In this document: positions 1 through 64,000 of the stretch, piece after piece | How the letters are laid out: each line of letters starts with the position of its first letter | How positions within the stretch are numbered: the first letter of the stretch is position 1 | Assembly (NCBI GenBank): GCA_035701545.1 | Contig: DASSRW010000077.1 | Coordinates: 688 to 64,687, forward strand | Direction of reading: 5' to 3' | Length of the DNA: 64,000 nt | Source: Pseudolabrys sp. | Lineage (GTDB): Bacteria > Pseudomonadota > Alphaproteobacteria > Rhizobiales > Xanthobacteraceae | Translations under genes and position numbers: made by a program | Notes under the pieces: generated by a model | Database searches by the model: none | The model's input: the letters and a program-made list of their open reading frames with translations, nothing else | What the model was told of the DNA's origin: nothing

Positions 1-1
1 T

Positions 2-133
2 GAAGTGCCGCTGCGCCGCATGGGCCGATCGCAGGATTTCGGCAGGCTCGTCGCGGTATTGGCGTCCGACGTCGCCTCCTATGTGACCGGCGCGGCCGTT
101 TCCGTCGACGGCGGAAAGTCACGCGGATATTGA
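2..133 (+). CDS. 3' end of a short-chain dehydrogenase/reductase (partial, runs off window start)
   Basis: Manual translation EVPLRRMGRSQDFGRLVAVLASDVASYVTGAAVSVDGGKSRGY*; PLRRMG...ASYVTG...VDGG is the typical SDR C-terminus. Confidence 0.85.
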   Translation, partial: EVPLRRMGRSQDFGRLVAVLASDVASYVTGAAVSVDGGKSRGY

Positions 134-144
134 GGAACGAACCC

Positions 145-1782
145 GTGACGCAGACCACAAACCGTTTCGAGGGCGGCGACCTTGTCGTCCAGTCGCTGAA
201 GACACTGGGCGTGCGGCAAATCTTTTCGGTGTCCGGCGGCCCGCTGAACTCAATCTACAACGCCTGCGCCGCGCACGGCCTGCCGCTCCATCACACCCGC
301 CACGAGGCGGGCGCGTGCTTCATGGCCGAAGCGATTTCCCGTCTCACCGGCATTCCCGGAGTCGCCGCCGTCACGCTCGGGCCGGGCGTGACGAATACGG
401 TGACGCCTGCTTTGGTCTCGAAGATGGCCGGCACGCCGCTGCTGATTGTCGGCGCGCAAGCCAATACCCGCGCGTTCGACCGCGGCGCCGGCATGTCGGC
501 CGATCACATGCCGATCATGACGCCGGTCACGAAGTGGGCCGCCCGCGTCCTGAGCACGGAGCGCATTCCCGAATACATTGAGGCAGCCTGGCGCCACATG
601 TGGTCCGGCACGCCCGGCCCGGTCTTCCTCGAAATCCCGAGCAACATCTTGGCCGCCCCCGCGGTCGCAACACCGATCCGATCGTTCGAGCGCCGCTGGC
701 CCGGGCTTTCGTCTGCGGAAGCGGGGACGCTGATGGCAGCGATTGCGCGCGCAGAGCGGCCGCTGCTGCTCATCGGCGACGAAGCGCGCTGGGACGCGCC
801 GGCGAATCTCGCCGCACTGGTCGAGCGCATGCACCTGCCGTTCGCGCCATTGCGGCTCGCGCGCGGCGTCATCGACGAGGCGTCGCCGCTCTGCATCGGG
901 CCGGGCTATACGCCCTGCAACGGAACGCTCCGTCGCGCGCTGCGCGAAGCAGACCTGGTCATTCTGCTGGGTCACCATTTTGAATTCGACTTGTCGTTTG
1001 GAGATTCACTGGGCGCGCACACGCAAGTCATGCAGTGCGTTGCCAATGCGGAATTGCTGGGCCGCAACCGCAAGGCCGACTATGGCGCTATTGCTGCGCC
1101 CAGCGCCTTCGTCGAGGCGCTCATGGATGCGAAAGCGCCAAAGGTCGATCGGCGGTGGGTCGACGAACTCGCGTCCGAATGGCGCCGGGAGCGTGCGGCG
1201 CAGGTCGGGCCTGGTGAGGGCCTTCCGCTGCATCCTGTGCTCGCGATCGATGCCGTCGCCGCCGCGGTGCCGGAAGAGACCGTCTTCGTCACGTCGCACG
1301 GCAACGTCGATTTCTGGGCGGACGCGCGGCTGCAGATGAAAAAGCCGAATCTTTATTTGCGCGCGGGACAGTCCGGCGCGCTCGGCGCGGAGCTTCCCTA
1401 TGCCGTCGGGGCGCGCTTTGCCGATCCCGACCGTCCCGTCGTCGTTTTCGTCGGCGACGGCGGCATCGGCTACCACGTCACCGAGCTCGAGACCGCCGCG
1501 CGCTACAATCGGCCTGTCATCGTCGTTGTGCTGGAGGACCAGAAATGGGGCGCCATCGCCCTGCCGCAGCGGATGTCGTATGGCGGCGAATTTGAAATGG
1601 AGCTGCCGCGGCGCGATTGGGTGAAAGTCGTGGAAGGACTGGGCGGCTTTGGCGCACACGCGAACAGCACGGACGAGATCACGGATGCAATGAAACGCGT
1701 GCTGAAATCCGGAAAACCGTCGCTCGTCCAGATTCCGGTTCGCTCGGTCATAAGCCCCTACATGGAATTCATCTCGAAATAG
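145..1782 (+). CDS. ThDP-dependent enzyme (acetolactate synthase-like / 2-hydroxyacyl-CoA lyase-like)
   Basis: RHEAGA catalytic Glu motif, GPGVTN, GDGGIG ThDP motif; GTG at 145 with GAGGA upstream. Confidence 0.9.
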   Translation: MTQTTNRFEGGDLVVQSLKTLGVRQIFSVSGGPLNSIYNACAAHGLPLHHTRHEAGACFMAEAISRLTGIPGVAAVTLGPGVTNTVTPALVSKMAGTPLLIVGAQANTRAFDRGAGMSADHMPIMTPVTKWAARVLSTERIPEYIEAAWRHMWSGTPGPVFLEIPSNILAAPAVATPIRSFERRWPGLSSAEAGTLMAAIARAERPLLLIGDEARWDAPANLAALVERMHLPFAPLRLARGVIDEASPLCIGPGYTPCNGTLRRALREADLVILLGHHFEFDLSFGDSLGAHTQVMQCVANAELLGRNRKADYGAIAAPSAFVEALMDAKAPKVDRRWVDELASEWRRERAAQVGPGEGLPLHPVLAIDAVAAAVPEETVFVTSHGNVDFWADARLQMKKPNLYLRAGQSGALGAELPYAVGARFADPDRPVVVFVGDGGIGYHVTELETAARYNRPVIVVVLEDQKWGAIALPQRMSYGGEFEMELPRRDWVKVVEGLGGFGAHANSTDEITDAMKRVLKSGKPSLVQIPVRSVISPYMEFISK

Positions 1783-1788
1783 GAGCCC

Positions 1789-2130
1789 GTGATGAAAATC
1801 TGGCAGGAAAAGATGCCGGAAACGTTTACGCCGCCCGCCCATTTCGGCGGCCTCCAGGTGGCGAACGTATTTCCCTTCGAGAACGGAAATCTTTCGGTGC
1901 AGGTTTCGACGGCGCCGCCCGGCGCCGGCGGCGAAATGCATCACCACGATACGTGGTCGCAGGTGTTTTTCATCATGTCCGGCGAGCTGACGTTCGACAC
2001 CGGCAAGAGGCGCTTCACGCTGCGCGCCGGCGAGGGCGTGCTGTTCGAGCCCAAAGACCCGCACTTCACCCTCAATGAGGGAAAGCAGGACAGCGTCAGT
2101 CTTGTGGTGACCGTGAAGCACGAAAACTGA
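1789..2130 (+). CDS. Cupin-domain protein
   Basis: HHHDTWSQVFFIMSGEL and EPKDPH cupin motifs; AGGAG upstream. Confidence 0.85.
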   Translation: MMKIWQEKMPETFTPPAHFGGLQVANVFPFENGNLSVQVSTAPPGAGGEMHHHDTWSQVFFIMSGELTFDTGKRRFTLRAGEGVLFEPKDPHFTLNEGKQDSVSLVVTVKHEN

Positions 2131-2150
2131 TTTCGCGGGGCGGTGTTCCA

Positions 2151-2732
2151 ATGCGTATCGAACAACAGGTCTTCGTCGCGCGCCCGATCGACGAAGTCTG
2201 GCGTTTCCTCGCCGACGTGCCGGCCGTCGTCAGCTGCATTCCGGGCGCCGAACTGGGAGAGCGGCTGAGCGAAGACAGCTATCGCGGCTCCTTCCGGCTG
2301 AGGGTTGGAGCCCTCTCGGCCAAGATCGAGGGCGAGGGCACCGTGCACCGCGACGAGGCGAGCCGCAGCGGCAGCATCGAAGGCAAGGGCGCGGACCGGC
2401 GCGGCGGCTCGCGCGTGTCGACGACGATGTCTTATCGGGTCGAGGATGCGCCGGGAGGCGCTGTGGTCGCGATCGCAGCCGAGCTGAGCTTGTCGGGACA
2501 ACTCTGGCAGATCGGCCGCACCGGCCTGATCGAAGACGTGGCGAAACGGCTGACGGACGAGTTTGCCGAGGCGCTGGCGGCGCGATTGGCCGCCGATGCG
2601 CCCGCTTCCGCCCCGCGCGAAATGGCCGCGGCGGTTCAAACGAGCTTTGACGTTGGACGGGCGATTCGCGGAAGCATCTGGAGCCGTCTTGCGGTGTGGG
2701 TTCGGCGGCTATTTGGAGGCGCGGGCCGGTAG
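2151..2732 (+). CDS. coxG: CoxG/SRPBCC family protein
   Basis: VWRFLADVPAVVSCIPGAEL N-terminal signature; amphipathic C-terminal tail. Confidence 0.85.
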   Translation: MRIEQQVFVARPIDEVWRFLADVPAVVSCIPGAELGERLSEDSYRGSFRLRVGALSAKIEGEGTVHRDEASRSGSIEGKGADRRGGSRVSTTMSYRVEDAPGGAVVAIAAELSLSGQLWQIGRTGLIEDVAKRLTDEFAEALAARLAADAPASAPREMAAAVQTSFDVGRAIRGSIWSRLAVWVRRLFGGAGR

Positions 2733-2811
2733 GCGGCCGCGGCGGCACGTTGAAAGCCGGTTCGAGACTCATGCTAATGGATTTCGGTGGGCGAACGAGG
2801 AAGGCAAGCGC

Positions 2812-3561
2812 ATGGCCAGGCGGACGATTTCGCTGAAGGCACGAAAGGGCGGCCTCGATCCGCAAAAGCGCGACGGCGGCCGCCGCGTTTCGCGCTCGGA
2901 GGATTTGCTGCATCGCCTCGAAGAAGAGATCTTTCTCGGCAAGCTGCAGCCGGGCGCGCGGCTGGACGAAAAGCTGTTGGCCGATCGATTCAAGGTGTCC
3001 CGGACGCCGGTGCGCGAGGCGTTGTGGCATCTGGCCTCCAGCGGCCTTGTCGAAATGCGCCGCCACCATGGCGCGATCGTGAAGAAGCTGACGCTGGTCG
3101 AGCTGATCGAGATGTTTCAGGTGATGGCCGAGCTGGAAGGCCTGTGCGCGCGGCTCTCGGCGCGCCGCATGACGCTCGCCGAGCGCAAGCAGCTTCGCCA
3201 GATACAGAAAGCCGGCGCAAAGATGGTTGCCACCCAGAACTTCGAGGGATTTTTCGAGAACAACAACGAGTTTCACGAAGCAATTTTCGTCGGCAGCAAG
3301 AACGCGTTTTTGCAGCAGGAGGCGCGCCGGCTTCGCAGCCGCGTCAATCCGCATCGCCGCTACATTACGTATCAGCCGGGCCGGATGCAGAAGTCGCTCG
3401 AGGAGCATGAGACGATCATCGAGGCGATCGAGCGAAACGACGATTCCGAGGCGCAGCGCCTCATGCGGGACCACGTCAACATGCTGGGCGAGGTGGTGGC
3501 CGATTTCATTGCCTCGCTCTCGGGCGGCGCGCATCAGGACGAAGAATACAAGATCAAATAA
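2812..3561 (+). CDS. GntR family regulator with FCD domain
   Basis: LQPGARLDE...FKVSRTPVREAL HTH; NNEFHEAI and LEEHETIIEAI FCD motifs; ATG 2812 after GAGGAAGG. Confidence 0.92.
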   Translation: MARRTISLKARKGGLDPQKRDGGRRVSRSEDLLHRLEEEIFLGKLQPGARLDEKLLADRFKVSRTPVREALWHLASSGLVEMRRHHGAIVKKLTLVELIEMFQVMAELEGLCARLSARRMTLAERKQLRQIQKAGAKMVATQNFEGFFENNNEFHEAIFVGSKNAFLQQEARRLRSRVNPHRRYITYQPGRMQKSLEEHETIIEAIERNDDSEAQRLMRDHVNMLGEVVADFIASLSGGAHQDEEYKIK

Positions 3562-3701
3562 AAGCGGCGGCGAATTCCGGCTCCAGGAATGCGCGATCTG
3601 AATAACTGTCATCCTGGCGCCACGTCAGAAGCCTGTTGGCGGCCGGGCGCCCCGCTGGCATTGTGCGCATCGCGGCGGCGGCGCGACTGGAGCACCACCG
3701 G

Positions 3702-5312
3702 ATGACCACCACTGTCGAAATTCTTGCCGCGGCCTTCAAGGACGCCGGCACGCCCTTCATCGTCGGTCACCCGGGCGGCGAGTCGGTCGAATTGATGGAA
3801 GCGGCGCGCCGGCGCCAGATGCGCTTCATGCTGATGAAGCAGGAGGTCGCGGGCGCGATGCTGGCCGCGACCTGGGGCGACCTCACCGGCAGCCCCGGCG
3901 TCTGCCTTTCCACGCGCGGGCCCGGCGCGACCAACATGGTCAATGGCGTCGCGCACGCATTTCTCGACCGCTCGCCGCTGATCGCGATCACCGATGCATA
4001 CTCGCGTCCGACCTATGAAACGGGATTGCGCCAACGCATCAACCAGAACGCGGTCTATGAGCCGATCGTGAAATGGAGCACGACTATCGATGCGAAGGTC
4101 GTGCGCCAGCAGGTGCGGCGCGCGCTGCGCGTTGCGACCGGCATGCCGCCGGGGCCGGTCCATTTCGAATTTCCGCAAAGCGAGACGACGCGCGAGGCGG
4201 GAGACTACGTAGCCGAGCCGCCGCTCGTGCCGACATGGATCGTGCCCGGTCCCGACCGCGCCGATTTGAAGCCCGCGCTCGATATTCTCAATCGCGCGCG
4301 GCGGCCGATTGTGATCGCCGGCCTCGGCGTTTACTGGTGCAACGCGTCGGCGGAATTCGTGCAATTCGCGGAGCGGCTCGGCGCGCCCGTGCTCACCACG
4401 ACCAAATGCAAAGGCATGATCCCGGAGGATCATCCGCTGCGCGCCGGCTGCATCATCGGCGGCCTGATCGAGCGCAAGCTGGTGATGGAATCCGATCTCA
4501 TTATTACCATCGGTCTCGACGCGGTCGAATTGCAGCCGAAGCCGTGGCCCTACAAGCTGCCGGTGCTGGCGCTCTCGTCGGTGCCGAGCCTCGACGCGCT
4601 GGTGCCGGCCGATCCCGAGATTGTCGGCGACCTGAAAGCGCTGCTCGGCGCGCTGGCGAAATGGGCGCCGGAAGGCGCGAACTGGGGCGAGAAAGCCGCC
4701 AGGAATTTTCGCGACGAGGTGCGCGACGCGCTCAACACGCCGGCGAAGGGGCTTTCGCCGCAGCGCGCGATGGAAGTGGCGCGCGCGGTGCTGCCGCGCG
4801 ACACGATTGCGACGTGTGACGCCGGTGCCAGTCGTCTGCTGGTCGTGCAGAAATGGGAGTCTTACGGCCCGCACGAATTTTTGACCTCGAACGGCCTCGC
4901 CTCGATGGGCTATGCCGTTCCGGGCGCGATGGCGGCGCGCATCGCCTACAAGGATCGCCCGGTGGTCGCTTTCACCGGCGACGGCGGCTTCCTGATGACC
5001 GTGGCCGAATTGCAGACCGCGCAACGCGAAGGACTGCCGATCATCGTGCTGGTGTTCGATGACCGAGAGATCGGTCTCATTCGCGTCAAGCAGGAGATCA
5101 AGGGCATTCCGCTGCACGGCGTGCAGTTGGGCGGTGTCGACTGGGAGAAGCTGGCGCAGGCTTTCGGTGCGGACGGCATCGTGGTCGAGACGGAGCAGGC
5201 GCTAAGCAACGCGCTTTCGGCAGCCGTCAAATCCAATCGCACCACGGTGATCGCAGCCCATATCGATCCGTCGGGCTACGTGGCGCAATTTAATGCATTG
5301 CGTGAGCTTTGA
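3702..5312 (+). CDS. Second ThDP-dependent enzyme (acetolactate synthase large subunit-like)
   Basis: KQEVAGA, RGPGATN, GLASMGYAVPGAMAA, GDGGFLM; ATG 3702 after GGAG. Confidence 0.9.
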   Translation: MTTTVEILAAAFKDAGTPFIVGHPGGESVELMEAARRRQMRFMLMKQEVAGAMLAATWGDLTGSPGVCLSTRGPGATNMVNGVAHAFLDRSPLIAITDAYSRPTYETGLRQRINQNAVYEPIVKWSTTIDAKVVRQQVRRALRVATGMPPGPVHFEFPQSETTREAGDYVAEPPLVPTWIVPGPDRADLKPALDILNRARRPIVIAGLGVYWCNASAEFVQFAERLGAPVLTTTKCKGMIPEDHPLRAGCIIGGLIERKLVMESDLIITIGLDAVELQPKPWPYKLPVLALSSVPSLDALVPADPEIVGDLKALLGALAKWAPEGANWGEKAARNFRDEVRDALNTPAKGLSPQRAMEVARAVLPRDTIATCDAGASRLLVVQKWESYGPHEFLTSNGLASMGYAVPGAMAARIAYKDRPVVAFTGDGGFLMTVAELQTAQREGLPIIVLVFDDREIGLIRVKQEIKGIPLHGVQLGGVDWEKLAQAFGADGIVVETEQALSNALSAAVKSNRTTVIAAHIDPSGYVAQFNALREL

Positions 5313-5315
5313 CCG

Positions 5316-6119
5316 TCAGGCCGACCGCAGGCCGTCGCGGATGCCGCTCGTCCATTTCGAAGCTGCAGCAGCGAGAAACCCGATGTCCGATTGCGTGGTG
5401 ATGAACTGGCAGCCGCGCTTGATGATTTCGACCTGACGTTCCACGTTGCGGTTCCCGCCGCACCCGGCCCATTTCCCATGCTTGCGGCAGGCGGCAATCA
5501 CGCGCTCCTGCGCATCGAGGATAGCCGGATCGTCGAACTGTCCGGGCTTGCCCATATTGGCGAGCAGATCGTTGCTGCCGAGATGGATCACGTCGACGCC
5601 GTCGGTTGCGGCGATGGCATCCACGTTCTCAAGTCCTTCGACGGTTTCGACCATGCAGACCAGCAGGCAACTGTCGTTCAACTGCGGCACACTCGTCTTC
5701 AGCGGTACGGAGCGATAGTCGAAGTGTGGATAGCCGCCCGAGACCGAGCGTCTGCCTATGGGTGCGAACTTGCAAACGTCAACTGCTTTGCGCGCCTGCG
5801 CGGCCGTGTTCACGTCCGGATAGACGATGCCCATCGCGCCGTTGTCGAGCATCAGCGACACATCGGGATCATCGATACCGCGCACCCGCACCAGCGGCGC
5901 GATACCGCAGGATATGGCGGTGCTGACCACGTGCCCGATCGTCTCGATGTTGAACATCGAGTGCTGGCAATCGATGAAGATGAAATCGTGTCCGGTCGCC
6001 TTGGCGATACGGGCGATATCGCCGGAACGGCCAAGCCGCACCGGCATGCCAAGCGCGACATCGCCGGCCTTCAGGCGCTCCTTCGCAGGGTTGACAAGCG
6101 TCTCCGCTGAAGACGTCAT
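5316..6119 (-). CDS. HpcH/HpaI aldolase/citrate lyase family protein
   Basis: FIDCQHS, PLVRV, LDNGAMG, MVETVEGLENVDAIAA, HLGSNDL. Confidence 0.88.
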   Translation of the reverse strand: MTSSAETLVNPAKERLKAGDVALGMPVRLGRSGDIARIAKATGHDFIFIDCQHSMFNIETIGHVVSTAISCGIAPLVRVRGIDDPDVSLMLDNGAMGIVYPDVNTAAQARKAVDVCKFAPIGRRSVSGGYPHFDYRSVPLKTSVPQLNDSCLLVCMVETVEGLENVDAIAATDGVDVIHLGSNDLLANMGKPGQFDDPAILDAQERVIAACRKHGKWAGCGGNRNVERQVEIIKRGCQFITTQSDIGFLAAAASKWTSGIRDGLRSA

Positions 6120-6149
6120 GACGTGCACGCGATTTGTGTTGGCGGGTGG

Positions 6150-7082
6150 TCAGGCCACACGGCCGAGGGGCTCGCGGCCTTCCAGCGCTTCGAACAACTG
6201 CTGCGCCACCAGCATGGAGCTGCGGATCTGCGTCTCGTAGGTGCCGGCGGCAGCGTGCGGCGTCGAAACGATGGTCGGCAGCTTGACCAGCGGGTTGGAT
6301 GTCGTCGGCGGCTCCTTTTCAAACACGTCGAGGCCGGCGCCGAACAGCCGGCCACCCGTGATGGCATCGTAGAGCGCACGCTCGTCGACGATGCCGCCGC
6401 GCGCCGCATTCACGAGAATGGCCGATGGCTTCATCATGGCCAGCGCCGCCGCATCGATCATGCGGCGGCTTTCGTCGGTCAATGGCAGATGCAGCGTGAG
6501 GATGTCGACCTGCGGCAGCATTTCGGCAAGCGAGCTCACGCGCTGATGCGGCGTGTCCGACAGAACATCCGGCCCGACGTAGGGATCGTAGGCGAGAATG
6601 CGCGCATTGAACGCGCCGTGCCACTTGCGCGCCACCCGCGTGCCGATATTGCCGATGCCGACGATGCCGACCGTCTTATGCCAGGATTCCATCCCGAGGA
6701 AATCCGCGCGTTCGACCACTTCTCCGGAACGGATGCGCCGATCGAATTCGCCGATCCGCCGCCCGACGGCAAGCGCCAGCGCGAGCGCGTGCTCGGCAAC
6801 CGCCTCGCTGTTCACCCCGGGTGTGCGGCAAACGGTGATCCCGCGCGCCTTCGCCGCCGCAAGGTCGATGTTGTCGAGGCCGACACCTTGCTTCGAGATC
6901 ACCCGAAGCCTTTTCGTCCGCGCAATGTCGTCCGCCCTGATTTTCGACGAGCGCACCATGATGCCGTCGGCGTCATCGTGCCAGTTTTTGACCCGCGGAT
7001 CGTTCGGGCGGATGACCTCGGCCCGCTGTTCGGCAAATTCAATGCCGGCTGGATGAAAGGAATCGAGCACGTAGATCTTCAT
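6150..7082 (-). CDS. D-isomer-specific 2-hydroxyacid dehydrogenase (SerA-like catalytic domain, no ACT)
   Basis: GIVGIGNIG, VNAARGGIVDE, GLDVFEKEP, TPHAA. Confidence 0.92.
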   Translation of the reverse strand: MKIYVLDSFHPAGIEFAEQRAEVIRPNDPRVKNWHDDADGIMVRSSKIRADDIARTKRLRVISKQGVGLDNIDLAAAKARGITVCRTPGVNSEAVAEHALALALAVGRRIGEFDRRIRSGEVVERADFLGMESWHKTVGIVGIGNIGTRVARKWHGAFNARILAYDPYVGPDVLSDTPHQRVSSLAEMLPQVDILTLHLPLTDESRRMIDAAALAMMKPSAILVNAARGGIVDERALYDAITGGRLFGAGLDVFEKEPPTTSNPLVKLPTIVSTPHAAAGTYETQIRSSMLVAQQLFEALEGREPLGRVA

Positions 7083-7130
7083 TCGCTGGCTCCTCGCCGC
7101 GGTTGATACGAGTTTTGGAAGTGACAGACT

Positions 7131-8162
7131 TCAGCTGCCTTTGAGGTCGTGTGACTCCGGCATGTACATGTCTTTCCACGAGGCCGGCAATTTCTTGATG
7201 CTGCCGACCTTGTGCATGAATTCGGCGTAGACCATCGAGTGCTGCGGCGTCGTCGTCCAGACGTTCTCCGGATCGGCGATCATGTTGGTCATCTCCGCGG
7301 GCGTGCTGCGTTTCTCGTGCGCGGCCTTGATGTAAATTTCGGCCGCCTGGCCGTGGTTCTTGGTGATGAACTCTTCCGCTTCGCTCAAGGCGGCATAGAC
7401 CGCCTGCGTGACCTTCGGATTCGCGTCGCGGAATTTCTTCGACATGATCATCACGCCGTTGGTCGTTGGGCCGCCGAGCGTCTGATAGGAGGTCAGCACC
7501 TTGTGCACGCCGGGAGTTGCCAGCTCGTAGTAATAGAACGGCGCGACGGCGTAGTGGCTGTTGACCTCGTTCGCCTTCGACATCACCGCCGCGGCGGCAT
7601 CGGGGTGAGCGCGCGTGATCGTCAGTGAATCGAGCTTGGCGTAGTTGTTTTGACCCCACGCCTTGGCGGCGGCCATTTCCAGGCAGATCGCCTGGCTCGA
7701 GACTTTGACCGCCGGCACGGCGATCTTGTCGTGCTCGTTGAAGTCCTTGACGCTCCTGATGTTGGGGCGATTGGTGACCAGCACGTAGGGCATCGATTGC
7801 ACGGCCGACAGCGCGCGCACCTCGTTGGGCGTGCCCGCGGTCTTGGCCCAGAGCGTCGCCAGTCCCGGCACGCCGGTCACGCCGAAGTTCATCTGGCCGC
7901 TCAGCAGCGCATCGATCAGCGACTGCGTGCCACCCAGCCGCTTGTAGGTCGGTGACAGAGAGGTGATGCCGACCTTTTGCGCATGCTTCTGAACGAGCTG
8001 GAGCTCGTTCATCACCATCAGCGGCAGGTACGGCAATCCGTATTGGCTGACCAGCACCACGCTCGATACTTCATCGGCAAAGGCGGAGCGTCTCAGGGCC
8101 GGCATCGTCAGAACGGCCGGAGCCGCCGCCAGTGCTTTGCAGAAATCACGCCTGCGCATCAT
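7131..8162 (-). CDS. NitT/TauT-type ABC substrate-binding protein with twin-arginine-like signal
   Basis: MMRRRDFCK signal; QYGLPYLP motif; co-oriented with permease and ATPase. Confidence 0.88.
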   Translation of the reverse strand: MMRRRDFCKALAAAPAVLTMPALRRSAFADEVSSVVLVSQYGLPYLPLMVMNELQLVQKHAQKVGITSLSPTYKRLGGTQSLIDALLSGQMNFGVTGVPGLATLWAKTAGTPNEVRALSAVQSMPYVLVTNRPNIRSVKDFNEHDKIAVPAVKVSSQAICLEMAAAKAWGQNNYAKLDSLTITRAHPDAAAAVMSKANEVNSHYAVAPFYYYELATPGVHKVLTSYQTLGGPTTNGVMIMSKKFRDANPKVTQAVYAALSEAEEFITKNHGQAAEIYIKAAHEKRSTPAEMTNMIADPENVWTTTPQHSMVYAEFMHKVGSIKKLPASWKDMYMPESHDLKGS

Positions 8163-8198
8163 TTTTTCTCCCGTTGTTTGCCGCCGGAGGCCGCCCGA

Positions 8199-9065
8199 TC
8201 AGGTCTGCATGCCCCAGCGTTGGACCGTTCTGGTTTCGATCAAACGAAACACGATGTTCTCGATCGCCAGCCCGATGATGATGATCGTCAGCAGGCCTGC
8301 GAACACTTCCGGAATGTTGAGCTGGTTCTTGCTTTCGAAGATGTACCAGCCGAGGCCGCCCTGGCCGGAGGAGACGCCGAACACCAGCTCCGCGGCGATC
8401 AGCGTGCGCCATGCAAAGGCCCAGCCGATTTTCAGGCCGGCGAGGATGCTGGGGAAGGCGGCCGGAATCAAAATCTTGGCGACGAAGCGCAGCCCGTTGA
8501 GATTGTAGTTGCGCCCCACCATGCGCGCGGTCGCCGAAACGCCGCGAAAGCCGGCGAGCATGTTGAGGGCGACCGCCCACATGACCGAATGCACGAGCAC
8601 GAACACAAGGCTGCCGATGCCGAGGCCGAACCAGATCAGCGCCAGCGGCAAAAGGGCAATCGCCGGCAGCGGGTTGAACATCGCGGTGACCGTCTCGAGG
8701 AAATCCGTCCCGATGCGCGTGCTGATCGCAAATATCGTCAGCAGGCCGGCGAGCACGGTGCCGGTCGCGTAGCCGATCAGCAGAACCTGGATCGAGCTCA
8801 GCGCGCGCGCCGGAATCGTGCCGTTGCCGACGTCGCGCGCCATCGCCCGAAGCGTTTCGCTCAGCGTCGGCACCAGCAGCGGATTGTCGAGCCAGCGGGC
8901 ATAGAGCTCCCACGCCAGGGCCAGCACGACGAGGATGAAAATTTTCCGCAGCCAGCTTTGATTGTAGACCTTTTCGGCCAGCGTCAGCGGCTTCTCGACG
9001 ATGCCGAATTGATCGGCGCCGAGCGTGTCGCAATAGATGTTCGGCCGCTCAACGGCTTTGAGCAT
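8199..9065 (-). CDS. NitT/TauT-type ABC permease
   Basis: PLPAIALLPLALIWFGLG, ILAGLKIGWAFAWRTLIAAELV. Confidence 0.92.
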   Translation of the reverse strand: MLKAVERPNIYCDTLGADQFGIVEKPLTLAEKVYNQSWLRKIFILVVLALAWELYARWLDNPLLVPTLSETLRAMARDVGNGTIPARALSSIQVLLIGYATGTVLAGLLTIFAISTRIGTDFLETVTAMFNPLPAIALLPLALIWFGLGIGSLVFVLVHSVMWAVALNMLAGFRGVSATARMVGRNYNLNGLRFVAKILIPAAFPSILAGLKIGWAFAWRTLIAAELVFGVSSGQGGLGWYIFESKNQLNIPEVFAGLLTIIIIGLAIENIVFRLIETRTVQRWGMQT

Positions 9066-9930
9066 TCGTCGTCTCCTCGACCTGGTCGGCGAACAGCATC
9101 TGATGGATTTCGCGGCCGAGCGCGGCGGCTTCGTCCGAGTTCTCCCGCCCGCGCGGCACGCTGTTGATCTCGGCCTTCACCTGTCCGGGATGAGGCGACA
9201 GCAGCAGGATACGGCTGCCGATCTTGATCGCTTCCGGGATGGAATGGGTGACGAACAGCACCGTGAAATTCGTCTCGTCCCAGAGCGCGAGCAGCTCGTC
9301 CTGCATGCGCGTGCGCGTGAGCGCATCGAGGGCGGCGAAAGGCTCGTCCATCAGCAGGATGTCCGGCTCCATCGCCATGCCGCGGGCGATGGCGACACGC
9401 TGCTTCATACCGCCGGACAGCATGTGCGGATAGCTGTTGATGAAGCCGGCGAGATTGACCTTCTCGATATAGTGCATCGCGCGCTCATGCGCGGCTTTGC
9501 CTTGCAGCTTGCCGGTCGTCTTGAGCGGGAAGGCGACGTTCTCGAGCACCGTCTTCCACGGCAGCAGCTGATCGAACTCCTGGAAGACCATGATGCGGTC
9601 GGGCCCGGGCTTGCGGATCGCTTCGCCCTTCAGCCTGATCTCGCCCTCGGTCGGCTGCAGATAGCCGCCGACCGCCTTCAGGATGGTCGACTTGCCGCAG
9701 CCGGAAGGGCCGAGCACGACAAAACGATCGCCCTGCAAGACCTTGAAGCCGACTCGATAGGTCGCGGTGATCAGATGCTGCTGCGTCTTGTATTGCAGCG
9801 TGACGCCGCGCACATCGAGCAGCGACTCCGCGGCACCGGATTTCGCGTCGGTGCGCGAGGAGATTCCGTCTCTGGCTGGTCCCGCGCCTGAAAAGGCAGG
9901 GCTCGATGCGAGCGTCGCGCCCCTCGCCAT
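9049..9930 (-). CDS. NitT/TauT-type ABC ATP-binding protein
   Basis: GPSGCGKST, LSGGMKQR, LLMDEPFAALD; start placed at MARGATL after GGAGG. Confidence 0.92.
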   Translation of the reverse strand: MARGATLASSPAFSGAGPARDGISSRTDAKSGAAESLLDVRGVTLQYKTQQHLITATYRVGFKVLQGDRFVVLGPSGCGKSTILKAVGGYLQPTEGEIRLKGEAIRKPGPDRIMVFQEFDQLLPWKTVLENVAFPLKTTGKLQGKAAHERAMHYIEKVNLAGFINSYPHMLSGGMKQRVAIARGMAMEPDILLMDEPFAALDALTRTRMQDELLALWDETNFTVLFVTHSIPEAIKIGSRILLLSPHPGQVKAEINSVPRGRENSDEAAALGREIHQMLFADQVEETTNAQSR

Positions 9931-9996
9931 CAGCTTATGCCTCCCACCTTCACGTTTTCCGTTTTTTGTCCGAGACTTGGCGCCTGTCGGGCATCT

Positions 9997-10015
9997 GTCC
10001 AATAATAATTTGGAC
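9997..10015. promoter_or_regulatory. Candidate operator GTCCAA-TAATAAT-TTGGAC upstream of the ABC operon
   Basis: Perfect 6-bp inverted repeat with AT-only spacer in the 9931-10032 intergenic gap. Confidence 0.4.
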
Positions 10016-10032
10016 GGTTTCCATAAGCCTGT

Positions 10033-10926
10033 CTATTGCCCCCGCTCGGAGGCCACGACATGGTTCAGGTGCGCGATGAATTCACTCAGAACTTTGGAGG
10101 GCGGAGCCGAGCGCGGCTGGATCAGCAGCGTTTCGACCTCGATGCGCGGCTTGAGCGGCCGCGCGACCAGTCCGGGCAAGCCCATCGACGCAACCAGAAA
10201 CGGCTCGACCAGCGCGACGCCGGCGCCGTAACGCGCGAGCATGATGCCGGTCAGCGAGACGCTTACTTGGGCCGAGATGTGCGGAACGATGCCGGCTGTG
10301 CTGAGCGCCCGATCGACATAGCGGCGAAACAGCGCCTGCGGCAGATACGTGACGATCGAATAGCGCTCGAGGTCGCGCACCGCGACTTCCTTGCGGCGCG
10401 CGAGCGGATGGTCCGCTTTCATCACGCAGGCGATATGCGCGCGCATCAGGACCTTGGTCTTCACTTCCGGGCTGACCACCGGCTCGTAGGCAATGCCGAG
10501 CTCGACCTCTCGATGCACCACGTGGTCCAGCACCTGCGGCGACGTCAGCGATTGCAGCGCGATGCGCACTTTCGGCCGCTCCGCAATGAAGGTGGCGACG
10601 GCTCTCGCCAGGTAGCCGTTGGCGATCGGAAATGCCGCGGCAATCGACAGGGTGCCAAGCCGGCCGCCGACCAGATCCTGCGTCAGCAGGTTGACCGCAT
10701 CGACCCGGCCAAAGATCGCGGCGACCTCCGGGAAAATGGCGAGCGCTTCGGCGGTCGGCTGCAGCCTGCCCGAGACGCGGGCGAACAGCTTCATCTTGAG
10801 CTGGCTTTCGCAGTGCTTGAGCACGGCGCTGACGGCGGGCTGCGTGACATTGAGCGCGCGCGCGGCGCCGGTGACCGAACCCGTCCGCATGATCGCGTGA
10901 AATACTTCCATGTGGCGCAGGTTCAT
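10033..10926 (-). CDS. LysR-type transcriptional regulator
   Basis: MNLRHMEVF...GSVTGAARALNVTQPAVSAVLKHCE HTH; divergent from the AtuA operon. Confidence 0.95.
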   Translation of the reverse strand: MNLRHMEVFHAIMRTGSVTGAARALNVTQPAVSAVLKHCESQLKMKLFARVSGRLQPTAEALAIFPEVAAIFGRVDAVNLLTQDLVGGRLGTLSIAAAFPIANGYLARAVATFIAERPKVRIALQSLTSPQVLDHVVHREVELGIAYEPVVSPEVKTKVLMRAHIACVMKADHPLARRKEVAVRDLERYSIVTYLPQALFRRYVDRALSTAGIVPHISAQVSVSLTGIMLARYGAGVALVEPFLVASMGLPGLVARPLKPRIEVETLLIQPRSAPPSKVLSEFIAHLNHVVASERGQ

Positions 10927-10962
10927 CGCGGCGCGCCCCGAACGGTGAGCTCCCCAGGCCGA

Positions 10963-10979
10963 CATAAGCAGAGCTTATG
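10963..10979. promoter_or_regulatory. LTTR binding box CATAAGC-AGA-GCTTATG (T-N11-A)
   Basis: Perfect 7-bp dyad containing T10965-N11-A10977 between divergent LysR and AtuA genes; extra CCATAAGC half-site at 11041. Confidence 0.7.
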
Positions 10980-11069
10980 GACGATGCCAAGCTGCTGATT
11001 GGACGCAGGCGCCGGGCCGCGGCCATGCTTCGCGAAAAGGCCATAAGCGCGGGTGAGGCAGCATCGGCC

Positions 11070-12422
11070 ATGAAGGCGAATGGAGTGGTGCGGATCGGCG
11101 CCGGGGCGGGAACGTCCGATGACCGCATGGTGCCGGCTCTGGAGCTGGCCGAACGCGGCGATATCGATTATCTCGTCTTCGAATGTCTCGCCGAGCGCAC
11201 GGTTTCGCGCGAAAATCTTTCACGCAGCAAGAATCCGGACGCCGGCTATTCGCCCTCGCTGCACGCGCGTCTGCGCATGGTGCTGCCGGCCTGCGTGCGC
11301 AAGGGCGTGCGCATCGTCAGCAACATGGGCGCCGCCAATCCGATCGGCGGCGCGCGCGCCGCGCGGAAAGAGGCGGCCGATCTCGGGCTCGGCGACGTTC
11401 CCGTCGCGGTGGTGCTTGGGGACGATGTGTCGAGCATCGTCAAGCATCGGCCCGATCTCACGCTGATGGAAAACGGCGAGCCGCTGGAATCGGTTCTGCC
11501 GTCGATGATTTCCGCCAACGCCTATCTGGGCGCCGACGTTCTTTGCGAAGCGCTCAATACCGGCGCGCCCATCGTGCTGTCCGGCCGCGTCGCCGATCCT
11601 TCGCTGTTTCTGGCGCCCATGATGCATGAGTTCGATTGGGCCTATGACGATCTGCCGAAGATCGCGCAAGGAACGGCGGCGGGCCATCTGCTCGAATGCA
11701 CGGCCTCGGTTACCGGCGGCTGTTTCGGCTGGCCCGGCAAGAAGGACGTGCCCGACCTTGCGCGCAATGGCTATCCGTTCGCGGACGCAAAGGAGGACGG
11801 CTCCATTGTGATCGGCAAGACGCCCGGCACCGGCGGCCGGCTCGATGTGATGACCTGCACCGAGCAGCTGATCTACGAGATCCATGATCCGACGGCCTAC
11901 TTCACGCCGGACTGCACGCTCGACATCGCCGGCATCACGCTGACGCAGGAAGCGTCCGACCGCGTGCGCGTCGAAGGCGCGCGCGCAAGGCCGCGCACCG
12001 ACACGTACAAGGTCAGCGTGGGCTACGCCGACGGCTATATCGGCGAAGGCGAGGTGTCCTACGGCGGCATCGACGCGGTCGCGCGCGCCAAGTGGGCGGC
12101 CGAAATCGTGCAGGAGCGGCTGCGGCTGCAAGGCTTCAGATACGACGACTTCCGCGTCGATCTGATCGGCATGTCGAGCCTGCACGGCGAGCCGGATTCG
12201 CGGCCCGAGCCTTACGAAGTCAGGCTGCGGCTCGCCGGCCGCACGCATGACCGCAGGGCGGCGCATGCGATCGGCTTCGAGACGCGCGCGATGCACATGC
12301 ACGGGCCGGGCGGTGCAGGCGGCGCGTGCGAGCCGCGCGTGCGCGACGTGCTGGCGGTCAAATCCGTGCTGCTGCCGAAAAATCTGGTCAACGCCCAGGT
12401 CGTGGTCGAGGGGGCGCTATGA
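11070..12422 (+). CDS. Acyclic terpene utilization AtuA family protein (DUF1446 N-terminal part)
   Basis: RIGAGAG, DYLVFECLAERT, NMGAANP, GRVADPSLF, GHLLEC, EQLIYEIHDP..Y.TPD. Confidence 0.88.
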   Translation: MKANGVVRIGAGAGTSDDRMVPALELAERGDIDYLVFECLAERTVSRENLSRSKNPDAGYSPSLHARLRMVLPACVRKGVRIVSNMGAANPIGGARAARKEAADLGLGDVPVAVVLGDDVSSIVKHRPDLTLMENGEPLESVLPSMISANAYLGADVLCEALNTGAPIVLSGRVADPSLFLAPMMHEFDWAYDDLPKIAQGTAAGHLLECTASVTGGCFGWPGKKDVPDLARNGYPFADAKEDGSIVIGKTPGTGGRLDVMTCTEQLIYEIHDPTAYFTPDCTLDIAGITLTQEASDRVRVEGARARPRTDTYKVSVGYADGYIGEGEVSYGGIDAVARAKWAAEIVQERLRLQGFRYDDFRVDLIGMSSLHGEPDSRPEPYEVRLRLAGRTHDRRAAHAIGFETRAMHMHGPGGAGGACEPRVRDVLAVKSVLLPKNLVNAQVVVEGAL

Positions 12423-12736
12423 GCATCCGCGTCTACGACCTTGCGCACGCGCGCGCCGGCGACAAGGGCAACACGTCGAACATTTCGGTGATCTGCTACG
12501 ACGAGAAGGATTGGGATTTCATCGAGCGCGAGCTCACGCCTGCGCGCGTTGCCGAAGCCTTCAAACACATCGCCAAAGGGCCGGTGAAGCGCTATCCGCT
12601 GCGCAATCTCAAGGCGTTCAACTTCGTGATCGAGAACGCGCTCGGCGGCGGCGTGACCATTTCGCTGGCGCAGGACATTCACGGCAAGAGTCTGAGCAAC
12701 GTGATGCTTGCGATCGAACTGCCGGACAGGAAATGA
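12419..12736 (+). CDS. Small AtuA-like partner protein (stand-alone C-terminal AtuA domain)
   Basis: LAHARAGDKGNTSNISVI, NFVIENALGGGVT..L.QDIHGKSLS; ATGA overlap with the upstream stop. Confidence 0.85.
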   Translation: MSIRVYDLAHARAGDKGNTSNISVICYDEKDWDFIERELTPARVAEAFKHIAKGPVKRYPLRNLKAFNFVIENALGGGVTISLAQDIHGKSLSNVMLAIELPDRK

Positions 12737-12746
12737 GGAGAAAACA

Positions 12747-13544
12747 GTGAAGGCGAGCGATATCGCGCGCAACCCCGTCAAGGAAAAGCTTGCGCGCAAC
12801 GAGGTCGTCGCCTCGATGACGGTTCGGCTGGTGCGCGGCGTCGAGATCGCGCGCCTCGCCAGGACCGCCGGCTTCGACATGATCTATATCGACGTCGAGC
12901 ACTCCAGCTTTTCGCTCGATACCACCGGCCAGATTTGCCTCGCAGCTCTTGGCGTCGGCATCGCGCCGTTCGTGCGCGTGCCGGGCAACACGCCGGAATA
13001 CATTTCGCGCGTGCTCGACGGCGGCGCGCTCGGCGTGATCGCGCCGCACATCGGCTCCGCCGAGGAGGCGCGCGCGGTCGTGAAAGCCGCCAAGTTCCCG
13101 CCGCTCGGCGAGCGCGGGGCGGCCGGCGCCCTGCCGCATCTGCATTATCGCCCGTTTCCCGCGGAGGAGGCCTATGCCGCCGTGAACGACGCGACAATGG
13201 TGATCGTGCAATTTGAATCGGCTGACGCCGTGGAGAAGGCGGACGAGATCGCGGCGGTCGAGGGCGTCGACATGGTGCTGATCGGCGTCAACGACATGCT
13301 CAACAGCCTCGGCCTGCCGGGCCAGTACGAGCATCCGCGCGTGCGCGACGCCTATGCGCGCACCATCGCCGCCTGCCGCAGGCACGGCAAGCATGTCGGC
13401 GTCGGCGGCCTCTCGACGCGGCCGAAGCTCGCCGCCGAGTTCGTCGGCATGGGCGCGCGGCTCGTGTCGACCGGCACGGACATTCAGTTTCTGCTCGCCG
13501 CCGCGACAGACAAGGCGAAGCAGGTGCACGAGATTCCGCTTTGA
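12747..13544 (+). CDS. HpcH/HpaI aldolase family protein (second paralog)
   Basis: YIDVEHS, PFVRVP, LDGGALG, QFES, LIGVNDM; GTG after GAGGAG. Confidence 0.88.
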   Translation: MKASDIARNPVKEKLARNEVVASMTVRLVRGVEIARLARTAGFDMIYIDVEHSSFSLDTTGQICLAALGVGIAPFVRVPGNTPEYISRVLDGGALGVIAPHIGSAEEARAVVKAAKFPPLGERGAAGALPHLHYRPFPAEEAYAAVNDATMVIVQFESADAVEKADEIAAVEGVDMVLIGVNDMLNSLGLPGQYEHPRVRDAYARTIAACRRHGKHVGVGGLSTRPKLAAEFVGMGARLVSTGTDIQFLLAAATDKAKQVHEIPL

Positions 13545-13609
13545 ACACGATCGGAAAGACCAGCCAGCCATTCTTGGCGTAACGTCGACAAAAGACACGG
13601 AGGAAAGCC

Positions 13610-14620
13610 ATGTGGAGAAAATTGGCCGCAGTCGCCTTATGCGCGATCACAATCGGCAGCATCGGCGACGCGGCTCGTGCGGAAGTGAAGGAGGTGCGGT
13701 TGTCGAAGCAATACGGCTTGCCGTACCTGCCGATGATCGTCATCGAGGCGCAGAAGCTGATCGAGAAGAATGCGGCGGCCGCGGGGCTGGGCGAAGTGAA
13801 AACGGTCTGGATGCAACACGCCGGCCCCGCCGCGCAACTCGATGCCCTGCTTGCCGGTCAGGTCGACTTCATCGGCCCCGGCGTCCCGACGCTTGCCACG
13901 ATCTGGGACAAGACCGTCGGCACGCCGCAGGAAATCCGCGCGCTCATCGCCATGCAGTCGATGCCTTACGTGCTGGTGACGCGCAATCCGAACGTGAAGA
14001 CGATCAGGGATTTCACCGACAAGGACAAGATCGCGCTTCCCGCCGTGAAACTCACCGGCCACGCGCTCGCGCTCGAAATGGAGGCCGCGAAGATCTGGGG
14101 CTTCGATCACTACGACAAGCTTGATTCGATCACCATCACGCGCTCGCACGCGGATGCGGCGGCTGCATTGATGTCCGGCAAGTCCGAGATCAACTCGCAT
14201 TTTGCAAGCTCGCCTTTCTACTACTACGAGCTTGCGACGCCGGGCATCCATCAGGTGCTGAAATCCTACGACGTGGTGGGCGGCAAGCATACGAACGGGA
14301 CGCTGGTCGCCACCAGGAAGTTCCACGATGCCAATCCGAAGACGTGCGCGGTGGTCATCGCCGCATTCAACGAGGCAAACGCCTTCATCAAGGCGCATCC
14401 GCGCGAGGCGGCGCAGCTTTACCTCACCGCCGCGCACGACAAGAATTCCGTCGATGCCCTGGAAAAGATGGTCGCCGATCCCGACGTGGACTACACGACG
14501 ACGCCGGTGAATGTGATGAAATTTGTCGACTTCATGTACAAGGTCAAGCGCATCAGGAAAAAGCCGGCGAGCTGGAAGGACATGTTCTTCCCGGAAGCGC
14601 AAAACCTGAAAGGGAGCTGA
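13610..14620 (+). CDS. NitT/TauT-type ABC substrate-binding protein (orphan paralog, Sec-type signal)
   Basis: QYGLPYLP, QSMPYVLVT, PFYYYELATPG shared with 7131..8162. Confidence 0.88.
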   Translation: MWRKLAAVALCAITIGSIGDAARAEVKEVRLSKQYGLPYLPMIVIEAQKLIEKNAAAAGLGEVKTVWMQHAGPAAQLDALLAGQVDFIGPGVPTLATIWDKTVGTPQEIRALIAMQSMPYVLVTRNPNVKTIRDFTDKDKIALPAVKLTGHALALEMEAAKIWGFDHYDKLDSITITRSHADAAAALMSGKSEINSHFASSPFYYYELATPGIHQVLKSYDVVGGKHTNGTLVATRKFHDANPKTCAVVIAAFNEANAFIKAHPREAAQLYLTAAHDKNSVDALEKMVADPDVDYTTTPVNVMKFVDFMYKVKRIRKKPASWKDMFFPEAQNLKGS

Positions 14621-14631
14621 GTTCGTCTGTC

Positions 14632-15744
14632 ATGAGCATTGCAAGCGAAGCGGCTCCTGCCGAAGCGGCAAGAGGGCCGTTCTATGCGCGTGTGGAGGCG
14701 GCCGAAGCTTTCGGCCGCCACCTTCTGGTGGCGCACGGATTGCCGGAAGCCGACGCTGCGCTGGTTGCCCGGTGCCTGGTGCGTGCCGATTTGCGCGGCG
14801 TGGATACGCACGGCCTGCAATACCTGCCGCACTACCTCGATCGCGTGCGGCGCGGTCTCATCAATCCCAAGCCGAAACTGGATGTGGAACGGGTCACGCC
14901 GGTCGTGGGCTCGCTCGACGGCGATAACGGATTCGGATTCGTGGTCGCTACCAGGGCGATGGCGGCGGCGATCGACATGGCGCGCGAGTCCGGGGTCGGT
15001 GTGGTCAGCGCCCGCCGCAGCACGCATTTCGGCATGGCGGCGAACTATGTCTTGCAGGCGATGGATGCCGGGATGATCGCGCTCGTCTTCAGCAACGCAT
15101 CGCCGGCAATGCCGCCCTGGGGCGGGCGCAAGGCCATCGTCGGCACCAATCCGTTCGCCGCCGGCGCGCCGGCGGGGAAGGAGCGGCCGTTCGATCTCGA
15201 CATGTCGCCGGCGGTGGCCGCGCGCGGCAAGATCAGGCGTGCGGCGCGGCGGGGCGAAACAATTCCGCTCGGCTACGCGCTCGACAAGGAGGGGCGCGCG
15301 ACGACCGACCCGAACGTAGCGCTCGACGGCGGCGTCGTGCAGCCGATCGGCGGGCCGAAAGGGTCTGGCATTTCGATGCTGATGGACGTGCTCGGCGGCG
15401 TGATTTCCGGCGCCGGGTTTGCGGGCGAAGTCGGCAACCAGTTCGTCGATTATGACCGCCCGCAGAACGTCGGGCACTTCTTTTTCGCCATGAAGCCGGA
15501 CCTGTTCGTCTCCCGCGACGAATATCTGCGCCGAATGGACGTTCTGGCGCAGCGCGTGCACGGCTGCCCGCGCGCCGAGGGTTTCGACGAAGTCATCATG
15601 CCGGGCGAGCGCGAACGCCGTTTCGAGGAAAAATACCGGCGCATCGGCGTGCCGTATGGGCCCAAGGAACTGGCCGGCCTTCAGAACGAAGCCGCCAAAG
15701 CCGGCCTGCCGCCGCTGCCGGTTTCGGAAAAACCGCTCGCGTAA
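14632..15744 (+). CDS. Ldh_2 family oxidoreductase (malate/L-lactate/sulfolactate/ureidoglycolate dehydrogenase superfamily)
   Basis: ADLRGVDTHG, HFGMAANY, GTNP, GGPKGSG. Confidence 0.9.
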   Translation: MSIASEAAPAEAARGPFYARVEAAEAFGRHLLVAHGLPEADAALVARCLVRADLRGVDTHGLQYLPHYLDRVRRGLINPKPKLDVERVTPVVGSLDGDNGFGFVVATRAMAAAIDMARESGVGVVSARRSTHFGMAANYVLQAMDAGMIALVFSNASPAMPPWGGRKAIVGTNPFAAGAPAGKERPFDLDMSPAVAARGKIRRAARRGETIPLGYALDKEGRATTDPNVALDGGVVQPIGGPKGSGISMLMDVLGGVISGAGFAGEVGNQFVDYDRPQNVGHFFFAMKPDLFVSRDEYLRRMDVLAQRVHGCPRAEGFDEVIMPGERERRFEEKYRRIGVPYGPKELAGLQNEAAKAGLPPLPVSEKPLA

Positions 15745-15754
15745 GGGAGCGCGC

Positions 15755-16510
15755 ATGAAAATCGGCGACTACGACGTCGACATCGTCGTTCAGGGTTATC
15801 CCGGCAAATCGGTCTGTCACGGCGGCCTCGGCTGGAGCTCGGTCGTGCTCCTGCGCGCGCATGGCCGCATTGCCCTCATCGACACCGGCGGCTTCAGCAT
15901 GCGGACGATGCTGCTGAAGCGGTTTGCCGAGCGTGGATTGCAGCCGGCCGATATTACCGATCTGCTGCTAACGCATTCGCACCACGATCATTCCGTGAAC
16001 TGGACGATGTTTCCCCATGCGCGCATCGTGATCGGCGCGGACGAGCTTGCGTGGTCGCTGCAGGTGCCGTGGGGCGAGACGCCGGTGCCGGAGCTCTACG
16101 TGCGCGAGCTGAAGGACTGGAAGACGGTGCATCTGGCGCGGGAAGGGGAGGAGGTTTTCCCCGGCGTTACCGCGCACCTCGCGCCCGGCCACACGCCGGG
16201 CCATCTTGTTTACGTCCTGCGCACGCCGGAGCGCACGGTTGTCTTTACAGGCGATGCCGCGAAGAACCGCGCCGAGCTCGTGTCCGGCACGACCGACATG
16301 ACCTATGACGCGGCCGTCAGCAAAGCGTCGATCGAGATGATCTGGCGGCTCTGGCGCGAGCGGCCCGGCACGATCGTCGTGCCCGGCCACGACATGCCCA
16401 TGGTGCTGGAAGACGGTGAAACCAGGTACATCACCAGGCGTGAAGCGGCAATCGCCGCCTGGTTCGGCGATGACATGGAGACGACGACGCTGTTCAAGCT
16501 GACGGCGTGA
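15755..16510 (+). CDS. Metallo-beta-lactamase-fold hydrolase (lactonase-like)
   Basis: HSHHDH, PGHTPGH, TGDA, PGHD; ATG after GGGAG. Confidence 0.9.
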   Translation: MKIGDYDVDIVVQGYPGKSVCHGGLGWSSVVLLRAHGRIALIDTGGFSMRTMLLKRFAERGLQPADITDLLLTHSHHDHSVNWTMFPHARIVIGADELAWSLQVPWGETPVPELYVRELKDWKTVHLAREGEEVFPGVTAHLAPGHTPGHLVYVLRTPERTVVFTGDAAKNRAELVSGTTDMTYDAAVSKASIEMIWRLWRERPGTIVVPGHDMPMVLEDGETRYITRREAAIAAWFGDDMETTTLFKLTA

Positions 16511-16527
16511 CGCCCGACACGCGCCGC

Positions 16528-18822
16528 TTAGCGCGCGGCCGCCGCGCCCCGCAGCAATTGCCAGATGCGCGGCGGCGACAGCGGCAACTCGTTCGGCTGC
16601 ACGCCGAAGCTTGAAAGCGCGGCGGCAACGGCGTTGGCTGCCGTCGCGGCCACCGCTACCATGCCTCCTTCACCGGCGCCTTTGGCGCCGAGCGGATTGC
16701 TTGGCGAACGATGCAGCTCAAGCGTTACGCCACGAACGTGCGGAAAGTCCGTGGCGGTCGGCAGCAAATAATCCGCCAGAGATGCATTCAGCAGTTGCGC
16801 ATTGGCGTCATAGATGAGGTGGTCGAGAAAGACTCCGCCCAGGCCTTGCACCACGGCGCCCAGACTTTGCCCGTGCACAAGCGCGGGATTGATGGCGCGG
16901 CCGATGTCCTCCACCGCAACATAGTCGAGGACCGCAACATTCCCGGTCCGCGCATCGACCGCGACATGCGCGGCGTGCGCGCCGTAGCTGAAGGTCCGTT
17001 TGTTGTTGGCGAAGGTGCCTTCCGCTGAAACCGCTCCGGCCGCGGCCGCCAGCGCCGCGAAGGTCAGCATCCGGCCATCCGGCCCTTTCGCTTTGCCGCC
17101 GTCGATTGTGACCTCGTCCGGCCGGCAATTGAATTGCAGGCTTGCCGCGCTCTGAATCGCGCTCAGGAGATTTTTGGCGCCGTCCAGAATGGCGGAGCCG
17201 CCCATCACCACGGCGCGTGAATGGTACGTGCCGAAGCCTTCCTTGAGCAGCGTGGTCGAGCCGTGCAGCACCTGAAACGTCTCGAACGGCAGCTCCAGCG
17301 CGTCGGCGGCGATCTGCGCGAACACGGTTTCCAGACCCTGGCCGAGCACCGACGAGCCGATCGCAATCGTCACCCGGCCGTCCCGCTCCAAAATCATGCG
17401 CACGTTTTCGCGCGGACCGGCGCCGCCGCTTTCGACGAAGCACGTCACGGCGAGGCCGTGATATCGGCCGTCGACGTTGCGGCCTTGCAGTTTCTTCTTT
17501 TCGTTCCAGCCGAACGTGTCGAGACACTTTTCGAGGGCGGCGTGATAGTCCCCACTGTCGTAAGCGCTTTCGTTTTCGTAGGGCACGAGCTTGCCGATCG
17601 AATAGGGCATTTCGGCCGCCGCGATCAGATTTTTTCGGCGGAATTCGACCGGATCGATGTTCAGGTCACGCGCCGCGATGTCGATCAGCCGCTCGCGAAA
17701 GAAATTCGCCTCGAAGCGGCCGGGTGCCCGGTAGGTGCCGATCGGCGTCTTGCTCGTCATGTAGGCCATGACGTCAAACTTGACCGCCGGAATCCGATAG
17801 GGGCCGTGCAGGAATTGCGCGGCTTTCGCAGGCACGACGCCGGAATTCGTGCGGGTGTAGGCGCCCATGTCGCCGTGAATGCGTCCGCGCAGCGCCAGAA
17901 TGGCGCCGTCGCGGCGGCAGGCAATCTCGAGCTCGCAATCGATCTCGCGCGAGTGGTTGACGGCTTGCAGATGCTCGGCCCGGTCCTCGATCCATTTTAC
18001 CGGCCGCTTCGCCATGCGTGCCGCGAAGGGGATCAGGAAATCCTCCGGATAGAACTCGCCGCGGACGCCGAAGCCGCCGCCGACATCGATCTCGATGAAA
18101 TCGATGGCGTTTTCCGGCATCTGCATCATGGCCGCGAGCGCGCGCCGGTTGAAGAACGTCACCTTGGTGGCGCCGGTGACGATCAGCCGCTCGCTGGCCG
18201 CATCCCATTCCGCAACCACGCCGCGCGTTTCCATCGGCACGGCGGTGTGGCGGTGCGCGCGGAAGAACTCGCGCCTTGTGTAATCCGCGTCGGCAAAAGC
18301 CGCGTCGGCGTCACCGGAGTTAACAGTGTAGCGCGCCGCGACATTGGTGCCGTTTTGCTCAAACAAAAGCGCGCGGTCTGTTTCGGCGGCCCGCCAGTCG
18401 GGAACAGGCGCGAGCATTTCGATTTCAAGCTCGATTTCCGCCGCGGCATCCTCCGCGATTGCGCGGGTGTCGGCGAGCACAAGGGCGACCGGCTCGCCCA
18501 CGTAGCGAACCTTTTCCGTCGCAATCACCGGCTGGAGGTAAAGCTCAAGTCCCTTGATCGGGGCGAGCCGGATCGGAATGGTCGGAATCACCTGGCCAAT
18601 ATCGGCGGCGGTGATAACCGCATGCACGCCTGCCATTTTCACAGCGGCCGAAGCGTCGATTTTCCGAATGCGTCCGTGCGCAACAGAACTGCGCAGAATA
18701 GCGGCATGCAGCAGTCCTGCCGGTTCGTAGTCGTCGACAAAGGTGCCGCGTCCGGTCAGGAACCGGAAATCCTCGGTTCGCTCGATCTCCTGGCCGATGT
18801 AAGCGGTGCGGACGGCGGTCAC
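16528..18822 (-). CDS. Xanthine dehydrogenase/CoxL-family molybdopterin-binding subunit
   Basis: RTEDFRFLTGRG, GGGFG, TYRAPGR, GAKGAGEGG; GTG start overlaps the 2Fe-2S gene stop. Confidence 0.92.
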   Translation of the reverse strand: MTAVRTAYIGQEIERTEDFRFLTGRGTFVDDYEPAGLLHAAILRSSVAHGRIRKIDASAAVKMAGVHAVITAADIGQVIPTIPIRLAPIKGLELYLQPVIATEKVRYVGEPVALVLADTRAIAEDAAAEIELEIEMLAPVPDWRAAETDRALLFEQNGTNVAARYTVNSGDADAAFADADYTRREFFRAHRHTAVPMETRGVVAEWDAASERLIVTGATKVTFFNRRALAAMMQMPENAIDFIEIDVGGGFGVRGEFYPEDFLIPFAARMAKRPVKWIEDRAEHLQAVNHSREIDCELEIACRRDGAILALRGRIHGDMGAYTRTNSGVVPAKAAQFLHGPYRIPAVKFDVMAYMTSKTPIGTYRAPGRFEANFFRERLIDIAARDLNIDPVEFRRKNLIAAAEMPYSIGKLVPYENESAYDSGDYHAALEKCLDTFGWNEKKKLQGRNVDGRYHGLAVTCFVESGGAGPRENVRMILERDGRVTIAIGSSVLGQGLETVFAQIAADALELPFETFQVLHGSTTLLKEGFGTYHSRAVVMGGSAILDGAKNLLSAIQSAASLQFNCRPDEVTIDGGKAKGPDGRMLTFAALAAAAGAVSAEGTFANNKRTFSYGAHAAHVAVDARTGNVAVLDYVAVEDIGRAINPALVHGQSLGAVVQGLGGVFLDHLIYDANAQLLNASLADYLLPTATDFPHVRGVTLELHRSPSNPLGAKGAGEGGMVAVAATAANAVAAALSSFGVQPNELPLSPPRIWQLLRGAAAAR

Positions 18823-19313
18823 GGGCTGGCCGCCGTCTTCTGCTTGTAGGCGGCCCGTGCGTCGAGCACCGCCTCGACGATCTGCACATAGCCGGTGCAG
18901 CGGCAGATGTTGCCCGACAGAACCTCGCGGATGCGGTTCTCGTCCGCATCCGGCTCTTCGCTGAGCAATATGTGCGCGGTGGTCAGGATGCCCGGGGTGC
19001 AGAAGCCGCATTGCAGCGCGTGGTGCTTGCGGAACGAGGCCTGCAACGGGCTCAAGCTGTCGCCGTTCGCGAGCCCTTCGACCGTTACGATTTGTGCGCC
19101 CTCGGCCTGCACTGCAAACATCAGGCAGGCGCGTACCGCCGCGCCATCGAGAATGACCGTGCAGGCGCCGCAGATGCCGTGCTCGCATCCGACATGGGTG
19201 CCGGTCAGCCCGAGATCGTGCCGCAGGCAATCGGCGAGCGTCGTGCGTGGCTCGACCTCGGCCGCACAGGACTTGCCGTTGACCTTGAATTGCACCGTTG
19301 CGCGTTCGCTCAT
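18819..19313 (-). CDS. CoxS-type 2Fe-2S subunit
   Basis: GCEHGICGACTV, QCGFCTPG, NICRCTGY. Confidence 0.95.
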   Translation of the reverse strand: MSERATVQFKVNGKSCAAEVEPRTTLADCLRHDLGLTGTHVGCEHGICGACTVILDGAAVRACLMFAVQAEGAQIVTVEGLANGDSLSPLQASFRKHHALQCGFCTPGILTTAHILLSEEPDADENRIREVLSGNICRCTGYVQIVEAVLDARAAYKQKTAASP

Positions 19314-20188
19314 GCGCTTTCCCGCAAGGGTAGTCCGGCGGCGCGGGCGAGGGCGCGTTCGGTCAGCACGCCCAGCAAGGCGCGCCGATATTCGCCGGGC
19401 GCGTGAATGTCGTCAGCAGGATTGACACTGGCGGCTGCCGCCGCGCCAGCCTCGCGAATGAGCGGTTCCGTCAAGAGTTTTCGTTCAAGGACGGCTTCCG
19501 CCGCGGCAAGCCGCAAGGGCACATCGCCAACGCCGATCGCACCGACATGAGCGTTCGCTGCGCGGCCATCCGCGCCGACATCATAAAACAGCGCGACCCC
19601 GGCGAGGGCAAAATCGCCGCGACGCCGCGCGAACTCCTCGAAAGCCCAACGGCGACCTTGCGGCCATGGCGGGAGCCGCACCTCCACGATCAGTTCGTCC
19701 GGCTCAAGCGCCGTGGAAAGCGCCGCGACAAAAAATTCGGCCGCCGGAATTGTCCGGCGGCCGCGCACGCCGGCAACGACGATCTGCGCATCGCAAGTGA
19801 CGGCGATCCCTGGCATTTCCGCCGCGGGATCGGCGTGGGCGAGGCTGCCGCCGACGGTGCCGCGGTTGCGGATCTGGTAGTGCGCGACATGCCGCACCGC
19901 TTCGACCAGCAAGGGATGCGCGCGGCGCAGCTCATCGCTGCGTTCGATGTCTCGCCACCGCACGAGCGCGCCAAGGGCAATTCCGTCGCCGCCGACGGTG
20001 ATCTGGTTGAGGCCCGGGATGCGGCCGATATCCACCAGCAGGCGCGGGGCGGCAAGACGGAACGCCAGCATCGGGACGAGGCTTTGTCCGCCGGCGATCG
20101 CCTTGGCGTCGGATCCGTGCTTCGCCAGCGCCCCGATCGCGTCCTCCAACCGGGTCGGCCGCACATACTCGAACCGGGGAGCCTTCAT
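19310..20188 (-). CDS. CoxM-type FAD-binding subunit
   Basis: AGGQSLVP, QIRNRGTVGGSLAHADPAAE, RRRGDFA. Confidence 0.95.
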   Translation of the reverse strand: MKAPRFEYVRPTRLEDAIGALAKHGSDAKAIAGGQSLVPMLAFRLAAPRLLVDIGRIPGLNQITVGGDGIALGALVRWRDIERSDELRRAHPLLVEAVRHVAHYQIRNRGTVGGSLAHADPAAEMPGIAVTCDAQIVVAGVRGRRTIPAAEFFVAALSTALEPDELIVEVRLPPWPQGRRWAFEEFARRRGDFALAGVALFYDVGADGRAANAHVGAIGVGDVPLRLAAAEAVLERKLLTEPLIREAGAAAAASVNPADDIHAPGEYRRALLGVLTERALARAAGLPLRESA

Positions 20189-20203
20189 CGGTGAACGTTC
20201 TAT

Positions 20204-20233
20204 TTGACTCGGCTTCGCTGAGATCGTTAGCAT
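20204..20233 (+). promoter_or_regulatory. Candidate sigma70 promoter TTGACT-N18-TAGCAT for the M20/ABC operon
   Basis: Motif match in the short divergent gap 20189-20256. Confidence 0.4.
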
Positions 20234-20256
20234 ACAAATAATTCGGGGATGAGCAA

Positions 20257-21543
20257 ATGCTCGATCGGTCCGCGAAAGACCACGTGTGCAGCGCCGTCGA
20301 CGCGCTGCACGAAGAGCTGACCAGGCTCGGGCTCGATCTCGGAAATATCGAAGCGCCGCTCGGCAAGGAGCGCGAGGCCGGCAACTACGTCTACGAGTGG
20401 ATGGCGCAGAACGGCTTCCGGCCTGAGCGCATCGGCGTCTACGAGGACCGTTTCAATGTCATCGGTGGCGTCGCTGGCACCGGTGGCGGCCCCAGCCTCT
20501 CCTTCAACAGCCATCTCGACACCATCATGTCGCGCGAAGACAGCGCGCGCTTCACTGACGCGAATGACCGCATCTACCACAAGGCCTGGCTCGAAGACGG
20601 CAAGATCTGGGGCTATCCGCTGGTCAACTGTAAAGGCCCGATGGCCTGCTGGTTGATTGCCGCCAAGGCCCTGCAAAACGCCAAGGTCCGGCTGAAGGGC
20701 GATCTCGTCCTCTCGGCGGTGTGCGGCGAGTTGTGTGGCGACACGGTCGACGAATTCCAGGGCCACGACTATCTCGGCAACGACATCGGCACGCGTTTTG
20801 CGATCACGCACGGCGCGATCAGTCATTATGCGCTCGTCGCCGAAGCCACCAATTTCAAGCCGGCGTGGGTCGAGGCCGGCAAGGTCTATGTAAAGATCAC
20901 CGTTTATGCCGGGCCGTCGCGTTACACGCCTTACGTTCCGCGCCCCCTTCCGGCGCTGAAAAGCCCAAATGCGATCGTGCGCATGGCCAAGCTCATCGAG
21001 GCGATCGAGGAATGGGCCGACAGCTACGAGAAGCGCTACACCAAAACCTATAGCGGCGGCACCGTGGTGCCGAAGGCCGTGATCGGCGCGATCCGTGGCG
21101 GCGTTCCCTACAAGGTCTATCGCATTCCCGAGCTGTGCTCCATCTATCTCGATGTCCGCCTCAATCCTGACACTTCACCTCTGACCATCAAGGACGAACT
21201 CGACGCGATTGTCGCCAAGCTCGACGTGAAAGCGGAGGTGCGGCCGTTTCTTTACCGGCGCGGCTTCAACGCCGAAGGGATCGAGCCGCTCAGGGACTCG
21301 CTCGAAACCGCGCACCAAAGCATCATCGGCAAGCCATCGGAACCGGCCGGCGCCCCGGAGTGCAGCATGTGGCGCGACATCAATCCCTACAACGAGCTCG
21401 GCATTCCGTCGCTGACCTACGGCTGTGGCGCGGGCGCCGGCGGCGGTAACACGTATTTCGCCGTCGAGGACATGATCAAGGCGGCGAAGATCTACGCGTT
21501 GACCGCCATGGAACTATGCAACCGCAATACGACAACGGGCTAA
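20257..21543 (+). CDS. M20/ArgE-DapE family amidohydrolase with atypical metal-ligand motifs
   Basis: GPSLSFNSHLDT, NCKG in place of DMKG, VAEAT, overall ArgE layout. Confidence 0.8.
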   Translation: MLDRSAKDHVCSAVDALHEELTRLGLDLGNIEAPLGKEREAGNYVYEWMAQNGFRPERIGVYEDRFNVIGGVAGTGGGPSLSFNSHLDTIMSREDSARFTDANDRIYHKAWLEDGKIWGYPLVNCKGPMACWLIAAKALQNAKVRLKGDLVLSAVCGELCGDTVDEFQGHDYLGNDIGTRFAITHGAISHYALVAEATNFKPAWVEAGKVYVKITVYAGPSRYTPYVPRPLPALKSPNAIVRMAKLIEAIEEWADSYEKRYTKTYSGGTVVPKAVIGAIRGGVPYKVYRIPELCSIYLDVRLNPDTSPLTIKDELDAIVAKLDVKAEVRPFLYRRGFNAEGIEPLRDSLETAHQSIIGKPSEPAGAPECSMWRDINPYNELGIPSLTYGCGAGAGGGNTYFAVEDMIKAAKIYALTAMELCNRNTTTG

Positions 21544-21567
21544 AGCCCGGGCATCAGGGAGGAAATT

Positions 21568-22542
21568 ATGGCGAAGACTTTGCTGGCTTTCACAAGCGCA
21601 CTGTTCTGCCTTGCGCTCGGTGCGTCGGTGTATGCAGCGGACGTCAAGACGATGTCGATCATTACCATGAACGACACGCCTCAGTTGCTTGAGGTCAAGG
21701 ACGGACTGCTCAAGGGGCTCGCCGCCCACGGTTATACCGAAGGCAAGAATCTCAAGGTCGACTTCAAGAGTGCCCAGGGCAATTTCGGCACGGCGCAGCA
21801 GATCGTGCGCCAGTTTATCGGCGAAAAGCCGGATGTGATCGTGACGATCACCACGCCGACCAGCCAGGCGGCGGTCGCCGCAACCAAGGAAATCCCGATC
21901 ATCTTCACGACGGTCACGGATCCGCTCAAGTCCAAGCTGGTCACCCGGCTCAAGCATCCTGGCGGCAATGCGTCCGGCATATCGGACCTGGTGCCGACGG
22001 AACGGCAACTCGATATCGTCAAGGAAATCGTGCCGAAGCTGAAGCGGCTCGGCCTCGTGTACGATCCAAGCCTCGATAACGCTCGCTCGACGGTGGAGAG
22101 CATCAAGGCGCTGGCGCCGAAGATGGGCTTCACGACAGTCGAATCGCCGGCGATGGGGCTCAATAACGTTCCGAGCGCCGGACAGGCGCTGGTCGGCAGA
22201 GTCGACGCAATCTTCGTGCCGAACGACACGACGGTCTACGGCGCCTTCGAGTCGCTGGTGAAAGTCGCGCAGGACGCCAAGCTGCCGATTTTCACGGCGG
22301 AACGCCGTAGCGTCCAACGCGGGGCGGTCGCCACCGTCGGATTCGACTTCGTCGACATGGGCAAGCGCACCGCCGACATGGTCGACAAGGTGTTCAAGGG
22401 CACCAAGCCGGGAGACATGGACGTCCAGTACATGAAGGACCTGCCGAACTCGCTCGCGCTCTACGTCAACAAGGAGTCGGCCGAGAAAATGGGCGTGAAG
22501 CTCTCGCCGGCTCTGCTAAAAAGGGCGGCGCAAGTCTTCTGA
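21568..22542 (+). CDS. ABC substrate-binding protein (ABC_sub_bind, putative aromatic amino acid-type family)
   Basis: Signal peptide; SAQGN, ITTPTSQA, IFTTVTDP, PGGNASGISD. Confidence 0.88.
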   Translation: MAKTLLAFTSALFCLALGASVYAADVKTMSIITMNDTPQLLEVKDGLLKGLAAHGYTEGKNLKVDFKSAQGNFGTAQQIVRQFIGEKPDVIVTITTPTSQAAVAATKEIPIIFTTVTDPLKSKLVTRLKHPGGNASGISDLVPTERQLDIVKEIVPKLKRLGLVYDPSLDNARSTVESIKALAPKMGFTTVESPAMGLNNVPSAGQALVGRVDAIFVPNDTTVYGAFESLVKVAQDAKLPIFTAERRSVQRGAVATVGFDFVDMGKRTADMVDKVFKGTKPGDMDVQYMKDLPNSLALYVNKESAEKMGVKLSPALLKRAAQVF

Positions 22543-22570
22543 CGCTTACGACGAGCTTTGGACGTAAAAC

Positions 22571-23467
22571 TTGAGTCTCTACGCTTTCACCGGCGCTCTC
22601 GAGACAGGGCTGGCTTTTGCGCTTGTCGCGTTGGGCGCCTATCTCACCTTCCGGGTGCTGGATTTCCCTGACCTGACGGTCGAGGGTTCGTTTCCGCTCG
22701 GCGCCGCAGTCGCCGCCAAGTTGATGGTCAGCGGCGTCGACGCCTGGACGGCGACGATCGTCGCAGGGCTCACCGGCTGCCTTGCAGGGTTCGCGACAGC
22801 CTTTCTCAATCTCAAGCTGCGTATTCTGCATATTCTTGCCGGTATTCTGACGGCCATTGCGCTCTATTCGGTGAACCTGCGCATCATGGATCGGCCCAAC
22901 ATCGGGCTCATCAACATGACGACGGTTTACACGCCGTTCGAAAAACTCGGCGTTCCCTCGCTTTATGCGCCGATGGTGTTGTTGCTGATCGTGGTGATCG
23001 TCGCCAAGATCGCCGTCGATCTCTTTCTCGGAACGGGATTTGGCTTGGCAATGCGCGCGGCCGGCGCCAACCCGCGCATGGCGCAGGCCAACGGCATTCA
23101 GGTCGGCCGCATGATCGTGGTCGGCCTGGCGATCGCCAACGGGCTGACGGCACTGAGCGGCGCCTTGTTCGCGCAGATGCTCGGGGCAGCTGATGTCTCC
23201 ATGGGCATCGGCGTCATCGTTGTCGCACTTGCGGCGGTCATCGGCGGCACGGCGCTGATGCCGTCCCGTCTCATTCCACTGCTGACGCTCTCCTGTGTCC
23301 TCGGCTCTATCCTTTACCGCATCGCCCTCGCGCTGGCGCTGAGCAGCGACGCCATCGGCCTGACCGCATCCGACGTGAATGTCGTGACAGCGGTGCTGGT
23401 TGCGGTCGCGCTCTGGGTGCCGGTGCGCAAATCCTCGCTGTTGCGGCGGGCAGGCGGTGCCAAATGA
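22571..23467 (+). CDS. ABC permease
   Basis: FRVLDFPDLTVEGSFPLG; multiple TM segments; TTG start. Confidence 0.88.
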   Translation: MSLYAFTGALETGLAFALVALGAYLTFRVLDFPDLTVEGSFPLGAAVAAKLMVSGVDAWTATIVAGLTGCLAGFATAFLNLKLRILHILAGILTAIALYSVNLRIMDRPNIGLINMTTVYTPFEKLGVPSLYAPMVLLLIVVIVAKIAVDLFLGTGFGLAMRAAGANPRMAQANGIQVGRMIVVGLAIANGLTALSGALFAQMLGAADVSMGIGVIVVALAAVIGGTALMPSRLIPLLTLSCVLGSILYRIALALALSSDAIGLTASDVNVVTAVLVAVALWVPVRKSSLLRRAGGAK

Positions 23468-24258
23468 TCGGTGTCGAAAATCTCGGCGTCACTTTCAACA
23501 AGGGCACCGCGCTCGAGAATCGCGCGCTGCATGGCGTCAATTTGACGATCGCCGCCGGAGAATTTGTCACCGTCATCGGCTCGAATGGCGCCGGCAAATC
23601 GACATTGCTCAATTTGCTGGCTGGCGAGATCGCACCGAGCACCGGCCGTATCTTCATGAATGGCACAGATGTGACCAGCTGGCCGGTGCACCGGCGCTCC
23701 GCAATCCTGGCGCGCATGTTTCAGGATCCGCGCGCCGGCATCTGCGAGGATATGTCGATCATCGAGAATATCGCGATCGCGGCGGCGCGCACCGCGCCGC
23801 GCGGGTTCCGCTTCGCCATCACCGACGACATCCGTCGGGCCGCGGTGGAACGACTCACAATGCTTGGACTCGGCCTCGAGAAGCGTCTGCACGACCGTGT
23901 CGCGCTGCTTTCCGGCGGCCAGCGCCAGGCCATGGCGTTGATCATGGCGACGCTCGGCACGACCAAGGTGCTGCTGCTCGACGAGCACACCGCCGCGCTC
24001 GACCCCGCCGCCGCCGAGCTGGTCATGAATCTCACCCGCGAGGTCGTGCAGAAATTCGGCATAACGACCGTGATGGTGACGCACAGCATGCGGCAGGCCC
24101 TCGATTTCGGCAGCCGCACGATCATGCTGCATCAGGGGCAGATCATCCTTGACATTGCCGGCGCCGAGCGAGCCTCACTCACGGTGGAGCAGCTCGTGCG
24201 AATGTTTCGCCGCAAGGAAGGCTCGGACATTTCCGACGATCAGCTTTTGCTGGCATAG
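23464..24258 (+). CDS. ABC ATP-binding protein
   Basis: GSNGAGKST, LSGGQRQ, LLLDEHTAALDP. Confidence 0.92.
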   Translation: MIGVENLGVTFNKGTALENRALHGVNLTIAAGEFVTVIGSNGAGKSTLLNLLAGEIAPSTGRIFMNGTDVTSWPVHRRSAILARMFQDPRAGICEDMSIIENIAIAAARTAPRGFRFAITDDIRRAAVERLTMLGLGLEKRLHDRVALLSGGQRQAMALIMATLGTTKVLLLDEHTAALDPAAAELVMNLTREVVQKFGITTVMVTHSMRQALDFGSRTIMLHQGQIILDIAGAERASLTVEQLVRMFRRKEGSDISDDQLLLA

Positions 24259-24301
24259 GCGGGACGCCTGGAAACGGCCGCTGCGGCAGTGAGGGGCCGT
24301 C

Positions 24302-25273
24302 TCAAAGCAGCGATTTCAGCCGCGTCATGTCGATGTTGCCGCCGCTCACGACGCAGCAGACGCGGCTTCCCGCGGGCACATTGAGTCGTCCGCTCGTCAG
24401 CGCCGCGACCGAGGCGGCCCCTGCGCCTTCGCTCAGCCATTTGCAGCGCGCGAGCAGCATGCCGATTGCGCCGACGATTTCTTCATCGGAGACAAGAACC
24501 ACCGAAGCGACGTGATCGCGCACGATCGGAAATGTCCGCTCGCCGGCAAACGGGGCGCCCAAGCCGTCGGCGATGGTTTGCACTTTCTCGATTCGGACCG
24601 GCTTTCCGGCTTCGAGGCTGCGCGTCATCGCCGCGGCCCCGGTCGGCTCGACGCCGATGATCCTGGTGCGCGCCTTCGTGGCATTGCGCGCCAGCGCCAC
24701 ACCTCCGATCAACCCGCCGCCTCCGATGCCAACGATGATGGCATCGAGATCGGGCAGGTCGGCGACAATTTCGAGGCCGAGCGACGCGTGACCCTGCATG
24801 AGATCGTCGTCGTCGAACGCCGATACAAATGTGAGATTCTCCGCCTTTTGAATCGCCATGCAGTGTGCGACCGCTTCGGCGATGTCTCCGTGCAGCACGA
24901 CCTTGGCGCCGTAGCCGCGGGTTGCTGCGGCTTTGCTGGCGCTCGCGGCCTCGGGCATCACGACGGTGACGGGAGTCCCGGTGATCAGGCCGGCATAAGC
25001 GAGCCCCTGCGCGGCGTTGCCGGCAGAAAACGTGATCGCGCCGCGGGCGCGATCTTCCGGTTTCAGCGTCAGCAACTTTGCCAGCATGCCGCGCGGCTTG
25101 AACGAGCCGGATTTCTGGAACAATTCGGCCTTCAGATAAACGTCATAGCCGGTAAGCTTGCTAAGGAAATCGGAGTGAACGACAGGGGTGCGATGCAGAT
25201 AGGGCGCGATGCCGCGCGCAATGCCCTCAAGTTTTTCGAGGCTCGGTTCAGCCCGCGGCATGGCGACCGTCAT
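24302..25273 (-). CDS. PLP-dependent threonine/serine dehydratase or serine racemase-like enzyme (no ACT domain)
   Basis: ELFQKSGSFKPRG, SAGN, GGGGLIGG, VVSGGNID. Confidence 0.9.
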   Translation of the reverse strand: MTVAMPRAEPSLEKLEGIARGIAPYLHRTPVVHSDFLSKLTGYDVYLKAELFQKSGSFKPRGMLAKLLTLKPEDRARGAITFSAGNAAQGLAYAGLITGTPVTVVMPEAASASKAAATRGYGAKVVLHGDIAEAVAHCMAIQKAENLTFVSAFDDDDLMQGHASLGLEIVADLPDLDAIIVGIGGGGLIGGVALARNATKARTRIIGVEPTGAAAMTRSLEAGKPVRIEKVQTIADGLGAPFAGERTFPIVRDHVASVVLVSDEEIVGAIGMLLARCKWLSEGAGAASVAALTSGRLNVPAGSRVCCVVSGGNIDMTRLKSLL

Positions 25274-25448
25274 CGTTCGTGCGGATCGAGCGCATTGCGC
25301 AAAACGGATTGATCAGAGCCTGACTCGTGATTGCTCCAGCCCCGGCCTGTGCATAGGGGACCAAGGCGCCGACCGCGAAAAAGCGGGTCGCCACCGCGAC
25401 TCCGAATTTTCCGGTCTGCGCATCGCGCGCAATGATGGACCAAGTCAT
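25248..25448 (-). pseudogene. Truncated DUF1028 (Ntn-hydrolase-like) gene, 5' fragment only
   Basis: MTWSIIARDAQTGKFGVAVATRFFAVGALVP...AITSQALINPF resembles the DUF1028 N-terminus; similarity stops near 25300; GGAG RBS present. Confidence 0.75.
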
Positions 25449-25597
25449 GCGCTCACTGGTGCTCCCTGCCTTTTATTGCACGGGGTCCTGCAAAAGTCTC
25501 CGTGGATTCGATCAGAGCCGGAGCCGCCGCTGCTCGCGGCAGTTGGCCGAAATATCCTCAATGGAGGTAAAGTGATCTCGAAAAGCACCCGGGAACG

Positions 25598-27757
25598 CTA
25601 AGCAGAGCGCATCCGATGCGGCTGTCCTTTGCCGAGCAACGTTTTGAGTGCGGATGTGTCGGACAGCACAGCGAACGTTTCCGCCGCATCGAGAAGTGCC
25701 GTCGCTTCTTCACGATTCTCCGTTTGGGCGATTTTCGCCAATCCAACCACGAGATTTACGTTCACGTCGCCTTTTGCTTTCGGCGCCGGGGCCTGCAACA
25801 TTTTCAGATGTGCGGAGTAGAGGCCTGGGTCGCTGATCAAGCATGCGAACGGCTCGCGGATCGGGATCGATTTGTATTCGTCGGCCAGCTCATTTGCCCG
25901 CTGCAGGATTCGCGGTGTAGTGCGCTCCTCCGGTGTCAGCAGAAGCCCGGCGGCGCGAAAGCCGCGGCCTACGGACGGAATCGCGGTCAGCCAGCCGACC
26001 GGGATGGTCAGGACGAGGCCGGCGACCACCGGCAGCATCCAAACAAGGAGCGGAGTCGAGACAGAATACGCGCCTGCGCCGAGCACGAATCCCAAAACGG
26101 TAGGAGAGATGTAGCGTCGGACGAACCCGGTCCGGCTGAAGCTGCCGTCGCCGCGTTGCTGGGCGGACCAGCCTGCGTCGCGGCCGAGCATGATTTCCGC
26201 CACCGAGCGACTTTGCATCAGCATCATCACTGGGGCGATCAATGCAGAAATGACAATTTCCACAATTGTGCTTCCCAGCGCGCGCAGCGTTCCGCCGATC
26301 GCCCGCCGCTCCTTCCGCCGGACGACCGCCGCAATCCACCCAAGGAACTTCGGCACGAGCAGCATCGCCATCGTGCCGGCAAACACATAGGCCGACCGGA
26401 TCGGGTCCTGCATCGGCCATTGCGGAAACAAGGACGCGTGGTGCGGAAAGTAGTCGGGCGGAATGAACCGCGCCTGGAGGGAAATCAGAATGCCGACGAG
26501 CAGGAAGATCAGCCAAAGCGGCGCGGTGACATAGGCTCCGATGCCGGTCAGCAGGTGCAACCGCGACACCCAATGCAGGCCGCGCGCCGGCAGAATTGCC
26601 GCATGCTGCAAGTTGCCCTGGCACCAGCGGCGGTCACGCGTGAGGTAATCGGCGAGGGTGGGCGGGCATTCTTCATAGGAGCCGCCAAGTTCAGGCAGCA
26701 AATGGATCGCCCAGCCGGCGCGGCGCATCAACGCCGCCTCGACGAAATCGTGGCTGAGAACATGGCCGCCGAAGGGCTTTCGACCGCGCAAGGTTGGCAA
26801 CCCGGCCTCGCCGGCGAAGGCTCGCACGCGGATGATAGCGTTGTGGCCCCAGTAATTGCTTTCGGCGCCGTGCCACCACGCGACGCCCTGGGCGATGAGC
26901 GGACCGTAGATGCGGCCCGCAAACTGCTGCAGCCGCGCAAACAGCGTGTTGCCGTTGAGGAGCAAGGGGAACGTCTGGATGAGGCCTACTCTCGCGTTCC
27001 GCTCCATCGCGCCGGTCAGTCGCACGATGGTCTCGCCCTCCATCAGGCTGTCGGCGTCAAGAACGATCATGTGATCGTAGGCCCCACCGAACCGCCGAAC
27101 CCATTCGCCGATATTGCCCGCCTTCCGGCCGGAGTTGTCGGCCCGATGCCGATAGTAGAGCGGCTTGTCGCCGGTTGCGGCGCGCAGGCGGAGGAAGGCC
27201 GCTTCTTCGGCAATCCAGACGGCCGGATCGCTCGTGTCGCTCAGGATGAAAAAATCGAAATCGGGAAGACGGCCGGTCTTGCGAACCGATTCGTAAATCG
27301 CCTGCATTCGTGCCATCACGCGGTGCGGATTTTCGTTGTAGGTCGGCAAGAGCAGGGCGGTGCGGGACCTGAGGCTGGGCAATTCGTTGCTGTCTATTCC
27401 GAGCTTGCCGCCGCGGACGAACAGCAGTGCGACAAAGCCGACGATCGCGCTGACAAACGACAACGCAATCCAGGCGAACAACAGAATGAAGAGAGCAAGC
27501 ACCAGCTGCTCGAGCACGGTCATGCCCCCGACCTGGAGCACCTCGTACATTTCGTAAGCGGCCACTCCCGTGAGCGAGATCGCCGCGGCGAACACAAACA
27601 GCCGCCGCAAGCGAATGAGCGGCACGCCTGTGGCAGGCGCATCCGCGCGGGGGCGCGGCCCCCAAAGCGATTGCTGCGGCATCGCAAGCGGCGCTTCCGG
27701 GGGAAGCGTCTCGAGGTCGCGCGCCGCTTCGCTTGCCGATTGCGCTAGCGCGTCCAT
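25598..27757 (-). CDS. opgH: Osmoregulated periplasmic glucan glucosyltransferase OpgH/MdoH
   Basis: LLLPTYNE, RKAGNI, VLDADS, YWGHNAIIR, LSHDFVEAA, RDRRWCQGNLQH. Confidence 0.95.
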   Translation of the reverse strand: MDALAQSASEAARDLETLPPEAPLAMPQQSLWGPRPRADAPATGVPLIRLRRLFVFAAAISLTGVAAYEMYEVLQVGGMTVLEQLVLALFILLFAWIALSFVSAIVGFVALLFVRGGKLGIDSNELPSLRSRTALLLPTYNENPHRVMARMQAIYESVRKTGRLPDFDFFILSDTSDPAVWIAEEAAFLRLRAATGDKPLYYRHRADNSGRKAGNIGEWVRRFGGAYDHMIVLDADSLMEGETIVRLTGAMERNARVGLIQTFPLLLNGNTLFARLQQFAGRIYGPLIAQGVAWWHGAESNYWGHNAIIRVRAFAGEAGLPTLRGRKPFGGHVLSHDFVEAALMRRAGWAIHLLPELGGSYEECPPTLADYLTRDRRWCQGNLQHAAILPARGLHWVSRLHLLTGIGAYVTAPLWLIFLLVGILISLQARFIPPDYFPHHASLFPQWPMQDPIRSAYVFAGTMAMLLVPKFLGWIAAVVRRKERRAIGGTLRALGSTIVEIVISALIAPVMMLMQSRSVAEIMLGRDAGWSAQQRGDGSFSRTGFVRRYISPTVLGFVLGAGAYSVSTPLLVWMLPVVAGLVLTIPVGWLTAIPSVGRGFRAAGLLLTPEERTTPRILQRANELADEYKSIPIREPFACLISDPGLYSAHLKMLQAPAPKAKGDVNVNLVVGLAKIAQTENREEATALLDAAETFAVLSDTSALKTLLGKGQPHRMRSA

Positions 27758-29253
27758 CGATAGAGCCAGGTTTCGGAAACCGGTTTCTTGTCGTTTTGCA
27801 GGAGTCCTCGCAACTCGATGAGCGGCTCACCCTTTGTGTCGAGGTCGAAACTCAGCCGCAATCCGCCGGTTTCCGGATTTGGCTGGAGTACCAGATTTTT
27901 GATGTCGCCCTTGCTGGCGCTGACGGCGGGCTGGATTGCTTCGGTCTCCGTGCTTGACAGCGCTGCTCCGGTTATTTCGAGCACGAAGCGGCGCGTGCCG
28001 TCCGGGCCGGCGCCGATGCGTGTTTTGACGAATTGAGCGGCGTCCCTGGGCCGCTTCGGAGGTCCCTTTCCCCAATGGAGGCGATAAGTGAAGATGTATT
28101 CGCCTTTCGCCTTGAGCGGCTCCTTGGGCCGCCAGAACGCAACGATGTTGTCGTGGATTTCCTCTTTTGTCGGGATCTCGAGCAGCTCGATGTTTCCTTC
28201 GCCCCAGTCGCCGATCGGCTCGACCCAGAGACTTGGCCGCTTCTCGAAATGCGACTCGAGATCGTCGTAGGCGAAGAAATCGCGTTCGCGTTGCATCAAT
28301 CCGAAACCGCGCGGATTGATGTCGCCGAAATAGCTGAGCTGGAGATCGCGCGGATTACTGATCGGGCGCCAGATCTCCTCGTTGCGGCCGCTGTGCATGG
28401 CAAGTCCGTCGGAATCGTGCACGGCGGGTCGGAAATCGTCGACGCCAACCCGGTCATTTGCGTCGAAGAGGAACATGCTGGTGCCGGGACCGATGCCGGA
28501 CTCCAAGATATCGGTGCGCGGATAGAGCGCCATCTCGGTGTCGTAGACCGTCGTGTCACCCGGCCGAATCGTGAAACGGAAGGCGGCCGCGGCGCTCGGG
28601 CTGTCGAGCAGCGCATGCACGACGATCGAGGTACTGTGTTGCGCAGGCTTCTCGATCCAGAAGGTGGTGAAGGCCGGAAATTCTTCTCCTTTCGGATCGC
28701 CGGTGCGCAGAGACAAACCGCGCGCCGACATGCCGTAGACCTGGCCCTTGGCGACCGCGCGAAAGTAGCTGGCGCCGAGAAAGACGCCGACCTCGTCGTA
28801 GTAGTCCGGTCGATTTATCTTTGCGTGCAACCGGAAGCCGGCAAAGCCGATATCCGTGTCCGGAGGCGGCGGCTTGATTTTGCCGAAGTTGAACAGATCG
28901 GGAGAATACGGAATGAGCGTCGTGCTCCCGTCGCTGACGACATAAATCGTGACGCGATCCTTGAAAATCCATCCACGATGGAAAAACTGCACCTGGAACG
29001 GCAGGTTTTCGTTGCGCCAAAGCGCCCGGTCGGAATTAAACCGGATGCTGCGGTAGACGTCGTAGTCGATATCGTTGAACGGAGCCGGCAAGGAATTGTC
29101 CGGAGCCTTGTAAGGCTTGCTCGCGAGCTCCTTGGCCTGTTTGCGCACCATGTCGGCGCTGAACGTGCCGCCGTCGGCGGCGCTCACTTGCCGGGTGGCT
29201 TTGAGAATCGAAATCGCCGCCGCCGAGCCGGCGATGAATTGTCGTCGATCCAA
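27745..29253 (-). CDS. opgG: Glucan biosynthesis protein OpgG/OpgD family, Tat signal
   Basis: LDRRQFI signal; FLGASYFRA, YGMSARGL, RPAVHDSDGL, EIHDNIVAFW; TTG start after GGAG. Confidence 0.9.
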   Translation of the reverse strand: MDRRQFIAGSAAAISILKATRQVSAADGGTFSADMVRKQAKELASKPYKAPDNSLPAPFNDIDYDVYRSIRFNSDRALWRNENLPFQVQFFHRGWIFKDRVTIYVVSDGSTTLIPYSPDLFNFGKIKPPPPDTDIGFAGFRLHAKINRPDYYDEVGVFLGASYFRAVAKGQVYGMSARGLSLRTGDPKGEEFPAFTTFWIEKPAQHSTSIVVHALLDSPSAAAAFRFTIRPGDTTVYDTEMALYPRTDILESGIGPGTSMFLFDANDRVGVDDFRPAVHDSDGLAMHSGRNEEIWRPISNPRDLQLSYFGDINPRGFGLMQRERDFFAYDDLESHFEKRPSLWVEPIGDWGEGNIELLEIPTKEEIHDNIVAFWRPKEPLKAKGEYIFTYRLHWGKGPPKRPRDAAQFVKTRIGAGPDGTRRFVLEITGAALSSTETEAIQPAVSASKGDIKNLVLQPNPETGGLRLSFDLDTKGEPLIELRGLLQNDKKPVSETWLYRWTR

Positions 29254-29360
29254 GGTGGCGGCTCCAAAGGCTTTGTTGGCGTCGTTGCGGGTTGCGCGGC
29301 ACGTCAATAACAAGTCGCAAGCCTGAAACGAGTTCCGCCGACCGGCCGCAGGGGGACCAG

Positions 29361-30683
29361 ATGCTGCCAATCAAAGACAAGCGGATTCCACTCTGGTCAC
29401 GAATGTCAGATGCGGAGCAACGGCGGGCCGCCGATCGGGCTGCCGAGCGAGCGCGAGGCCTCGAGCCGCGGTTGCACGCGTTCGCGGCACTCGAGGAGTC
29501 GCTCGGCCCCCAATCGGCCGGTGTTCTTGCGCCGATGCCTTACGCCGCCAAAGATATGTTCGCGATCCGGAGTCATCGTCCTGGTTGTGGACTTGCGTCC
29601 GCCGCCGCGCTCGTCGTGGAGGGGGTGGCGGAGGTCTTGCGGCAACTGGACGACGCCGGCGCGTTTCGCGTCGGTTTCACCAGGATGACTGAACTCGCCT
29701 ACGAGCCCTCCGGCTACAACGCCGTTGCCGACTATGCGCGCAATCCCTGGGACGTCGATTTTATTCCCGGCGGCTCTTCGTCGGGTTCGGCGGTTGCGGT
29801 GGCGAGCGGGTCTGTCGTCTTCGCGCTGGGCTCCGACACCGGCGGCTCGATCCGCATCCCCGCGCATTGCTGCGGCGTCACCGGCTGGAAACCGACATGG
29901 GGCGGCGTGAGCGCCGTCGGCACGTTGCCGCTTGCACCGTTTCTCGACTGCATCGGTCTTCTCGCGCGCGCTGCGTCCGAGCTTGCGCCTGCCGCGGCTG
30001 TGCTTTCGTCCGATATGCGGCCGCGTACGGCCATCGAGCGGGCGGTTGTTCTTCGCGATGCGGTCGCAAATTCGGAAGAAAGCATTCGTCGGGCTTGTCG
30101 CGACGGACTCGATGCCATCGAAGCGTGCGGCATCGCGATGTCGAACATGGACGGTCTTCCGGCAATCGAGAAAATCGATTTTCATGCGCTGCGGGTCATG
30201 CAGGGCGAGGCAGCACGGACTCACCGTGGCCGGATTGACGATCCTGCGATCAATTGGGTTCTGCGCGCCCGCCTGGCCAAGGGGCTCGACGTGGACGATC
30301 CAATGCTCTCAGCCAGCCGCGCGGCACGCGCCACGCTGGCCAAGGATTTCGAGGAGCAGATTTTGGGCAAGGCGGACGCCGCCGTGCTGCCGGTGATGCC
30401 GTTGCGGACGCCGCCGTTCAGCGAAGTCGACCCGTCCTCGCCGTCGTTCAGGGCTCGCCGCTTGTACGCGCTCAGTAGTTATTGCCGCTTTGTCAACATG
30501 CTCGGCTTCCCGGCGGTCGCATTTCCGGTCGGGTTTGACGACCGCGGACTGCCTGTCGGGCTGCAGATAATCGGCCGTCCCGGCCGCGACGGCGACCTGA
30601 TTGCGCTCGCCGCGAAGATACAGGAAAAGACCGAGTGGCACCGTCGTGTGCCCACCGCCGTCCGCGATCTCGTCGATGCTTGA
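29361..30683 (+). CDS. Amidase (amidase signature family)
   Basis: AAKD, PGGSSSGS, GSDTGGSIRIPA. Confidence 0.92.
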   Translation: MLPIKDKRIPLWSRMSDAEQRRAADRAAERARGLEPRLHAFAALEESLGPQSAGVLAPMPYAAKDMFAIRSHRPGCGLASAAALVVEGVAEVLRQLDDAGAFRVGFTRMTELAYEPSGYNAVADYARNPWDVDFIPGGSSSGSAVAVASGSVVFALGSDTGGSIRIPAHCCGVTGWKPTWGGVSAVGTLPLAPFLDCIGLLARAASELAPAAAVLSSDMRPRTAIERAVVLRDAVANSEESIRRACRDGLDAIEACGIAMSNMDGLPAIEKIDFHALRVMQGEAARTHRGRIDDPAINWVLRARLAKGLDVDDPMLSASRAARATLAKDFEEQILGKADAAVLPVMPLRTPPFSEVDPSSPSFRARRLYALSSYCRFVNMLGFPAVAFPVGFDDRGLPVGLQIIGRPGRDGDLIALAAKIQEKTEWHRRVPTAVRDLVDA

Positions 30684-30698
30684 AAAGGGCTTCCACGC

Positions 30699-31886
30699 AT
30701 GACTGAGGATTCCGCCGCGCTCGCCCGTTTGCGCGTCCTCGATTTGACACGGGCGCGCGCCGGCCCGACCTGCTGCCGTGTGCTGGCCGACTTCGGTGCC
30801 GACGTGCTCAAGATCGAGGCGCCTGCGGGCGTTGATCCGAACGAGAGCATGAACGGGCCGCGCGACGGCTACGATATGCTCAATCTCCACCGGAACAAGC
30901 GGTCGCTGACGCTCAATCTGAAGGAGCCGCAAGGGCGCGACATATTCATGCGGCTGGCCAAAACAGCCGATGTCGTCGTGGAGAATTTCCGCCCCGATGT
31001 GAAGGAGCGGCTAGGCATCGGTTACGAGGCTTTGCGGGCGGTCAATCCGCGCATCATTCTCGCGTCGATTTCAGGCTTTGGGCAAACGGGACCCTATCGC
31101 TTGCGTGCCGGATTCGACCAGATCGCGCAGGGGATGGGCGGGCTGATGTGGGTTACGGGCAAGGCCGGCGAGGGCCCGATGCGCGCCGGCATCGCTGTCG
31201 CCGATTCATCGGCGGGCCTTTATGCGACAATCGGGATTCTCATGGCGCTCGCCGAGCGCGAGCGATCGGGCGCAGGGCAATGGGTGCAGACGTCGCTGCT
31301 GCAGGCGCAGATCGCCATGCTCGATTTCCAGGCGGCGCGTTACCTGCTCGACAGCGAAGTGCCTGTTCAGGCCGGTAACGATCATCCGTATTCGACGCCG
31401 ATGGGCGTCGTGCAAACGGCGGATGGTTACATCAACATCGGGGTCGGCGGGGACGGCCAGTGGCGCGCGCTGTGCAAGGCGCTGGAGCGGCCGGACCTTG
31501 CCGCCAATTCGGACTATGAAACGCTCGCCGGCCGTTACCATCATCGCCCGGCCTTGATGAAGACGCTTGCCGAGGTCTTTGCCACGCGCACATCCGCCGC
31601 GTGGCTTGAGCGGCTCGAAGCGGTCGGTGTGCCGGCAGGCCCTATCAACAAGCTGAACGAGGTCTTTGCGGATCCGCAGGTCGAGCATCTCGGGATAGCC
31701 GTTAAATGCCGGCATCCGGCCCGCGGCGACGTGCGCATCGTCGGCCAGCCGGTCAGCTTGTCCCGCACCCCGGCGCGCATCCGGACGATGACGCCGCCGC
31801 GTGGCGAGCATACCGATACGCTGCTGCGCGAACTGGGCTTTACGGTGGATGACATCGCGCGGCTGCGGGAAGGCAATGTGGTCTAG
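30699..31886 (+). CDS. Class III CoA-transferase (CaiB/BaiF)
   Basis: RVLDLT, DFGADVLKIE, RNKRSLTLNLK, ENFRP, catalytic Asp in AVAD. Confidence 0.93.
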   Translation: MTEDSAALARLRVLDLTRARAGPTCCRVLADFGADVLKIEAPAGVDPNESMNGPRDGYDMLNLHRNKRSLTLNLKEPQGRDIFMRLAKTADVVVENFRPDVKERLGIGYEALRAVNPRIILASISGFGQTGPYRLRAGFDQIAQGMGGLMWVTGKAGEGPMRAGIAVADSSAGLYATIGILMALAERERSGAGQWVQTSLLQAQIAMLDFQAARYLLDSEVPVQAGNDHPYSTPMGVVQTADGYINIGVGGDGQWRALCKALERPDLAANSDYETLAGRYHHRPALMKTLAEVFATRTSAAWLERLEAVGVPAGPINKLNEVFADPQVEHLGIAVKCRHPARGDVRIVGQPVSLSRTPARIRTMTPPRGEHTDTLLRELGFTVDDIARLREGNVV

Positions 31887-31895
31887 CGAGGAGTT

Positions 31896-32798
31896 ATGAC
31901 GGTTGTACTGGTAACTGGCGCGAGCGGCTTTCTGGGTGCGGCTGTCGTTGAGCGGCTGACGGCACAAGGCCGTCAGTGCGTCGGGCTTGATCCGCTGCCG
32001 CCGCTGACCATGTCGCATCGGCACGTGAAAGACGATCTGTCTGATCGCAGGCGCCTGGAAGCGCTGCTGCGCGACGAAAACATCTCGCACGTTCTGCACT
32101 GCGGCGGCGTTTCGGGCCCGATGGTCATGAGCGACGATCCGGCGCGGGTCATGGATATCAACGTCGCCGGCAGCCTCAACCTCTTGCAGGCGTCCCTGGT
32201 GAGCGGGGTGAAGACGTTCGTTTATTGCTCGTCGGTCTCGGCTGTCGGAAACTTTTACGAAGATGCGCCGATTGCCGACGACTATCCGCTGCGCCCGGTC
32301 AGCGCCTATGGAAGCTCCAAAGCGGCGATGGACATGGTGCTGCGCGGCCTGTGGGGACGCGTGGCGCTCGATCTCTGCTCACTGCGATTCACCAGCATCT
32401 ACGGGCCTGAGCGGCGAGCGCGATTCGTCATCGATGACATTGTCGCGGCGGCGATCGGCGGCGAAACGCTCTCAGTCGAGCCGACGACGGACTGGCCTTA
32501 TATCTATATCGACGATGCCGCCGACGCGGCGGTTGCAGCGTGTTTCTCGAATTCCCGCCGTCAGCTCTATTATTTTATCGCCTATCCCGAGCAGGTCACG
32601 CTCGAAGAGCTCGCGCGCGCCGCCGCGAAAAGCGGAGGCAAGCTTGTGCGGCTTGCCGTGGACGACACGATCCCGCGCGCCAGCCGCGGGCCGCTCGACA
32701 TTGCACCTGCGCGGCGGGATTTCGGCTTTGCTCCAAAAATCGATCACCGCGAGGGAATTCGACGCATGGTTGAGGCGCGGCGCGCAAGGCAGGCATGA
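31896..32798 (+). CDS. NAD-dependent epimerase/dehydratase (extended SDR)
   Basis: TGASGFLG, CSS, YGSSK. Confidence 0.88.
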   Translation: MTVVLVTGASGFLGAAVVERLTAQGRQCVGLDPLPPLTMSHRHVKDDLSDRRRLEALLRDENISHVLHCGGVSGPMVMSDDPARVMDINVAGSLNLLQASLVSGVKTFVYCSSVSAVGNFYEDAPIADDYPLRPVSAYGSSKAAMDMVLRGLWGRVALDLCSLRFTSIYGPERRARFVIDDIVAAAIGGETLSVEPTTDWPYIYIDDAADAAVAACFSNSRRQLYYFIAYPEQVTLEELARAAAKSGGKLVRLAVDDTIPRASRGPLDIAPARRDFGFAPKIDHREGIRRMVEARRARQA

Positions 32799-32907
32799 TT
32801 TGCGCCGGCGCTCTTGTCCGGTAGACGCGGGGTCGTCATAGTCGCTGGCTGTTTCCCCGCCCAAGACGAGCCGGCCTTCTCACCTATCCCTTAGCGGAGA
32901 CCCGTCA

Positions 32908-33690
32908 ATGGACCTGAGGCTTGCAGGAAAGTGCGCACTGATCACCGGCGGCTCGAAGGGGATCGGCCGTGCCGCAGCCGAAAGTTTTGCTGCGGAAGGC
33001 TGCAACCTCGTCCTGGTGTCGCGCACGGCAAACGATCTTGCCGCTGCGAAAGAGCAGATTGCGCGCAAAGCGAATGTCCGAGTCGACACCGTCGCCGCTG
33101 ATCTGTCGGACAGCAAATACGTTGATCAACTGGCGAAGAATTTTCCGAACGTCGACATTCTGGTGAACAATGCGGGCGCCATCCCCGGCGGCAAGTTGCT
33201 CGATATCGACGAAAAAACCTGGCGCAAGGCGTGGGATTTGAAGGTCTTCGGCTATGTCAACATGTGCCGCGCCTTTTACCGGGTGATGAAGGAGCGCGGC
33301 TCCGGTGTGATCGTCAACGTCATCGGCAATGCCGCGCAAACACGCGATCCCGAGTATATCTGCGGCGTGACGGGCAACGCAGGGCTGATGGCGTTCAGTC
33401 AGTCGCTCGGCAGCGTAAGCCCGCACGATGGTATCCGCGTTGTTGCGATCAACCCCGGACCCGTTGAAACCGAGCGGCTGGTGGGCTTGATGAAAAGGAA
33501 GGCGCTGGACCGTACGGGTGACGCCGACAGCTGGCGCGATCTGTTGAAGCCGCTGCCGTTCGGCCGCGCGTGCTCTCCGGAGGAGATCGGCTCGATGATC
33601 ACGTTTCTGGCATCCGATCGCTGCGGGTACAACAGCGGTTCAGTCGTGACCATTGACGCCGGCCACTCGGCGCGCTCCATGAGCTTTTGA
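32908..33690 (+). CDS. Short-chain dehydrogenase/reductase (atypical YxxxN-like active-site region)
   Basis: TGGSKGIG, LVNNAG, YICGVTGNA, INPGPVETER. Confidence 0.88.
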   Translation: MDLRLAGKCALITGGSKGIGRAAAESFAAEGCNLVLVSRTANDLAAAKEQIARKANVRVDTVAADLSDSKYVDQLAKNFPNVDILVNNAGAIPGGKLLDIDEKTWRKAWDLKVFGYVNMCRAFYRVMKERGSGVIVNVIGNAAQTRDPEYICGVTGNAGLMAFSQSLGSVSPHDGIRVVAINPGPVETERLVGLMKRKALDRTGDADSWRDLLKPLPFGRACSPEEIGSMITFLASDRCGYNSGSVVTIDAGHSARSMSF

Positions 33691-33709
33691 CAGCAGGGGA
33701 CCAGGACAA

Positions 33710-34588
33710 ATGCCGCATCTGACCACCGACGACGGCGTCAAACTCTATTACGAGGAGACCGGCAGCGGGATTCCGATCGTTTTCGTGCACGAGTTTGCCG
33801 GCGACTACAGGTCGTACGAATTGCAGATGCGCTATTTCGGGCAGCGCTACCGCTGCATCGCCTACAATGCGCGCGGCTATCCGCCGTCGGACGTGCCGAA
33901 GGATGGCGAGCGTTATTCGCAAGACCGCGCGCGGGACGATATCCGCGCCGTGCTCGACGCGTTGAAGATTGACAAGGCGCACGTCGTCGGCTTGTCGATG
34001 GGCGGCTTTGCGGCGCTGCATTTCGGCTTCACCTATGCCGACCGTGCGCGTTCGATCGTCGTGGCCGGCTGCGGCTATGGCGCCGCGCCGGACAAGCGCG
34101 CCCAATTCGCGGAGGAGGCGGAGGCCGCCGCCCGCCAGTTCGAGCAGCAAACCATGGCTAAGGCCGCGGAGGCCTACGGGCTTGGCCCGACACGCGTCCA
34201 GTTTCAGAACAAGGACCCGCGCGGATGGCGCGAATTCGTCGACCAGCTCGCCGAGCACTCGACCGAGGGTTCGGCGCTGACCATGCGCGGTGTGCAGAAG
34301 CGGCGGCCGTCGTTGTTCGATCTCGTCGACAAAATGAAGACCATGACCGCGCCGACGCTGATCATGACAGGCGACGAGGATTGGCCGTGTCTGGAGCCTG
34401 GCCTGCTGATGAAGCGGACGATTCCAACCGCCGCCCTGGTCGTGATGCCGAACGCCGGCCACACCATCAACCTTGAAGATCCGGCGGCGTTCAATCAGCA
34501 CATTGCTGATTTTATCGGCGCGGTCGACGCGGGCGCATGGCGCAAGCGCGACCCGCGCGCGATGGCCTCGTCGATTCTCGGCAGGTAG
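33710..34588 (+). CDS. Alpha/beta-fold hydrolase
   Basis: GLSMG nucleophile elbow, GDED, AGHTINLEDP. Confidence 0.9.
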   Translation: MPHLTTDDGVKLYYEETGSGIPIVFVHEFAGDYRSYELQMRYFGQRYRCIAYNARGYPPSDVPKDGERYSQDRARDDIRAVLDALKIDKAHVVGLSMGGFAALHFGFTYADRARSIVVAGCGYGAAPDKRAQFAEEAEAAARQFEQQTMAKAAEAYGLGPTRVQFQNKDPRGWREFVDQLAEHSTEGSALTMRGVQKRRPSLFDLVDKMKTMTAPTLIMTGDEDWPCLEPGLLMKRTIPTAALVVMPNAGHTINLEDPAAFNQHIADFIGAVDAGAWRKRDPRAMASSILGR

Positions 34589-34602
34589 TGCTGGTCGCAT
34601 CT

Positions 34603-34705
34603 GTCATTCCGGACGCCGCGGAGCGGCGATCCGGAATCCAGAAACACGAAGGAAATCCATGTAGCTGGATTCCGGGTTCGCGCTTTCAGCGCGCGCCCGA
34701 ATGAC
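34603..34705. repeat. REP/RIME-like palindromic intergenic element
   Basis: GTCATTC...GAATGAC termini; internal CCGGAATCCAG (34631-34641)/CTGGATTCCGG (34665-34675) inverted pair; two small inner hairpins; lies between convergent genes. Confidence 0.75.
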
Positions 34706-34723
34706 TTGCCGGGCGAGTGCGCA

Positions 34724-35482
34724 TCACGTCGTTGTATACCCGCCGTCGACCAGCATGTCGGCGCCTGTCATGAAGCTTGCCGCGTCGCTGGCAAGGAACA
34801 GCGCGGCCTGTGCAATTTCATCCGGCTGGCCGAGCCGGTTCAGCAAATGCTTGGGCCCGGACAGGCGGCGCGCCGTCTCCATGTCGCCGAAACGCAAAAC
34901 CATTCGGCGCGTTTCTACGGCGCCGGGCGAGAGGGCGTTGACACGGATGTTTTGCGCCGCGTGATCGACGGCCATCGCCTTGGCGAGCTGGATGATTGCG
35001 CCTTTCGAGGTGCAATAGGCGGCGCGTGCAGGTGCGGCGACGCGGCCGAGTTGTGAAGCGATATGAATAATGCTGCCGCCGCCGCCCGCGACCATCGAGG
35101 GCAGGACAGCGCGGCTCATCAGATACGCCCCGGTCACGTTGACGGCGAGCACGCGATTCCAGTCGCCGGGCGAGGTTTCGAGCACGGTTCCGTTCGGATC
35201 GTCGGTCGCGGCCGCGTTGACCAGTACATGAATGTTGCCGAACGTCTTTTGCGCGGCATCCGCCGCGGCGCGCGTGTCAGCTTCGACGCTTACGTCGCAT
35301 CGTCGCGCAAGCGACCGGCCGCCGGCCTTCTCGATCGCGTGGGCAGTCTGTTCGGCGGCGGCGGCATCGAGGTCGAGACAGGTGACCGCCGCGCCGGCAG
35401 CGGCGAAGGCCCTCGCGATGGCGGCACCGATGCCGTTGCCGGCGCCAGTAACGATGGCGGTTTTACCAGTGAGCGTCGTCAT
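34724..35482 (-). CDS. Short-chain dehydrogenase/reductase
   Basis: TGAGNGIG, YCTSKG, RVNALSPG, VDGG. Confidence 0.92.
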   Translation of the reverse strand: MTTLTGKTAIVTGAGNGIGAAIARAFAAAGAAVTCLDLDAAAAEQTAHAIEKAGGRSLARRCDVSVEADTRAAADAAQKTFGNIHVLVNAAATDDPNGTVLETSPGDWNRVLAVNVTGAYLMSRAVLPSMVAGGGGSIIHIASQLGRVAAPARAAYCTSKGAIIQLAKAMAVDHAAQNIRVNALSPGAVETRRMVLRFGDMETARRLSGPKHLLNRLGQPDEIAQAALFLASDAASFMTGADMLVDGGYTTT

Positions 35483-36216
35483 GGCGTTGCAACCGCAGCG
35501 CTGCGACCGAGGTAAGCCTGCTGAACGCGCTCATCCTGTTTCAACATGCTGCATGCTCCGGATGCGATGATCGAGCCGGTCTGCAAGACGTAGCCGCGGC
35601 TTGCGGTTTCCAGCGCATACCGTGCGTTCTGCTCCACCAGGAGCACGCTGGTGCCGCTTTCGTTGATCGAGCGGATCGTGCGGAAGATATCCTGCACGAC
35701 GAGCGGCGCCAGCCCGAGCGAAGGCTCGTCGAGGCACAAGAGACGCGGCTCCGACATCATGGCGCGGCCCAGAACGAGCATTTGTTGCTCGCCGCCGCTC
35801 AGGGTTCCGGCGTTTTGGGTCGCCCGCGCGCTCAGGCGCGGGAACATCGCAAACATGCGTTCGATGAGTGACTTGATCTTGCCGGCGTCGTTCCGGAATT
35901 TGAAGCCGCCGAGCTCCAGGTTTTCGCGCACGGTCAGGAAAGGGAAAACGTGACGGCCTTCCGGCACGAGGGCGATGCCAATCTTGCTGCGCTCGTGTGA
36001 CGGCAGCCGCGTGATGTCGCGCCCGGCGAAACGGATTGTGCCTGCGCGAGGAAGCAGTGCGCCGGCGATCGCCCGCAGCGTCGTTGATTTGCCGGCGCCA
36101 TTGGCGCCAATGAGTGTGACGATCTCTCCCTCATCGACATGGAGCGCCACATCGCGGCAGGCCGGCACCTGGCCGTAGGCTAGTTCGAGCCCTTCAGCAG
36201 CAAGCAGCGCGGTCAT
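35479..36216 (-). CDS. Branched-chain amino acid-type ABC ATPase (LivF-like)
   Basis: GANGAGKST, LSGGEQQM, LDEPSLGLAP. Confidence 0.92.
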   Translation of the reverse strand: MTALLAAEGLELAYGQVPACRDVALHVDEGEIVTLIGANGAGKSTTLRAIAGALLPRAGTIRFAGRDITRLPSHERSKIGIALVPEGRHVFPFLTVRENLELGGFKFRNDAGKIKSLIERMFAMFPRLSARATQNAGTLSGGEQQMLVLGRAMMSEPRLLCLDEPSLGLAPLVVQDIFRTIRSINESGTSVLLVEQNARYALETASRGYVLQTGSIIASGACSMLKQDERVQQAYLGRSAAVATP

Positions 36217-36992
36217 CGCACTTCGGCTCCCAGATAGGCGGCGATGACACCGGGATGCGCTTGAACGTCGGTGGGCGTTCCCTCGAACAGATATTGACCG
36301 TAGTCCATGACAAGAATGCGGTCGGCGATCTGCATGACGAGATCCATATTGTGCTCGACCATCACGACGGTTATTCCGCGTGTGCGCAAGGCGATGATGC
36401 GCGCCAGCAAGGCTTCGACCTCCGCCGCATTCAACCCGGCCGCCGGTTCGTCGATCATCAGGAGACAGGGCGCGGTGGCAAGCGCCCGCGCGATTTCAAG
36501 CATGCGTTGTTCACCATAGGAAAGCGACCCGGCGGTGACGTTCGCGCGCTGAATCAGGCCGACGAAGGTCAGCAAATTTGCGGCTTCGTCGCGGCAGCGC
36601 TGCCGGTCGCGCCGAAACGCAGGTCCATGCAGAACGTACTGCCACGGTGGAATCTGATGATGCAGATGAAAGCCCGCGAGCACGTTTTCGAGAACGGAAA
36701 GCTGTCTGAACAGCCGGATTTTCTGGAACGTTCGGGCAAGGCCGTGACGCACGCGCCGGTGCGACGGCATGCCGACAACGTCGACGCCGGCAAATGTCAG
36801 TTCGCCTGCGTCCGGCTGGTAGATGCCGCTCATCAGATTGAGCAATGTCGACTTTCCGGCGCCATTCGGGCCGATGACGGCGAACACCGTTCCGCGTGGA
36901 ATGTTCAGCGAAATATCGCGCACCGCCTGCACGCCGCCGAAGCTTTTGTGCAGGCCTTTTGCGCGGAGCAGGATTTCGCCGGCGCCGCTCAT
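36213..36992 (-). CDS. Branched-chain amino acid-type ABC ATPase (LivG-like)
   Basis: GPNGAGKST, LSYGEQR, DEPAAGLN, AYLG; start at MSGAGE. Confidence 0.92.
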   Translation of the reverse strand: MSGAGEILLRAKGLHKSFGGVQAVRDISLNIPRGTVFAVIGPNGAGKSTLLNLMSGIYQPDAGELTFAGVDVVGMPSHRRVRHGLARTFQKIRLFRQLSVLENVLAGFHLHHQIPPWQYVLHGPAFRRDRQRCRDEAANLLTFVGLIQRANVTAGSLSYGEQRMLEIARALATAPCLLMIDEPAAGLNAAEVEALLARIIALRTRGITVVMVEHNMDLVMQIADRILVMDYGQYLFEGTPTDVQAHPGVIAAYLGAEVR

Positions 36993-38017
36993 GCTTTGCG
37001 CCTCGGTTTGATGCTCTCTCGCGCGCGAGCCGAGACCACTCGCGCGGCCTGCACCAGGCCGCCCGGCATGAAGAGAACCACCAGCGTCACCGAGACGCCG
37101 TAGACAATGAGCCGCAGGTCGCCGATGCCACGCAGCAGCTCCGGCAAAACCGTGAGCAGAATGGCTCCGACCACGGGGCCGATGAGCGTGCCCATGCCCC
37201 CGACGATTACCATCGCCAGGATGGTGAACGACTCGGTGATAAAAAATGCGTCGGGAACGAGCGTACCGACGAAGCTCGCATAAAAGCAGCCGCCGGCACC
37301 GGCGACAGCCGAGCTCACCGCAAATGCAAATACTTTCCACCGCTGGCAATTCACGCCGAGCGATGCGGCTGAAACTTCATCCTCGCGGATCGCGGTCAAG
37401 GTCTCGCCGACCGGAGAGCGCACGAGCTGATCGAGCAGCAGGTAGGTGAGGAAGGCGAAACCCGCGACCAGATAGAAGAGATCCGCAAGATTGCTGAATT
37501 CGACCGATGGCAGGCCAGGAATAGCGATCGGCGGCGGCGGCGCGATGCCATAGATGCCAAGGGGCCCTTGCGTGAGGCTGATCCAGTTGAGCAGAACCTG
37601 ATAGGTGATGACCGCAAAGCCGAGCGAGGCGATCGCGAGGTAGTGCCCGCGCAGGCGGACCGCGAACATGGAGAGAAAGACGCCGGCGATTCCCGCGAGC
37701 AGGACACCAGCTGCAAAGGCGATCCAGAACGGCACGCCGAGCCGGGTAATCAGCAGCGTCGAGGCGTAAGCGCCGATTCCGTAGAACGCCGACTGACCCA
37801 GATTGAGCTGGCCGGCGTAGCCGAGCACGAAGTCCAGTCCGATCGCCAGCAGCACGTTGATCGCGCAGACGATCAGATTGGTTCGCCAGTAAGAATCGGT
37901 AAAAATCGCGGGCAAGAGGCCGATCACGATCGCGGCCACCAGCAGCCAAAAGCGGCGTGAGGCGATCGACGGCGTCGTAGCCGGGTTTGCTGGTTGCGCG
38001 GCGGCGGGGTTAGACAT
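36989..38017 (-). CDS. LivM-like permease
   Basis: GQLNLGQSAFYGIGAY, AIREDEVSA, VIVGGMG. Confidence 0.9.
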   Translation of the reverse strand: MSNPAAAQPANPATTPSIASRRFWLLVAAIVIGLLPAIFTDSYWRTNLIVCAINVLLAIGLDFVLGYAGQLNLGQSAFYGIGAYASTLLITRLGVPFWIAFAAGVLLAGIAGVFLSMFAVRLRGHYLAIASLGFAVITYQVLLNWISLTQGPLGIYGIAPPPPIAIPGLPSVEFSNLADLFYLVAGFAFLTYLLLDQLVRSPVGETLTAIREDEVSAASLGVNCQRWKVFAFAVSSAVAGAGGCFYASFVGTLVPDAFFITESFTILAMVIVGGMGTLIGPVVGAILLTVLPELLRGIGDLRLIVYGVSVTLVVLFMPGGLVQAARVVSARARESIKPRRKA

Positions 38018-38891
38018 TCTCTTCGCGTCGCTCGGCAATCAAGCCGGTTGGCCGCACCGCGAGCGTCAGCAGAAGCAGCGCGAAGACGACGATATCGATC
38101 CAGCCCGGGTCGAGAAACTGGGTCGTATAGCTCTCGATCAGCCCCACGATGAGGCCGGCAATGATCGTGCCTTCGACATTGCCGAATCCACCGATAATCA
38201 CGATGGCGAACGCCTTGACGATGACCGACGTGCCGGCAAACGGCGTGAGCACCAGCACAGGCCCGAGCATCGCTCCGCCCATGCCTGCCAATGCCGAGGC
38301 GATCACGAATGTCAGCATGATCACATAGTTCGGGTTGATGCCCATGAGGCCGGCCGTCTCGCGGTCCTGCGAGACGGCGCGCAAGGCCTTGCCGAGAAAA
38401 GTGAACTTCATGAACAGGTAGAGCAGCGCGATCGTGAGAGCCGACACCACAATGATCAGTGCGTTTTGCACCGTCAGGAACGTGCCGCCGAGACGAATGA
38501 CCTGGTTGCTGTAAGGGGTATTGAATGCGTAAGGAATCGGCCCAAGCAGCACCAGCATCGCATTCTGCAGCATGATCGAAACGCCGATGGTTGCGATCAG
38601 CGGCAGCAGTTCGTTCCCGCGGTCCCGCAAGGGAGCGAAGATTGCCGCATTCATCATCCAGCCCAGCGCGGCTCCGACCACGAGCGCCACGGCGATGCCG
38701 GCAAAATAATTCCCGCTCAGCCAGTGCGTGACGAAATACGCGACGAACGCGCCGACGGTGACGATGTCGGCATGCGCGAAGTTGATCTGAACCAGGACGC
38801 CATAGATGAGGGTAAGCCCCAACGCGACCAGCACGTAGAGGCTTCCCACAACGACGCCGTTGATTCCCTGCTGAAGGACGACCGTCAGCAT
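38010..38891 (-). CDS. LivH-like permease
   Basis: ALGLTLIYGV...NFAHAD, RAVSQDRE, IIGGFG. Confidence 0.92.
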   Translation of the reverse strand: MLTVVLQQGINGVVVGSLYVLVALGLTLIYGVLVQINFAHADIVTVGAFVAYFVTHWLSGNYFAGIAVALVVGAALGWMMNAAIFAPLRDRGNELLPLIATIGVSIMLQNAMLVLLGPIPYAFNTPYSNQVIRLGGTFLTVQNALIIVVSALTIALLYLFMKFTFLGKALRAVSQDRETAGLMGINPNYVIMLTFVIASALAGMGGAMLGPVLVLTPFAGTSVIVKAFAIVIIGGFGNVEGTIIAGLIVGLIESYTTQFLDPGWIDIVVFALLLLTLAVRPTGLIAERREENV

Positions 38892-38901
38892 GCCGGCAGG
38901 A

Positions 38902-40059
38902 CTAGTTCCACTTCAGCGCGGTCCAGGAGAGATCAGGCTTCGTCTCCATGTAGTGGACGGTGTCCATCTTTGTGTTCTGGTTGTGCTTGTCGAATTCGAC
39001 GCTGCCGGTGACCCCGACGAAGTTCTTCGTCGCGGCGAGCCCGTCCCGAATCGACTGGGCATCCTTGCCGCCACGCCGTACCACGTCGGCGATCAGCATG
39101 ATCTGGTCATAAGCGTGTGCATTCAGGTGCGTCGGACTCTGGTTGTACTTGGCTTTGAAAGCATCGACGAACTTCCGCACGACTTCGCGCTGGTCCGTGG
39201 GATCGAATTGCACGATGCGGATGTATCCCACCGCCGCCTTGCCGGCCTTTTGCTCGAAGCCGAACGGCAGCCAGATCGTGCCGAGCTGAATGGCGTGTCC
39301 GCCGCCACCCTTGACGACGCCGGCCTGTGCGAGCGCTTGCGTGATTTTCAGCCCCTGACCCTCGAGCGTGTAGGTCGGGATTACATCGATCTTTCCGAGC
39401 CCCGCCACGCGCGTCGCAATTGACGTGAAGTCGTTGACGTCTCGGCCGAAGCCGATATCGGCAAGGATCTTTCCGCCGTCCTTCGTAAACGTATCCGCGA
39501 ACACTTTGGCATTGCCGATGCCGGCGTTGGTGTTTTCGTGAAGGATGACGGCGGTCCGTGCATTGAGCCGCTTGTAGGCATTGTTCGCAATGTCGATGCC
39601 CTGCATCACCTCGTTCGGCATGATGCGGAACGTCCAGGGATTGCCCGGATCTGTGATCTTGATCGACGACGAGCCTGCGTTGAGCAGCGGAATTTTGGCC
39701 TGCGCCATCACGGGCATGATGGCGAGCGTCGCGTCCGAGCATTCTTCGCCGATTGCGACGTCGGGCTTGAACTGGTCGATCAGCCGTTTGGCCGCCTGTG
39801 TCGCGGGCAACGGGCTGCATGCCGAGTCCTCATACTTGACCTCGAACTTGTAGCCGTTCACGCCCGTCTTGTTGAGCTGCTCGAGTGCGAGCTCGACGCC
39901 CTGCTTGTCTTGCGTACCGAAATAGGAGCCCGGCCCGGAAATCGGAAACAGTGCGCCGATCTTGATGATCTTGTCCGCGGCAAAGGTTGCCGTCGAGATT
40001 GCCTGTGCCCCGAAGATCGTGGCAACCGTCAGCAGTGCGCCATACAGCCACTTTGTCAT
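38902..40059 (-). CDS. LivK-like substrate-binding protein
   Basis: Signal peptide; KIGALFPISG, YEDSAC, NAHAYD; ATG after GGAGGA. Confidence 0.9.
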   Translation of the reverse strand: MTKWLYGALLTVATIFGAQAISTATFAADKIIKIGALFPISGPGSYFGTQDKQGVELALEQLNKTGVNGYKFEVKYEDSACSPLPATQAAKRLIDQFKPDVAIGEECSDATLAIMPVMAQAKIPLLNAGSSSIKITDPGNPWTFRIMPNEVMQGIDIANNAYKRLNARTAVILHENTNAGIGNAKVFADTFTKDGGKILADIGFGRDVNDFTSIATRVAGLGKIDVIPTYTLEGQGLKITQALAQAGVVKGGGGHAIQLGTIWLPFGFEQKAGKAAVGYIRIVQFDPTDQREVVRKFVDAFKAKYNQSPTHLNAHAYDQIMLIADVVRRGGKDAQSIRDGLAATKNFVGVTGSVEFDKHNQNTKMDTVHYMETKPDLSWTALKWN

Positions 40060-40337
40060 TGTTGTCCTCCCACGCTGGCGCAATATTAGACCCGTATTCC
40101 ATCCGACTTGGCAATGGGCTGAGTGGGCTGAAGCACGGTACCTATTGACCCATCTCGTGCGCCAAGCGCCCCTCGACTCCTGAGGCGGCCGCGCCAAATT
40201 GAAAGTCCGCGGTTGTGTCCCGGGGCCGTGCAACCTCCAGCGAGAGCCGATCAATGCCCGGATGCGCGGGGCGCACCGAGACTTCATCATCGACTGGGCC
40301 GCTCCGTGATCGGTGACCCTTGGGTCAATGGGCGGGA

Positions 40338-40560
40338 CTATCTATTCGCAATTCGAGATGGCGCCCGCCTTTGTAGAGGTACCATTTCGTCCGCGACAAT
40401 TCGGGCGCCTCCTGGCCGCGTGCCGATGGTCAGTTTTCGTTGGTGAAAGGCCGCGAGTTCGGGGCGGTGCGCGACGCTGATCACCGTGGCCGTGGAAAGG
40501 CGGCCCAAAACGAGGCGCATCATGTCAGCTTGCGCCCGCACGTGCAGCGCGGATGTCGCC
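40338..40560 (-). pseudogene. 3' remnant of an ABCD/YddA-like ABC transporter
   Basis: ATSALH...QADMMRLV...ATVISVAHRPELAAFHQRKL resembles the post-Walker-B and H-loop end of ABCD/YddA transporters; no intact upstream frame. Confidence 0.6.
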
Positions 40561-40652
40561 GAGCGGGCAGCCGTTTTTTCGCGCGTCCGCTGTATCGCGA
40601 GCATTGCCGGCATGCGCGTCCGGAACCTCTGCCGCGCGTCACGGAGGCACTC

Positions 40653-40677
40653 GGAACCGTCGCGCCGTTCCCGCGTT
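40653..40677 (+). promoter_or_regulatory. EcfG/sigmaT-type promoter GGAAC-N16-CGTT
   Basis: GGAAC cgtcgcgccgttcccg CGTT, about 100 bp upstream of the methyltransferase ATG. Confidence 0.65.
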
Positions 40678-40773
40678 CGTAAAAGGGATTTTCTGGCAGC
40701 AAGCAGGGCAGGTGATACGCGGCGCTCAACCGTACGGCGTCCCGACACGTGCACAAATCGCGCAAAGCGGACG

Positions 40774-41550
40774 ATGAAAATACTCGATTACGAGACAGAG
40801 CTGAAGATGCTTGAGCAGGCGATCAGGTCGCAGGCGCGTCCTGATGCAATTTTGCAGGTTCTTGAGGCCGGCTGCGGGCGGGAATGGTACTTTGAACTGG
40901 ACGGGGTCTCGTACGAGGTCACCGGAGTTGATCTGGACGCGCACGCGTTGCAATCCCGGCAAAGCCAAAAGCGCGATTTGAATCGTGGAATTGTCGGAGA
41001 TCTGCGTACCGTTAACCTGCCTGCCTCCCATTTTGACGTGATCTATTGCTCGTTCGTGCTCGAGCACATCCAGGGCGCGGCGCTCGCGCTCGACAATTTT
41101 GCAAAATGGCTCAAGCCGGGCGGCTTGCTGATTGTCCGGGTGCCTGATGTCACCGGCGTCCAGACGTTTCTCGCCAGGTCGCTGCCGCGCTGGTGCGCCA
41201 TCGCCTACTATCGCCACGCTTGGGGCATCAAGGATGCGGGAAAACCGGGTTTTGCGCCCTATCCCGCTTTTTACGATGATGTGATCTCGCCCTCCGGCTT
41301 CCACGCGTATTGCAACATCCGAGGCCTGGAAATTGCCGACGAGCTGGGCGTCGGCACATACAGATCGCGCGGGAGAGGGGTCCTTCGGCAGGTCCTGTCC
41401 GCCGCCGCAAGACTCGTCAGCATCGCGAGCGGCGGAAAAATTCACGATCGGTTCGTCGATCGGACATTTGTTGTCCGAAAGCCGGAGACACCGCTTTCTG
41501 CCGGCGCCAGGCGGCCGGAGGCTACAGAGCCACTGCTCGCTGGTGCATGA
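40774..41550 (+). CDS. Class I SAM-dependent methyltransferase
   Basis: VLEAGCG, TGVDLD, FDVIYCSFVLEHI, WLKPGG. Confidence 0.88.
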   Translation: MKILDYETELKMLEQAIRSQARPDAILQVLEAGCGREWYFELDGVSYEVTGVDLDAHALQSRQSQKRDLNRGIVGDLRTVNLPASHFDVIYCSFVLEHIQGAALALDNFAKWLKPGGLLIVRVPDVTGVQTFLARSLPRWCAIAYYRHAWGIKDAGKPGFAPYPAFYDDVISPSGFHAYCNIRGLEIADELGVGTYRSRGRGVLRQVLSAAARLVSIASGGKIHDRFVDRTFVVRKPETPLSAGARRPEATEPLLAGA

Positions 41551-43495
41551 CCGGCTCTCGGGCTGCAGTTTTCTGTCCAGCGAGCCACGCCTGAAGCGTG
41601 AGCACATTCCACAGCGGTGAGCACCATTCCTCTCGCCCTGGCGTTCTTGCCAGATGATCGCGCCAACGCGCGCGGACAAGTTCGGGCTGCAGAATGCCTT
41701 GCGAGCGGATGGAGTTCTCGTCGAGCAGATCGTCCGCCCAACGCCTGAGCGGTCCCCGCAGCCAGGCGGCGAGCGGGGGGACGAAACCCCATTTCGGACG
41801 CTCGAACAGCTTGCGCGGGACGTGACGCGCGAGAACGTCTCGCAGCAGCAATTTGCCTTTGCCGGCGTGCGCATGCTTTGCAGCGGGGAGCGACCACGCG
41901 AACGAAATGACCCTGTGGTCGAGCAACGGCACGCGCGCCTCAAGTCCGGCCGACATTGTGGCGCGATCCACCTTGGTCAGTACGTGGTCGGGGAGATAGG
42001 TCAGAAAATCGATCAGGCGGAGCCGGTCCACGAAATCCGGAACATCGTGGCTGCCCGCCGGATCCCAATGCAAGCCGTACGGCTCACTTGTGCCGAGCAC
42101 GAGTTTTTCGGGTCGCGGCCAATGGCTTTGGAGCTGCCGATAGAGCGCGAGGCCGTCTCCCTCATGCAGGAAGTTCGAAAGCTTGTGCCATTTGTCCTGC
42201 GCCCCGGGCGAGCTTAACGGCAGCAAGGAGCGGGCCATGTCGGAGTGTTCCGTCAATTTCGAGGCATGATCGAGCAGGGCGGCCAATCGCGGCCTGACCG
42301 GCCGCGGAATGCGGCTGAACATTCTCCACAATCGTTTGGCCTGGAAATATCGCGAATAGCCGGCAAACAGCTCATCACCCCCATCGCCCGAAAGGGCGAC
42401 AGTGACGTGCTCCCGCGTGAGCCCGGCCAGAAGGTATGTCGGTATCTGCGAGGGATCGGCAAAGGGCTCGTCGAAATAATAGCTGAGCCTTGGAACGATC
42501 TTCAGCAGATCGCCATCGTCAACATAGAGCTCGGTATGCGAGGTGCCGAGATGCGCGGCGACCTGCTTGGCGTGGACAGCTTCGTTGAAGTCATTGTTGG
42601 CGAAACCGATCGTGAACGTTCGAATCGGCCGCGGGCTGTTCGCCTGCATAAGAGCGACGACGGTCGACGAATCGATTCCGCCTGAAAGAAATGCTCCGAG
42701 CGGCACGTCGGAAATCATGCAGCGGCGCACCGCATCGCCGAGCAATTCCTCGAGCTCGTCGGTAACAGCAGATTTGACCGCCCGTTTCGGTTGCGCGGCG
42801 ATTTCTCGAATGTCCCAATAGCAGCGGTCCGTCACGCCCCCGCCGGCATCGATCGTGATGATGTGACCCGGTTCGAGCTTGTAAACATTCCGGTAAACGC
42901 TGCGCGGCGCCGCGATGTATCCATACCTCATAAACCCCGCGATCGCGTCGCGGTCGAGAGTGCCGTCAAAGCTCGGATGGCTGCGGATCGCTTTCAGTTC
43001 GGACCCGAAAAGGAAAACGGACCCGAAACGCGCCCAGTAGAGCGGCTTTATTCCCGCTCGATCGCGGACCAGCGTGAGGGCACGTCGTTCTTCATCCCAC
43101 AGGGCGAATGCAAACATGCCATTCAAGGCCTCGACACAGCGTTCGATGCCCCAGGCTACGCATCCTTCGACGATGACTTCGGTATCGGAATGACCGCGGA
43201 ATTTGACGCCCTTTGCCTTCAGCGACAGCCCCAGCTCCGTCGCGTTGTACACCTCGCCGTTGTAGGTGATCACAAACCGGCCGTTTGCCGAAGCCATTGG
43301 CTGACGGCCGGCAGGCGACAGATCGATGATTGCGAGGCGCCGATGACCCAGCGCGACGCCGGCCGCCGGATTCGTCCACACGTCTTCCCCGTCAGGCCCC
43401 CGGTGCGCCAAGCTTCTGGTCATCGCGGCTGCCGACGCGGCAAGCGTCTCGTCGTATGCGCCTCGCATGTCGAAGACGCCCGCGATTCCGCACAT
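41522..43495 (-). CDS. asnB: Asparagine synthase (glutamine-hydrolyzing)-type amidotransferase
   Basis: MCGIAG N-terminal Cys, HRGPD, NGEVYN, SDTEV, LSGGIDSS, SGDGGDELFAGY. Confidence 0.93.
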   Translation of the reverse strand: MCGIAGVFDMRGAYDETLAASAAAMTRSLAHRGPDGEDVWTNPAAGVALGHRRLAIIDLSPAGRQPMASANGRFVITYNGEVYNATELGLSLKAKGVKFRGHSDTEVIVEGCVAWGIERCVEALNGMFAFALWDEERRALTLVRDRAGIKPLYWARFGSVFLFGSELKAIRSHPSFDGTLDRDAIAGFMRYGYIAAPRSVYRNVYKLEPGHIITIDAGGGVTDRCYWDIREIAAQPKRAVKSAVTDELEELLGDAVRRCMISDVPLGAFLSGGIDSSTVVALMQANSPRPIRTFTIGFANNDFNEAVHAKQVAAHLGTSHTELYVDDGDLLKIVPRLSYYFDEPFADPSQIPTYLLAGLTREHVTVALSGDGGDELFAGYSRYFQAKRLWRMFSRIPRPVRPRLAALLDHASKLTEHSDMARSLLPLSSPGAQDKWHKLSNFLHEGDGLALYRQLQSHWPRPEKLVLGTSEPYGLHWDPAGSHDVPDFVDRLRLIDFLTYLPDHVLTKVDRATMSAGLEARVPLLDHRVISFAWSLPAAKHAHAGKGKLLLRDVLARHVPRKLFERPKWGFVPPLAAWLRGPLRRWADDLLDENSIRSQGILQPELVRARWRDHLARTPGREEWCSPLWNVLTLQAWLAGQKTAAREPVMHQRAVAL

Positions 43496-43637
43496 TACGA
43501 GCCGCTCCGCGTGCAGGCCTCTGCCTGGCGCATCAACTGGCCAAGGCTCCGCAGAACTCGGCTGCCGTAGCAAAACTCGGACAATCGCTGCAGCATGACG
43601 AATTCACGCGCGATGTGGTCTCTAAAACGCCGTCCCG

Positions 43638-44648
43638 TCACGCGACGGCTTGTTTATCCTGTAGGCCTTGTGCGGGCGGCTCGTTTTGCCGGCGGGCGCG
43701 TTCGAGCTCGATGTTGTTGACGAACCATGCGTAGACGTCCGCGATGCCTTCCCTGAGACGGCGGCGCGGCTGCCACCCGAGCGAGCGCAGAACCTCGGAG
43801 TTCAGCAATTTGCGCGGCGTTCCGTCCGGTCGCGTCGGATCGCGCTCGATGGCGCCCTTGAAGCCCACGACGTCGCAGACAAGTTTCGCAAGATCCAGGA
43901 TCGTTATGTCCTGGCCTGCGCCGATATTGACCGGCTGATCCCCCGAATAGGCTTTGGCGAGGTGCACGATCGCGTCCGCACAATCGTCGACGTGGAGAAA
44001 TTCCCGTCGCGGGGTTCCGCTTCCCCAGATGACGAGCTTGTCGGCGTTCCGGAGCTTTGCATCATGCGCCTTGCGGATGAGAGCCGGCAGCACGTGGCTC
44101 GAGTGAAGGTCGAAATTGTCCCCGGGGCCGTAGAGGTTGGTCGGCATCACGGACATGAAGGCGTCGCCATATTGCTTGCGGTAGGCCTGGACCAGCTTGA
44201 TGCCGGCGATCTTCGCTATCGCGTACCACTCATTGGTCTGTTCGAGCGGACCTGCAAGAAGCGCGTCCTCGGCAATGGGTTGCGGCGCCAATTTTGGATA
44301 GACGCAGGAAGAGCCAAGAAACACCAATCTTTCTGCCCCGACGCGGTGAGCGGCGGCGATCAGATTGGCCTCAATCATCAGATTGTCGTAGAGGAAATCG
44401 ACCGGATACGTCGTATTCGCTGCGATACCGCCGACCTTGGCCGCTGCAATAAACACGACCTGAGGACGGGTTTGAGCCATCCAGCTTTGGGTTTGTTGTT
44501 GCTGCGTCAGATCGACGTGCATGCGATCGGCTGTGACAATCTCGCAGTGCTCCGAGGCGAGCCGGCGCACGAGCGCCGATCCGACCATGCCGCGGTGGCC
44601 GGCGACAAAGACGCGCTTTCCCGCCAGAGAGTAGAAGGTGCCGCTCAT
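43638..44648 (-). CDS. fcl: GDP-L-fucose synthase
   Basis: [45 protein letters not shown]. Confidence 0.95.
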
Positions 44649-45724
44649 TCCGCAGCCTCGCGTAGATGGCCGATGTAGGCGTCGCGCTTCAGCGCGTCGA
44701 GATCGGATTGCAGCATCTCACGCACGAGCTCCGCAAAGCTTGTTGTGTGATGCCAGCCCAAGCGCTGACGCGCCTTTCCGGAATCGCCGACCAGCAAGTC
44801 AACCTCATTCGGCCGAAAGTACCGCGGATCCACCTCGACAAGAATTTCCCCCGTCCTTGCATCGATGCCTTTTTCATCGACTCCTTGGCCCTGCCAGGAA
44901 ATTGAGCGGTTGACCTCTTCGAAGGCAAGCTCGACAAACTCCCGCACCGAGTGACATTCGCCGGTGGATAGCACGTAGTCGTCGGGCTCGTCCTGCTGCA
45001 CGATCCGCCACATGCCTTCGACATAGTCGCGCGCATGCCCCCAGTCGCGCCGCGCGTTCAGGTTGCCGAGATAGAGCTTGCTCTGAAGCCCCAGCTCAAT
45101 CGCCGCAACGGCCCGCGTGATCTTGCGCGTCACGAAGGTCTCGCCGCGGATCGGGCTCTCGTGATTGAAGAGGATGCCGTTCGACGCGTGAATTCCGTAA
45201 GCCTCGCGGTAGTTCACGGTAATCCAGTACGCATATAGCTTGGCGGCGGCGTAGGGACTGCGAGGATAAAACGGCGTGGCCTCGCGCTGCGGCGTTTCCT
45301 GCACGAGGCCGTACAGCTCCGACGTCGATGCCTGGTAGAAGCGCGTTTTCTTTTCCATGCCCAGGATTCGGATCGCCTCGAGCAAGCGGAGCGGTCCTAT
45401 GCCGTCGGCATTGGCCGTGTATTCCGGCGTCTCGAACGACACCTTCACATGGCTTTGTGCGGCAAGATTGTAGATTTCGTCAGGCTGCGTCTGTTGCAGG
45501 ATGCGGATCAGGTTTGTCGAGTCGGTCAGGTCGCCGTAGTGCGTCAGAAATCGCAGGTTTCCCTCGTGAGGATCCTGATAAAGGTGCTCGATACGCGCTG
45601 AATTGAAGGATGACGAACGCCGGCGAAGGCCGTGAACAACGTAGCCCTTTGTCAGCAGGAGCTCGGCCAAATACGCGCCGTCTTGCCCCGTAACGCCGGT
45701 TACCAACGCAACTTTTCGGTTCAT
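44645..45724 (-). CDS. gmd: GDP-mannose 4,6-dehydratase
   Basis: [41 protein letters not shown]. Confidence 0.97.
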
Positions 45725-45947
45725 TGAGACCCCGCGGCCGCAATGGGCAAAAAATCAGCAGCCCCCGGCGACATTCAGTTCTCATAAGCCGGTGGTGGCG
45801 CGTTGGTTCCGTGGGGGGCTTGCCGCGGTCTTTTTTGAGAGCTTTCGAGGATACGCGCCGCGGTTGGCCGGCCGTGGCTTCACGCCGGAGTCGTTGCGGC
45901 AGTATGGCGGTACGGTACCAAGCCCGCGGCAAATATTTCCCGGTCGT

Positions 45948-45972
45948 GGAACTCGCCATTGCCTCGGACGTT
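45948..45972 (+). promoter_or_regulatory. EcfG/sigmaT-type promoter GGAAC-N16-CGTT
   Basis: GGAAC tcgccattgcctcgga CGTT immediately upstream of the GT2-wzx-ATP-grasp operon. Confidence 0.7.
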
Positions 45973-45987
45973 GGTCGGCGAGGGTAA

Positions 45988-47070
45988 TTGCTCGTCGATT
46001 CCTTGCACCGGGCGGCCGTTCGCGAAACTCCGCGGCGCGATCACTGTGGATCAATCGTGCCCATAACATCGGCAGAAGTATCGAATGTCAGCACCGCCTC
46101 CGGCTTCTCCGTTGCGCCTGCCGTCAGCATTGTCACTCCTTTCCACAATCGCGCATCCTTGTTGCCGGCGATCCTGCAAACGCTCGCGCAGCAAACCTTC
46201 CGGGAGTTTGAGCTTATTGTCGTCGACGACGGCTCGGAAGATGATCTGGGTCCGATTGTCGAGAAGGTCCGAACGGCTTTTCCGCTTCGGATGATTCGCC
46301 TCAGCCGCAACCTGGGCGCCGCTTCGGCAAGAAACGTCGGGCTTGAGGCAGCCGAAGGACGCTATGTCGCGTTCCTCGATAGCGATGATAGCTGGCACCC
46401 GGAAAAGCTGCGCCGGCAGTTCGATCACCTGAACCGCGCTTCGGACGGCGGTCGGCTCGTAAGTCTCACACGGCAGCTCGTCGTTGGCGCTCGCACCTAC
46501 GTTACGCCGCGCCGGCTGGCGCGGCGCAACGATTCGGTCGGCCGCTACTTATTCCAATGCGGCGGCGTCATACAGTCCAGCATGATATTTCTGCCTACCG
46601 GTCTCGCGAGGTCGGCGCGGTTCGCCGATGGTGCGCGGGGTCATGACGACTGGTCATTTGCGCTCCGGCTGGAGAACGTCGGCGCCAGATTCGAAATGCT
46701 TCCAGAGGTTCTGACGATATACAATGACGAGCAGGGACGCGCGCGCCGCTCGCCCGAATACTCTGAAAAACGATTTGAGTGGCTGCAGCAATCGCGTCAG
46801 CAGCTCGGCGAGGCGCCGTATCTGGCTGCGCGCGCCGCCTTTGCTTCGCGCATGGGCGCGCGGCGCTCGTTCGACTTGTTCCGCATGATCGTGGTTGCTT
46901 GCGTGCGCGGCGCAATATCGCCGTGGCGGGCCGGTTACTACGCGGCAAGCTTCGCTTTTCCCTCATTCAGGACTGCGTGCGTGCGCGCAAAGGAAATCTG
47001 GCTGAGCCTGCGCTTGCCGCGTGGTCCGGGAAGACCGGGAAAATCCCGATTTCGGCCAATCGTTCGATAG
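45988..47070 (+). CDS. GT2 family glycosyltransferase (start uncertain)
   Basis: VSIVTPFHN, IVVDDGS, ARNVG, FLDSDD. Confidence 0.9.
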   Translation: MLVDSLHRAAVRETPRRDHCGSIVPITSAEVSNVSTASGFSVAPAVSIVTPFHNRASLLPAILQTLAQQTFREFELIVVDDGSEDDLGPIVEKVRTAFPLRMIRLSRNLGAASARNVGLEAAEGRYVAFLDSDDSWHPEKLRRQFDHLNRASDGGRLVSLTRQLVVGARTYVTPRRLARRNDSVGRYLFQCGGVIQSSMIFLPTGLARSARFADGARGHDDWSFALRLENVGARFEMLPEVLTIYNDEQGRARRSPEYSEKRFEWLQQSRQQLGEAPYLAARAAFASRMGARRSFDLFRMIVVACVRGAISPWRAGYYAASFAFPSFRTACVRAKEIWLSLRLPRGPGRPGKSRFRPIVR

Positions 47071-47121
47071 GACGAAGGCGGCTCGAAACATTCCTCCAGC
47101 TCGCAATGAGCGCCCAATCAG

Positions 47122-48576
47122 ATGTCGCTGCAAAGTACCCTGAAATCCTTGATCTGGCCGTTCATCGAAGCGATCAGCGGAATACTCTCCGGTGCGGTCG
47201 CCGTGCTGGTCATCGCTCGAATTATCGGAGCGGAAGCGTTCGGGCTTGGATCGATTGCCCTGGGCGTCGTGCTGATCGCTCAGGTCGGCGTCAACAGCCT
47301 GGTCCACGATGCTTTGGTCCGCAGCGAACATCTCGTTCGCGACGACGTCGACGTCGGATTCACGGCGTCCGTTGTCGCGGCGATCGCTATCGGTCTGATT
47401 GTGGCGTCGGCGGCGCCGGTCGTTGCCTATTTCGTCAAGCACGACGCCATCACGATTCTCGTCTGGGCGTTCACGCCGATTCTCGTCTTCTCGGCCTTGC
47501 CAATGACGATGATCGCGGAGCGGCGGCGGGCGCTGGATTTCAACACCGTCGCGATCCACCAGATTATCGGGAGGAGCGTGGGTGTGGTGCTCGGGGTCGG
47601 AGCGGCACTGGAAGGCGCCGGCGTCTGGAGCCTCGTCATCCAGTACACCTGCGCGAGCATGTACATGGCGATCGCGATGTACGCGCTGGCGCCGCGCTGG
47701 CCGCGCCTGCGTTTCTCATGGGAACGGCTCGCACCCATGCTCAGTTTTTGCTCGCCGATCATTGCAAGCCAGTTGATGATCTACGCGACCAACTGGTTCT
47801 TTCTCTTCACGATGGGCCGCTGGCACGGGCTCGGCGCGGCCGGGCACTGGAGCGTCGCCATGCGGCTTGCGGACGGCCTGTTCGGCGGCATCATGCAGGC
47901 GGCCTACCAGGTGGCGTTGGCAAGTCTTGCGCTGCATCAGGCCGCGCGCGAGCGGTTGAGAGACGCGCTGGTGAAGGGACAGGCGCTGTCCGGATTGGTG
48001 GCGATTCCCTTGCTGGTGGCGCTGGCCGCCGCGGCCGAGCCGCTTTTGCAGTTGCTGCTGGGGCCAGGCTGGGGTCCGGCGGGACAGCTGGCCTTGGGCC
48101 CTTTGGTCGGGTCGTTTCTCTTTCTGCGGCAGATCCTGCCGAGCACCGCGCTGCGCGTGATCGGCATCTCGGCCGTCTCGCTGGCTGCGACGCTTGCCAA
48201 CGCGGCGACCGCGTGCGCCGGCCTTGTCCTGTTTGGCCATTACTCCCCACTGGCGATAAGCGCGGTATACGCGCTCTCGATCCTGCCCGGCTACTCGCTG
48301 ATCTATTTCGTGGCCGCGCGCAAATTTTCTCTGCCGGTCGAGCGCGGGCTTGCCGCGCTCGGACGCGATCTCGCTTTGGCGATGATGGCGTTTGCGTTGG
48401 CCCGAAGCATCACCGGCCAGCTTCACAGCCCGTCATTGCTGCTGAAAGTCGCGGTCGCCGGCTCGACGGCGTTTCTGGTTGCGGCAGTGTTGCTGGCGCT
48501 GTCGCAGCGAAAGTTCTTTCAGGCCGTGCTTGTTGCCGAATTGAAGGGCGCTGGCGCTGAAAACAAAATCCGATGA
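47122..48576 (+). CDS. Wzx-type oligosaccharide flippase
   Basis: About 12-14 hydrophobic segments; GVWSLVIQ, LLGPGW; polysaccharide context. Confidence 0.88.
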   Translation: MSLQSTLKSLIWPFIEAISGILSGAVAVLVIARIIGAEAFGLGSIALGVVLIAQVGVNSLVHDALVRSEHLVRDDVDVGFTASVVAAIAIGLIVASAAPVVAYFVKHDAITILVWAFTPILVFSALPMTMIAERRRALDFNTVAIHQIIGRSVGVVLGVGAALEGAGVWSLVIQYTCASMYMAIAMYALAPRWPRLRFSWERLAPMLSFCSPIIASQLMIYATNWFFLFTMGRWHGLGAAGHWSVAMRLADGLFGGIMQAAYQVALASLALHQAARERLRDALVKGQALSGLVAIPLLVALAAAAEPLLQLLLGPGWGPAGQLALGPLVGSFLFLRQILPSTALRVIGISAVSLAATLANAATACAGLVLFGHYSPLAISAVYALSILPGYSLIYFVAARKFSLPVERGLAALGRDLALAMMAFALARSITGQLHSPSLLLKVAVAGSTAFLVAAVLLALSQRKFFQAVLVAELKGAGAENKIR

Positions 48577-49646
48577 CCGGGACTGTGGCCGGAGGGATAG
48601 GGACGATGACATCAGGAAGCAAAGCGCCCGATTCACCGTCGCGAACGTCGCTCCGGAGCGACGTGTTTTCCTTTTTGTACAAGACACTGCCCTATGCGCC
48701 GTCCGTCGATCGCCTTCTGCTGCTGGCGCGCTTTGTTCGCGCACACAATCGCATTCCACGCAATCCGGCCCGGACCGGCGCCACCTTCAACGATCTGATC
48801 TTCGGCCGGTTGGTCAAGGCAGACTGGAACAATCTCGAGCGATTTTGCATCGACAAGGAGTACGTCAAGTTTTTCGCGCAGGGCGTCTGTCCCGATGTAA
48901 GAACGGCGCGGACAGTCGATGTCATTCGTTTCGACCGTGAAGCGGGGTTCGAGGCCGCCGAATCCGTCCTGCTCGCCCGTGCCGGGACCGATCTCGTTGC
49001 GAAACCCACCCACGGATCGGGAATGGTCCTTTTCCTCCGCAAGACTCCGTTGCGCGAGGAGATACATCGTTTCTGTGTGGCAGCCTCGGAGTCGTATTAT
49101 CGGCGGTCACGCGAAAATCTGTATGCAGGACTGGAACGCAAAATCCTTCTTGAAGAGGACCTTTCCGAGGACGAGCAGCCGCCTGTCGACTACAAGTTTT
49201 TCTGCGCCCGCGGAAAGGTATTGTTTGGCCAGATCGACGTCGACCGTTTCGCCCACCACCAGCGGGCTCTTGTGACCCCTGCTTTCGAGCGGATGGACGT
49301 GCGCTACATGCACGACACGCCGACCCGGCCGTTGGGCCGGCCCGCCAACTTTGAGCAGATGGTCGACGCGGCAGCAAAGCTCTCCAGGTTCTTTTCCTTT
49401 GTGCGAGTCGACCTCTATTCCGTTCGCGGCGCAGTCTTTCTCGGCGAGCTCACGCTCGCGCCCGAAGGCGGCGCGGGATCGCTGTCCGACGAAAGCTTCG
49501 GTGCGCGCGTGATGGCGGACATACGGAAGGCCAACGAGGGCGGCAGACCGGCCTTCGCCGGAACGGCGTTTCCGGAAGACAAGCCGCTGGTCTCCGGAGG
49601 TGAGCGGCGGAAGCGGCGGGGGCGCCTTGCAGGAGGACAGCTTTGA
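48573..49646 (+). CDS. TupA-like ATP-grasp protein
   Basis: IDKEYVK, VAKPTHGSG, LLEEDL...PVDYKFFC..GK...QIDVDRF, FVRVDLY, GELTLAP.GG. Confidence 0.8.
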   Translation: MTGTVAGGIGTMTSGSKAPDSPSRTSLRSDVFSFLYKTLPYAPSVDRLLLLARFVRAHNRIPRNPARTGATFNDLIFGRLVKADWNNLERFCIDKEYVKFFAQGVCPDVRTARTVDVIRFDREAGFEAAESVLLARAGTDLVAKPTHGSGMVLFLRKTPLREEIHRFCVAASESYYRRSRENLYAGLERKILLEEDLSEDEQPPVDYKFFCARGKVLFGQIDVDRFAHHQRALVTPAFERMDVRYMHDTPTRPLGRPANFEQMVDAAAKLSRFFSFVRVDLYSVRGAVFLGELTLAPEGGAGSLSDESFGARVMADIRKANEGGRPAFAGTAFPEDKPLVSGGERRKRRGRLAGGQL

Positions 49647-51079
49647 AGACCACACGGTTTGACGCGCTGAGCCGCCGCTCGCTGCTGTGCGGCGGGCTCT
49701 CCCTGCTCGGCGGCCGCGTATTTGCCCAAGCGGGAGTGCTGCCACAGCGCGCCGCCGGCCGCAGATTTTATGTGGCGCCGACCGGCAGCGACACGAACCG
49801 CGGCTCGGAGACGTCACCGTTCCGAACGATCAGCGGCGCCTTGAGGACGATTTCCGACCTGCATGCGAATGACACGTTGGTCGTGATGCCCGGCGTTTAC
49901 GCTGAGCAGGTCGTGATTGCGAGGGGTGGCGATGAGAGCGGGTATCTGACGCTGCAATCGCAAGTGCCGCACGCCGCCAGGATTCGCTCTCCGAAGAACA
50001 CCTACAGCGCAGTCAATATCGTCAGCAACTACGTGGCGCTTGAGGGCTTCGACGTGCAAGCCGGCGGAAGCGGCCACGGCATCGAGGCGACCTTTCTCGA
50101 GGGAAACCCCGCCAATAACGGGCCTCACCACATCAAGATCGTCAACAACGTTTCGCATGACAATGCCGGCAGCGGAATAGGAGTGGCGTATGGAGATTTT
50201 TACACGATCGACGGAAACGTCTGCTGCCGCAATTGCGCAACGAACCGCTATCAGGGCAGCGGCATTTCAATTTATGCCGCGCGCGCGGTGGCTGGCGCAA
50301 CGGACGCGTTCCGCAATTTCGTCCGCCGGAACATCTGCTTCGACAACATGATCGTTGATCTGCCCGGCAGTCCCGAGCCGCCGCATTCGGACGGCAACGG
50401 CATCATCATCGACGATCTGGCCAACTCGCAAAGTCACTATCCGGCAGGGGCATACCCTTTCGAGACGCTGGTCGAGAACAACGTGTCGTTTCGCAATGGC
50501 GGCAGGGGCGTGCATGTGTATCTGAGCGACAACGTCACGGTTCTGAACAACACCAGCTATCACAACAACCGCGACAAGCTTAATCCGGGCACCTGGCGCG
50601 GAGAACTCAGCAATGTCGCCTCCAGCAACACGATATGGGCGAACAATATCGGCGTGGCCGATCCGGCGGTGAACCGGAACAACGTGGCAATCAACGAGGC
50701 TTCGACGGAGGAGCGGCGGAGCAGCAATGTCGCCTGGCACAGCAATCTGACTTTCAATGGTCGGCCGGGCGATGCCTCCGTTGATCTCGGCAAGCCTCAC
50801 GGCGTTCTCTCCTCAGGCAAGTTCGGCGACAATCTTCTCGGCGTCGATCCGCTGTTCGTCGGCGGCAACGTGCAAGAGGCGGCAGACCTGCGGCTTCGCG
50901 CCGGCTCGCCGGCGGTGGATGCCGGGACCATTTCCTATGGCGCTTCCGAGACGGATGTCGCGGGACATGCCCGGGTCAGGGGCGGATCGATCGATCTTGG
51001 CGCGTTCGAATATGGCGATGAGGAAGAAAGCCGGGATGATGCCTTGGGAAGCGGCGCTCGGGGGAGCACCGTCCGGTGA
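49643..51079 (+). CDS. Tat-exported right-handed parallel beta-helix protein (polysaccharide lyase/epimerase-like fold)
   Basis: LSRRSLL signal; FYVAPTGSD..GS..SPFRTI; repeated N/G/I-rich coils (HSDGNGIIID); C-terminal LRAGSPAVDAG...IDLGAFEY. Confidence 0.8.
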   Translation: MKTTRFDALSRRSLLCGGLSLLGGRVFAQAGVLPQRAAGRRFYVAPTGSDTNRGSETSPFRTISGALRTISDLHANDTLVVMPGVYAEQVVIARGGDESGYLTLQSQVPHAARIRSPKNTYSAVNIVSNYVALEGFDVQAGGSGHGIEATFLEGNPANNGPHHIKIVNNVSHDNAGSGIGVAYGDFYTIDGNVCCRNCATNRYQGSGISIYAARAVAGATDAFRNFVRRNICFDNMIVDLPGSPEPPHSDGNGIIIDDLANSQSHYPAGAYPFETLVENNVSFRNGGRGVHVYLSDNVTVLNNTSYHNNRDKLNPGTWRGELSNVASSNTIWANNIGVADPAVNRNNVAINEASTEERRSSNVAWHSNLTFNGRPGDASVDLGKPHGVLSSGKFGDNLLGVDPLFVGGNVQEAADLRLRAGSPAVDAGTISYGASETDVAGHARVRGGSIDLGAFEYGDEEESRDDALGSGARGSTVR

Positions 51080-51151
51080 GGCACAAGGGCAGGGTCATTC
51101 TTGCGCCTTGTTGCGGCGCTCAAATTGGCGGTGCTTGTAGCGGAGAAGAGC

Positions 51152-52303
51152 ATGGGCAAGAACAGGCTTAGAGCCCTGCCGGGCAAGCTGGACGCCAACG
51201 GCACGCAACGCGAGAATGTGAGCTTCTCGGACGCGAGCGGCCTCATCTGGCAGAGCGCCTCATTCGTCTTTTGCCGGCGCAATGCGAAGCTCATCTCGGT
51301 TTTTGCGATCATCGGGCTGGCGATTGGTATTTCCTATCTCTCGCTTGCGCCCGCGATGTTCACGGCCAAAGCGCAGTTGTTGATCGAGCCGAAGCTGCCG
51401 CAATTTTTGCAGGAGAACGCCAGCGACTCGAGTCACGTCCTCGACAGCTCGCAACTGGAAAGTCATATGGTGCTTCTGCAGTCCGAACGCGTCGCGACGG
51501 CGGTGATCGAAAAACTGAACCTGTTGCACGACCCTGAATTTCAGGAGCAATCCGGCTGGGCCGAACGAGGATTGAGCGAGCTCGGCCTGGTGAAGGACGG
51601 AAAGCTTCCGGACAGCCTCGACTTTCTTTCTCCGCTGGTCGCGCGCGGAGACGGAAAGGACCCGATGCAGACGGCGGTGAAGCGATTTGCGGACCACTTG
51701 CGCGTCCGCCGGATCGGTATTTCGTACGCAGTCGAGGTGGCGTTTTCTTCACGCGATGCCGCAAAGGCGGCGAGGATCGCAAATGCGACAACCGACGCTT
51801 ATTTGCAGACGCTGATCGACTTCCGCGCCGATGCGGCGCGCGTCGCCAGTCAGTGGCTGGAAGACCGGCTTGCCCAGCTCAGGGTCCAGATGAATGCTGC
51901 AAACATCCGGGCGCAGCGATTCAAGGCAGCGCAGGATTACCGCATTGTGAAGCCGTCGGACCCTCCGAAGCCCGTCACGGATGGCATCGACAAAACAACC
52001 GCATCACCAGGCGGCGGCCAGACGACGCTCGACGAGCTTGAGCTGACGGCGGACACCTATCGGAAAGTGTATCAGAATTTCTTCAGCGCCTTCACCGAGG
52101 CCGTGCAGCGGGAATCCTATCCGGTTTCCAATGTGCAGGTAGTCTCAAAGGCCGTTGCGCCCGATCACAAGAGCTCGCCGAAGACGCTGATCGTTCTTGC
52201 TCTGGCGCTGGCCGTCGGCGCCTTCATCGGCGCCTGCTTCGCGCTGCTTCGCGACGTCTTTTCGCATCGCCCTCCGGATTACCCCTTGCCGGAAAAGACC
52301 TGA
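51152..52303 (+). CDS. Polysaccharide co-polymerase (Wzz/GumC/ExoP N-terminal type) without kinase domain
   Basis: Two TM segments flanking a periplasmic coiled coil; Pro-rich APDHKSSPK before TM2; no Walker A. Confidence 0.85.
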   Translation: MGKNRLRALPGKLDANGTQRENVSFSDASGLIWQSASFVFCRRNAKLISVFAIIGLAIGISYLSLAPAMFTAKAQLLIEPKLPQFLQENASDSSHVLDSSQLESHMVLLQSERVATAVIEKLNLLHDPEFQEQSGWAERGLSELGLVKDGKLPDSLDFLSPLVARGDGKDPMQTAVKRFADHLRVRRIGISYAVEVAFSSRDAAKAARIANATTDAYLQTLIDFRADAARVASQWLEDRLAQLRVQMNAANIRAQRFKAAQDYRIVKPSDPPKPVTDGIDKTTASPGGGQTTLDELELTADTYRKVYQNFFSAFTEAVQRESYPVSNVQVVSKAVAPDHKSSPKTLIVLALALAVGAFIGACFALLRDVFSHRPPDYPLPEKT

Positions 52304-52314
52304 GAGGCCAATTC

Positions 52315-53400
52315 GTGCCCCGGCCGAAGCGTATTTGGGTGGCAACCCCCTATGGCAAAGATGGAATGGGAGGCATCGACCGGCTGAATGATGCGATCTT
52401 TGATGCCGTCGGCCGCCGTCCTCAGCTGGGTTTTCAATGCGTTCGGCTGGTGACCCGCGGGAAGCGAGGATTGCTCTCGGCCCAAGGCGTGTTCGCATCT
52501 GCGCTGCTGCGATTCTGCATGGCGGCGTGGAGAGGCGACGTCGATTTGCTGCATATCCATCTTTCGAACGGCGGCAGCAGCTATCGCAAGGCGGTGCTCG
52601 GCAAATTCGCGAGGGCGCTCCGAATCCCTTACGTGGTGCACTTGCATGGCATCCAGTTTCGGGAATTCTGGGCGAGCACGAACCCGCTTCTCCAGGTGGA
52701 GCTGGAGCGGCTGCACGAGGGTAGCGCGCGCATTGTTGTACTGGGCAAGTACTGGGCCGAGGTGATCCTCGAGCGTTTACCGGATCTTGCCGCCCGGATT
52801 GTCGTGCTTCCCAATGCGACCGCGCTCACCCCGCAGGTTTGCCGCAGCAAGCGTGAGCAAGGCAAGGTACAGATCACCTTTCTGGGAAAGCTGGGTACGA
52901 GGAAGGGCGTACCCGATCTGATCAGGGCACTGAGCCGCCTGGCGAATCTGCCGGATTGGTCGGCGACGATTGCGGGCGACGGCGAGATCGCGGAGGCCAA
53001 AGCGCAGGCGCAACAACTCGGCATTGCCGCGCGCGTCGAAATTCCCGGCTGGCTCGACGTTGCAGCCCGCGAAAAGTTGCTGGCAAGAACGGACATACTC
53101 GTTCTGCCGTCTTATGCGGAAAATCTGCCCATGGTGATTGTCGAGGCGTTCGCGTGCGGTCTGGCGGTGATTGCGACTCCGGTCGGCGCGATACCCGAAG
53201 TGATCGTGGATGGCGACACCGGGCTCCTGGTGCAGCCGGGAGACGACGCCGCGCTGGCGAGCGCGATCGAGCGGCTCGTGAAGGAGCCCGGTCTGCGCAG
53301 CTTGTTGGGAGAGGGCGCGCGGCGGATGTATCGGGAGCGCTTCGAATTCGATCGTTATATCGGGCAGCTGGCCGAAATCTGGCGTCAGGCGACTAACTGA
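52315..53400 (+). CDS. GT4 family glycosyltransferase
   Basis: RKGV, LPSYAENLPMVIVEA (EX7E), GDTGLLVQPGD. Confidence 0.92.
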   Translation: MPRPKRIWVATPYGKDGMGGIDRLNDAIFDAVGRRPQLGFQCVRLVTRGKRGLLSAQGVFASALLRFCMAAWRGDVDLLHIHLSNGGSSYRKAVLGKFARALRIPYVVHLHGIQFREFWASTNPLLQVELERLHEGSARIVVLGKYWAEVILERLPDLAARIVVLPNATALTPQVCRSKREQGKVQITFLGKLGTRKGVPDLIRALSRLANLPDWSATIAGDGEIAEAKAQAQQLGIAARVEIPGWLDVAAREKLLARTDILVLPSYAENLPMVIVEAFACGLAVIATPVGAIPEVIVDGDTGLLVQPGDDAALASAIERLVKEPGLRSLLGEGARRMYRERFEFDRYIGQLAEIWRQATN

Positions 53401-54688
53401 AGGGTGTTGTCTGGCTCGGCTGCTTTGCAAGCACGAGCATTCCAGCGAGCGCCGCAGCGAGAAGCGCGTTCAAGTTGTTCGGCAGAATGATTGTCGTTTC
53501 GACGAAGTTGTGAATGACGATGATCGATATCACGGCTAGCGGAAAAACGGCGGGACGCGGTTCATGTACGTGCATCGTGAGCATGTGGCGGGCCGCGCAA
53601 AAGATCAGCCATGCAACCACTGCAACGCAAACCGCCAGGCCGGCGTAGCCGAGATAGATGAACGTCTCGAGATAGCCGTTGTGGGCGCTTCCGAAGCTCG
53701 TCTGCAGCAGCGCCGACACTTCGCTGTCGAGCGTGAAGAAGCCCGTAAAGTAACCGCTGCCGAACAGCGACGGCGTTTTTTCAACGATCTGGAGGATGAA
53801 ATACCACAGAAGCGTTCGTCCCGTCAGGTCGCTGTCTCGGTCGAGAAGGTGCAAAGCCCAAGCCGCAATCTCGTCCCGCAGCAGCAGCAGCACGACGGCC
53901 GCAAGGGCGACAATCAGCGCAAAAATTCCCTTGTGGGCGGGAGACTGCCGGCAAAACGCGAGAAGCACCAGGCTGAGCGCCGTCATTACCGCTGCGATGA
54001 CAAATCCGGTGCTCGAACGCGCCCCCACGAGGCATGCAACAGCCGCAAGCAGTGCAACGCCGCGCGTCGTCAAATGGCTGAAACAGTCGCGGCCAAAGAC
54101 CAGGACAACCGCGAACGCGACCCCTGCCCACAGGCCGAGCGTGTTGCGGTGGCCAAAAATCCCTCGCCAGGCGCCCGCATGGATGGCCTGGATTGCATCG
54201 CCCGGCTGATGCACGCCATACAACGGATAAACGACAACCATCGCGCAACTGAGCACGCAGGCCAGACTCAGGCCGCGCCCAATCAGCGCGATCAGGTCGC
54301 GTCTGGCGTACGCGGCGCCGAGCGACAAACCGAACACTGTCGTTCCGGCAAAAGCGCCGGCCCGGCGCAGCGAGAGCAAGGGGTCGGGCGACCAGACGGT
54401 CGACAGCATGGCAAGCAACGGCAACAGGAGAATCGGCCAGGCGCGCGTCAGGACGGGCGTCATGTTCCTGTTGCCAAGCAGAAGCAGGCTTCCGGAGCAG
54501 TAGAAAAAGGCGAGAATGGTTTGCGAGAGGGCGGAGCCGGCGCCGGGCTCCGATGCGAGTCTAAGATCCGCGCCTGATGTCACCAACACGAAGCCGCCGC
54601 CGACGAACAGAAAGCCTGTCAGGTAAAACGCGTAGAGCAGCCTGTTCAGAGGTACAGCCGACGACCTGAGGTCTATCGCAACGGTCAT
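53393..54688 (-). CDS. Wzy polymerase / O-antigen ligase family (ExoQ-like)
   Basis: Multi-TM; WRGIFGHRNTLG, DLTGRTLLW, SAHNGYLE. Confidence 0.85.
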   Translation of the reverse strand: MTVAIDLRSSAVPLNRLLYAFYLTGFLFVGGGFVLVTSGADLRLASEPGAGSALSQTILAFFYCSGSLLLLGNRNMTPVLTRAWPILLLPLLAMLSTVWSPDPLLSLRRAGAFAGTTVFGLSLGAAYARRDLIALIGRGLSLACVLSCAMVVVYPLYGVHQPGDAIQAIHAGAWRGIFGHRNTLGLWAGVAFAVVLVFGRDCFSHLTTRGVALLAAVACLVGARSSTGFVIAAVMTALSLVLLAFCRQSPAHKGIFALIVALAAVVLLLLRDEIAAWALHLLDRDSDLTGRTLLWYFILQIVEKTPSLFGSGYFTGFFTLDSEVSALLQTSFGSAHNGYLETFIYLGYAGLAVCVAVVAWLIFCAARHMLTMHVHEPRPAVFPLAVISIIVIHNFVETTIILPNNLNALLAAALAGMLVLAKQPSQTTPFS

Positions 54689-54701
54689 GACCAAACGCCG
54701 G

Positions 54702-55544
54702 TTACGGCTGCCGGCCGAGCGACCGCGGCAGGCGCAGATCCAGCAGGCTGAGAAAAACGAAGCGTGGGGCCAAATAGAGGTAGCGCCACCAAAGCCTGCG
54801 CGGCTCGGAAAGCAGGCGATACAGCCACTCCAGTCCGTTTGACCGCATCCATGCCGGCGCGCGCTTCAGGCGCCCGCTATGGAAATCAAAGGCCGCCCCG
54901 ACACCGATTGCGATGAGATTGTTGAGCTTCCCGATATTCTGCAGCATCCAGATTTCTTGTTTGGGGCAACCGAGACCAACCCACAAAATATCCGGTGCTG
55001 TCTCGTTGATCCGATCGACTGCTGCGGTCGCTTCCTGCTCGGACAGTTCACGAAAAGGCGGGCAATCGACGCCCACGATGAGCAGGCCGGGATACAACGC
55101 CCTGGCCCTTCGTGCGAGCTCATCCGCCACTCCCTGGGATCCGCCGTAGAAGTAGTGACGCCACCCCATCTTTGCCGAATGCTCCAGCAGGCGGAGCATC
55201 AGGTCAGGGCCGCAGACGCGTTCAATCTGCCTTTCTCCACGCAGCCTCGACAGCCAGACGACCGGCATGCCGTCGGGAAGGATCATCGCTGCATGGCGCA
55301 GCGCCTTCCTGTGCAACGGATCGTCGCGCGCGCGCATGATGCTGTGGACGTCGGCAGCGCAGATGTAACGGCTCGCTTTTGCTTCGATCCACCGGGCGAC
55401 GGTATCGATCACCTGGTCCATGTTGAGTGCGGCCACGCCAACGCCGAGTATTCGGACCGTTCGCGGAGCAGTCGATTGCGGATGCGGCTGATGAACCACC
55501 TCTTCGCAAGATACGTCTGGATTGCGTAAAAGCATAATAAGCAA
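54702..55544 (-). CDS. WecB/TagA/CpsF (GT26) glycosyltransferase
   Basis: PDGMPV, RVCGPDL, WVGLGCPKQE, GVGAAFDF, GLEWLYRL..EPRRL. Confidence 0.92.
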   Translation of the reverse strand: MLIMLLRNPDVSCEEVVHQPHPQSTAPRTVRILGVGVAALNMDQVIDTVARWIEAKASRYICAADVHSIMRARDDPLHRKALRHAAMILPDGMPVVWLSRLRGERQIERVCGPDLMLRLLEHSAKMGWRHYFYGGSQGVADELARRARALYPGLLIVGVDCPPFRELSEQEATAAVDRINETAPDILWVGLGCPKQEIWMLQNIGKLNNLIAIGVGAAFDFHSGRLKRAPAWMRSNGLEWLYRLLSEPRRLWWRYLYLAPRFVFLSLLDLRLPRSLGRQP

Positions 55545-55565
55545 CTTCTACTGAAATGGTCGCGT

Positions 55566-56939
55566 CTATCTGGATTGCGCGTCTCGGGGTTGAAGCGGCT
55601 GCGCCTGCAAGGAGGCCTCGGAGGTTGCTTCGGCCGGCTGGCTGCCGCAGCATTTGACCTTGATCGTGTCGCCGGGCTGCACGAGCGTCGTTTCCGTTGC
55701 GGGAAATTCCGCGAAGTTCTTTCCGGCGCGCCGGATGATCGAAAAGCTCAGCTGCGCGCTCACCCAAATCGGTGCAATCTTGTCGGATTCGGCGACCAGG
55801 CTCCGGTCGGTGGCCATTTTGACTCCGATCTGCTCGAGCCTTGCGCGCGTCGAATTCAGGTCGCCGACGACGCTTTCCCTGAACTTCGATCGAAGCTCCA
55901 TGAGCGACGTGTCGGCCTTGCTCAGCTCTTCGATCGTCCCCTTGAGCCGGCTTTTCAGGCGGAGCGATTCGCCTTCCGTGGTCGCCGCTTCCCGTTGTGC
56001 GGTCAAATAGCGCTGCTCGGTGACGAGCCCGCTTTTCTGCTTCTTGTCGACTTCCTGCTTGTCCTGTTGCGCCAGCGCGAGCAGCTTGTCCTGCTGCTGG
56101 ATTTGCGCCTTGATTGAATTGACCTCACCCGTCAAATAATTCTTCACTTGCTGAAACGATTGCGCGCTGATTTCCAGCGCATGCTTGCGCGCTTTAAACA
56201 ACAAGCGCTCCTGCGCCATCGCTGAGGTCGCCTGCTTGTCCCCGTGCTCGGCCAAAGACGATGGAAATTTGATGTCGTCTTGGCCGTTCAGCTCGGCGTC
56301 CAGCCGGGCCGCTCGTGCCAGCAGGGCCGTTCGCTCGCCGGCAAGCTCGTTCAATTCGCCGGTCCAGCCGACAATCTCGCGCTCGATTTGATGGACATCG
56401 ATTGCATGACTACGCGGCAGCCCGCCGGCTATCGCCATCGCTTGAATGACGGTCATCCCGGGCCGAAACGAATATTCGCCGGAGGTCGCCACATCGCCCA
56501 CGATATAGAAGGGCCGGAATTTGATGATCTCGACCGAAGCATCCGGCCTTTGAGCGATGTTGATCCGCTCCTGCAGCCGCTCGGAAATCAGTCGGGCCAG
56601 TTCGCCCGTGGTGGCATCGGCGGCCTGGACCTCGCCGACGAGCGGCAGGGATATTTTCCCGGCGGCATCGATCGTATAGTCGCCGTTGACGGATTGCCAT
56701 TCGAACACCTCGGCCTGGGACGGTCGCCACGCCACGATCTTGAGGCGAATCTGATCAAACGGACCGAGGTGGTATTCGGAACGCGCAGACGCGGTCTTGT
56801 CAGCCTGCTCTTGAATTTGCGCGAAGCCGGGCTGGAGGGGGCAAAGTGTCACGGCAAGCGCGAACGTCGTCGCCAGCGCGAGAAGCTGGCCGCGACGCTG
56901 GCAGCGCGAGGGAGCGAGTTCGGACATACGAGTGCTCAT
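55566..56939 (-). CDS. Polysaccharide export OPX protein (ExoF-like with coiled-coil extension)
   Basis: EYHLGPFDQIRL, GKISLPLVGEV, RPFYIVGDV..GEY.FRPGMTV.QA.A.AGG, VQPGDTIKV; start at MSTRMSE. Confidence 0.85.
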   Translation of the reverse strand: MSTRMSELAPSRCQRRGQLLALATTFALAVTLCPLQPGFAQIQEQADKTASARSEYHLGPFDQIRLKIVAWRPSQAEVFEWQSVNGDYTIDAAGKISLPLVGEVQAADATTGELARLISERLQERINIAQRPDASVEIIKFRPFYIVGDVATSGEYSFRPGMTVIQAMAIAGGLPRSHAIDVHQIEREIVGWTGELNELAGERTALLARAARLDAELNGQDDIKFPSSLAEHGDKQATSAMAQERLLFKARKHALEISAQSFQQVKNYLTGEVNSIKAQIQQQDKLLALAQQDKQEVDKKQKSGLVTEQRYLTAQREAATTEGESLRLKSRLKGTIEELSKADTSLMELRSKFRESVVGDLNSTRARLEQIGVKMATDRSLVAESDKIAPIWVSAQLSFSIIRRAGKNFAEFPATETTLVQPGDTIKVKCCGSQPAEATSEASLQAQPLQPRDAQSR

Positions 56940-57187
56940 AGGCGCGTCCCCAAAGTCTCCGCAGATACGAAAAAAACGTGTGACTCCCGGTGGATCGGCG
57001 GCAGCATTGGGTCTTGCTGTTCGGGAGAGGCAGCAGGATACCGGCGCCCCCGAACAGTTCGAATTAAGAACTAATTGGCTAATTCGGGGTTCCGATCCGT
57101 AAACGCATTTCCGGGCGCGCAACGTCGCAACGCGAACAAGCCGGCATCCCGTTCCGGTCAGGCGACGCGATTTCAGCGCCGGGCCGT

Positions 57188-57589
57188 TCAGTCCAGGTAC
57201 TGCGCCGGCTTTGTCTCCAGCTGAAATATCCAAAGCAGCAGCGTCGCGGCGGCTGCAATCGCGGCGATCAGAAAGAATCCGACCAGCCGGCCAAACTCTT
57301 GATAGACAAACCCGTCGTAAGCGTGCTGACCGATGCTGCCAGGCCGGACATTGCGCGGACCGCGCCGCGGGCGAAATTGAAACGCCCGTTGCCGGTCGTC
57401 AGGTCGGTTATCACGAGCACGGTCAACACGGTCACGATCGCGCTGGTCACGTCAGCGCGAGGACCAGGATGATTGCGGAGCCGCCAATCAGCACGATGCC
57501 GAGTGCGACCAGGGCGCGCTTGCCGACGCGACGCCCTGGAAGCGCGGGGAGATCGCGCCGACAACACCCGCTTTGTTTGCGAACTGCAT
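57188..57589 (-). pseudogene. Decayed MFS transporter (internal deletion plus frameshift)
   Basis: Fragments KRALVALGIVLIGGSAIILVLA, TSAIVTVLTVLVITDLTTGNGRFNFARGAV and, after a frameshift near 57312, GFVYQEFGRLVGFFLIAAIAAAATLLLWIFQLETKP read as MFS TM segments with the typical terminal ETK motif. Confidence 0.65.
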
Positions 57590-57673
57590 TGCAACGGATC
57601 CTCTCACGTCGCGAACTCAGCCTTTCGGCTCTGCCGTTTCGCCGTTTCCGAAGATCGACATCTGGCCTCGATC

Positions 57674-58792
57674 TCACTCGTGCGCAGAGAGCGCATTCAG
57701 AATGAGGCGGCCGGCTTCGGCGACATTCTGATTGCCGCGGTTGGTGAGGATCACCAGGCCGAGCTTGCGCTCGGGGATGAGGCCGAGATAGGTCGATGAG
57801 TTGTTCAGGCCGCCGTTCTTTTCGACGATCGGCGGATTGCTGTTGTAGTTGATCTCCCAGGCGAGGCCTTGGCCGTTTTTCGGGCTGATGGCGAAAAGGT
57901 CCTGCTGGGCGCGCCGCATGCCCTTTGCCAGCGCGGGATCAATGCGGAGCTCGCCGAGATTGGCGGCGACAAAGACGGCAAGGTCGCGTGCCGACGAGTA
58001 CATCTGCCCGGTGCCCGGAAAGTGATAGTAGGTCTGCTGGTCGCCGGGCTCTCCGATGCGCTCGCCCGATTCCGAATAGCCCTGGACGGCGCGTGCCATC
58101 AAATCCGGAGGAAGCTTCGCGCGTCCGTCGGCGCCGCGCGGCGGCAGCATCGTGGCGTGGAGACCGAGCGGCGCAATGATGCGCTTCTGCAGGAGCTCGG
58201 CAATCGGCTTGCCGAAGCGGCGCTCGAGCGCGAGCTGCAGCAGCACGTAACCCGCATGCGTATAGATGTGCTGCTTGCCCGGCGCCTGCTCGTCATCCTC
58301 CCGCCAGCGGTTCAGCGTGTCGATGAATTCAGGCAGCGTATATCCGCGGTCGGGCCAGGGCGGATGATCCTGCGGCAGCAGCAGGCCCGACGTATGCGTC
58401 GCCAATTGTCCGAGGGTGACGCGGCGAATGTCTTGCCCATGCTGAAGCTCGGTAACGTATTTCGCGACAGGATCGTCGAGGCTGAGCTCGCCTCGGTTTG
58501 CCGCCTCCGCGAGCAGGACGGCCTCAAATACCTTGCGGACCGACGCGAGATTAAAGAGCGAGTCGGAGGTGACGGGATGGCCGCTGGCATGGTCGGCCCA
58601 TCCATAGTTGAAAAACACCGTCCGCCCATCGATGCGGACCGCCACCGCGGCCCCCGTGTTTGAAATCAGGAGCGGCTGCACGCGACGCGCGACCAGATGC
58701 TCAATCTCGTCCCGCGTCGGCGTTGCACTGGTCGCAGCCATTGTGATGGCCACCGCGAGAATCGCTGGGCACGCCAGGAGCAGCCGGCTCAT
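57674..58792 (-). CDS. Class C beta-lactamase-like serine hydrolase
   Basis: Signal peptide; FNLASVRK (SxxK), LATHTSG, YTH at the YxN position, EKNGG at the KTG position. Confidence 0.82.
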   Translation of the reverse strand: MSRLLLACPAILAVAITMAATSATPTRDEIEHLVARRVQPLLISNTGAAVAVRIDGRTVFFNYGWADHASGHPVTSDSLFNLASVRKVFEAVLLAEAANRGELSLDDPVAKYVTELQHGQDIRRVTLGQLATHTSGLLLPQDHPPWPDRGYTLPEFIDTLNRWREDDEQAPGKQHIYTHAGYVLLQLALERRFGKPIAELLQKRIIAPLGLHATMLPPRGADGRAKLPPDLMARAVQGYSESGERIGEPGDQQTYYHFPGTGQMYSSARDLAVFVAANLGELRIDPALAKGMRRAQQDLFAISPKNGQGLAWEINYNSNPPIVEKNGGLNNSSTYLGLIPERKLGLVILTNRGNQNVAEAGRLILNALSAHE

Positions 58793-58848
58793 ACCGGCTG
58801 CAACCCGGCAGCGCGTATCGCGGTTCCTCTTTCCGGCCGGCGCGAGTT

Positions 58849-59100
58849 TTAATGCGCCGTGCCGGCCGGCTTGGGCGACGTGGTTCCGGATCCGGTCGTG
58901 GCCGGCGGCGTCGGCGACGATTTGCTCACGGCCGGCGTGTTATTCGAGGCCGTGCCGGTGTTCCTGCCGGTATTTGCCCACGAAAATATGACGATAATCG
59001 CTATCAGAATGAGCAGTCCGACGATCCAGCCGGTGTAGGTCGTGCCGCCGGCTGCCCGCCGGCTCGTGCGGTTCAGATTGGGGTCGTCAGGAAAGGTCAT
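58849..59100 (-). CDS. Small single-TM protein with Ser/Thr/Pro-rich tail
   Basis: 83 aa; WIVGLLILIAIIVIFSW TM; GGAG RBS; EcfG motif upstream. Confidence 0.8.
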   Translation of the reverse strand: MTFPDDPNLNRTSRRAAGGTTYTGWIVGLLILIAIIVIFSWANTGRNTGTASNNTPAVSKSSPTPPATTGSGTTSPKPAGTAH

Positions 59101-59127
59101 GGGTCGCCTCCATTGGTTTCAGGGACC

Positions 59128-59152
59128 AACGTGGCGGTGGCGGCGACGTTCC
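59128..59152 (-). promoter_or_regulatory. EcfG/sigmaT-type promoter GGAAC-N16-CGTT
   Basis: Minus strand GGAAC gtcgccgccaccgcca CGTT, 27 bp upstream of the ATG at 59100. Confidence 0.75.
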
Positions 59153-59273
59153 CCATCGGCAAAGCGGGGCCTGCTATGTGCTTGTTTTTCAAGCCCTGCG
59201 CCGGTCGGGGATCGGCGTCCGGCTCTTGTCGCGCCCTGAAAAGTCACGGACAATGAGGCGAGGGGACTTGCTG

Positions 59274-60029
59274 ATGGCCGATGACACGATCCTCGAAACG
59301 GAGGATCTCACGAAGGATTTTGCGGGATTTGTCGCCGTTAGCGGCGTCCATTTGCATGTCCGTTCCGGCACAATCCATGCCCTGATCGGTCCGAATGGCG
59401 CCGGCAAAACGACCTGCTTCAACTTGCTGACCAAGTTCTTGAGTCCGACCCGCGGCCGCATTCTGTTCAAAGGCCGCGACATCACCGCCATGCAGCCGGC
59501 GGACGTGGCCCGGCTCGGCCTTGTGCGGTCGTTTCAGATTTCGGCGATTTTTCCTCACATGAGCGTGCTCGAGAACGTGCGCATCGCGTTGCAGCGAAAG
59601 CGCGGCACCTCGTTCGACTTCTGGCATGCGTCTTCCGCGCTCGACGTTTTCAACGGCCGTGCGATGGAACTGATCACGGACGTCGGCCTGTCCTCCTACG
59701 CGAACTGGGCCGCAGCCGAACTGCCATACGGACGCAAGCGGGCGCTGGAGATCGCGACGACGCTCGCGCTCGATCCGGAAATGATGCTGCTCGACGAGCC
59801 GACCGCCGGGATGGCCCAGGAGGATATTGGCCGCATTTCGCAACTGATCAAGCGCGTTGCCGTTAACCGCACGGTGCTGATGGTGGAGCACAATTTGTCC
59901 GTTGTGGCCGACATTTCGGACCGCATCACGGTGCTGACGCGCGGGCGCGTGTTGGCCGAGGGCGACTACGAAGCGGTCTCCGGCAATTCGGAGGTTCGCG
60001 AGGCTTATCTTGGAGTAGGGAATGCTTGA
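59274..60029 (+). CDS. livG: Branched-chain amino acid ABC ATPase LivG-type
   Basis: GPNGAGKTT, LPYGRKR, LLDEPTAG, AYLG. Confidence 0.92.
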   Translation: MADDTILETEDLTKDFAGFVAVSGVHLHVRSGTIHALIGPNGAGKTTCFNLLTKFLSPTRGRILFKGRDITAMQPADVARLGLVRSFQISAIFPHMSVLENVRIALQRKRGTSFDFWHASSALDVFNGRAMELITDVGLSSYANWAAAELPYGRKRALEIATTLALDPEMMLLDEPTAGMAQEDIGRISQLIKRVAVNRTVLMVEHNLSVVADISDRITVLTRGRVLAEGDYEAVSGNSEVREAYLGVGNA

Positions 60030-60738
60030 CGTGCGCACGCCGCTGCTCGCGGTGGAGGGCCTGCAGGCCTGGTACGGTGAATCGCACATCTTGCACGGCG
60101 CAAATTTCAATGTTCACGAAGGAGAGGTCGTCACGCTGCTCGGCCGCAACGGCGCCGGCAAGACGACGACCCTGAAGTCGATCATGGGCATCGTCGGGCG
60201 CCGCGGCGGGTCTGTTCGCTTTGAGGGCCGGGAGCTGATCAGGTGCACGTCCGATCAGATTGCGCGCGCCGGTATCGCCTTTTGTCCGGAGGAACGCGGC
60301 ATTTTTTCCAGCCTCGGTGTCGAGGAAAATCTCCTGCTGCCGCCGGCCGTCAGGCCGGGCGGTCTGTCGCTCGAGCAGATTTTTGAGCTGTTTCCCAATC
60401 TCAGGAACCGGCTCGCCGCGAGCCAAGGAACGAAGCTGTCCGGCGGCGAGCAGCAGATGCTGGCGATCGGCCGAATCCTGCGTACCGGCGCGCGGCTTCT
60501 GCTGCTCGACGAGCCGACCGAAGGTCTTGCCCCCGTCATCATCCAGCAGATCGGCCGCACCATCCGCGCGCTGAAGGAGAAAGGCTTTACCATCCTGCTC
60601 GTCGAGCAGAATTTCCGTTTTGCCTCAACCGTGGCTGACCGCTACTACATCATGGAGCACGGCCGGATCGTCGATGATTTCGCCAACTGGGAGCTGGAGG
60701 CAAATACGGAAAAGCTTCACGCCTATCTCGGCGTATGA
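60022..60738 (+). CDS. livF: Branched-chain amino acid ABC ATPase LivF-type
   Basis: GRNGAGKTT, LSGGEQQM, LDEPTEGLAP. Confidence 0.92.
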   Translation: MLDVRTPLLAVEGLQAWYGESHILHGANFNVHEGEVVTLLGRNGAGKTTTLKSIMGIVGRRGGSVRFEGRELIRCTSDQIARAGIAFCPEERGIFSSLGVEENLLLPPAVRPGGLSLEQIFELFPNLRNRLAASQGTKLSGGEQQMLAIGRILRTGARLLLLDEPTEGLAPVIIQQIGRTIRALKEKGFTILLVEQNFRFASTVADRYYIMEHGRIVDDFANWELEANTEKLHAYLGV

Positions 60739-60802
60739 ACGAGAGCCGGACAAAGAGAGAGTTTGCAGGACTTCAAAAAAGCAAACACAAAGGAGGAACC
60801 AA

Positions 60803-62011
60803 ATGAGACGTTCTTTCGCGCTTGTCGCGCTTGCCGTCGCGTTGACGTGCGGCGCGGCGCAAGCCCAAAACAAGACGATCAAAATCGGCGTGCTCAGCGA
60901 CATGTCGAGCCTTTATGCCGCCATCGGCGGGCCGGGCTCGGTCGTGGCCGCGAAGATGGCGGTGGAGGACTCCGGCGTCGAGAAGAAGGGCCTCAAGGTC
61001 GAAATCCTGAGCGCCGATCACCAGAACAAGCCCGACATCGGCGCCAGCGTCGTGCGGCATTGGATCGACGTTGACCACGTTGATGCAATTGCCGATACAC
61101 CGACTTCCTCGGTCGCGCTCGCGGTCAGCCAGGTCGTCAAGGAGAAGAACAAGGTCTTCCTGATTTCCGGCGCGGGTAGCTCGGACCTGACCGGCAAGGC
61201 TTGCTCGCCGAACAACGTGCACTGGACCTACGACACGTGGGCGCTGGCGCACGGCACCGGCAAGGCCATCGTCGAGAGCGGGAAGAAGACGTGGTTCTTC
61301 CTCACCGCCGACTACGCCTTCGGCCACGCACTCGAACGCGATACCGCTGCGGTCGTGAAAGCGAACGGCGGCAAGGTGCTTGGCACGGTAAACGTCCCGT
61401 TCCCGGCAACCGACTTCTCCTCGTTCCTGCTGCAAGCGCAGGCGTCGAAAGCGCAGGTGATCGGGCTTGCCAACGCGGGCGGCGACACGATCAATGCGAT
61501 CAAGCAGGCGCACGAGTTCGGCATCGTCAAGGGCGGCCAAAGCCTCGCCGGCCTTCTGGTGTTCGTCACCGACGTGCACTCGCTCGGCCTGGAAACGTCG
61601 CAGGGCCTGCTTTTCACGACCGCCTATTACTGGGACCGCAACGACGCAAGCCGCAACTTCGGAAAGCGCTTTGCGAAGCAGCACAATGGCGCGATGCCCA
61701 CCATGGTGCAGGCCGGCGTGTATTCATCGGTGCTTGCTTATCTGAAGACGGTCGCGGCCATGGGCGGCAAAGCCGACGATGGCAAAGCGGTGATGGACAA
61801 GATGAAGTCAAAGCCGATCGACGATCCGCTGTTCGGGAAAGTAACGATCCGCCCGGACGGCCGCGCCATCCATGACATGTATCTCGTCGAGGTGAAGAAG
61901 CCTTCCGAGTCGAAGGGTGCGTGGGACTACCTGCATATTCGCGCCACCATCCCGGCCAAGGAGGCGTTCCGGCCTCTCAATGAGGGCGGCTGCCCCTTGG
62001 TGAAGGGATAA
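60803..62011 (+). CDS. LivK-type substrate-binding protein
   Basis: Signal peptide; KIGVLSDMS, ADHQNKPD, HWTYDTWALA; ATG after GGAGGA. Confidence 0.93.
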   Translation: MRRSFALVALAVALTCGAAQAQNKTIKIGVLSDMSSLYAAIGGPGSVVAAKMAVEDSGVEKKGLKVEILSADHQNKPDIGASVVRHWIDVDHVDAIADTPTSSVALAVSQVVKEKNKVFLISGAGSSDLTGKACSPNNVHWTYDTWALAHGTGKAIVESGKKTWFFLTADYAFGHALERDTAAVVKANGGKVLGTVNVPFPATDFSSFLLQAQASKAQVIGLANAGGDTINAIKQAHEFGIVKGGQSLAGLLVFVTDVHSLGLETSQGLLFTTAYYWDRNDASRNFGKRFAKQHNGAMPTMVQAGVYSSVLAYLKTVAAMGGKADDGKAVMDKMKSKPIDDPLFGKVTIRPDGRAIHDMYLVEVKKPSESKGAWDYLHIRATIPAKEAFRPLNEGGCPLVKG

Positions 62012-62025
62012 GGATTCGCGGCGTT

Positions 62026-62077
62026 GCCGCCTCGCTCCGAGGGCGCGCGGAAACGCACGCCCAGGGGGCGAGGCGGC
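62026..62077 (+). other. Intercistronic stem-loop with GAAA tetraloop after the SBP gene
   Basis: GCCGCCTCGC (62026-35)/GCGAGGCGGC (62068-77) outer stem, GGGCG/CGCCC inner stem; no U-tract. Confidence 0.6.
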
Positions 62078-62145
62078 CGGTTGGCTCCCGTATCTAGACG
62101 GGCTTTGCCGTCCATTCGCGGCGGCGAAGCCCAGGATCGATCCCC

Positions 62146-63033
62146 GTGTTCGAGATCTTCGGCATTCCTTCGACCGCCCTGTTCGGTCAGCTTCTCATCG
62201 GGCTGATCAACGGCTCGTTCTATGCGTTGCTGAGCCTGGGGCTCGCCGTCATCTTCGGCATGCTCAACATCATCAATTTCGCGCACGGCGCGCTTTACAT
62301 GCTGGGCGCCTTCACGGCCTTTCTGCTGCTTCACTATGCGGGCGTCGGCTATTGGTGGGCCCTTCTGATCGTGCCCATTATTGTCGGGATCGTTGGAGTG
62401 GTCATCGAGCGGCTGCTGCTGCAATGGCTCTACAAGCTGGATCACCTCTACGGGCTGTTGCTGACCTTCGGCCTTGCGTTGATTATCGAAGGCGTCTTCC
62501 GGAATTTCTTCGGCGCTTCCGGCCGTCCGTACCAAATTCCCGATGTCCTGCGCGGCGGCCAAAATCTCGGATTCATGTTTTTGCCGAACTACCGCGCCTG
62601 GGTCATATTCTTTTCGGTCATTGTCTGCTTCTCCACCTGGTTTTTGATTGAGCGGACTTCGCTCGGCGCGACGCTGCGCGCCGGGACCGAAAATCCGGTT
62701 CTGGTGCGCGCCTTCGGCATCAATGTGCCGCGCATGATCATGCTGACCTACGGCTTCGGTGCGGCGCTTGCCGCCCTGGCGGGCGTCATGGCGGCGCCGA
62801 TCTATAACGTGTCGCCCCAGATGGGCTCCGACCTCATCATCGTCGTGTTCGCTGTCGTGGTGATCGGCGGAATGGGCTCGATTCTCGGCGCGATCCTCAC
62901 CGGATTCGGCCTCGGCATCGTCGAGGGGCTCACCAAGGTGTTTTTCCCGGAGGCTTCCAACACGGTTGTGTTCGTCATCATGGCGATCGTGCTTCTGGTC
63001 AAGCCGGCGGGGCTGTTCGGGCGGAGAGGATGA
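62146..63033 (+). CDS. livH: LivH-type permease
   Basis: LGLAVIFGMLNIINFAHG, VIGGMGS. Confidence 0.93.
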   Translation: MFEIFGIPSTALFGQLLIGLINGSFYALLSLGLAVIFGMLNIINFAHGALYMLGAFTAFLLLHYAGVGYWWALLIVPIIVGIVGVVIERLLLQWLYKLDHLYGLLLTFGLALIIEGVFRNFFGASGRPYQIPDVLRGGQNLGFMFLPNYRAWVIFFSVIVCFSTWFLIERTSLGATLRAGTENPVLVRAFGINVPRMIMLTYGFGAALAALAGVMAAPIYNVSPQMGSDLIIVVFAVVVIGGMGSILGAILTGFGLGIVEGLTKVFFPEASNTVVFVIMAIVLLVKPAGLFGRRG

Positions 63034-64000
63034 TGGAGCGCGTCGTTGATCCGCTCACCGAAAACGAGTCTGCCTTGCGCGGACAGAGCGGACGCATTGC
63101 ATTTGTCATCATGGTTGCTGCGCTCATCGTTGCGCCCTTCGTGACCTATCCGCTTTTTCTGATGCAGGCGATGTGCTTTGCCCTGTTCGCCTGCGCGTTC
63201 AATCTGCTGATCGGCTATGTCGGCCTGCTTTCATTCGGCCATGCACTCTATTTCGGTTGGGCAAGCTATCTTTCGGCCTACGCGGCGAAGGCCTGGGGCC
63301 TGCCTCCGGCACTGGCCATCCTGACAGGGATGGCGACGGCGGCGGTCTGCGGCCTCGTCGCCGGCGCGCTGGCGATCCGCCGCCAGGGCATCTACTTCGC
63401 CATGATCACGCTGGCACTGGCGCAGATGATGTATTTCTTCGCGGTCCAGGCCGAATTTACCGGGGGTGAAGACGGCATTCAGGCGGTGCCGCGCGGCAAA
63501 TTGTTCGGCCTGATCGATCTGCAAAATGAAGCGGCCATGTATGTTGTCGTGCTGGTGATCTTTCTTGCCGGATTTTTGCTGATCTACCGCATCATCCATT
63601 CGCCTTTTGGCGAGGTGCTCAAGGCCATCCGGGAAAACGAAACGCGCGCGATCTCGCTCGGCTACAAGACCGAGCGTTACAAGCTGCTTGCGTTCGTGCT
63701 GTCCGCCACGCTCGCGGGGCTCGCAGGCGCCACCAAGGCGATCGTGCTTCAGCTTGCATCGCTCACCGACGTGAACTGGCCGATGTCCGGCGAGGTGGTC
63801 TTGATGACGCTTGTCGGAGGGCTCGGAACGATCTTCGGGCCGGTAGCTGGCGCGTTCATCATTCTGGTGATGCAATACAAGCTCGCGCCGCTCGGCGAAT
63901 GGGTGCTGGTGATTCAGGGCGCGATTTTCGTCGCCTGCGTTTTGCTGTTCCGCCGCGGCATCATCGGCGAACTTGCGAACCGGTTGCGCATTCGGGAACT
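63030..64000 (+). CDS. livM: LivM-type permease (partial, runs off window end)
   Basis: Manual translation MMERVV...FNLLIGYVGLLSFGHA...AIRENETRA...GGLGTIFGP; no stop before the window end. Confidence 0.9.
   Translation, partial: MMERVVDPLTENESALRGQSGRIAFVIMVAALIVAPFVTYPLFLMQAMCFALFACAFNLLIGYVGLLSFGHALYFGWASYLSAYAAKAWGLPPALAILTGMATAAVCGLVAGALAIRRQGIYFAMITLALAQMMYFFAVQAEFTGGEDGIQAVPRGKLFGLIDLQNEAAMYVVVLVIFLAGFLLIYRIIHSPFGEVLKAIRENETRAISLGYKTERYKLLAFVLSATLAGLAGATKAIVLQLASLTDVNWPMSGEVVLMTLVGGLGTIFGPVAGAFIILVMQYKLAPLGEWVLVIQGAIFVACVLLFRRGIIGELANRLRIRE

Follow-up and report, generated by a model that had tools for sequence, protein, structure and literature searches.

Predicted EcfG-type promoters in front of a surface polysaccharide locus of an uncultured soil Pseudolabrys

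The soil genus Pseudolabrys is found widely but has received little study. A 64-kb stretch of DNA from an uncultured member (hereafter the window) raises the question whether the EPS locus that it carries answers to the general stress sigma factor. In the established scheme, stress leads to phosphorylated PhyR, which sequesters the anti-sigma factor NepR; the EcfG thereby released directs RNA polymerase to promoters with a GGAAC -35 element and a CGTT -10 element at a spacing of 16-17 nt. A search of both strands of the window recovered GGAAC-N16-CGTT exactly three times, with all three matches being intergenic and pointing at the next gene; as they are the only matches in the 64 kb, none falls within the coding regions of the window. 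They precede a methyltransferase gene, a six-gene operon headed by a GT2 gene and the gene for an 83-aa protein, with 97, 85 and 28 nt, respectively, separating the -10 element from the start codon (ATG 40774, GTG 46057 and ATG 59100). These are the three perfect sites of a preliminary description of this DNA, whose positions and strands proved exact (Table 1), while its gene names (methyltransferase, gmd, GT2 and OPX) were borne out by Pfam. From the sequence evidence we consider it quite probable that EcfG (ECF15) of this soil Pseudolabrys recognizes all three as true promoters, and production of this surface polysaccharide is probably part of how the bacterium responds to stress.

Table 1. 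Predicted promoters and genes of the EPS locus and the adjoining small-protein unit (positions in the window)
Feature	Position	Strand	Basis
Predicted EcfG-type promoter of methyltransferase gene, GGAAC-N16-CGTT	40653-40677	+	Exact motif, conservation
SAM-dependent methyltransferase, 258 aa; single-gene unit convergent with asnB-like gene	40774-41550	+	Pfam Methyltransf_11/23
gmd - fcl-like epimerase/reductase - AsnB-like amidotransferase operon	41522-45724	-	Pfam GDP_Man_Dehyd, Epimerase, Asn_synthase+GATase_7
asnB-like	41522-43495	-	Operon member
fcl-like	43638-44648	-	Operon member
gmd	44645-45724	-	Operon member
Weak candidate site GGAAC-N16-GCTT, 62 nt upstream of gmd	45786-45810	-	Sequence read
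Predicted EcfG-type promoter of GT2 operon, GGAAC-N16-CGTT	45948-45972	+	Exact motif, conservation
Six-gene operon GT2-Wzx-ATPgrasp-DUF1565-Wzz-GT4	46057-53400	+	Pfam; gaps <=86 nt
GT2	46057-47070	+	Pfam; conserved GTG start
Wzx flippase	47149-48576	+	Pfam Polysacc_synt_3
TupA-like ATP-grasp	48663-49646	+	Pfam
DUF1565 beta-helix-like	49643-51079	+	Pfam
Wzz/GNVR co-polymerase	51101-52303	+	Pfam Wzz+GNVR
GT4	52339-53400	+	Pfam
OPX - WecG-family glycosyltransferase - Wzy polymerase operon	53393-56939	-	Pfam; syntenic in G133
Wzy polymerase	53393-54694	-	Pfam Wzy_C
WecG-family glycosyltransferase	54702-55436	-	Pfam Glyco_tran_WecG
OPX	55566-56939	-	Pfam Poly_export+SLBB
Proposed OPX-operon promoter GGAAC-N16-AGTT, 130 nt upstream of ATG 56939	57069-57093	-	Conserved candidate
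GGAAC-N18-CGTT upstream of OPX, probably no promoter	57129-57155	-	Variant match
MFS transporter gene remnant, C-terminal part	57187-57600	-	Identity to 3' end of G094 gene
Beta-lactamase-family serine hydrolase, 372 aa	57674-58792	-	Pfam Beta-lactamase
Candidate EcfG-type site GGAAC-N17-GGTT, 10 nt before hydrolase ATG	58802-58827	-	Class enrichment
83-aa protein, one predicted membrane helix, Ser/Thr/Pro-rich tail	58849-59100	-	No Pfam family
Predicted EcfG-type promoter of small-protein gene (possibly with hydrolase), GGAAC-N16-CGTT	59128-59152	-	Motif, conservation

By its gene content the locus is predicted to be of the Wzx/Wzy type and to direct synthesis of a fucose-related polysaccharide. 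The Polysacc_synt_3, Wzy_C, Wzz+GNVR and Poly_export+SLBB domains expected of such a pathway were all detected with Pfam, together with genes for sugar supply and transfer, namely gmd, the fcl-like gene, GT2, GT4 and the WecG-family GT. No initiating phosphoglycosyl transferase was found in the window, and the only two Bac_transf genes of the genome lie on contigs C215 and C74; in the absence of a Bac_transf gene from the locus, priming must come in trans.

A genome-wide motif scan was carried out on the 3.7-Mb MAG of this uncultured soil organism, and the GGAAC/CGTT pair proved to be enriched at spacers of 16 and 17 nt only, mostly in noncoding DNA. In total 66 (N16) and 54 (N17) matches were recovered, as against 17-37 for each of the spacers N10-15 and N18-23; the corresponding noncoding counts are 48 and 31 versus 2-7, or 29 and 23 versus 1-3 when restricted to matches pointing at a gene that starts within 300 nt. 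This comparison with control spacers implies that an intergenic, oriented N16 match is ~90% likely to be non-random. There is nevertheless a real background, as is apparent from the 18 of the 66 N16 matches (27%) that lie in coding DNA. Within the window, dinucleotide shuffles yield 0.50 expected matches, in keeping with the earlier estimate of less than one, and three were reached in 1 of 100 shuffles; the genome-wide density of N16 matches, however, predicts ~1.1 in any 64 kb. Hence, the case for the window sites rests on their position, orientation and conservation, and the count in the window adds no strength to it. We likewise reject the idea that their clustering is special: triplets of sites spanning no more than 18.5 kb are a common occurrence across the genome (11 observed versus 1.8 at random), and seven contigs, including that of the window, carry at least three sites. 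The proposal of a local regulon defined by them is overstated, as the small-protein unit is a separate one and six other contigs also have clusters.

The background in coding DNA and the density per 64 kb are what could be cited in favor of the sites being chance matches in GC-rich intergenic DNA, devoid of promoter function. Already disfavored by the contrast between 48 noncoding matches for N16 and the handful for control spacers, this explanation becomes very improbable when other species are considered, in which the boxes and their exact spacing are kept (in G133 and G094) amid flanks of ~40% identity, an outcome expected by chance at roughly 0.4^9 per site. In Pseudolabrys species G133 the whole EPS locus is syntenic, with 50-90% amino acid identity (lowest for OPX), and both EPS sites are preserved, all box bases (9/9) and the spacer length being unchanged within ~40%-identical DNA. 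The counterpart of the methyltransferase site (GGAAC-N16-CGTT at L037:4860) lies at an equal distance (~120 nt) from the start codon, and 6/16 of its spacer positions are identical. That of the GT2-operon site (L037:10022) shares 7/16 spacer positions and 37 of the 100 upstream alignment columns, and is followed by all six genes of the operon in the same order. The same alignment supports GTG 46057 as the GT2 start, since it is conserved and TTG 45988 is not. Of 227 other Pseudolabrys species genomes just one has the GT2 gene (E<=1e-50), so that footprinting depth at its site is that of G133 alone; more generally, since only one other species carries this locus, the comparison for each EPS site involves two species. 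The conserved 5' leader of the GT2 operon showed no sign of a structured RNA, its folding energy being no better than that of shuffles (z = +1.16). On these grounds EcfG very likely acts directly on the methyltransferase gene and on the operon GT2-Wzx-ATPgrasp-DUF1565-Wzz-GT4. That the former belongs with the polysaccharide genes is indicated by its presence inside a co-directional homologous cassette in Aestuariivirga MAGs (L040, L042).

The identity of the sigma factor was approached through the regulator genes. On contig C34 phyR is divergent from nepR-ecfG: the PhyR protein combines PhyR_sigma2, PhyR_sigma-like and Response_reg domains, NepR is matched by its profile at 60.5 bits, and a Sigma70_r2/r4 protein is encoded directly after nepR. 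A perfect N16 site lies upstream of phyR and GGAAC-N17-GTTT upstream of nepR, while perfect motifs also precede a Ku gene next to ecfG and a PAS-HWE/HisKA_2 kinase gene. The genes 3' of 58 other sites, encoding DUF892, Ku, LemA, BA14K and DUF1236 proteins, short-chain dehydrogenases and the PAS-HWE/HisKA_2 kinase, look like a general stress regulon. The published motif of R. etli EcfG1 is GGAAC-N16-CGTT (PMC3892343) and that of S. melonis is GGAAC-N17-20-GTT (PMC6599016); the match to the former, together with the phyR/nepR/ecfG genes, upholds the earlier assignment of the motif to the EcfG (ECF15) type. A different sigma, i.e. an EcfG paralog or another ECF factor of the GGAAC/CGTT type, could still read these promoters, in which case a more specific cue than general stress, for example envelope or surface stress, would control the EPS genes. 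The genome does encode an EcfG-like paralog on C100 (43% identity) and four further ECF-like matches; moreover, the S. meliloti ECF26 factor RpoE6 shares many targets and a similar motif with the EcfG-type RpoE2 (PMC6180224), and regulons are split between paralogous EcfG factors in R. etli (PMC3892343). We nonetheless regard this as improbable, because the identical motif upstream of phyR, Ku and the HWE/HisKA_2 kinase is the canonical PhyR-NepR-EcfG signature and, by base counts, the three sites of the window are indistinguishable from the bulk of the 79 sites in the genome. The analysis shows that the motif is present, specific genome-wide and conserved between species, and that the genome has the regulator genes; we infer that EcfG itself reads the sites, that the genes are induced by stress and that their product is a protective coat. 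EcfG would then directly switch on the polysaccharide methyltransferase gene, the six-gene operon, and the neighboring but separate small membrane protein gene, possibly with that of the beta-lactamase-family hydrolase.

Whether the remaining two units of the locus are equally under EcfG is less clear-cut. The variant sequences formerly placed before them, GGAAC-N16-GCTT for gmd and GGAAC-N18-CGTT for OPX, are indeed present. The GCTT class, however, is not enriched (8 noncoding matches for N16 and 9 for N17, versus ~5.6), and in G133 a GGAAC-N17-AGTT lies at an equivalent distance of 58 nt before gmd (L039, minus strand, 2761), with the -35 element kept and the -10 element not. The gmd site thus lacks statistical support and is retained as a weak candidate, leaving the gmd-fcl-asnB operon with a doubtful EcfG site only. 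As for OPX, the spacer N18 gives 19 matches genome-wide with 2 noncoding, against ~5 noncoding for control spacers, and the site aligns to no motif in G133; on both counts we reject it as the OPX promoter, and its earlier reading as such was probably wrong. A better candidate is GGAAC-N16-AGTT, 36 nt downstream of it, for which the homologous position in G133 reads GGAAC-N16-TGTT, both classes being enriched among noncoding N16 matches (AGTT 8 versus 2.2; TGTT 9 versus 3.0). From this site the OPX-WecG-Wzy operon is probably also EcfG-driven. The original suggestion that all four EPS units are switched on together stands as an inference, with two of the four well supported, one plausible and one weak.

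This uneven picture leaves considerable room, a little short of an even chance in our judgment, for partial coupling: EcfG would drive the methyltransferase gene and the GT2 operon as a boost or modification under stress, while precursor supply (gmd-fcl-asnB) and export/polymerization (OPX-WecG-Wzy) would run on housekeeping or other promoters, and stress would alter the amount or decoration of the polymer without turning on an entire pathway. The behavior of the GCTT class, the poor standing of the N18 site before OPX, the near-consensus nature of the alternative OPX site and the location of the priming phosphoglycosyl transferase outside the locus are all consistent with it. It is less easily reconciled with the retention of GGAAC at equivalent distances before both gmd and OPX in G133. 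A sigma-70 consensus scan of 40-59.4 kb also found no intergenic match; as its two weak matches, both within genes, are fewer than in shuffles, however, that scan is uninformative.

The third perfect site belongs to a distinct context. The small protein and the beta-lactamase-family hydrolase form a separate conserved unit, the hydrolase gene being downstream of the small-protein gene in G094 and G133 too, and the small protein is not counted with the EPS genes, since in G133 the two lie apart. Its coding sequence, preceded by a GGAGG ribosome-binding site, is conserved in both species, as is its predicted promoter: GGAAC and GCCACGTTGG are invariant and N16 is kept, while 17 of 100 upstream columns are identical. 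The hydrolase may have a site of its own, as GGTT sites are over-represented at N17 (15 versus 2.6); G094 has GGAAC-N16-GGTT at the same place, and none was found in the G133 alignment. The adjacent segment 57187-57447 matches, at 86% identity, the 3' end of an MFS_1 gene that is intact in G094 (424 aa; L034:16566-17840).

In its promoters this predicted regulon conforms to the known systems (R. etli EcfG1, S. meliloti RpoE2, C. crescentus SigT and S. melonis EcfG), with identical GGAAC/CGTT elements at a 16-17 nt spacer; phyR, nepR and ecfG are likewise present and motif-bearing, and Ku, DUF892, LemA, BA14K and the HWE kinase are typical members. Unlike the known core regulons, several predicted targets in Pseudolabrys are Wzx/Wzy structural genes, which are no classic core class. 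In Gammaproteobacteria, RpoS-dependent expression of matrix and capsule couples a protective extracellular polymer to stress or stationary phase through a general-stress sigma; RpoS is a group 2 sigma-70 unrelated to ECF15, and its control is mostly indirect via regulators such as CsgD. The logic of a stress sigma combined with a protective polymer is therefore common to both, whereas the sigma families are unrelated. Another parallel is the S. melonis Fr1 operon #3505-3509 (glycosyltransferase/'exopolysaccharide biosynthesis'), which is EcfG-dependent by RNA-seq and a lacZ fusion but, lacking a good motif, was treated as a putative indirect target (PMC6599016). Both cases link EcfG to polysaccharide genes (by prediction in ours), with the difference that in Pseudolabrys consensus promoters lie directly in front of the units, so that control would be direct and multi-promoter. 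If the prediction is true, EPS genes would be seen under direct EcfG control more cleanly here than in S. melonis, an identifiable polysaccharide locus would be a direct output of the PhyR-NepR-EcfG switch in Pseudolabrys, and a molecular handle would be gained on how such soil bacteria survive drying or osmotic shock. As a regulon prediction it is solid but fairly ordinary and leaves the understanding of how the EcfG system works unchanged; the catalog of 79 motif sites is usable as a first-draft regulon for an uncultured organism.

The distribution of such sites suggests a further, more tentative reading. At this same position G094 carries a different polysaccharide island with perfect sites upstream of its GT4 and OPX genes, and in the present genome a second locus on C215 has perfect sites upstream of a GT4 gene and an acyltransferase gene. 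Such sites before further polysaccharide genes also speak for the main reading. On this basis it is possible, though we would not call it probable, that the general stress sigma directly drives the entire Wzx/Wzy pathway via four promoters (of the methyltransferase gene and the GT2, OPX and gmd operons), that EcfG promoters are gained by any island that comes to lie at this variable site, and that the stress regulon has repeatedly taken in mobile, hypervariable surface-polysaccharide cassettes. We reject a rule by which OPX genes throughout the genus would have EcfG sites: when orientation was checked, an upstream EcfG-type motif was found for 1 of 28 other Poly_export genes of Pseudolabrys species, which makes the link between EcfG and polysaccharides lineage- and locus-specific. 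Genome and metagenome scans recovered homologous cassettes in Aestuariivirga and other Hyphomicrobiales, in which the genes are co-directional. No GGAAC-N15-18-NGTT occurs before GT2 in the flanks examined in these cassettes, a point against the EcfG reading; GT2 is there internal to the operon, and they offer no comparable promoter position. Among the perfect N16/17 sites listed for the genome bearing L042 (G246), none fits the range of the locus, assuming that contig C2 is the L042 record. For the metagenomic relatives L078-L080, the sequence immediately before GT2 (330 nt) resembles the 3' end of a gene running in the same direction, judged by eye to encode a putative sugar-transferase C-terminus.

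An exact search of both strands of the 64-kb window for GGAAC-N16-CGTT returned exactly three matches, with 0.5 expected from shuffles of the window. The motif equals that published for EcfG1 of R. etli (PMC3892343) and also fits the GGAAC-N17-20-GTT motif of S. melonis (PMC6599016). All three matches lie outside coding regions and each is directed at the next gene, so the exact search and gene map bear out the preliminary description of them as intergenic and correctly oriented; the interpretation placed on them there is only partly supported. Relaxing the spacer to 15-18 added a single match in the window, with N18, at 57129-57155 (-). A fourth perfect site, GGAAC-N17-CGTT, lies on the same contig 20 nt past the window end (C77:64707-64732, +), upstream of a 102-aa ORF that belongs to no Pfam family.

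We counted GGAAC-Nx-CGTT for x = 10-23 across the assembly (3.71 Mb in 283 contigs, 63.8% GC), in which the window is C77:688-64687, and separated coding from noncoding matches by calling genes ourselves from codon usage (3391 genes, 86.7% of the sequence coding). The totals were 66 for N16 and 54 for N17, as against 17-37 for each other spacer; the noncoding matches numbered 48 and 31 (other spacers 2-7), and those also oriented and at most 300 nt from a called start 29 and 23 (others 1-3). On this spacer-specific noncoding enrichment alone, an intergenic oriented N16 match has a ~90% probability of being non-random. One-mismatch NGTT variants of the -10 element are likewise enriched in noncoding DNA at N16/17 (AGTT 8 vs 2.2, TGTT 9 vs 3.0, GGTT 13-15 vs 2.6), in keeping with the S. 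melonis motif, whose core is GTT.

The genome encodes NepR, with an ECF sigma factor gene directly after it, and a divergently transcribed PhyR combining two sigma-like domains with a receiver domain; a perfect N16 site lies upstream of phyR and GGAAC-N17-GTTT upstream of nepR. The first ORFs after 58 other sites constitute a typical alphaproteobacterial general-stress set, including two DUF892 proteins, Ku (directly after ecfG), LemA, two BA14K and two DUF1236 proteins, short-chain dehydrogenases and a five-PAS HisKA_2/HWE kinase. A further EcfG-like sigma factor, sharing 43% identity with the nepR-linked copy, is encoded at C100:7680-8120 (-), and the sigma factor acting at these sites may be either paralog. 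The three window sites display every sequence-level feature of the EcfG family, and we consider them likely EcfG-type promoters.

Among the genomes of 227 other species in the genus, a close GT2 ortholog (E<=1e-50) was recovered in only one, G133, which carries the complete locus from the methyltransferase to OPX with order and orientation unchanged and 50-90% amino-acid identity (OPX lowest). Its 22-kb locus contains exactly two GGAAC-N16-CGTT sites, one 120 nt before the methyltransferase start (121 nt here) and the other 107 nt before the first tblastn-aligned GT2 residue (109 nt here). At both sites the boxes are identical at 9/9 positions, whereas identity is 6-7/16 for the spacers and 37/100 for the flank upstream; at ~40% background identity the chance of 9/9 is of the order of 10^-4 per site. 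This retention is the strongest non-expression evidence for the predicted promoters. The region of the small protein is present in both G094 (80% DNA identity) and G133 (69%), two other Pseudolabrys species, and alignment of all three shows no change in GGAAC, GCCACGTTGG or the spacer length, with only 17/100 columns of the upstream flank identical.

In the G133 alignment the conserved GT2 start is GTG (46057) rather than TTG (45988). The resulting 85-nt leader of the GT2 operon (45973-46056, +) has diverged less between the two genomes than the sequence upstream of the promoter, and is possibly a protein-binding site providing a second control layer. Folding of the leader RNA against shuffles revealed nothing unusual (z = +1.16). 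The palindromes TTCGCGAA and CCGCGG occur within the leader.

Pfam assignments confirm a Wzx/Wzy-type polysaccharide locus, and the whole region is flanked by two liv-type ABC transporter operons. The locus has no gene for a priming phosphoglycosyl transferase; the genome's two Bac_transf genes are on contigs C215 and C74. The MFS remnant comprises the 3' part alone, with 57187-57447 being 86% identical to a G094 gene that is intact there (424 aa), pointing to an edge of the polysaccharide island that has undergone deletion or rearrangement.

Table. Perfect EcfG-type motif matches and genes of the polysaccharide region in the window
Feature	Position	Strand	Basis or remark
Perfect GGAAC-N16-CGTT	40653-40677	+	Exact motif search; next gene methyltransferase
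Perfect GGAAC-N16-CGTT	45948-45972	+	Exact motif search; next gene GT2
Perfect GGAAC-N16-CGTT	59128-59152	-	Exact motif search; next gene 83-aa protein
Methyltransferase	40774-41550	+	Pfam
AsnB-like amidotransferase, fcl-like, gmd	41522-45724	-	Pfam
GT2, Wzx, TupA-like ATP-grasp, DUF1565, Wzz/GNVR, GT4	46057-53400	+	Pfam
Wzy, WecG-family GT, OPX	53393-56939	-	Pfam
MFS gene remnant	57187-57600	-	Between hydrolase gene and OPX operon
Beta-lactamase-family hydrolase	57674-58792	-	Pfam
83-aa single-helix protein	58849-59100	-	

The weaker sites fared less well. The N18 match, earlier offered as a promoter of OPX, is discarded: N18 is not enriched (19 genome matches, 2 of them noncoding) and the site has no aligned counterpart in G133. 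Another GGAAC, lying 36 nt downstream of it, forms GGAAC-N16-AGTT (57069-57093, -), which reads GGAAC-N16-TGTT in G133; in light of this alignment and the NGTT enrichment at N16/17 we move the candidate promoter of the OPX operon to this position, where an EcfG-type promoter is reasonably probable. Before gmd, GGAAC-N16-GCTT is indeed present (45786-45810, -), but its GCTT class shows no enrichment (8 and 9 vs about 5.6), and G133 retains the GGAAC at 58 nt (62 nt here) with N17-AGTT instead; an EcfG promoter here is unlikely, and the site is at most a weak candidate. A further, near-consensus candidate, GGAAC-N17-GGTT (58802-58827, -), stops 10 nt short of the hydrolase ATG, so that a transcript from it would have little or no leader; the same position reads GGAAC-N16-GGTT in G094, while G133 lacks a site there. 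Two other GGAAC-N16/17-AGTT matches occur in the window, one at 2125-2149 (-) and one within the Wzx coding sequence (47721-47746, +), the latter probably by chance.

In the PhyR-NepR-EcfG partner switch, PhyR becomes phosphorylated under stress and then titrates NepR, freeing EcfG. By analogy, EcfG would initiate a few nucleotides downstream of CGTT and drive the methyltransferase and the GT2-Wzx-ATPgrasp-DUF1565-Wzz-GT4 operon, and probably also the OPX-WecG-Wzy operon. Under stress, more of a fucose-related, possibly methylated and amidated polymer would thus be made and exported, and a protective role for it, as in desiccation, is plausible. The stronger proposal, that all four EPS units are driven together, appears doubtful. 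In S. melonis Fr1 an EcfG-dependent glycosyltransferase/EPS operon is documented and treated as a putative indirect target (PMC6599016), whereas for the Pseudolabrys locus direct control from multiple promoters is predicted; if true, such control of a Wzx/Wzy locus would modestly extend the known EcfG-EPS link.

The sites had also been read as a local regulon. The small-protein/hydrolase pair, however, is kept beside differing neighbors, lying on a separate contig from the EPS locus in G133 and adjoining another island in G094, and so does not belong to the EPS unit. Moreover, the window's cluster is one of several: site triplets within 18.5 kb number 11 genome-wide vs 1.8 expected at random, and six further contigs have at least three sites, including C110 (five in 8 kb) and C34, with the phyR-nepR-ecfG neighborhood.

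G094, the closest relative, has wholly different polysaccharide genes (GT4, deacetylase, DUF6492, GH10, acetyltransferase, Wzy, GT2, WecG, OPX, Wzz; C60:38500-58400) at the chromosomal position of window 40.7-57 kb, beside the conserved MFS/hydrolase/small-protein genes, which marks the position as a hypervariable polysaccharide island. This island too has perfect sites, N16 before GT4 and N17 108 nt before OPX, as does a second polysaccharide locus of the present genome on C215, where an Acyl_transf_3 and a GT4 gene are each preceded by an N16 site (C215:4891 and 19009); the latter locus also encodes a Bac_transf priming transferase, a short OPX and a BBP2 beta-barrel porin. Polysaccharide genes thus turn up repeatedly among the genes predicted to be under EcfG in this lineage. 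As a general rule for OPX genes the association fails, GGAAC-N16/17-NGTT lying upstream of just 1 of 28 other Poly_export genes in other Pseudolabrys species.

Beyond the genus, in Aestuariivirga and other Hyphomicrobiales, no GGAAC-N15-18-NGTT precedes GT2 in the fetched flanks, and none of the listed perfect N16/17 sites fits the range of one such cassette, L042 (contig C2 of its genome, G246, being assumed as its record). In these homologous cassettes, from MAGs and soil metagenomes (L040-L044 and L078-L081), GT4/(methyltransferase)/GT2/Wzx/TupA-ATPgrasp/DUF1565 recur as a single co-directional operon, with Wzz upstream in L040-L044, and also WecG where the fetched flank extends far enough, whereas Pseudolabrys has these genes distributed over four units that diverge or converge.

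Follow-up and report, generated by a model that had tools for sequence, protein, structure and literature searches.

A Wzx/Wzy-type polysaccharide cassette with fucose genes and two putative amide-forming enzymes in Pseudolabrys sp.

The 16-kb locus at positions 40,774–56,939 of the analysed 64-kb stretch of Pseudolabrys sp. DNA (the window) is, as a whole, best explained as a cassette for a Wzx/Wzy-dependent, OPX-exported heteropolysaccharide, either an EPS or a capsule, a reading that we hold with moderate confidence. Judged from the encoded enzymes, the surface polysaccharide probably bears amide decorations. All parts of the cassette come from known enzyme families, hence it is a new example and not a new kind of system. 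An earlier sequence-only reading had spoken of a possibly undescribed glycopolymer and proposed a cluster comparison; since no characterised locus sharing the gene set was found, that description stands.

The polysaccharide cassette

All thirteen genes named in the sequence-only reading were recovered with strong HMM support (Table 1), and its end coordinates coincided with the best starts, ATG 40774 of the methyltransferase gene and ATG 56939 of the OPX gene. The GT2 gene has candidate start codons at 45988, 46003 or 46057, and the true start of the PCP gene is probably ATG 51152. Four-base stop/start overlaps between gmd and fcl, wzx and the ATP-grasp gene, and the ATP-grasp and beta-helix genes support the operons proposed earlier, and the convergent methyltransferase and asnB genes overlap by 29 bp.

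Table 1. Genes and promoter-like motifs of the cassette (positions counted from the first letter of the window)
Feature	Position	Strand	Matches and remarks
EcfG-type promoter-like motif GGAAC-N16-CGTT	40653..40677	+	97 nt upstream of methyltransferase ATG
SAM-dependent methyltransferase, class I, 258 aa	40774..41550	+	PF08241 7.5e-15, PF13489
AsnB-type glutamine amidotransferase, WbpS/eps_aminotran_1 kind, 657 aa	41522..43495	-	PF00733 7e-111
fcl, GDP-L-fucose synthase	43638..44648	-	NF047922 510.9 bits, cut-off 500
gmd, GDP-mannose 4,6-dehydratase	44645..45724	-	TIGR01472 600.9 bits, cut-off 415
EcfG-type promoter-like motif	45948..45972	+	upstream of GT2-wzx-grasp-helix-PCP-GT4 operon
GT2 glycosyltransferase	45988..47070	+	PF00535 2.8e-29
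Wzx flippase, MOP family	47122..48576	+	PF13440 9.7e-45
TupA-like ATP-grasp amidoligase, stand-alone, 357 aa	48573..49646	+	PF14305
Tat-signal right-handed beta-helix protein, 478 aa	49643..51079	+	signal SRRSLL..FAQA
PCP, polysaccharide co-polymerase	51101..52303	+	Wzz + GNVR: PF02706, PF13807
GT4 glycosyltransferase	52315..53400	+	PF00534 5e-37
Wzy-type polymerase, Wzy_C domain	53393..54688	-	PF04932 4.4e-12
GT26 (WecG/TagA/CpsF) glycosyltransferase	54702..55535	-	PF03808 2.6e-66; TIGR00696 173.8 bits, cut-off 69
OPX outer-membrane polysaccharide export protein, HlyD-like helical region	55566..56939	-	PF02563, PF10531
GGAAC-N18-CGTT motif, weaker candidate	57129..57155	-	190 nt upstream of OPX ATG

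Profile matches placed Wzx, Wzy, PCP and OPX together in the locus. The PCP also matches TIGR01005 (N-terminal part); residues 195–378 of OPX match TIGR01843, and the OPX orthologues carry PF25994 HH_AprE. The GDP-L-fucose branch is complete, with both gmd and fcl exceeding the equivalog cut-offs, which bears out the fucose synthesis genes claimed earlier. The GT26 protein is likely the second-sugar transferase. No Bac_transf gene for a priming phosphoglycosyltransferase occurs anywhere in the 64-kb window, nor was one found in the related Pseudolabrys locus; the two priming transferase genes of the Pseudolabrys sp. genome sit on contigs C215 and C74, and in the Aestuariivirga-type cassettes a small priming transferase gene adjoins OPX.

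The same genes might alternatively specify an LPS O-antigen, with the Wzy_C protein acting as ligase or O-antigen polymerase, the PCP as a Wzz-type chain-length regulator, and no free EPS or capsule being formed. WaaL ligases also fall under PF04932, and a Pfam and NCBIfam profile search found no kinase domain in the PCP. However, O-antigen loci, to our knowledge, need no OPX exporter, yet OPX is encoded in every full copy of the cassette (none was seen in the short L012 fragment), and we consider the O-antigen option highly improbable.

Among exported polysaccharides, the colanic acid of Escherichia coli is a stress-induced, fucose-containing Wzx/Wzy EPS whose locus encodes gmd-fcl and the Tat-dependent beta-helix protein WcaM. 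The gmd-fcl pair, wzx and a Tat beta-helix gene are thus common to both loci, but the cassette has no acetyl- or pyruvyl-transferases, unlike colanic acid, for which we know of neither an ATP-grasp nor an AsnB protein.

Two putative amide-forming enzymes

The assignment of AsnB to the AsnB-type amidotransferases and the WbpS-type background invoked for it both hold. TIGR03108 was its top NCBIfam match (580.6 bits, below the equivalog cut-off of 816.9). With the N-terminus MCGI, carrying the nucleophile Cys2, and the PP-loop SGGIDS at residue 271, the catalytic motifs are intact and the enzyme appears active. WbpS, WbqG and PGN_1234 are uronamide-forming AsnB amidotransferases, and they share with the cassette AsnB the TIGR03108 match, the Cys2 nucleophile and PP-loop, and a gene position in a glycan locus adjoining a flippase pathway (PMC7468200). 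The cassette AsnB differs from the WbpS type in its sub-equivalog score and in having no linked uronic acid dehydrogenase: none of the eight cassette copies has a PF03721-type gene closer than 10 kb, and the Ugd gene was outside the cassette in all six cassette genomes checked. A second AsnB locus on contig C24 of the same genome pairs an AsnB paralogue with a TviB-like dehydrogenase. At 50% identity, this paralogue is closer in sequence to the window AsnB than are the Aestuariivirga-type AsnBs (43–46%).

The TupA-like family assignment of the ATP-grasp protein and the glycan-amide background cited with it were likewise upheld, Cj1438C providing the precedent (PMC11800379). The protein scored 80.1 bits against PF14305 (gathering cut-off 25) and is the sole PF14305 protein encoded in the Pseudolabrys sp. 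genome; the match is limited to profile positions 57–232, which means that the protein diverges over its first ~138 residues. The nucleotide/Mg residues K144, R278, D280 and E292 do not vary across 26 homologues, and the fold of the predicted model (pLDDT 85.5) matches LysX/ArgX, Ddl and RimK. The protein models as a carboxylate-amine ligase of the Ddl/LysX/RimK type and appears to be an active, putatively amide-forming enzyme.

For the Campylobacter capsule, Cj1438C, a TupA-like ATP-grasp domain, uses ATP to form an amide at the glucuronic acid C6 carboxylate, its amine substrate being ethanolamine or serinol and not an amino acid (PMC11800379). Cj1438 of Campylobacter jejuni HS:2 also belongs to PF14305 and lies within a surface-polysaccharide locus, but its ATP-grasp is a C-terminal domain fused to a GT2, whereas that of the cassette is separate. 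The cassette further differs in Wzx/Wzy export and in the absence of amine-donor genes, neither those making nor those dephosphorylating the amine of the Cj1438 locus being found in it. For the polyamide decoration raised in the sequence-only reading nothing was found in support.

How the two cytoplasmic, ATP-dependent enzymes might share their work allows more than one answer. Only a single type of amide would arise if the ATP-grasp used a non-amino-acid amine (ethanolamine, serinol or polyamine) or a non-uronic carboxylate. The substrates of Cj1438C, the only biochemically characterised TupA-like domain, favour this option (PMC11800379), as does the lack of a uronic acid gene in the cassette, but the aminotransferase and phosphatase genes supplying and processing such amines in Campylobacter are also missing, and we regard it as rather unlikely. 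A comparably tentative alternative is sequential action on one residue, in which the ATP-grasp would attach an amino acid and AsnB would amidate its carboxylate, giving a neutral uronoyl-amino acid amide. Both enzymes are encoded in every cassette copy, they co-occur again in a Mesorhizobium ciceri locus, and the AsnB-type enzymes AsnB1 and LtsA offer a precedent, amidating attached amino acid carboxylates (meso-diaminopimelate) in peptidoglycan. Against sequential action, the characterised WbpS-type enzymes use the uronic acid itself (PMC7468200), and the AsnB tree did not show orthology across the two types of cassette.

Finally, one or both enzymes could act off the glycan, on a protein, on a small molecule or in asparagine synthesis, and be mere neighbours of the polysaccharide genes. 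The Klebsiella TupA-like ATP-grasp CfmP has been linked to modification of fimbrial FimA, with surface polysaccharides dispensable (PMC13419641). The cassette argues otherwise: the ATP-grasp gene overlaps both of its neighbours, the order wzx-grasp-helix is constant in all copies with an overlapping or tight grasp-helix junction, and in the Aestuariivirga-type loci asnB opens the one long operon. An off-glycan role is judged very unlikely.

The Tat beta-helix protein and comparable loci

The beta-helix protein is a probable periplasmic polysaccharide-active enzyme. Its N-terminus, LSRRSLL..FAQA (SRRSLLCGGLSLLGGRVFAQA), combines a twin-arginine motif, also present in 28 of 35 homologues, with a hydrophobic stretch and an AxA site. 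The predicted model (pLDDT 85.9) matches PL9, PL6, GH136 and the AlgE4 epimerase (1ru4, 5olq and 7v6i; TM-scores 0.25–0.46), and PL9, PL6 and AlgE4 are enzymes whose substrates are mostly uronate polymers; the N-terminal cap motif aligns with 3vst and 5olq. A precomputed record assigns PF22842 (Pel9A-like) to the protein, and our Pfam scan gave DUF1565 only, at 23 bits. The H248/D250/D257/D258 cluster is invariant, with no register obtained with the catalytic base/Ca site of Pel9A. The WcaM profile TIGR04004 gave no match to the protein; the single weak match to this profile in the genome lies elsewhere.

In Vibrio cholerae VPS, glycine is amide-linked to a uronic acid and the beta-helix lyase RbmB is likely periplasmic (PMC12993940). 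VPS thus resembles the putative product of the cassette, by analogy only, as a Wzx/Wzy-like EPS with an amide-linked amino acid and a locus-encoded beta-helix enzyme, but it contains no fucose, whereas the cassette encodes fucose synthesis. The beta-helix/RTX protein RL_RS26565 of Rhizobium johnstonii 3841 pRL9 is 45% identical to the cassette beta-helix over 87% of the latter. Its gene belongs to a polysaccharide locus that also encodes a GT26 (39% identity to the window GT26), a GT2, a GT4 and a Wzy-like protein. By size and position only, RL_RS26565 is probably pRL90140, which is secreted by the PrsDE type I system (PMC2275737). RL_RS26565 is exported via C-terminal RTX repeats, whereas the cassette protein has a Tat signal. 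The Rhizobium locus encodes a UDP-glucuronate decarboxylase, and genes for fucose synthesis, AsnB and the ATP-grasp are all missing from it.

Distribution, candidate promoters and proposed pathway

A collinear cassette (64–90% amino acid identity, with gmd at 90%) is present in a related Pseudolabrys MAG (L004), and in MAGs of Aestuariivirga, Hyphomicrobiales and other Alphaproteobacteria the genes stand in a different order and form one long operon. Seven other species-level genomes share asnB, GT26, PCP, GT4, GT2, wzx, grasp, helix, wzy, OPX and gmd, except that no wzy, OPX or gmd was seen in the short fragment L012. The cassette ATP-grasp was found in none of 200 genomes of the same family and none of four congeners. 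The cassette is known only from a small number of uncultured bacteria of soil and water; no cultured organism with it was found. The methyltransferase gene behind the earlier O-methylation claim was confirmed, but it occurs in just four of the eight cassette genomes (orthologues 72% identical in L004 and 56–59% in L006 and L012; absent from L007, L010, L011 and L013), which makes methylation optional.

The motifs in Table 1 were compared with the EcfG consensus GGAAC-N16/17-CGTT (PMC6599016). Three N16 motifs were observed in the window versus 0.58 expected, and none of 100 shuffles reached three. Two are positionally conserved in Pseudolabrys: the methyltransferase-upstream motif recurs at the same position in L004, and the position of the GT2-operon motif is kept in L004 and L005. 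For the N18 motif upstream of OPX, L004 lacks an exact equivalent. Clusters of at least three motifs within 20 kb occur in just three places in the genome, the phyR/ecfG locus being one, and the PhyR/EcfG system is encoded in this genome. The conserved motifs suggest that the cassette is controlled by the general stress sigma factor EcfG.

In the pathway we propose, transcription would probably depend on EcfG, and an unlinked priming transferase would begin a repeat unit of ~4 sugars on undecaprenyl phosphate. GT26 would add the second sugar, and GT4 and GT2 the remainder, including L-fucose. Before flipping, AsnB may turn a uronic acid carboxylate into a primary amide, and/or the ATP-grasp may couple such a carboxylate to an amine or amino acid; in some strains only, the methyltransferase would add a methyl group. 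Wzx would flip the unit, Wzy and the PCP would polymerise it and OPX would export the product, the periplasmic polymer being cleaved or remodelled by the Tat-exported beta-helix enzyme.

The most far-reaching version of this pathway is a stress-induced fucose EPS with fully neutralised uronic acid carboxylates, in which the ATP-grasp adds an amino acid, AsnB amidates that amino acid or a second carboxylate, and the dedicated Tat beta-helix enzyme recognises the modification in much the way that RbmB recognises the glycine of VPS. Taken jointly, these propositions have a low probability. Should they prove true, the polymer would carry a decoration pattern without description in any exopolysaccharide.

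Organization and distribution of the polysaccharide locus

The genome is a metagenome assembly of 3.7 Mb in 283 contigs with approximately 62% G+C, and the window is part of its contig C77. In the 40.7–57.0 kb region of the window, we found 13 genes arranged in four transcription units, each with strong family support, so that the gene set listed in the sequence-only reading was recovered in full; the ends proposed there fell on the likeliest start codons of the methyltransferase and OPX genes. The scores of gmd (TIGR01472, 600.9 bits) and fcl (NF047922, 510.9 bits) were over the equivalog cut-offs, and the ATP-grasp protein matched PF14305 with 80 bits (cut-off of 25). No kinase domain was detected in the PCP. 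The gmd–fcl, wzx–grasp, and grasp–helix junctions have four-base overlaps, and the locus is bordered by unrelated genes: one flank encodes a branched-chain amino acid ABC transporter, the other a beta-lactamase-family protein. The methyltransferase and asnB genes are convergent and share 29 bp at their 3' ends (83 bp in the called Pseudolabrys genes). In the OPX protein, Poly_export and SLBB domains are accompanied by an HlyD-like helical hairpin (TIGR01843, residues 195–378; PF25994 in the orthologues), a domain layout different from that of the classical Wza.

Coordinates of the locus, the promoter motifs, and the related loci (window positions unless another replicon or locus is named)
Feature	Position	Strand	Remark
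Unit 1: class I SAM methyltransferase	start 40774	+	
Unit 2: gmd, fcl, AsnB-type amidotransferase	asnB ATG 43495	-	
Methyltransferase/asnB 3' overlap	41522-41550		
Unit 3: GT2, Wzx, TupA-like ATP-grasp, beta-helix protein, PCP, GT4	ATP-grasp 48573-49646; beta-helix 49643-51079	+	
Unit 4: OPX, GT26, Wzy	OPX 55566-56939	-	
EcfG-type promoter motif	40653-40677		directly upstream of methyltransferase
EcfG-type promoter motif	45948-45972		directly upstream of GT2 operon
EcfG-type motif, N18 variant	57129-57155		190 nt upstream of OPX start
EcfG-type promoter motif	59128-59152		upstream of beta-lactamase-family gene
Neighbouring beta-lactamase-family gene	57674-58792		
VasI-like gene, cassette locus L006	13573-14223		
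VasI-like gene, cassette locus L007	13654-14259		
Mesorhizobium ciceri LMG 14989 locus (L015)	6145-20172		
Rhizobium johnstonii 3841 pRL9 locus (L083)	140091-155266		
Second polysaccharide locus of the genome, contig C24 (L074, L077)	17700-24200		
phyR/ecfG locus, contig C34	26393-28051		

A search seeded with the ATP-grasp protein and restricted to one genome per species recovered this gene set from seven further species-level genomes, every one a MAG. In a Pseudolabrys sp. MAG, the gene order was identical to that of the window (64–90% amino acid identity) and the flanks were unlike. In Aestuariivirga spp., a Hyphomicrobiales MAG, and an alphaproteobacterial MAG (29–62% identity to the window), the genes form one long operon, asnB–GT26–PCP–GT4–(MT)–GT2–wzx–grasp–helix–wzy, followed by a VasI-like gene, OPX, a small priming transferase, gmd, and usually fcl, with manC in one locus. 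The wzx–grasp–helix sub-block was kept in every cassette copy and the methyltransferase in four of the eight genomes; two cassette loci showed no fcl within 10 kb. The window lacks an equivalent of the small VasI-like gene (PF11319) that lies between wzy and OPX in the Aestuariivirga-type cassettes.

Among 200 genomes (62 genera) of the window's own family, a sample that took in four congeners at 99% completeness, the cassette ATP-grasp had no close homologue and only two distant matches (32–36% identity). Hence, the cassette is a rare accessory locus. Protein searches added about 45 clusters with ATP-grasp homologues of at least 46% identity and about 65 beta-helix clusters of at least 50%, almost all metagenomic. 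A near-identity DNA search of plasmids matched gmd alone (76–80%) and found no known replicon with the locus, and a protein search of plasmids with the ATP-grasp sequence returned distant matches only (at most 34% identity), no cassette among them. An insertion boundary was not definable against the four congeners, their DNA being only about 75% identical and the flanks lying on different contigs.

Links to cultured organisms are only partial. The ATP-grasp and AsnB of M. ciceri LMG 14989 are 36% and 45% identical, respectively, to those of the window; their locus also holds a type I secretion system, an RTX protein, a GT4, a 419-aa unknown protein, and a 752-aa PCP. This strain provides a cultured handle on the ATP-grasp/AsnB pairing. 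In R. johnstonii 3841, RL_RS26565 of pRL9 (745 aa, beta-helix/RTX) is 45% identical to the beta-helix domain of the window's protein, and its gene belongs to an uncharacterised polysaccharide locus whose GT26 shares 39% identity with that of the window. Judged by size and position, RL_RS26565 is probably pRL90140, which is secreted via the PrsDE type I system (PMC2275737). The pRL9 locus encodes two adjacent large beta-helix proteins, one with RTX repeats, and, besides the GT26, a priming transferase, a UDP-glucuronate decarboxylase, a Wzy-like protein, a GT2, and a GT4. In the collections and papers searched, no characterised locus shared this gene set, and the literature gave no described cluster combining an ATP-grasp protein, an asparagine synthase, and fucose.

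Predicted chemistry of the product

As judged from the encoded families, the locus gives GDP-L-fucose supply, three glycosyltransferases, and the full Wzx/Wzy/PCP/OPX machinery, together with two predicted cytoplasmic amide-forming enzymes and one predicted exported beta-helix enzyme. The repeat unit would be started by a priming transferase encoded elsewhere; candidates were found on contigs C215 (51% identical to the Aestuariivirga-type cassette's own enzyme) and C74. GT26, from a family of second-sugar transferases, would then extend the unit, and GT4 and GT2 would complete approximately four sugars, including fucose. Since AsnB and the ATP-grasp protein require ATP and have no signal peptide, they would have to act before flipping, and after assembly and export of the polymer the beta-helix enzyme may trim or remodel it in the periplasm.

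AsnB starts with MCGI (Cys2 nucleophile) and contains the PP-loop SGGIDS, and residues K144, R278, D280, and E292 of the ATP-grasp protein are invariant in 26 homologues; by these conserved motifs, both enzymes look functional. The AlphaFold model of the ATP-grasp protein (pLDDT 85.5) matches the carboxylate–amine ligases LysX/ArgX, Ddl, RimK, DcsG, and PsnB; a PDB sequence search with its profile gave no match. The best match of AsnB, with a score under the equivalog cut-off, is the eps_aminotran_1 family, to which the uronamide producers WbpS, WbqG, and PGN_1234 also belong (PMC7468200). The TupA-like domain of Cj1438 forms an amide at the C6 carboxylate of glucuronic acid (PMC11800379), and in the V. 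cholerae VPS a uronic acid amidated with glycine occurs together with a periplasmic beta-helix lyase (PMC12993940). As precedents for the amide chemistry, these are sound.

The main weakness of the amide-decoration reading is the missing linked uronic acid-forming dehydrogenase, absent within 10 kb of every cassette copy. Each of the six cassette genomes checked has a Ugd-like gene at another site; since Ugd is common, this is permissive evidence only. The window's own genome holds a second polysaccharide locus (contig C24), where a paralogue sharing 50% identity with the window's AsnB adjoins a TviB-like UDP-GlcNAc 6-dehydrogenase, with an SDR epimerase-like gene also present. Unlike the cassette, this locus has the classical WbpO/WbpS-type arrangement, and it resembles a WbpO/WbpP/WbpS-type pathway yielding an amidated N-acetyl-hexosaminuronic acid. 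In the AsnB tree (window, L004, L006, L007, L010–L015, the own-genome paralogues L077 and L079, L021, and L046), eight of ten inner branches were unsupported and L079, L021, and L046 lay on very long branches, so the tree does not demonstrate common descent for the AsnBs of the two cassette types. Altogether, the lack of a linked dehydrogenase, the unassigned amine donor of the ATP-grasp enzyme, the sub-cut-off AsnB score, and the weak tree make the dual primary-amide and amino acid decoration a reasonable hypothesis, not a result. The polyamide alternative also raised in the sequence-only reading was not borne out, as the locus has no feature pointing to synthesis of a peptide polymer; for the same reason, a teichuronopeptide-like product was rejected.

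The beta-helix protein has the N-terminus ..LSRRSLLCGGLSLLGGRVFAQA, and a twin-arginine motif occurs in 28 of 35 homologues. For this protein, structure prediction (pLDDT 85.9) gave a right-handed parallel beta-helix, and the best PDB matches were GH136 lacto-N-biosidases, PL9 pectate and rhamnogalacturonan lyases, PL6 alginate and chondroitin lyases, and the AlgE4 mannuronan epimerase; given the low TM-scores, the predicted fold class is clear and the reaction is not. Membership in the WcaM family was rejected by a family test. The presence of this family beside polysaccharide loci with two export routes argues for an extracytoplasmic enzyme acting on the polymer.

Putative stress control and significance of the cassette

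The EcfG-type motif GGAAC-N16-CGTT occurs three times in the window (0.58 expected; none of 100 shuffles gave three). The positions of the methyltransferase and GT2-operon motifs are conserved in the Pseudolabrys MAG, with different spacers, and two Aestuariivirga-type loci have the motif ahead of asnB as well. The genome encodes PhyR (over the cut-off) with a sigma-like gene beside it. Genome-wide, 66 motifs were counted versus 8–65 (median of 29) for composition-matched control patterns, and at least three within 20 kb occurred in only three regions: the EPS locus, contig C110, and the phyR/ecfG locus. In Sphingomonas melonis, EPS and glycosyltransferase genes provide an earlier example of EcfG control (PMC6599016). 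No sigma-70 consensus promoter was found in the intergenic regions, with fewer scan matches than in shuffles, and an Rfam scan of window positions 40000–59500 found nothing.

The earlier interpretation, a possibly undescribed fucose glycan with amide decorations and O-methylation, is reasonable, although unproven. The locus belongs to the Wzx/Wzy exopolysaccharide class as an uncharacterised member made of known families, and it has so far been seen only in uncultured organisms (Hyphomicrobiales). The novelty lies in a conserved combination: a TupA-like ligase that stands alone, a WbpS-like amidotransferase, and a matched, predicted Tat-exported periplasmic beta-helix enzyme. With uncultured hosts only and all parts of known kinds, the gain is incremental unless the polymer structure is unusual. 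Amide decorations alter the charge of surface polysaccharides and hence hydration, ion binding, and phage and immune recognition. To our knowledge, enzymes installing amino acid amides are biochemically known from one system only, the Campylobacter Cj1438C domain. The cassette would be a convenient parts set for studying the amide chemistry of surface polysaccharides, and it raises the question of why soil Hyphomicrobiales would switch it on, as the motifs putatively indicate, under general stress.
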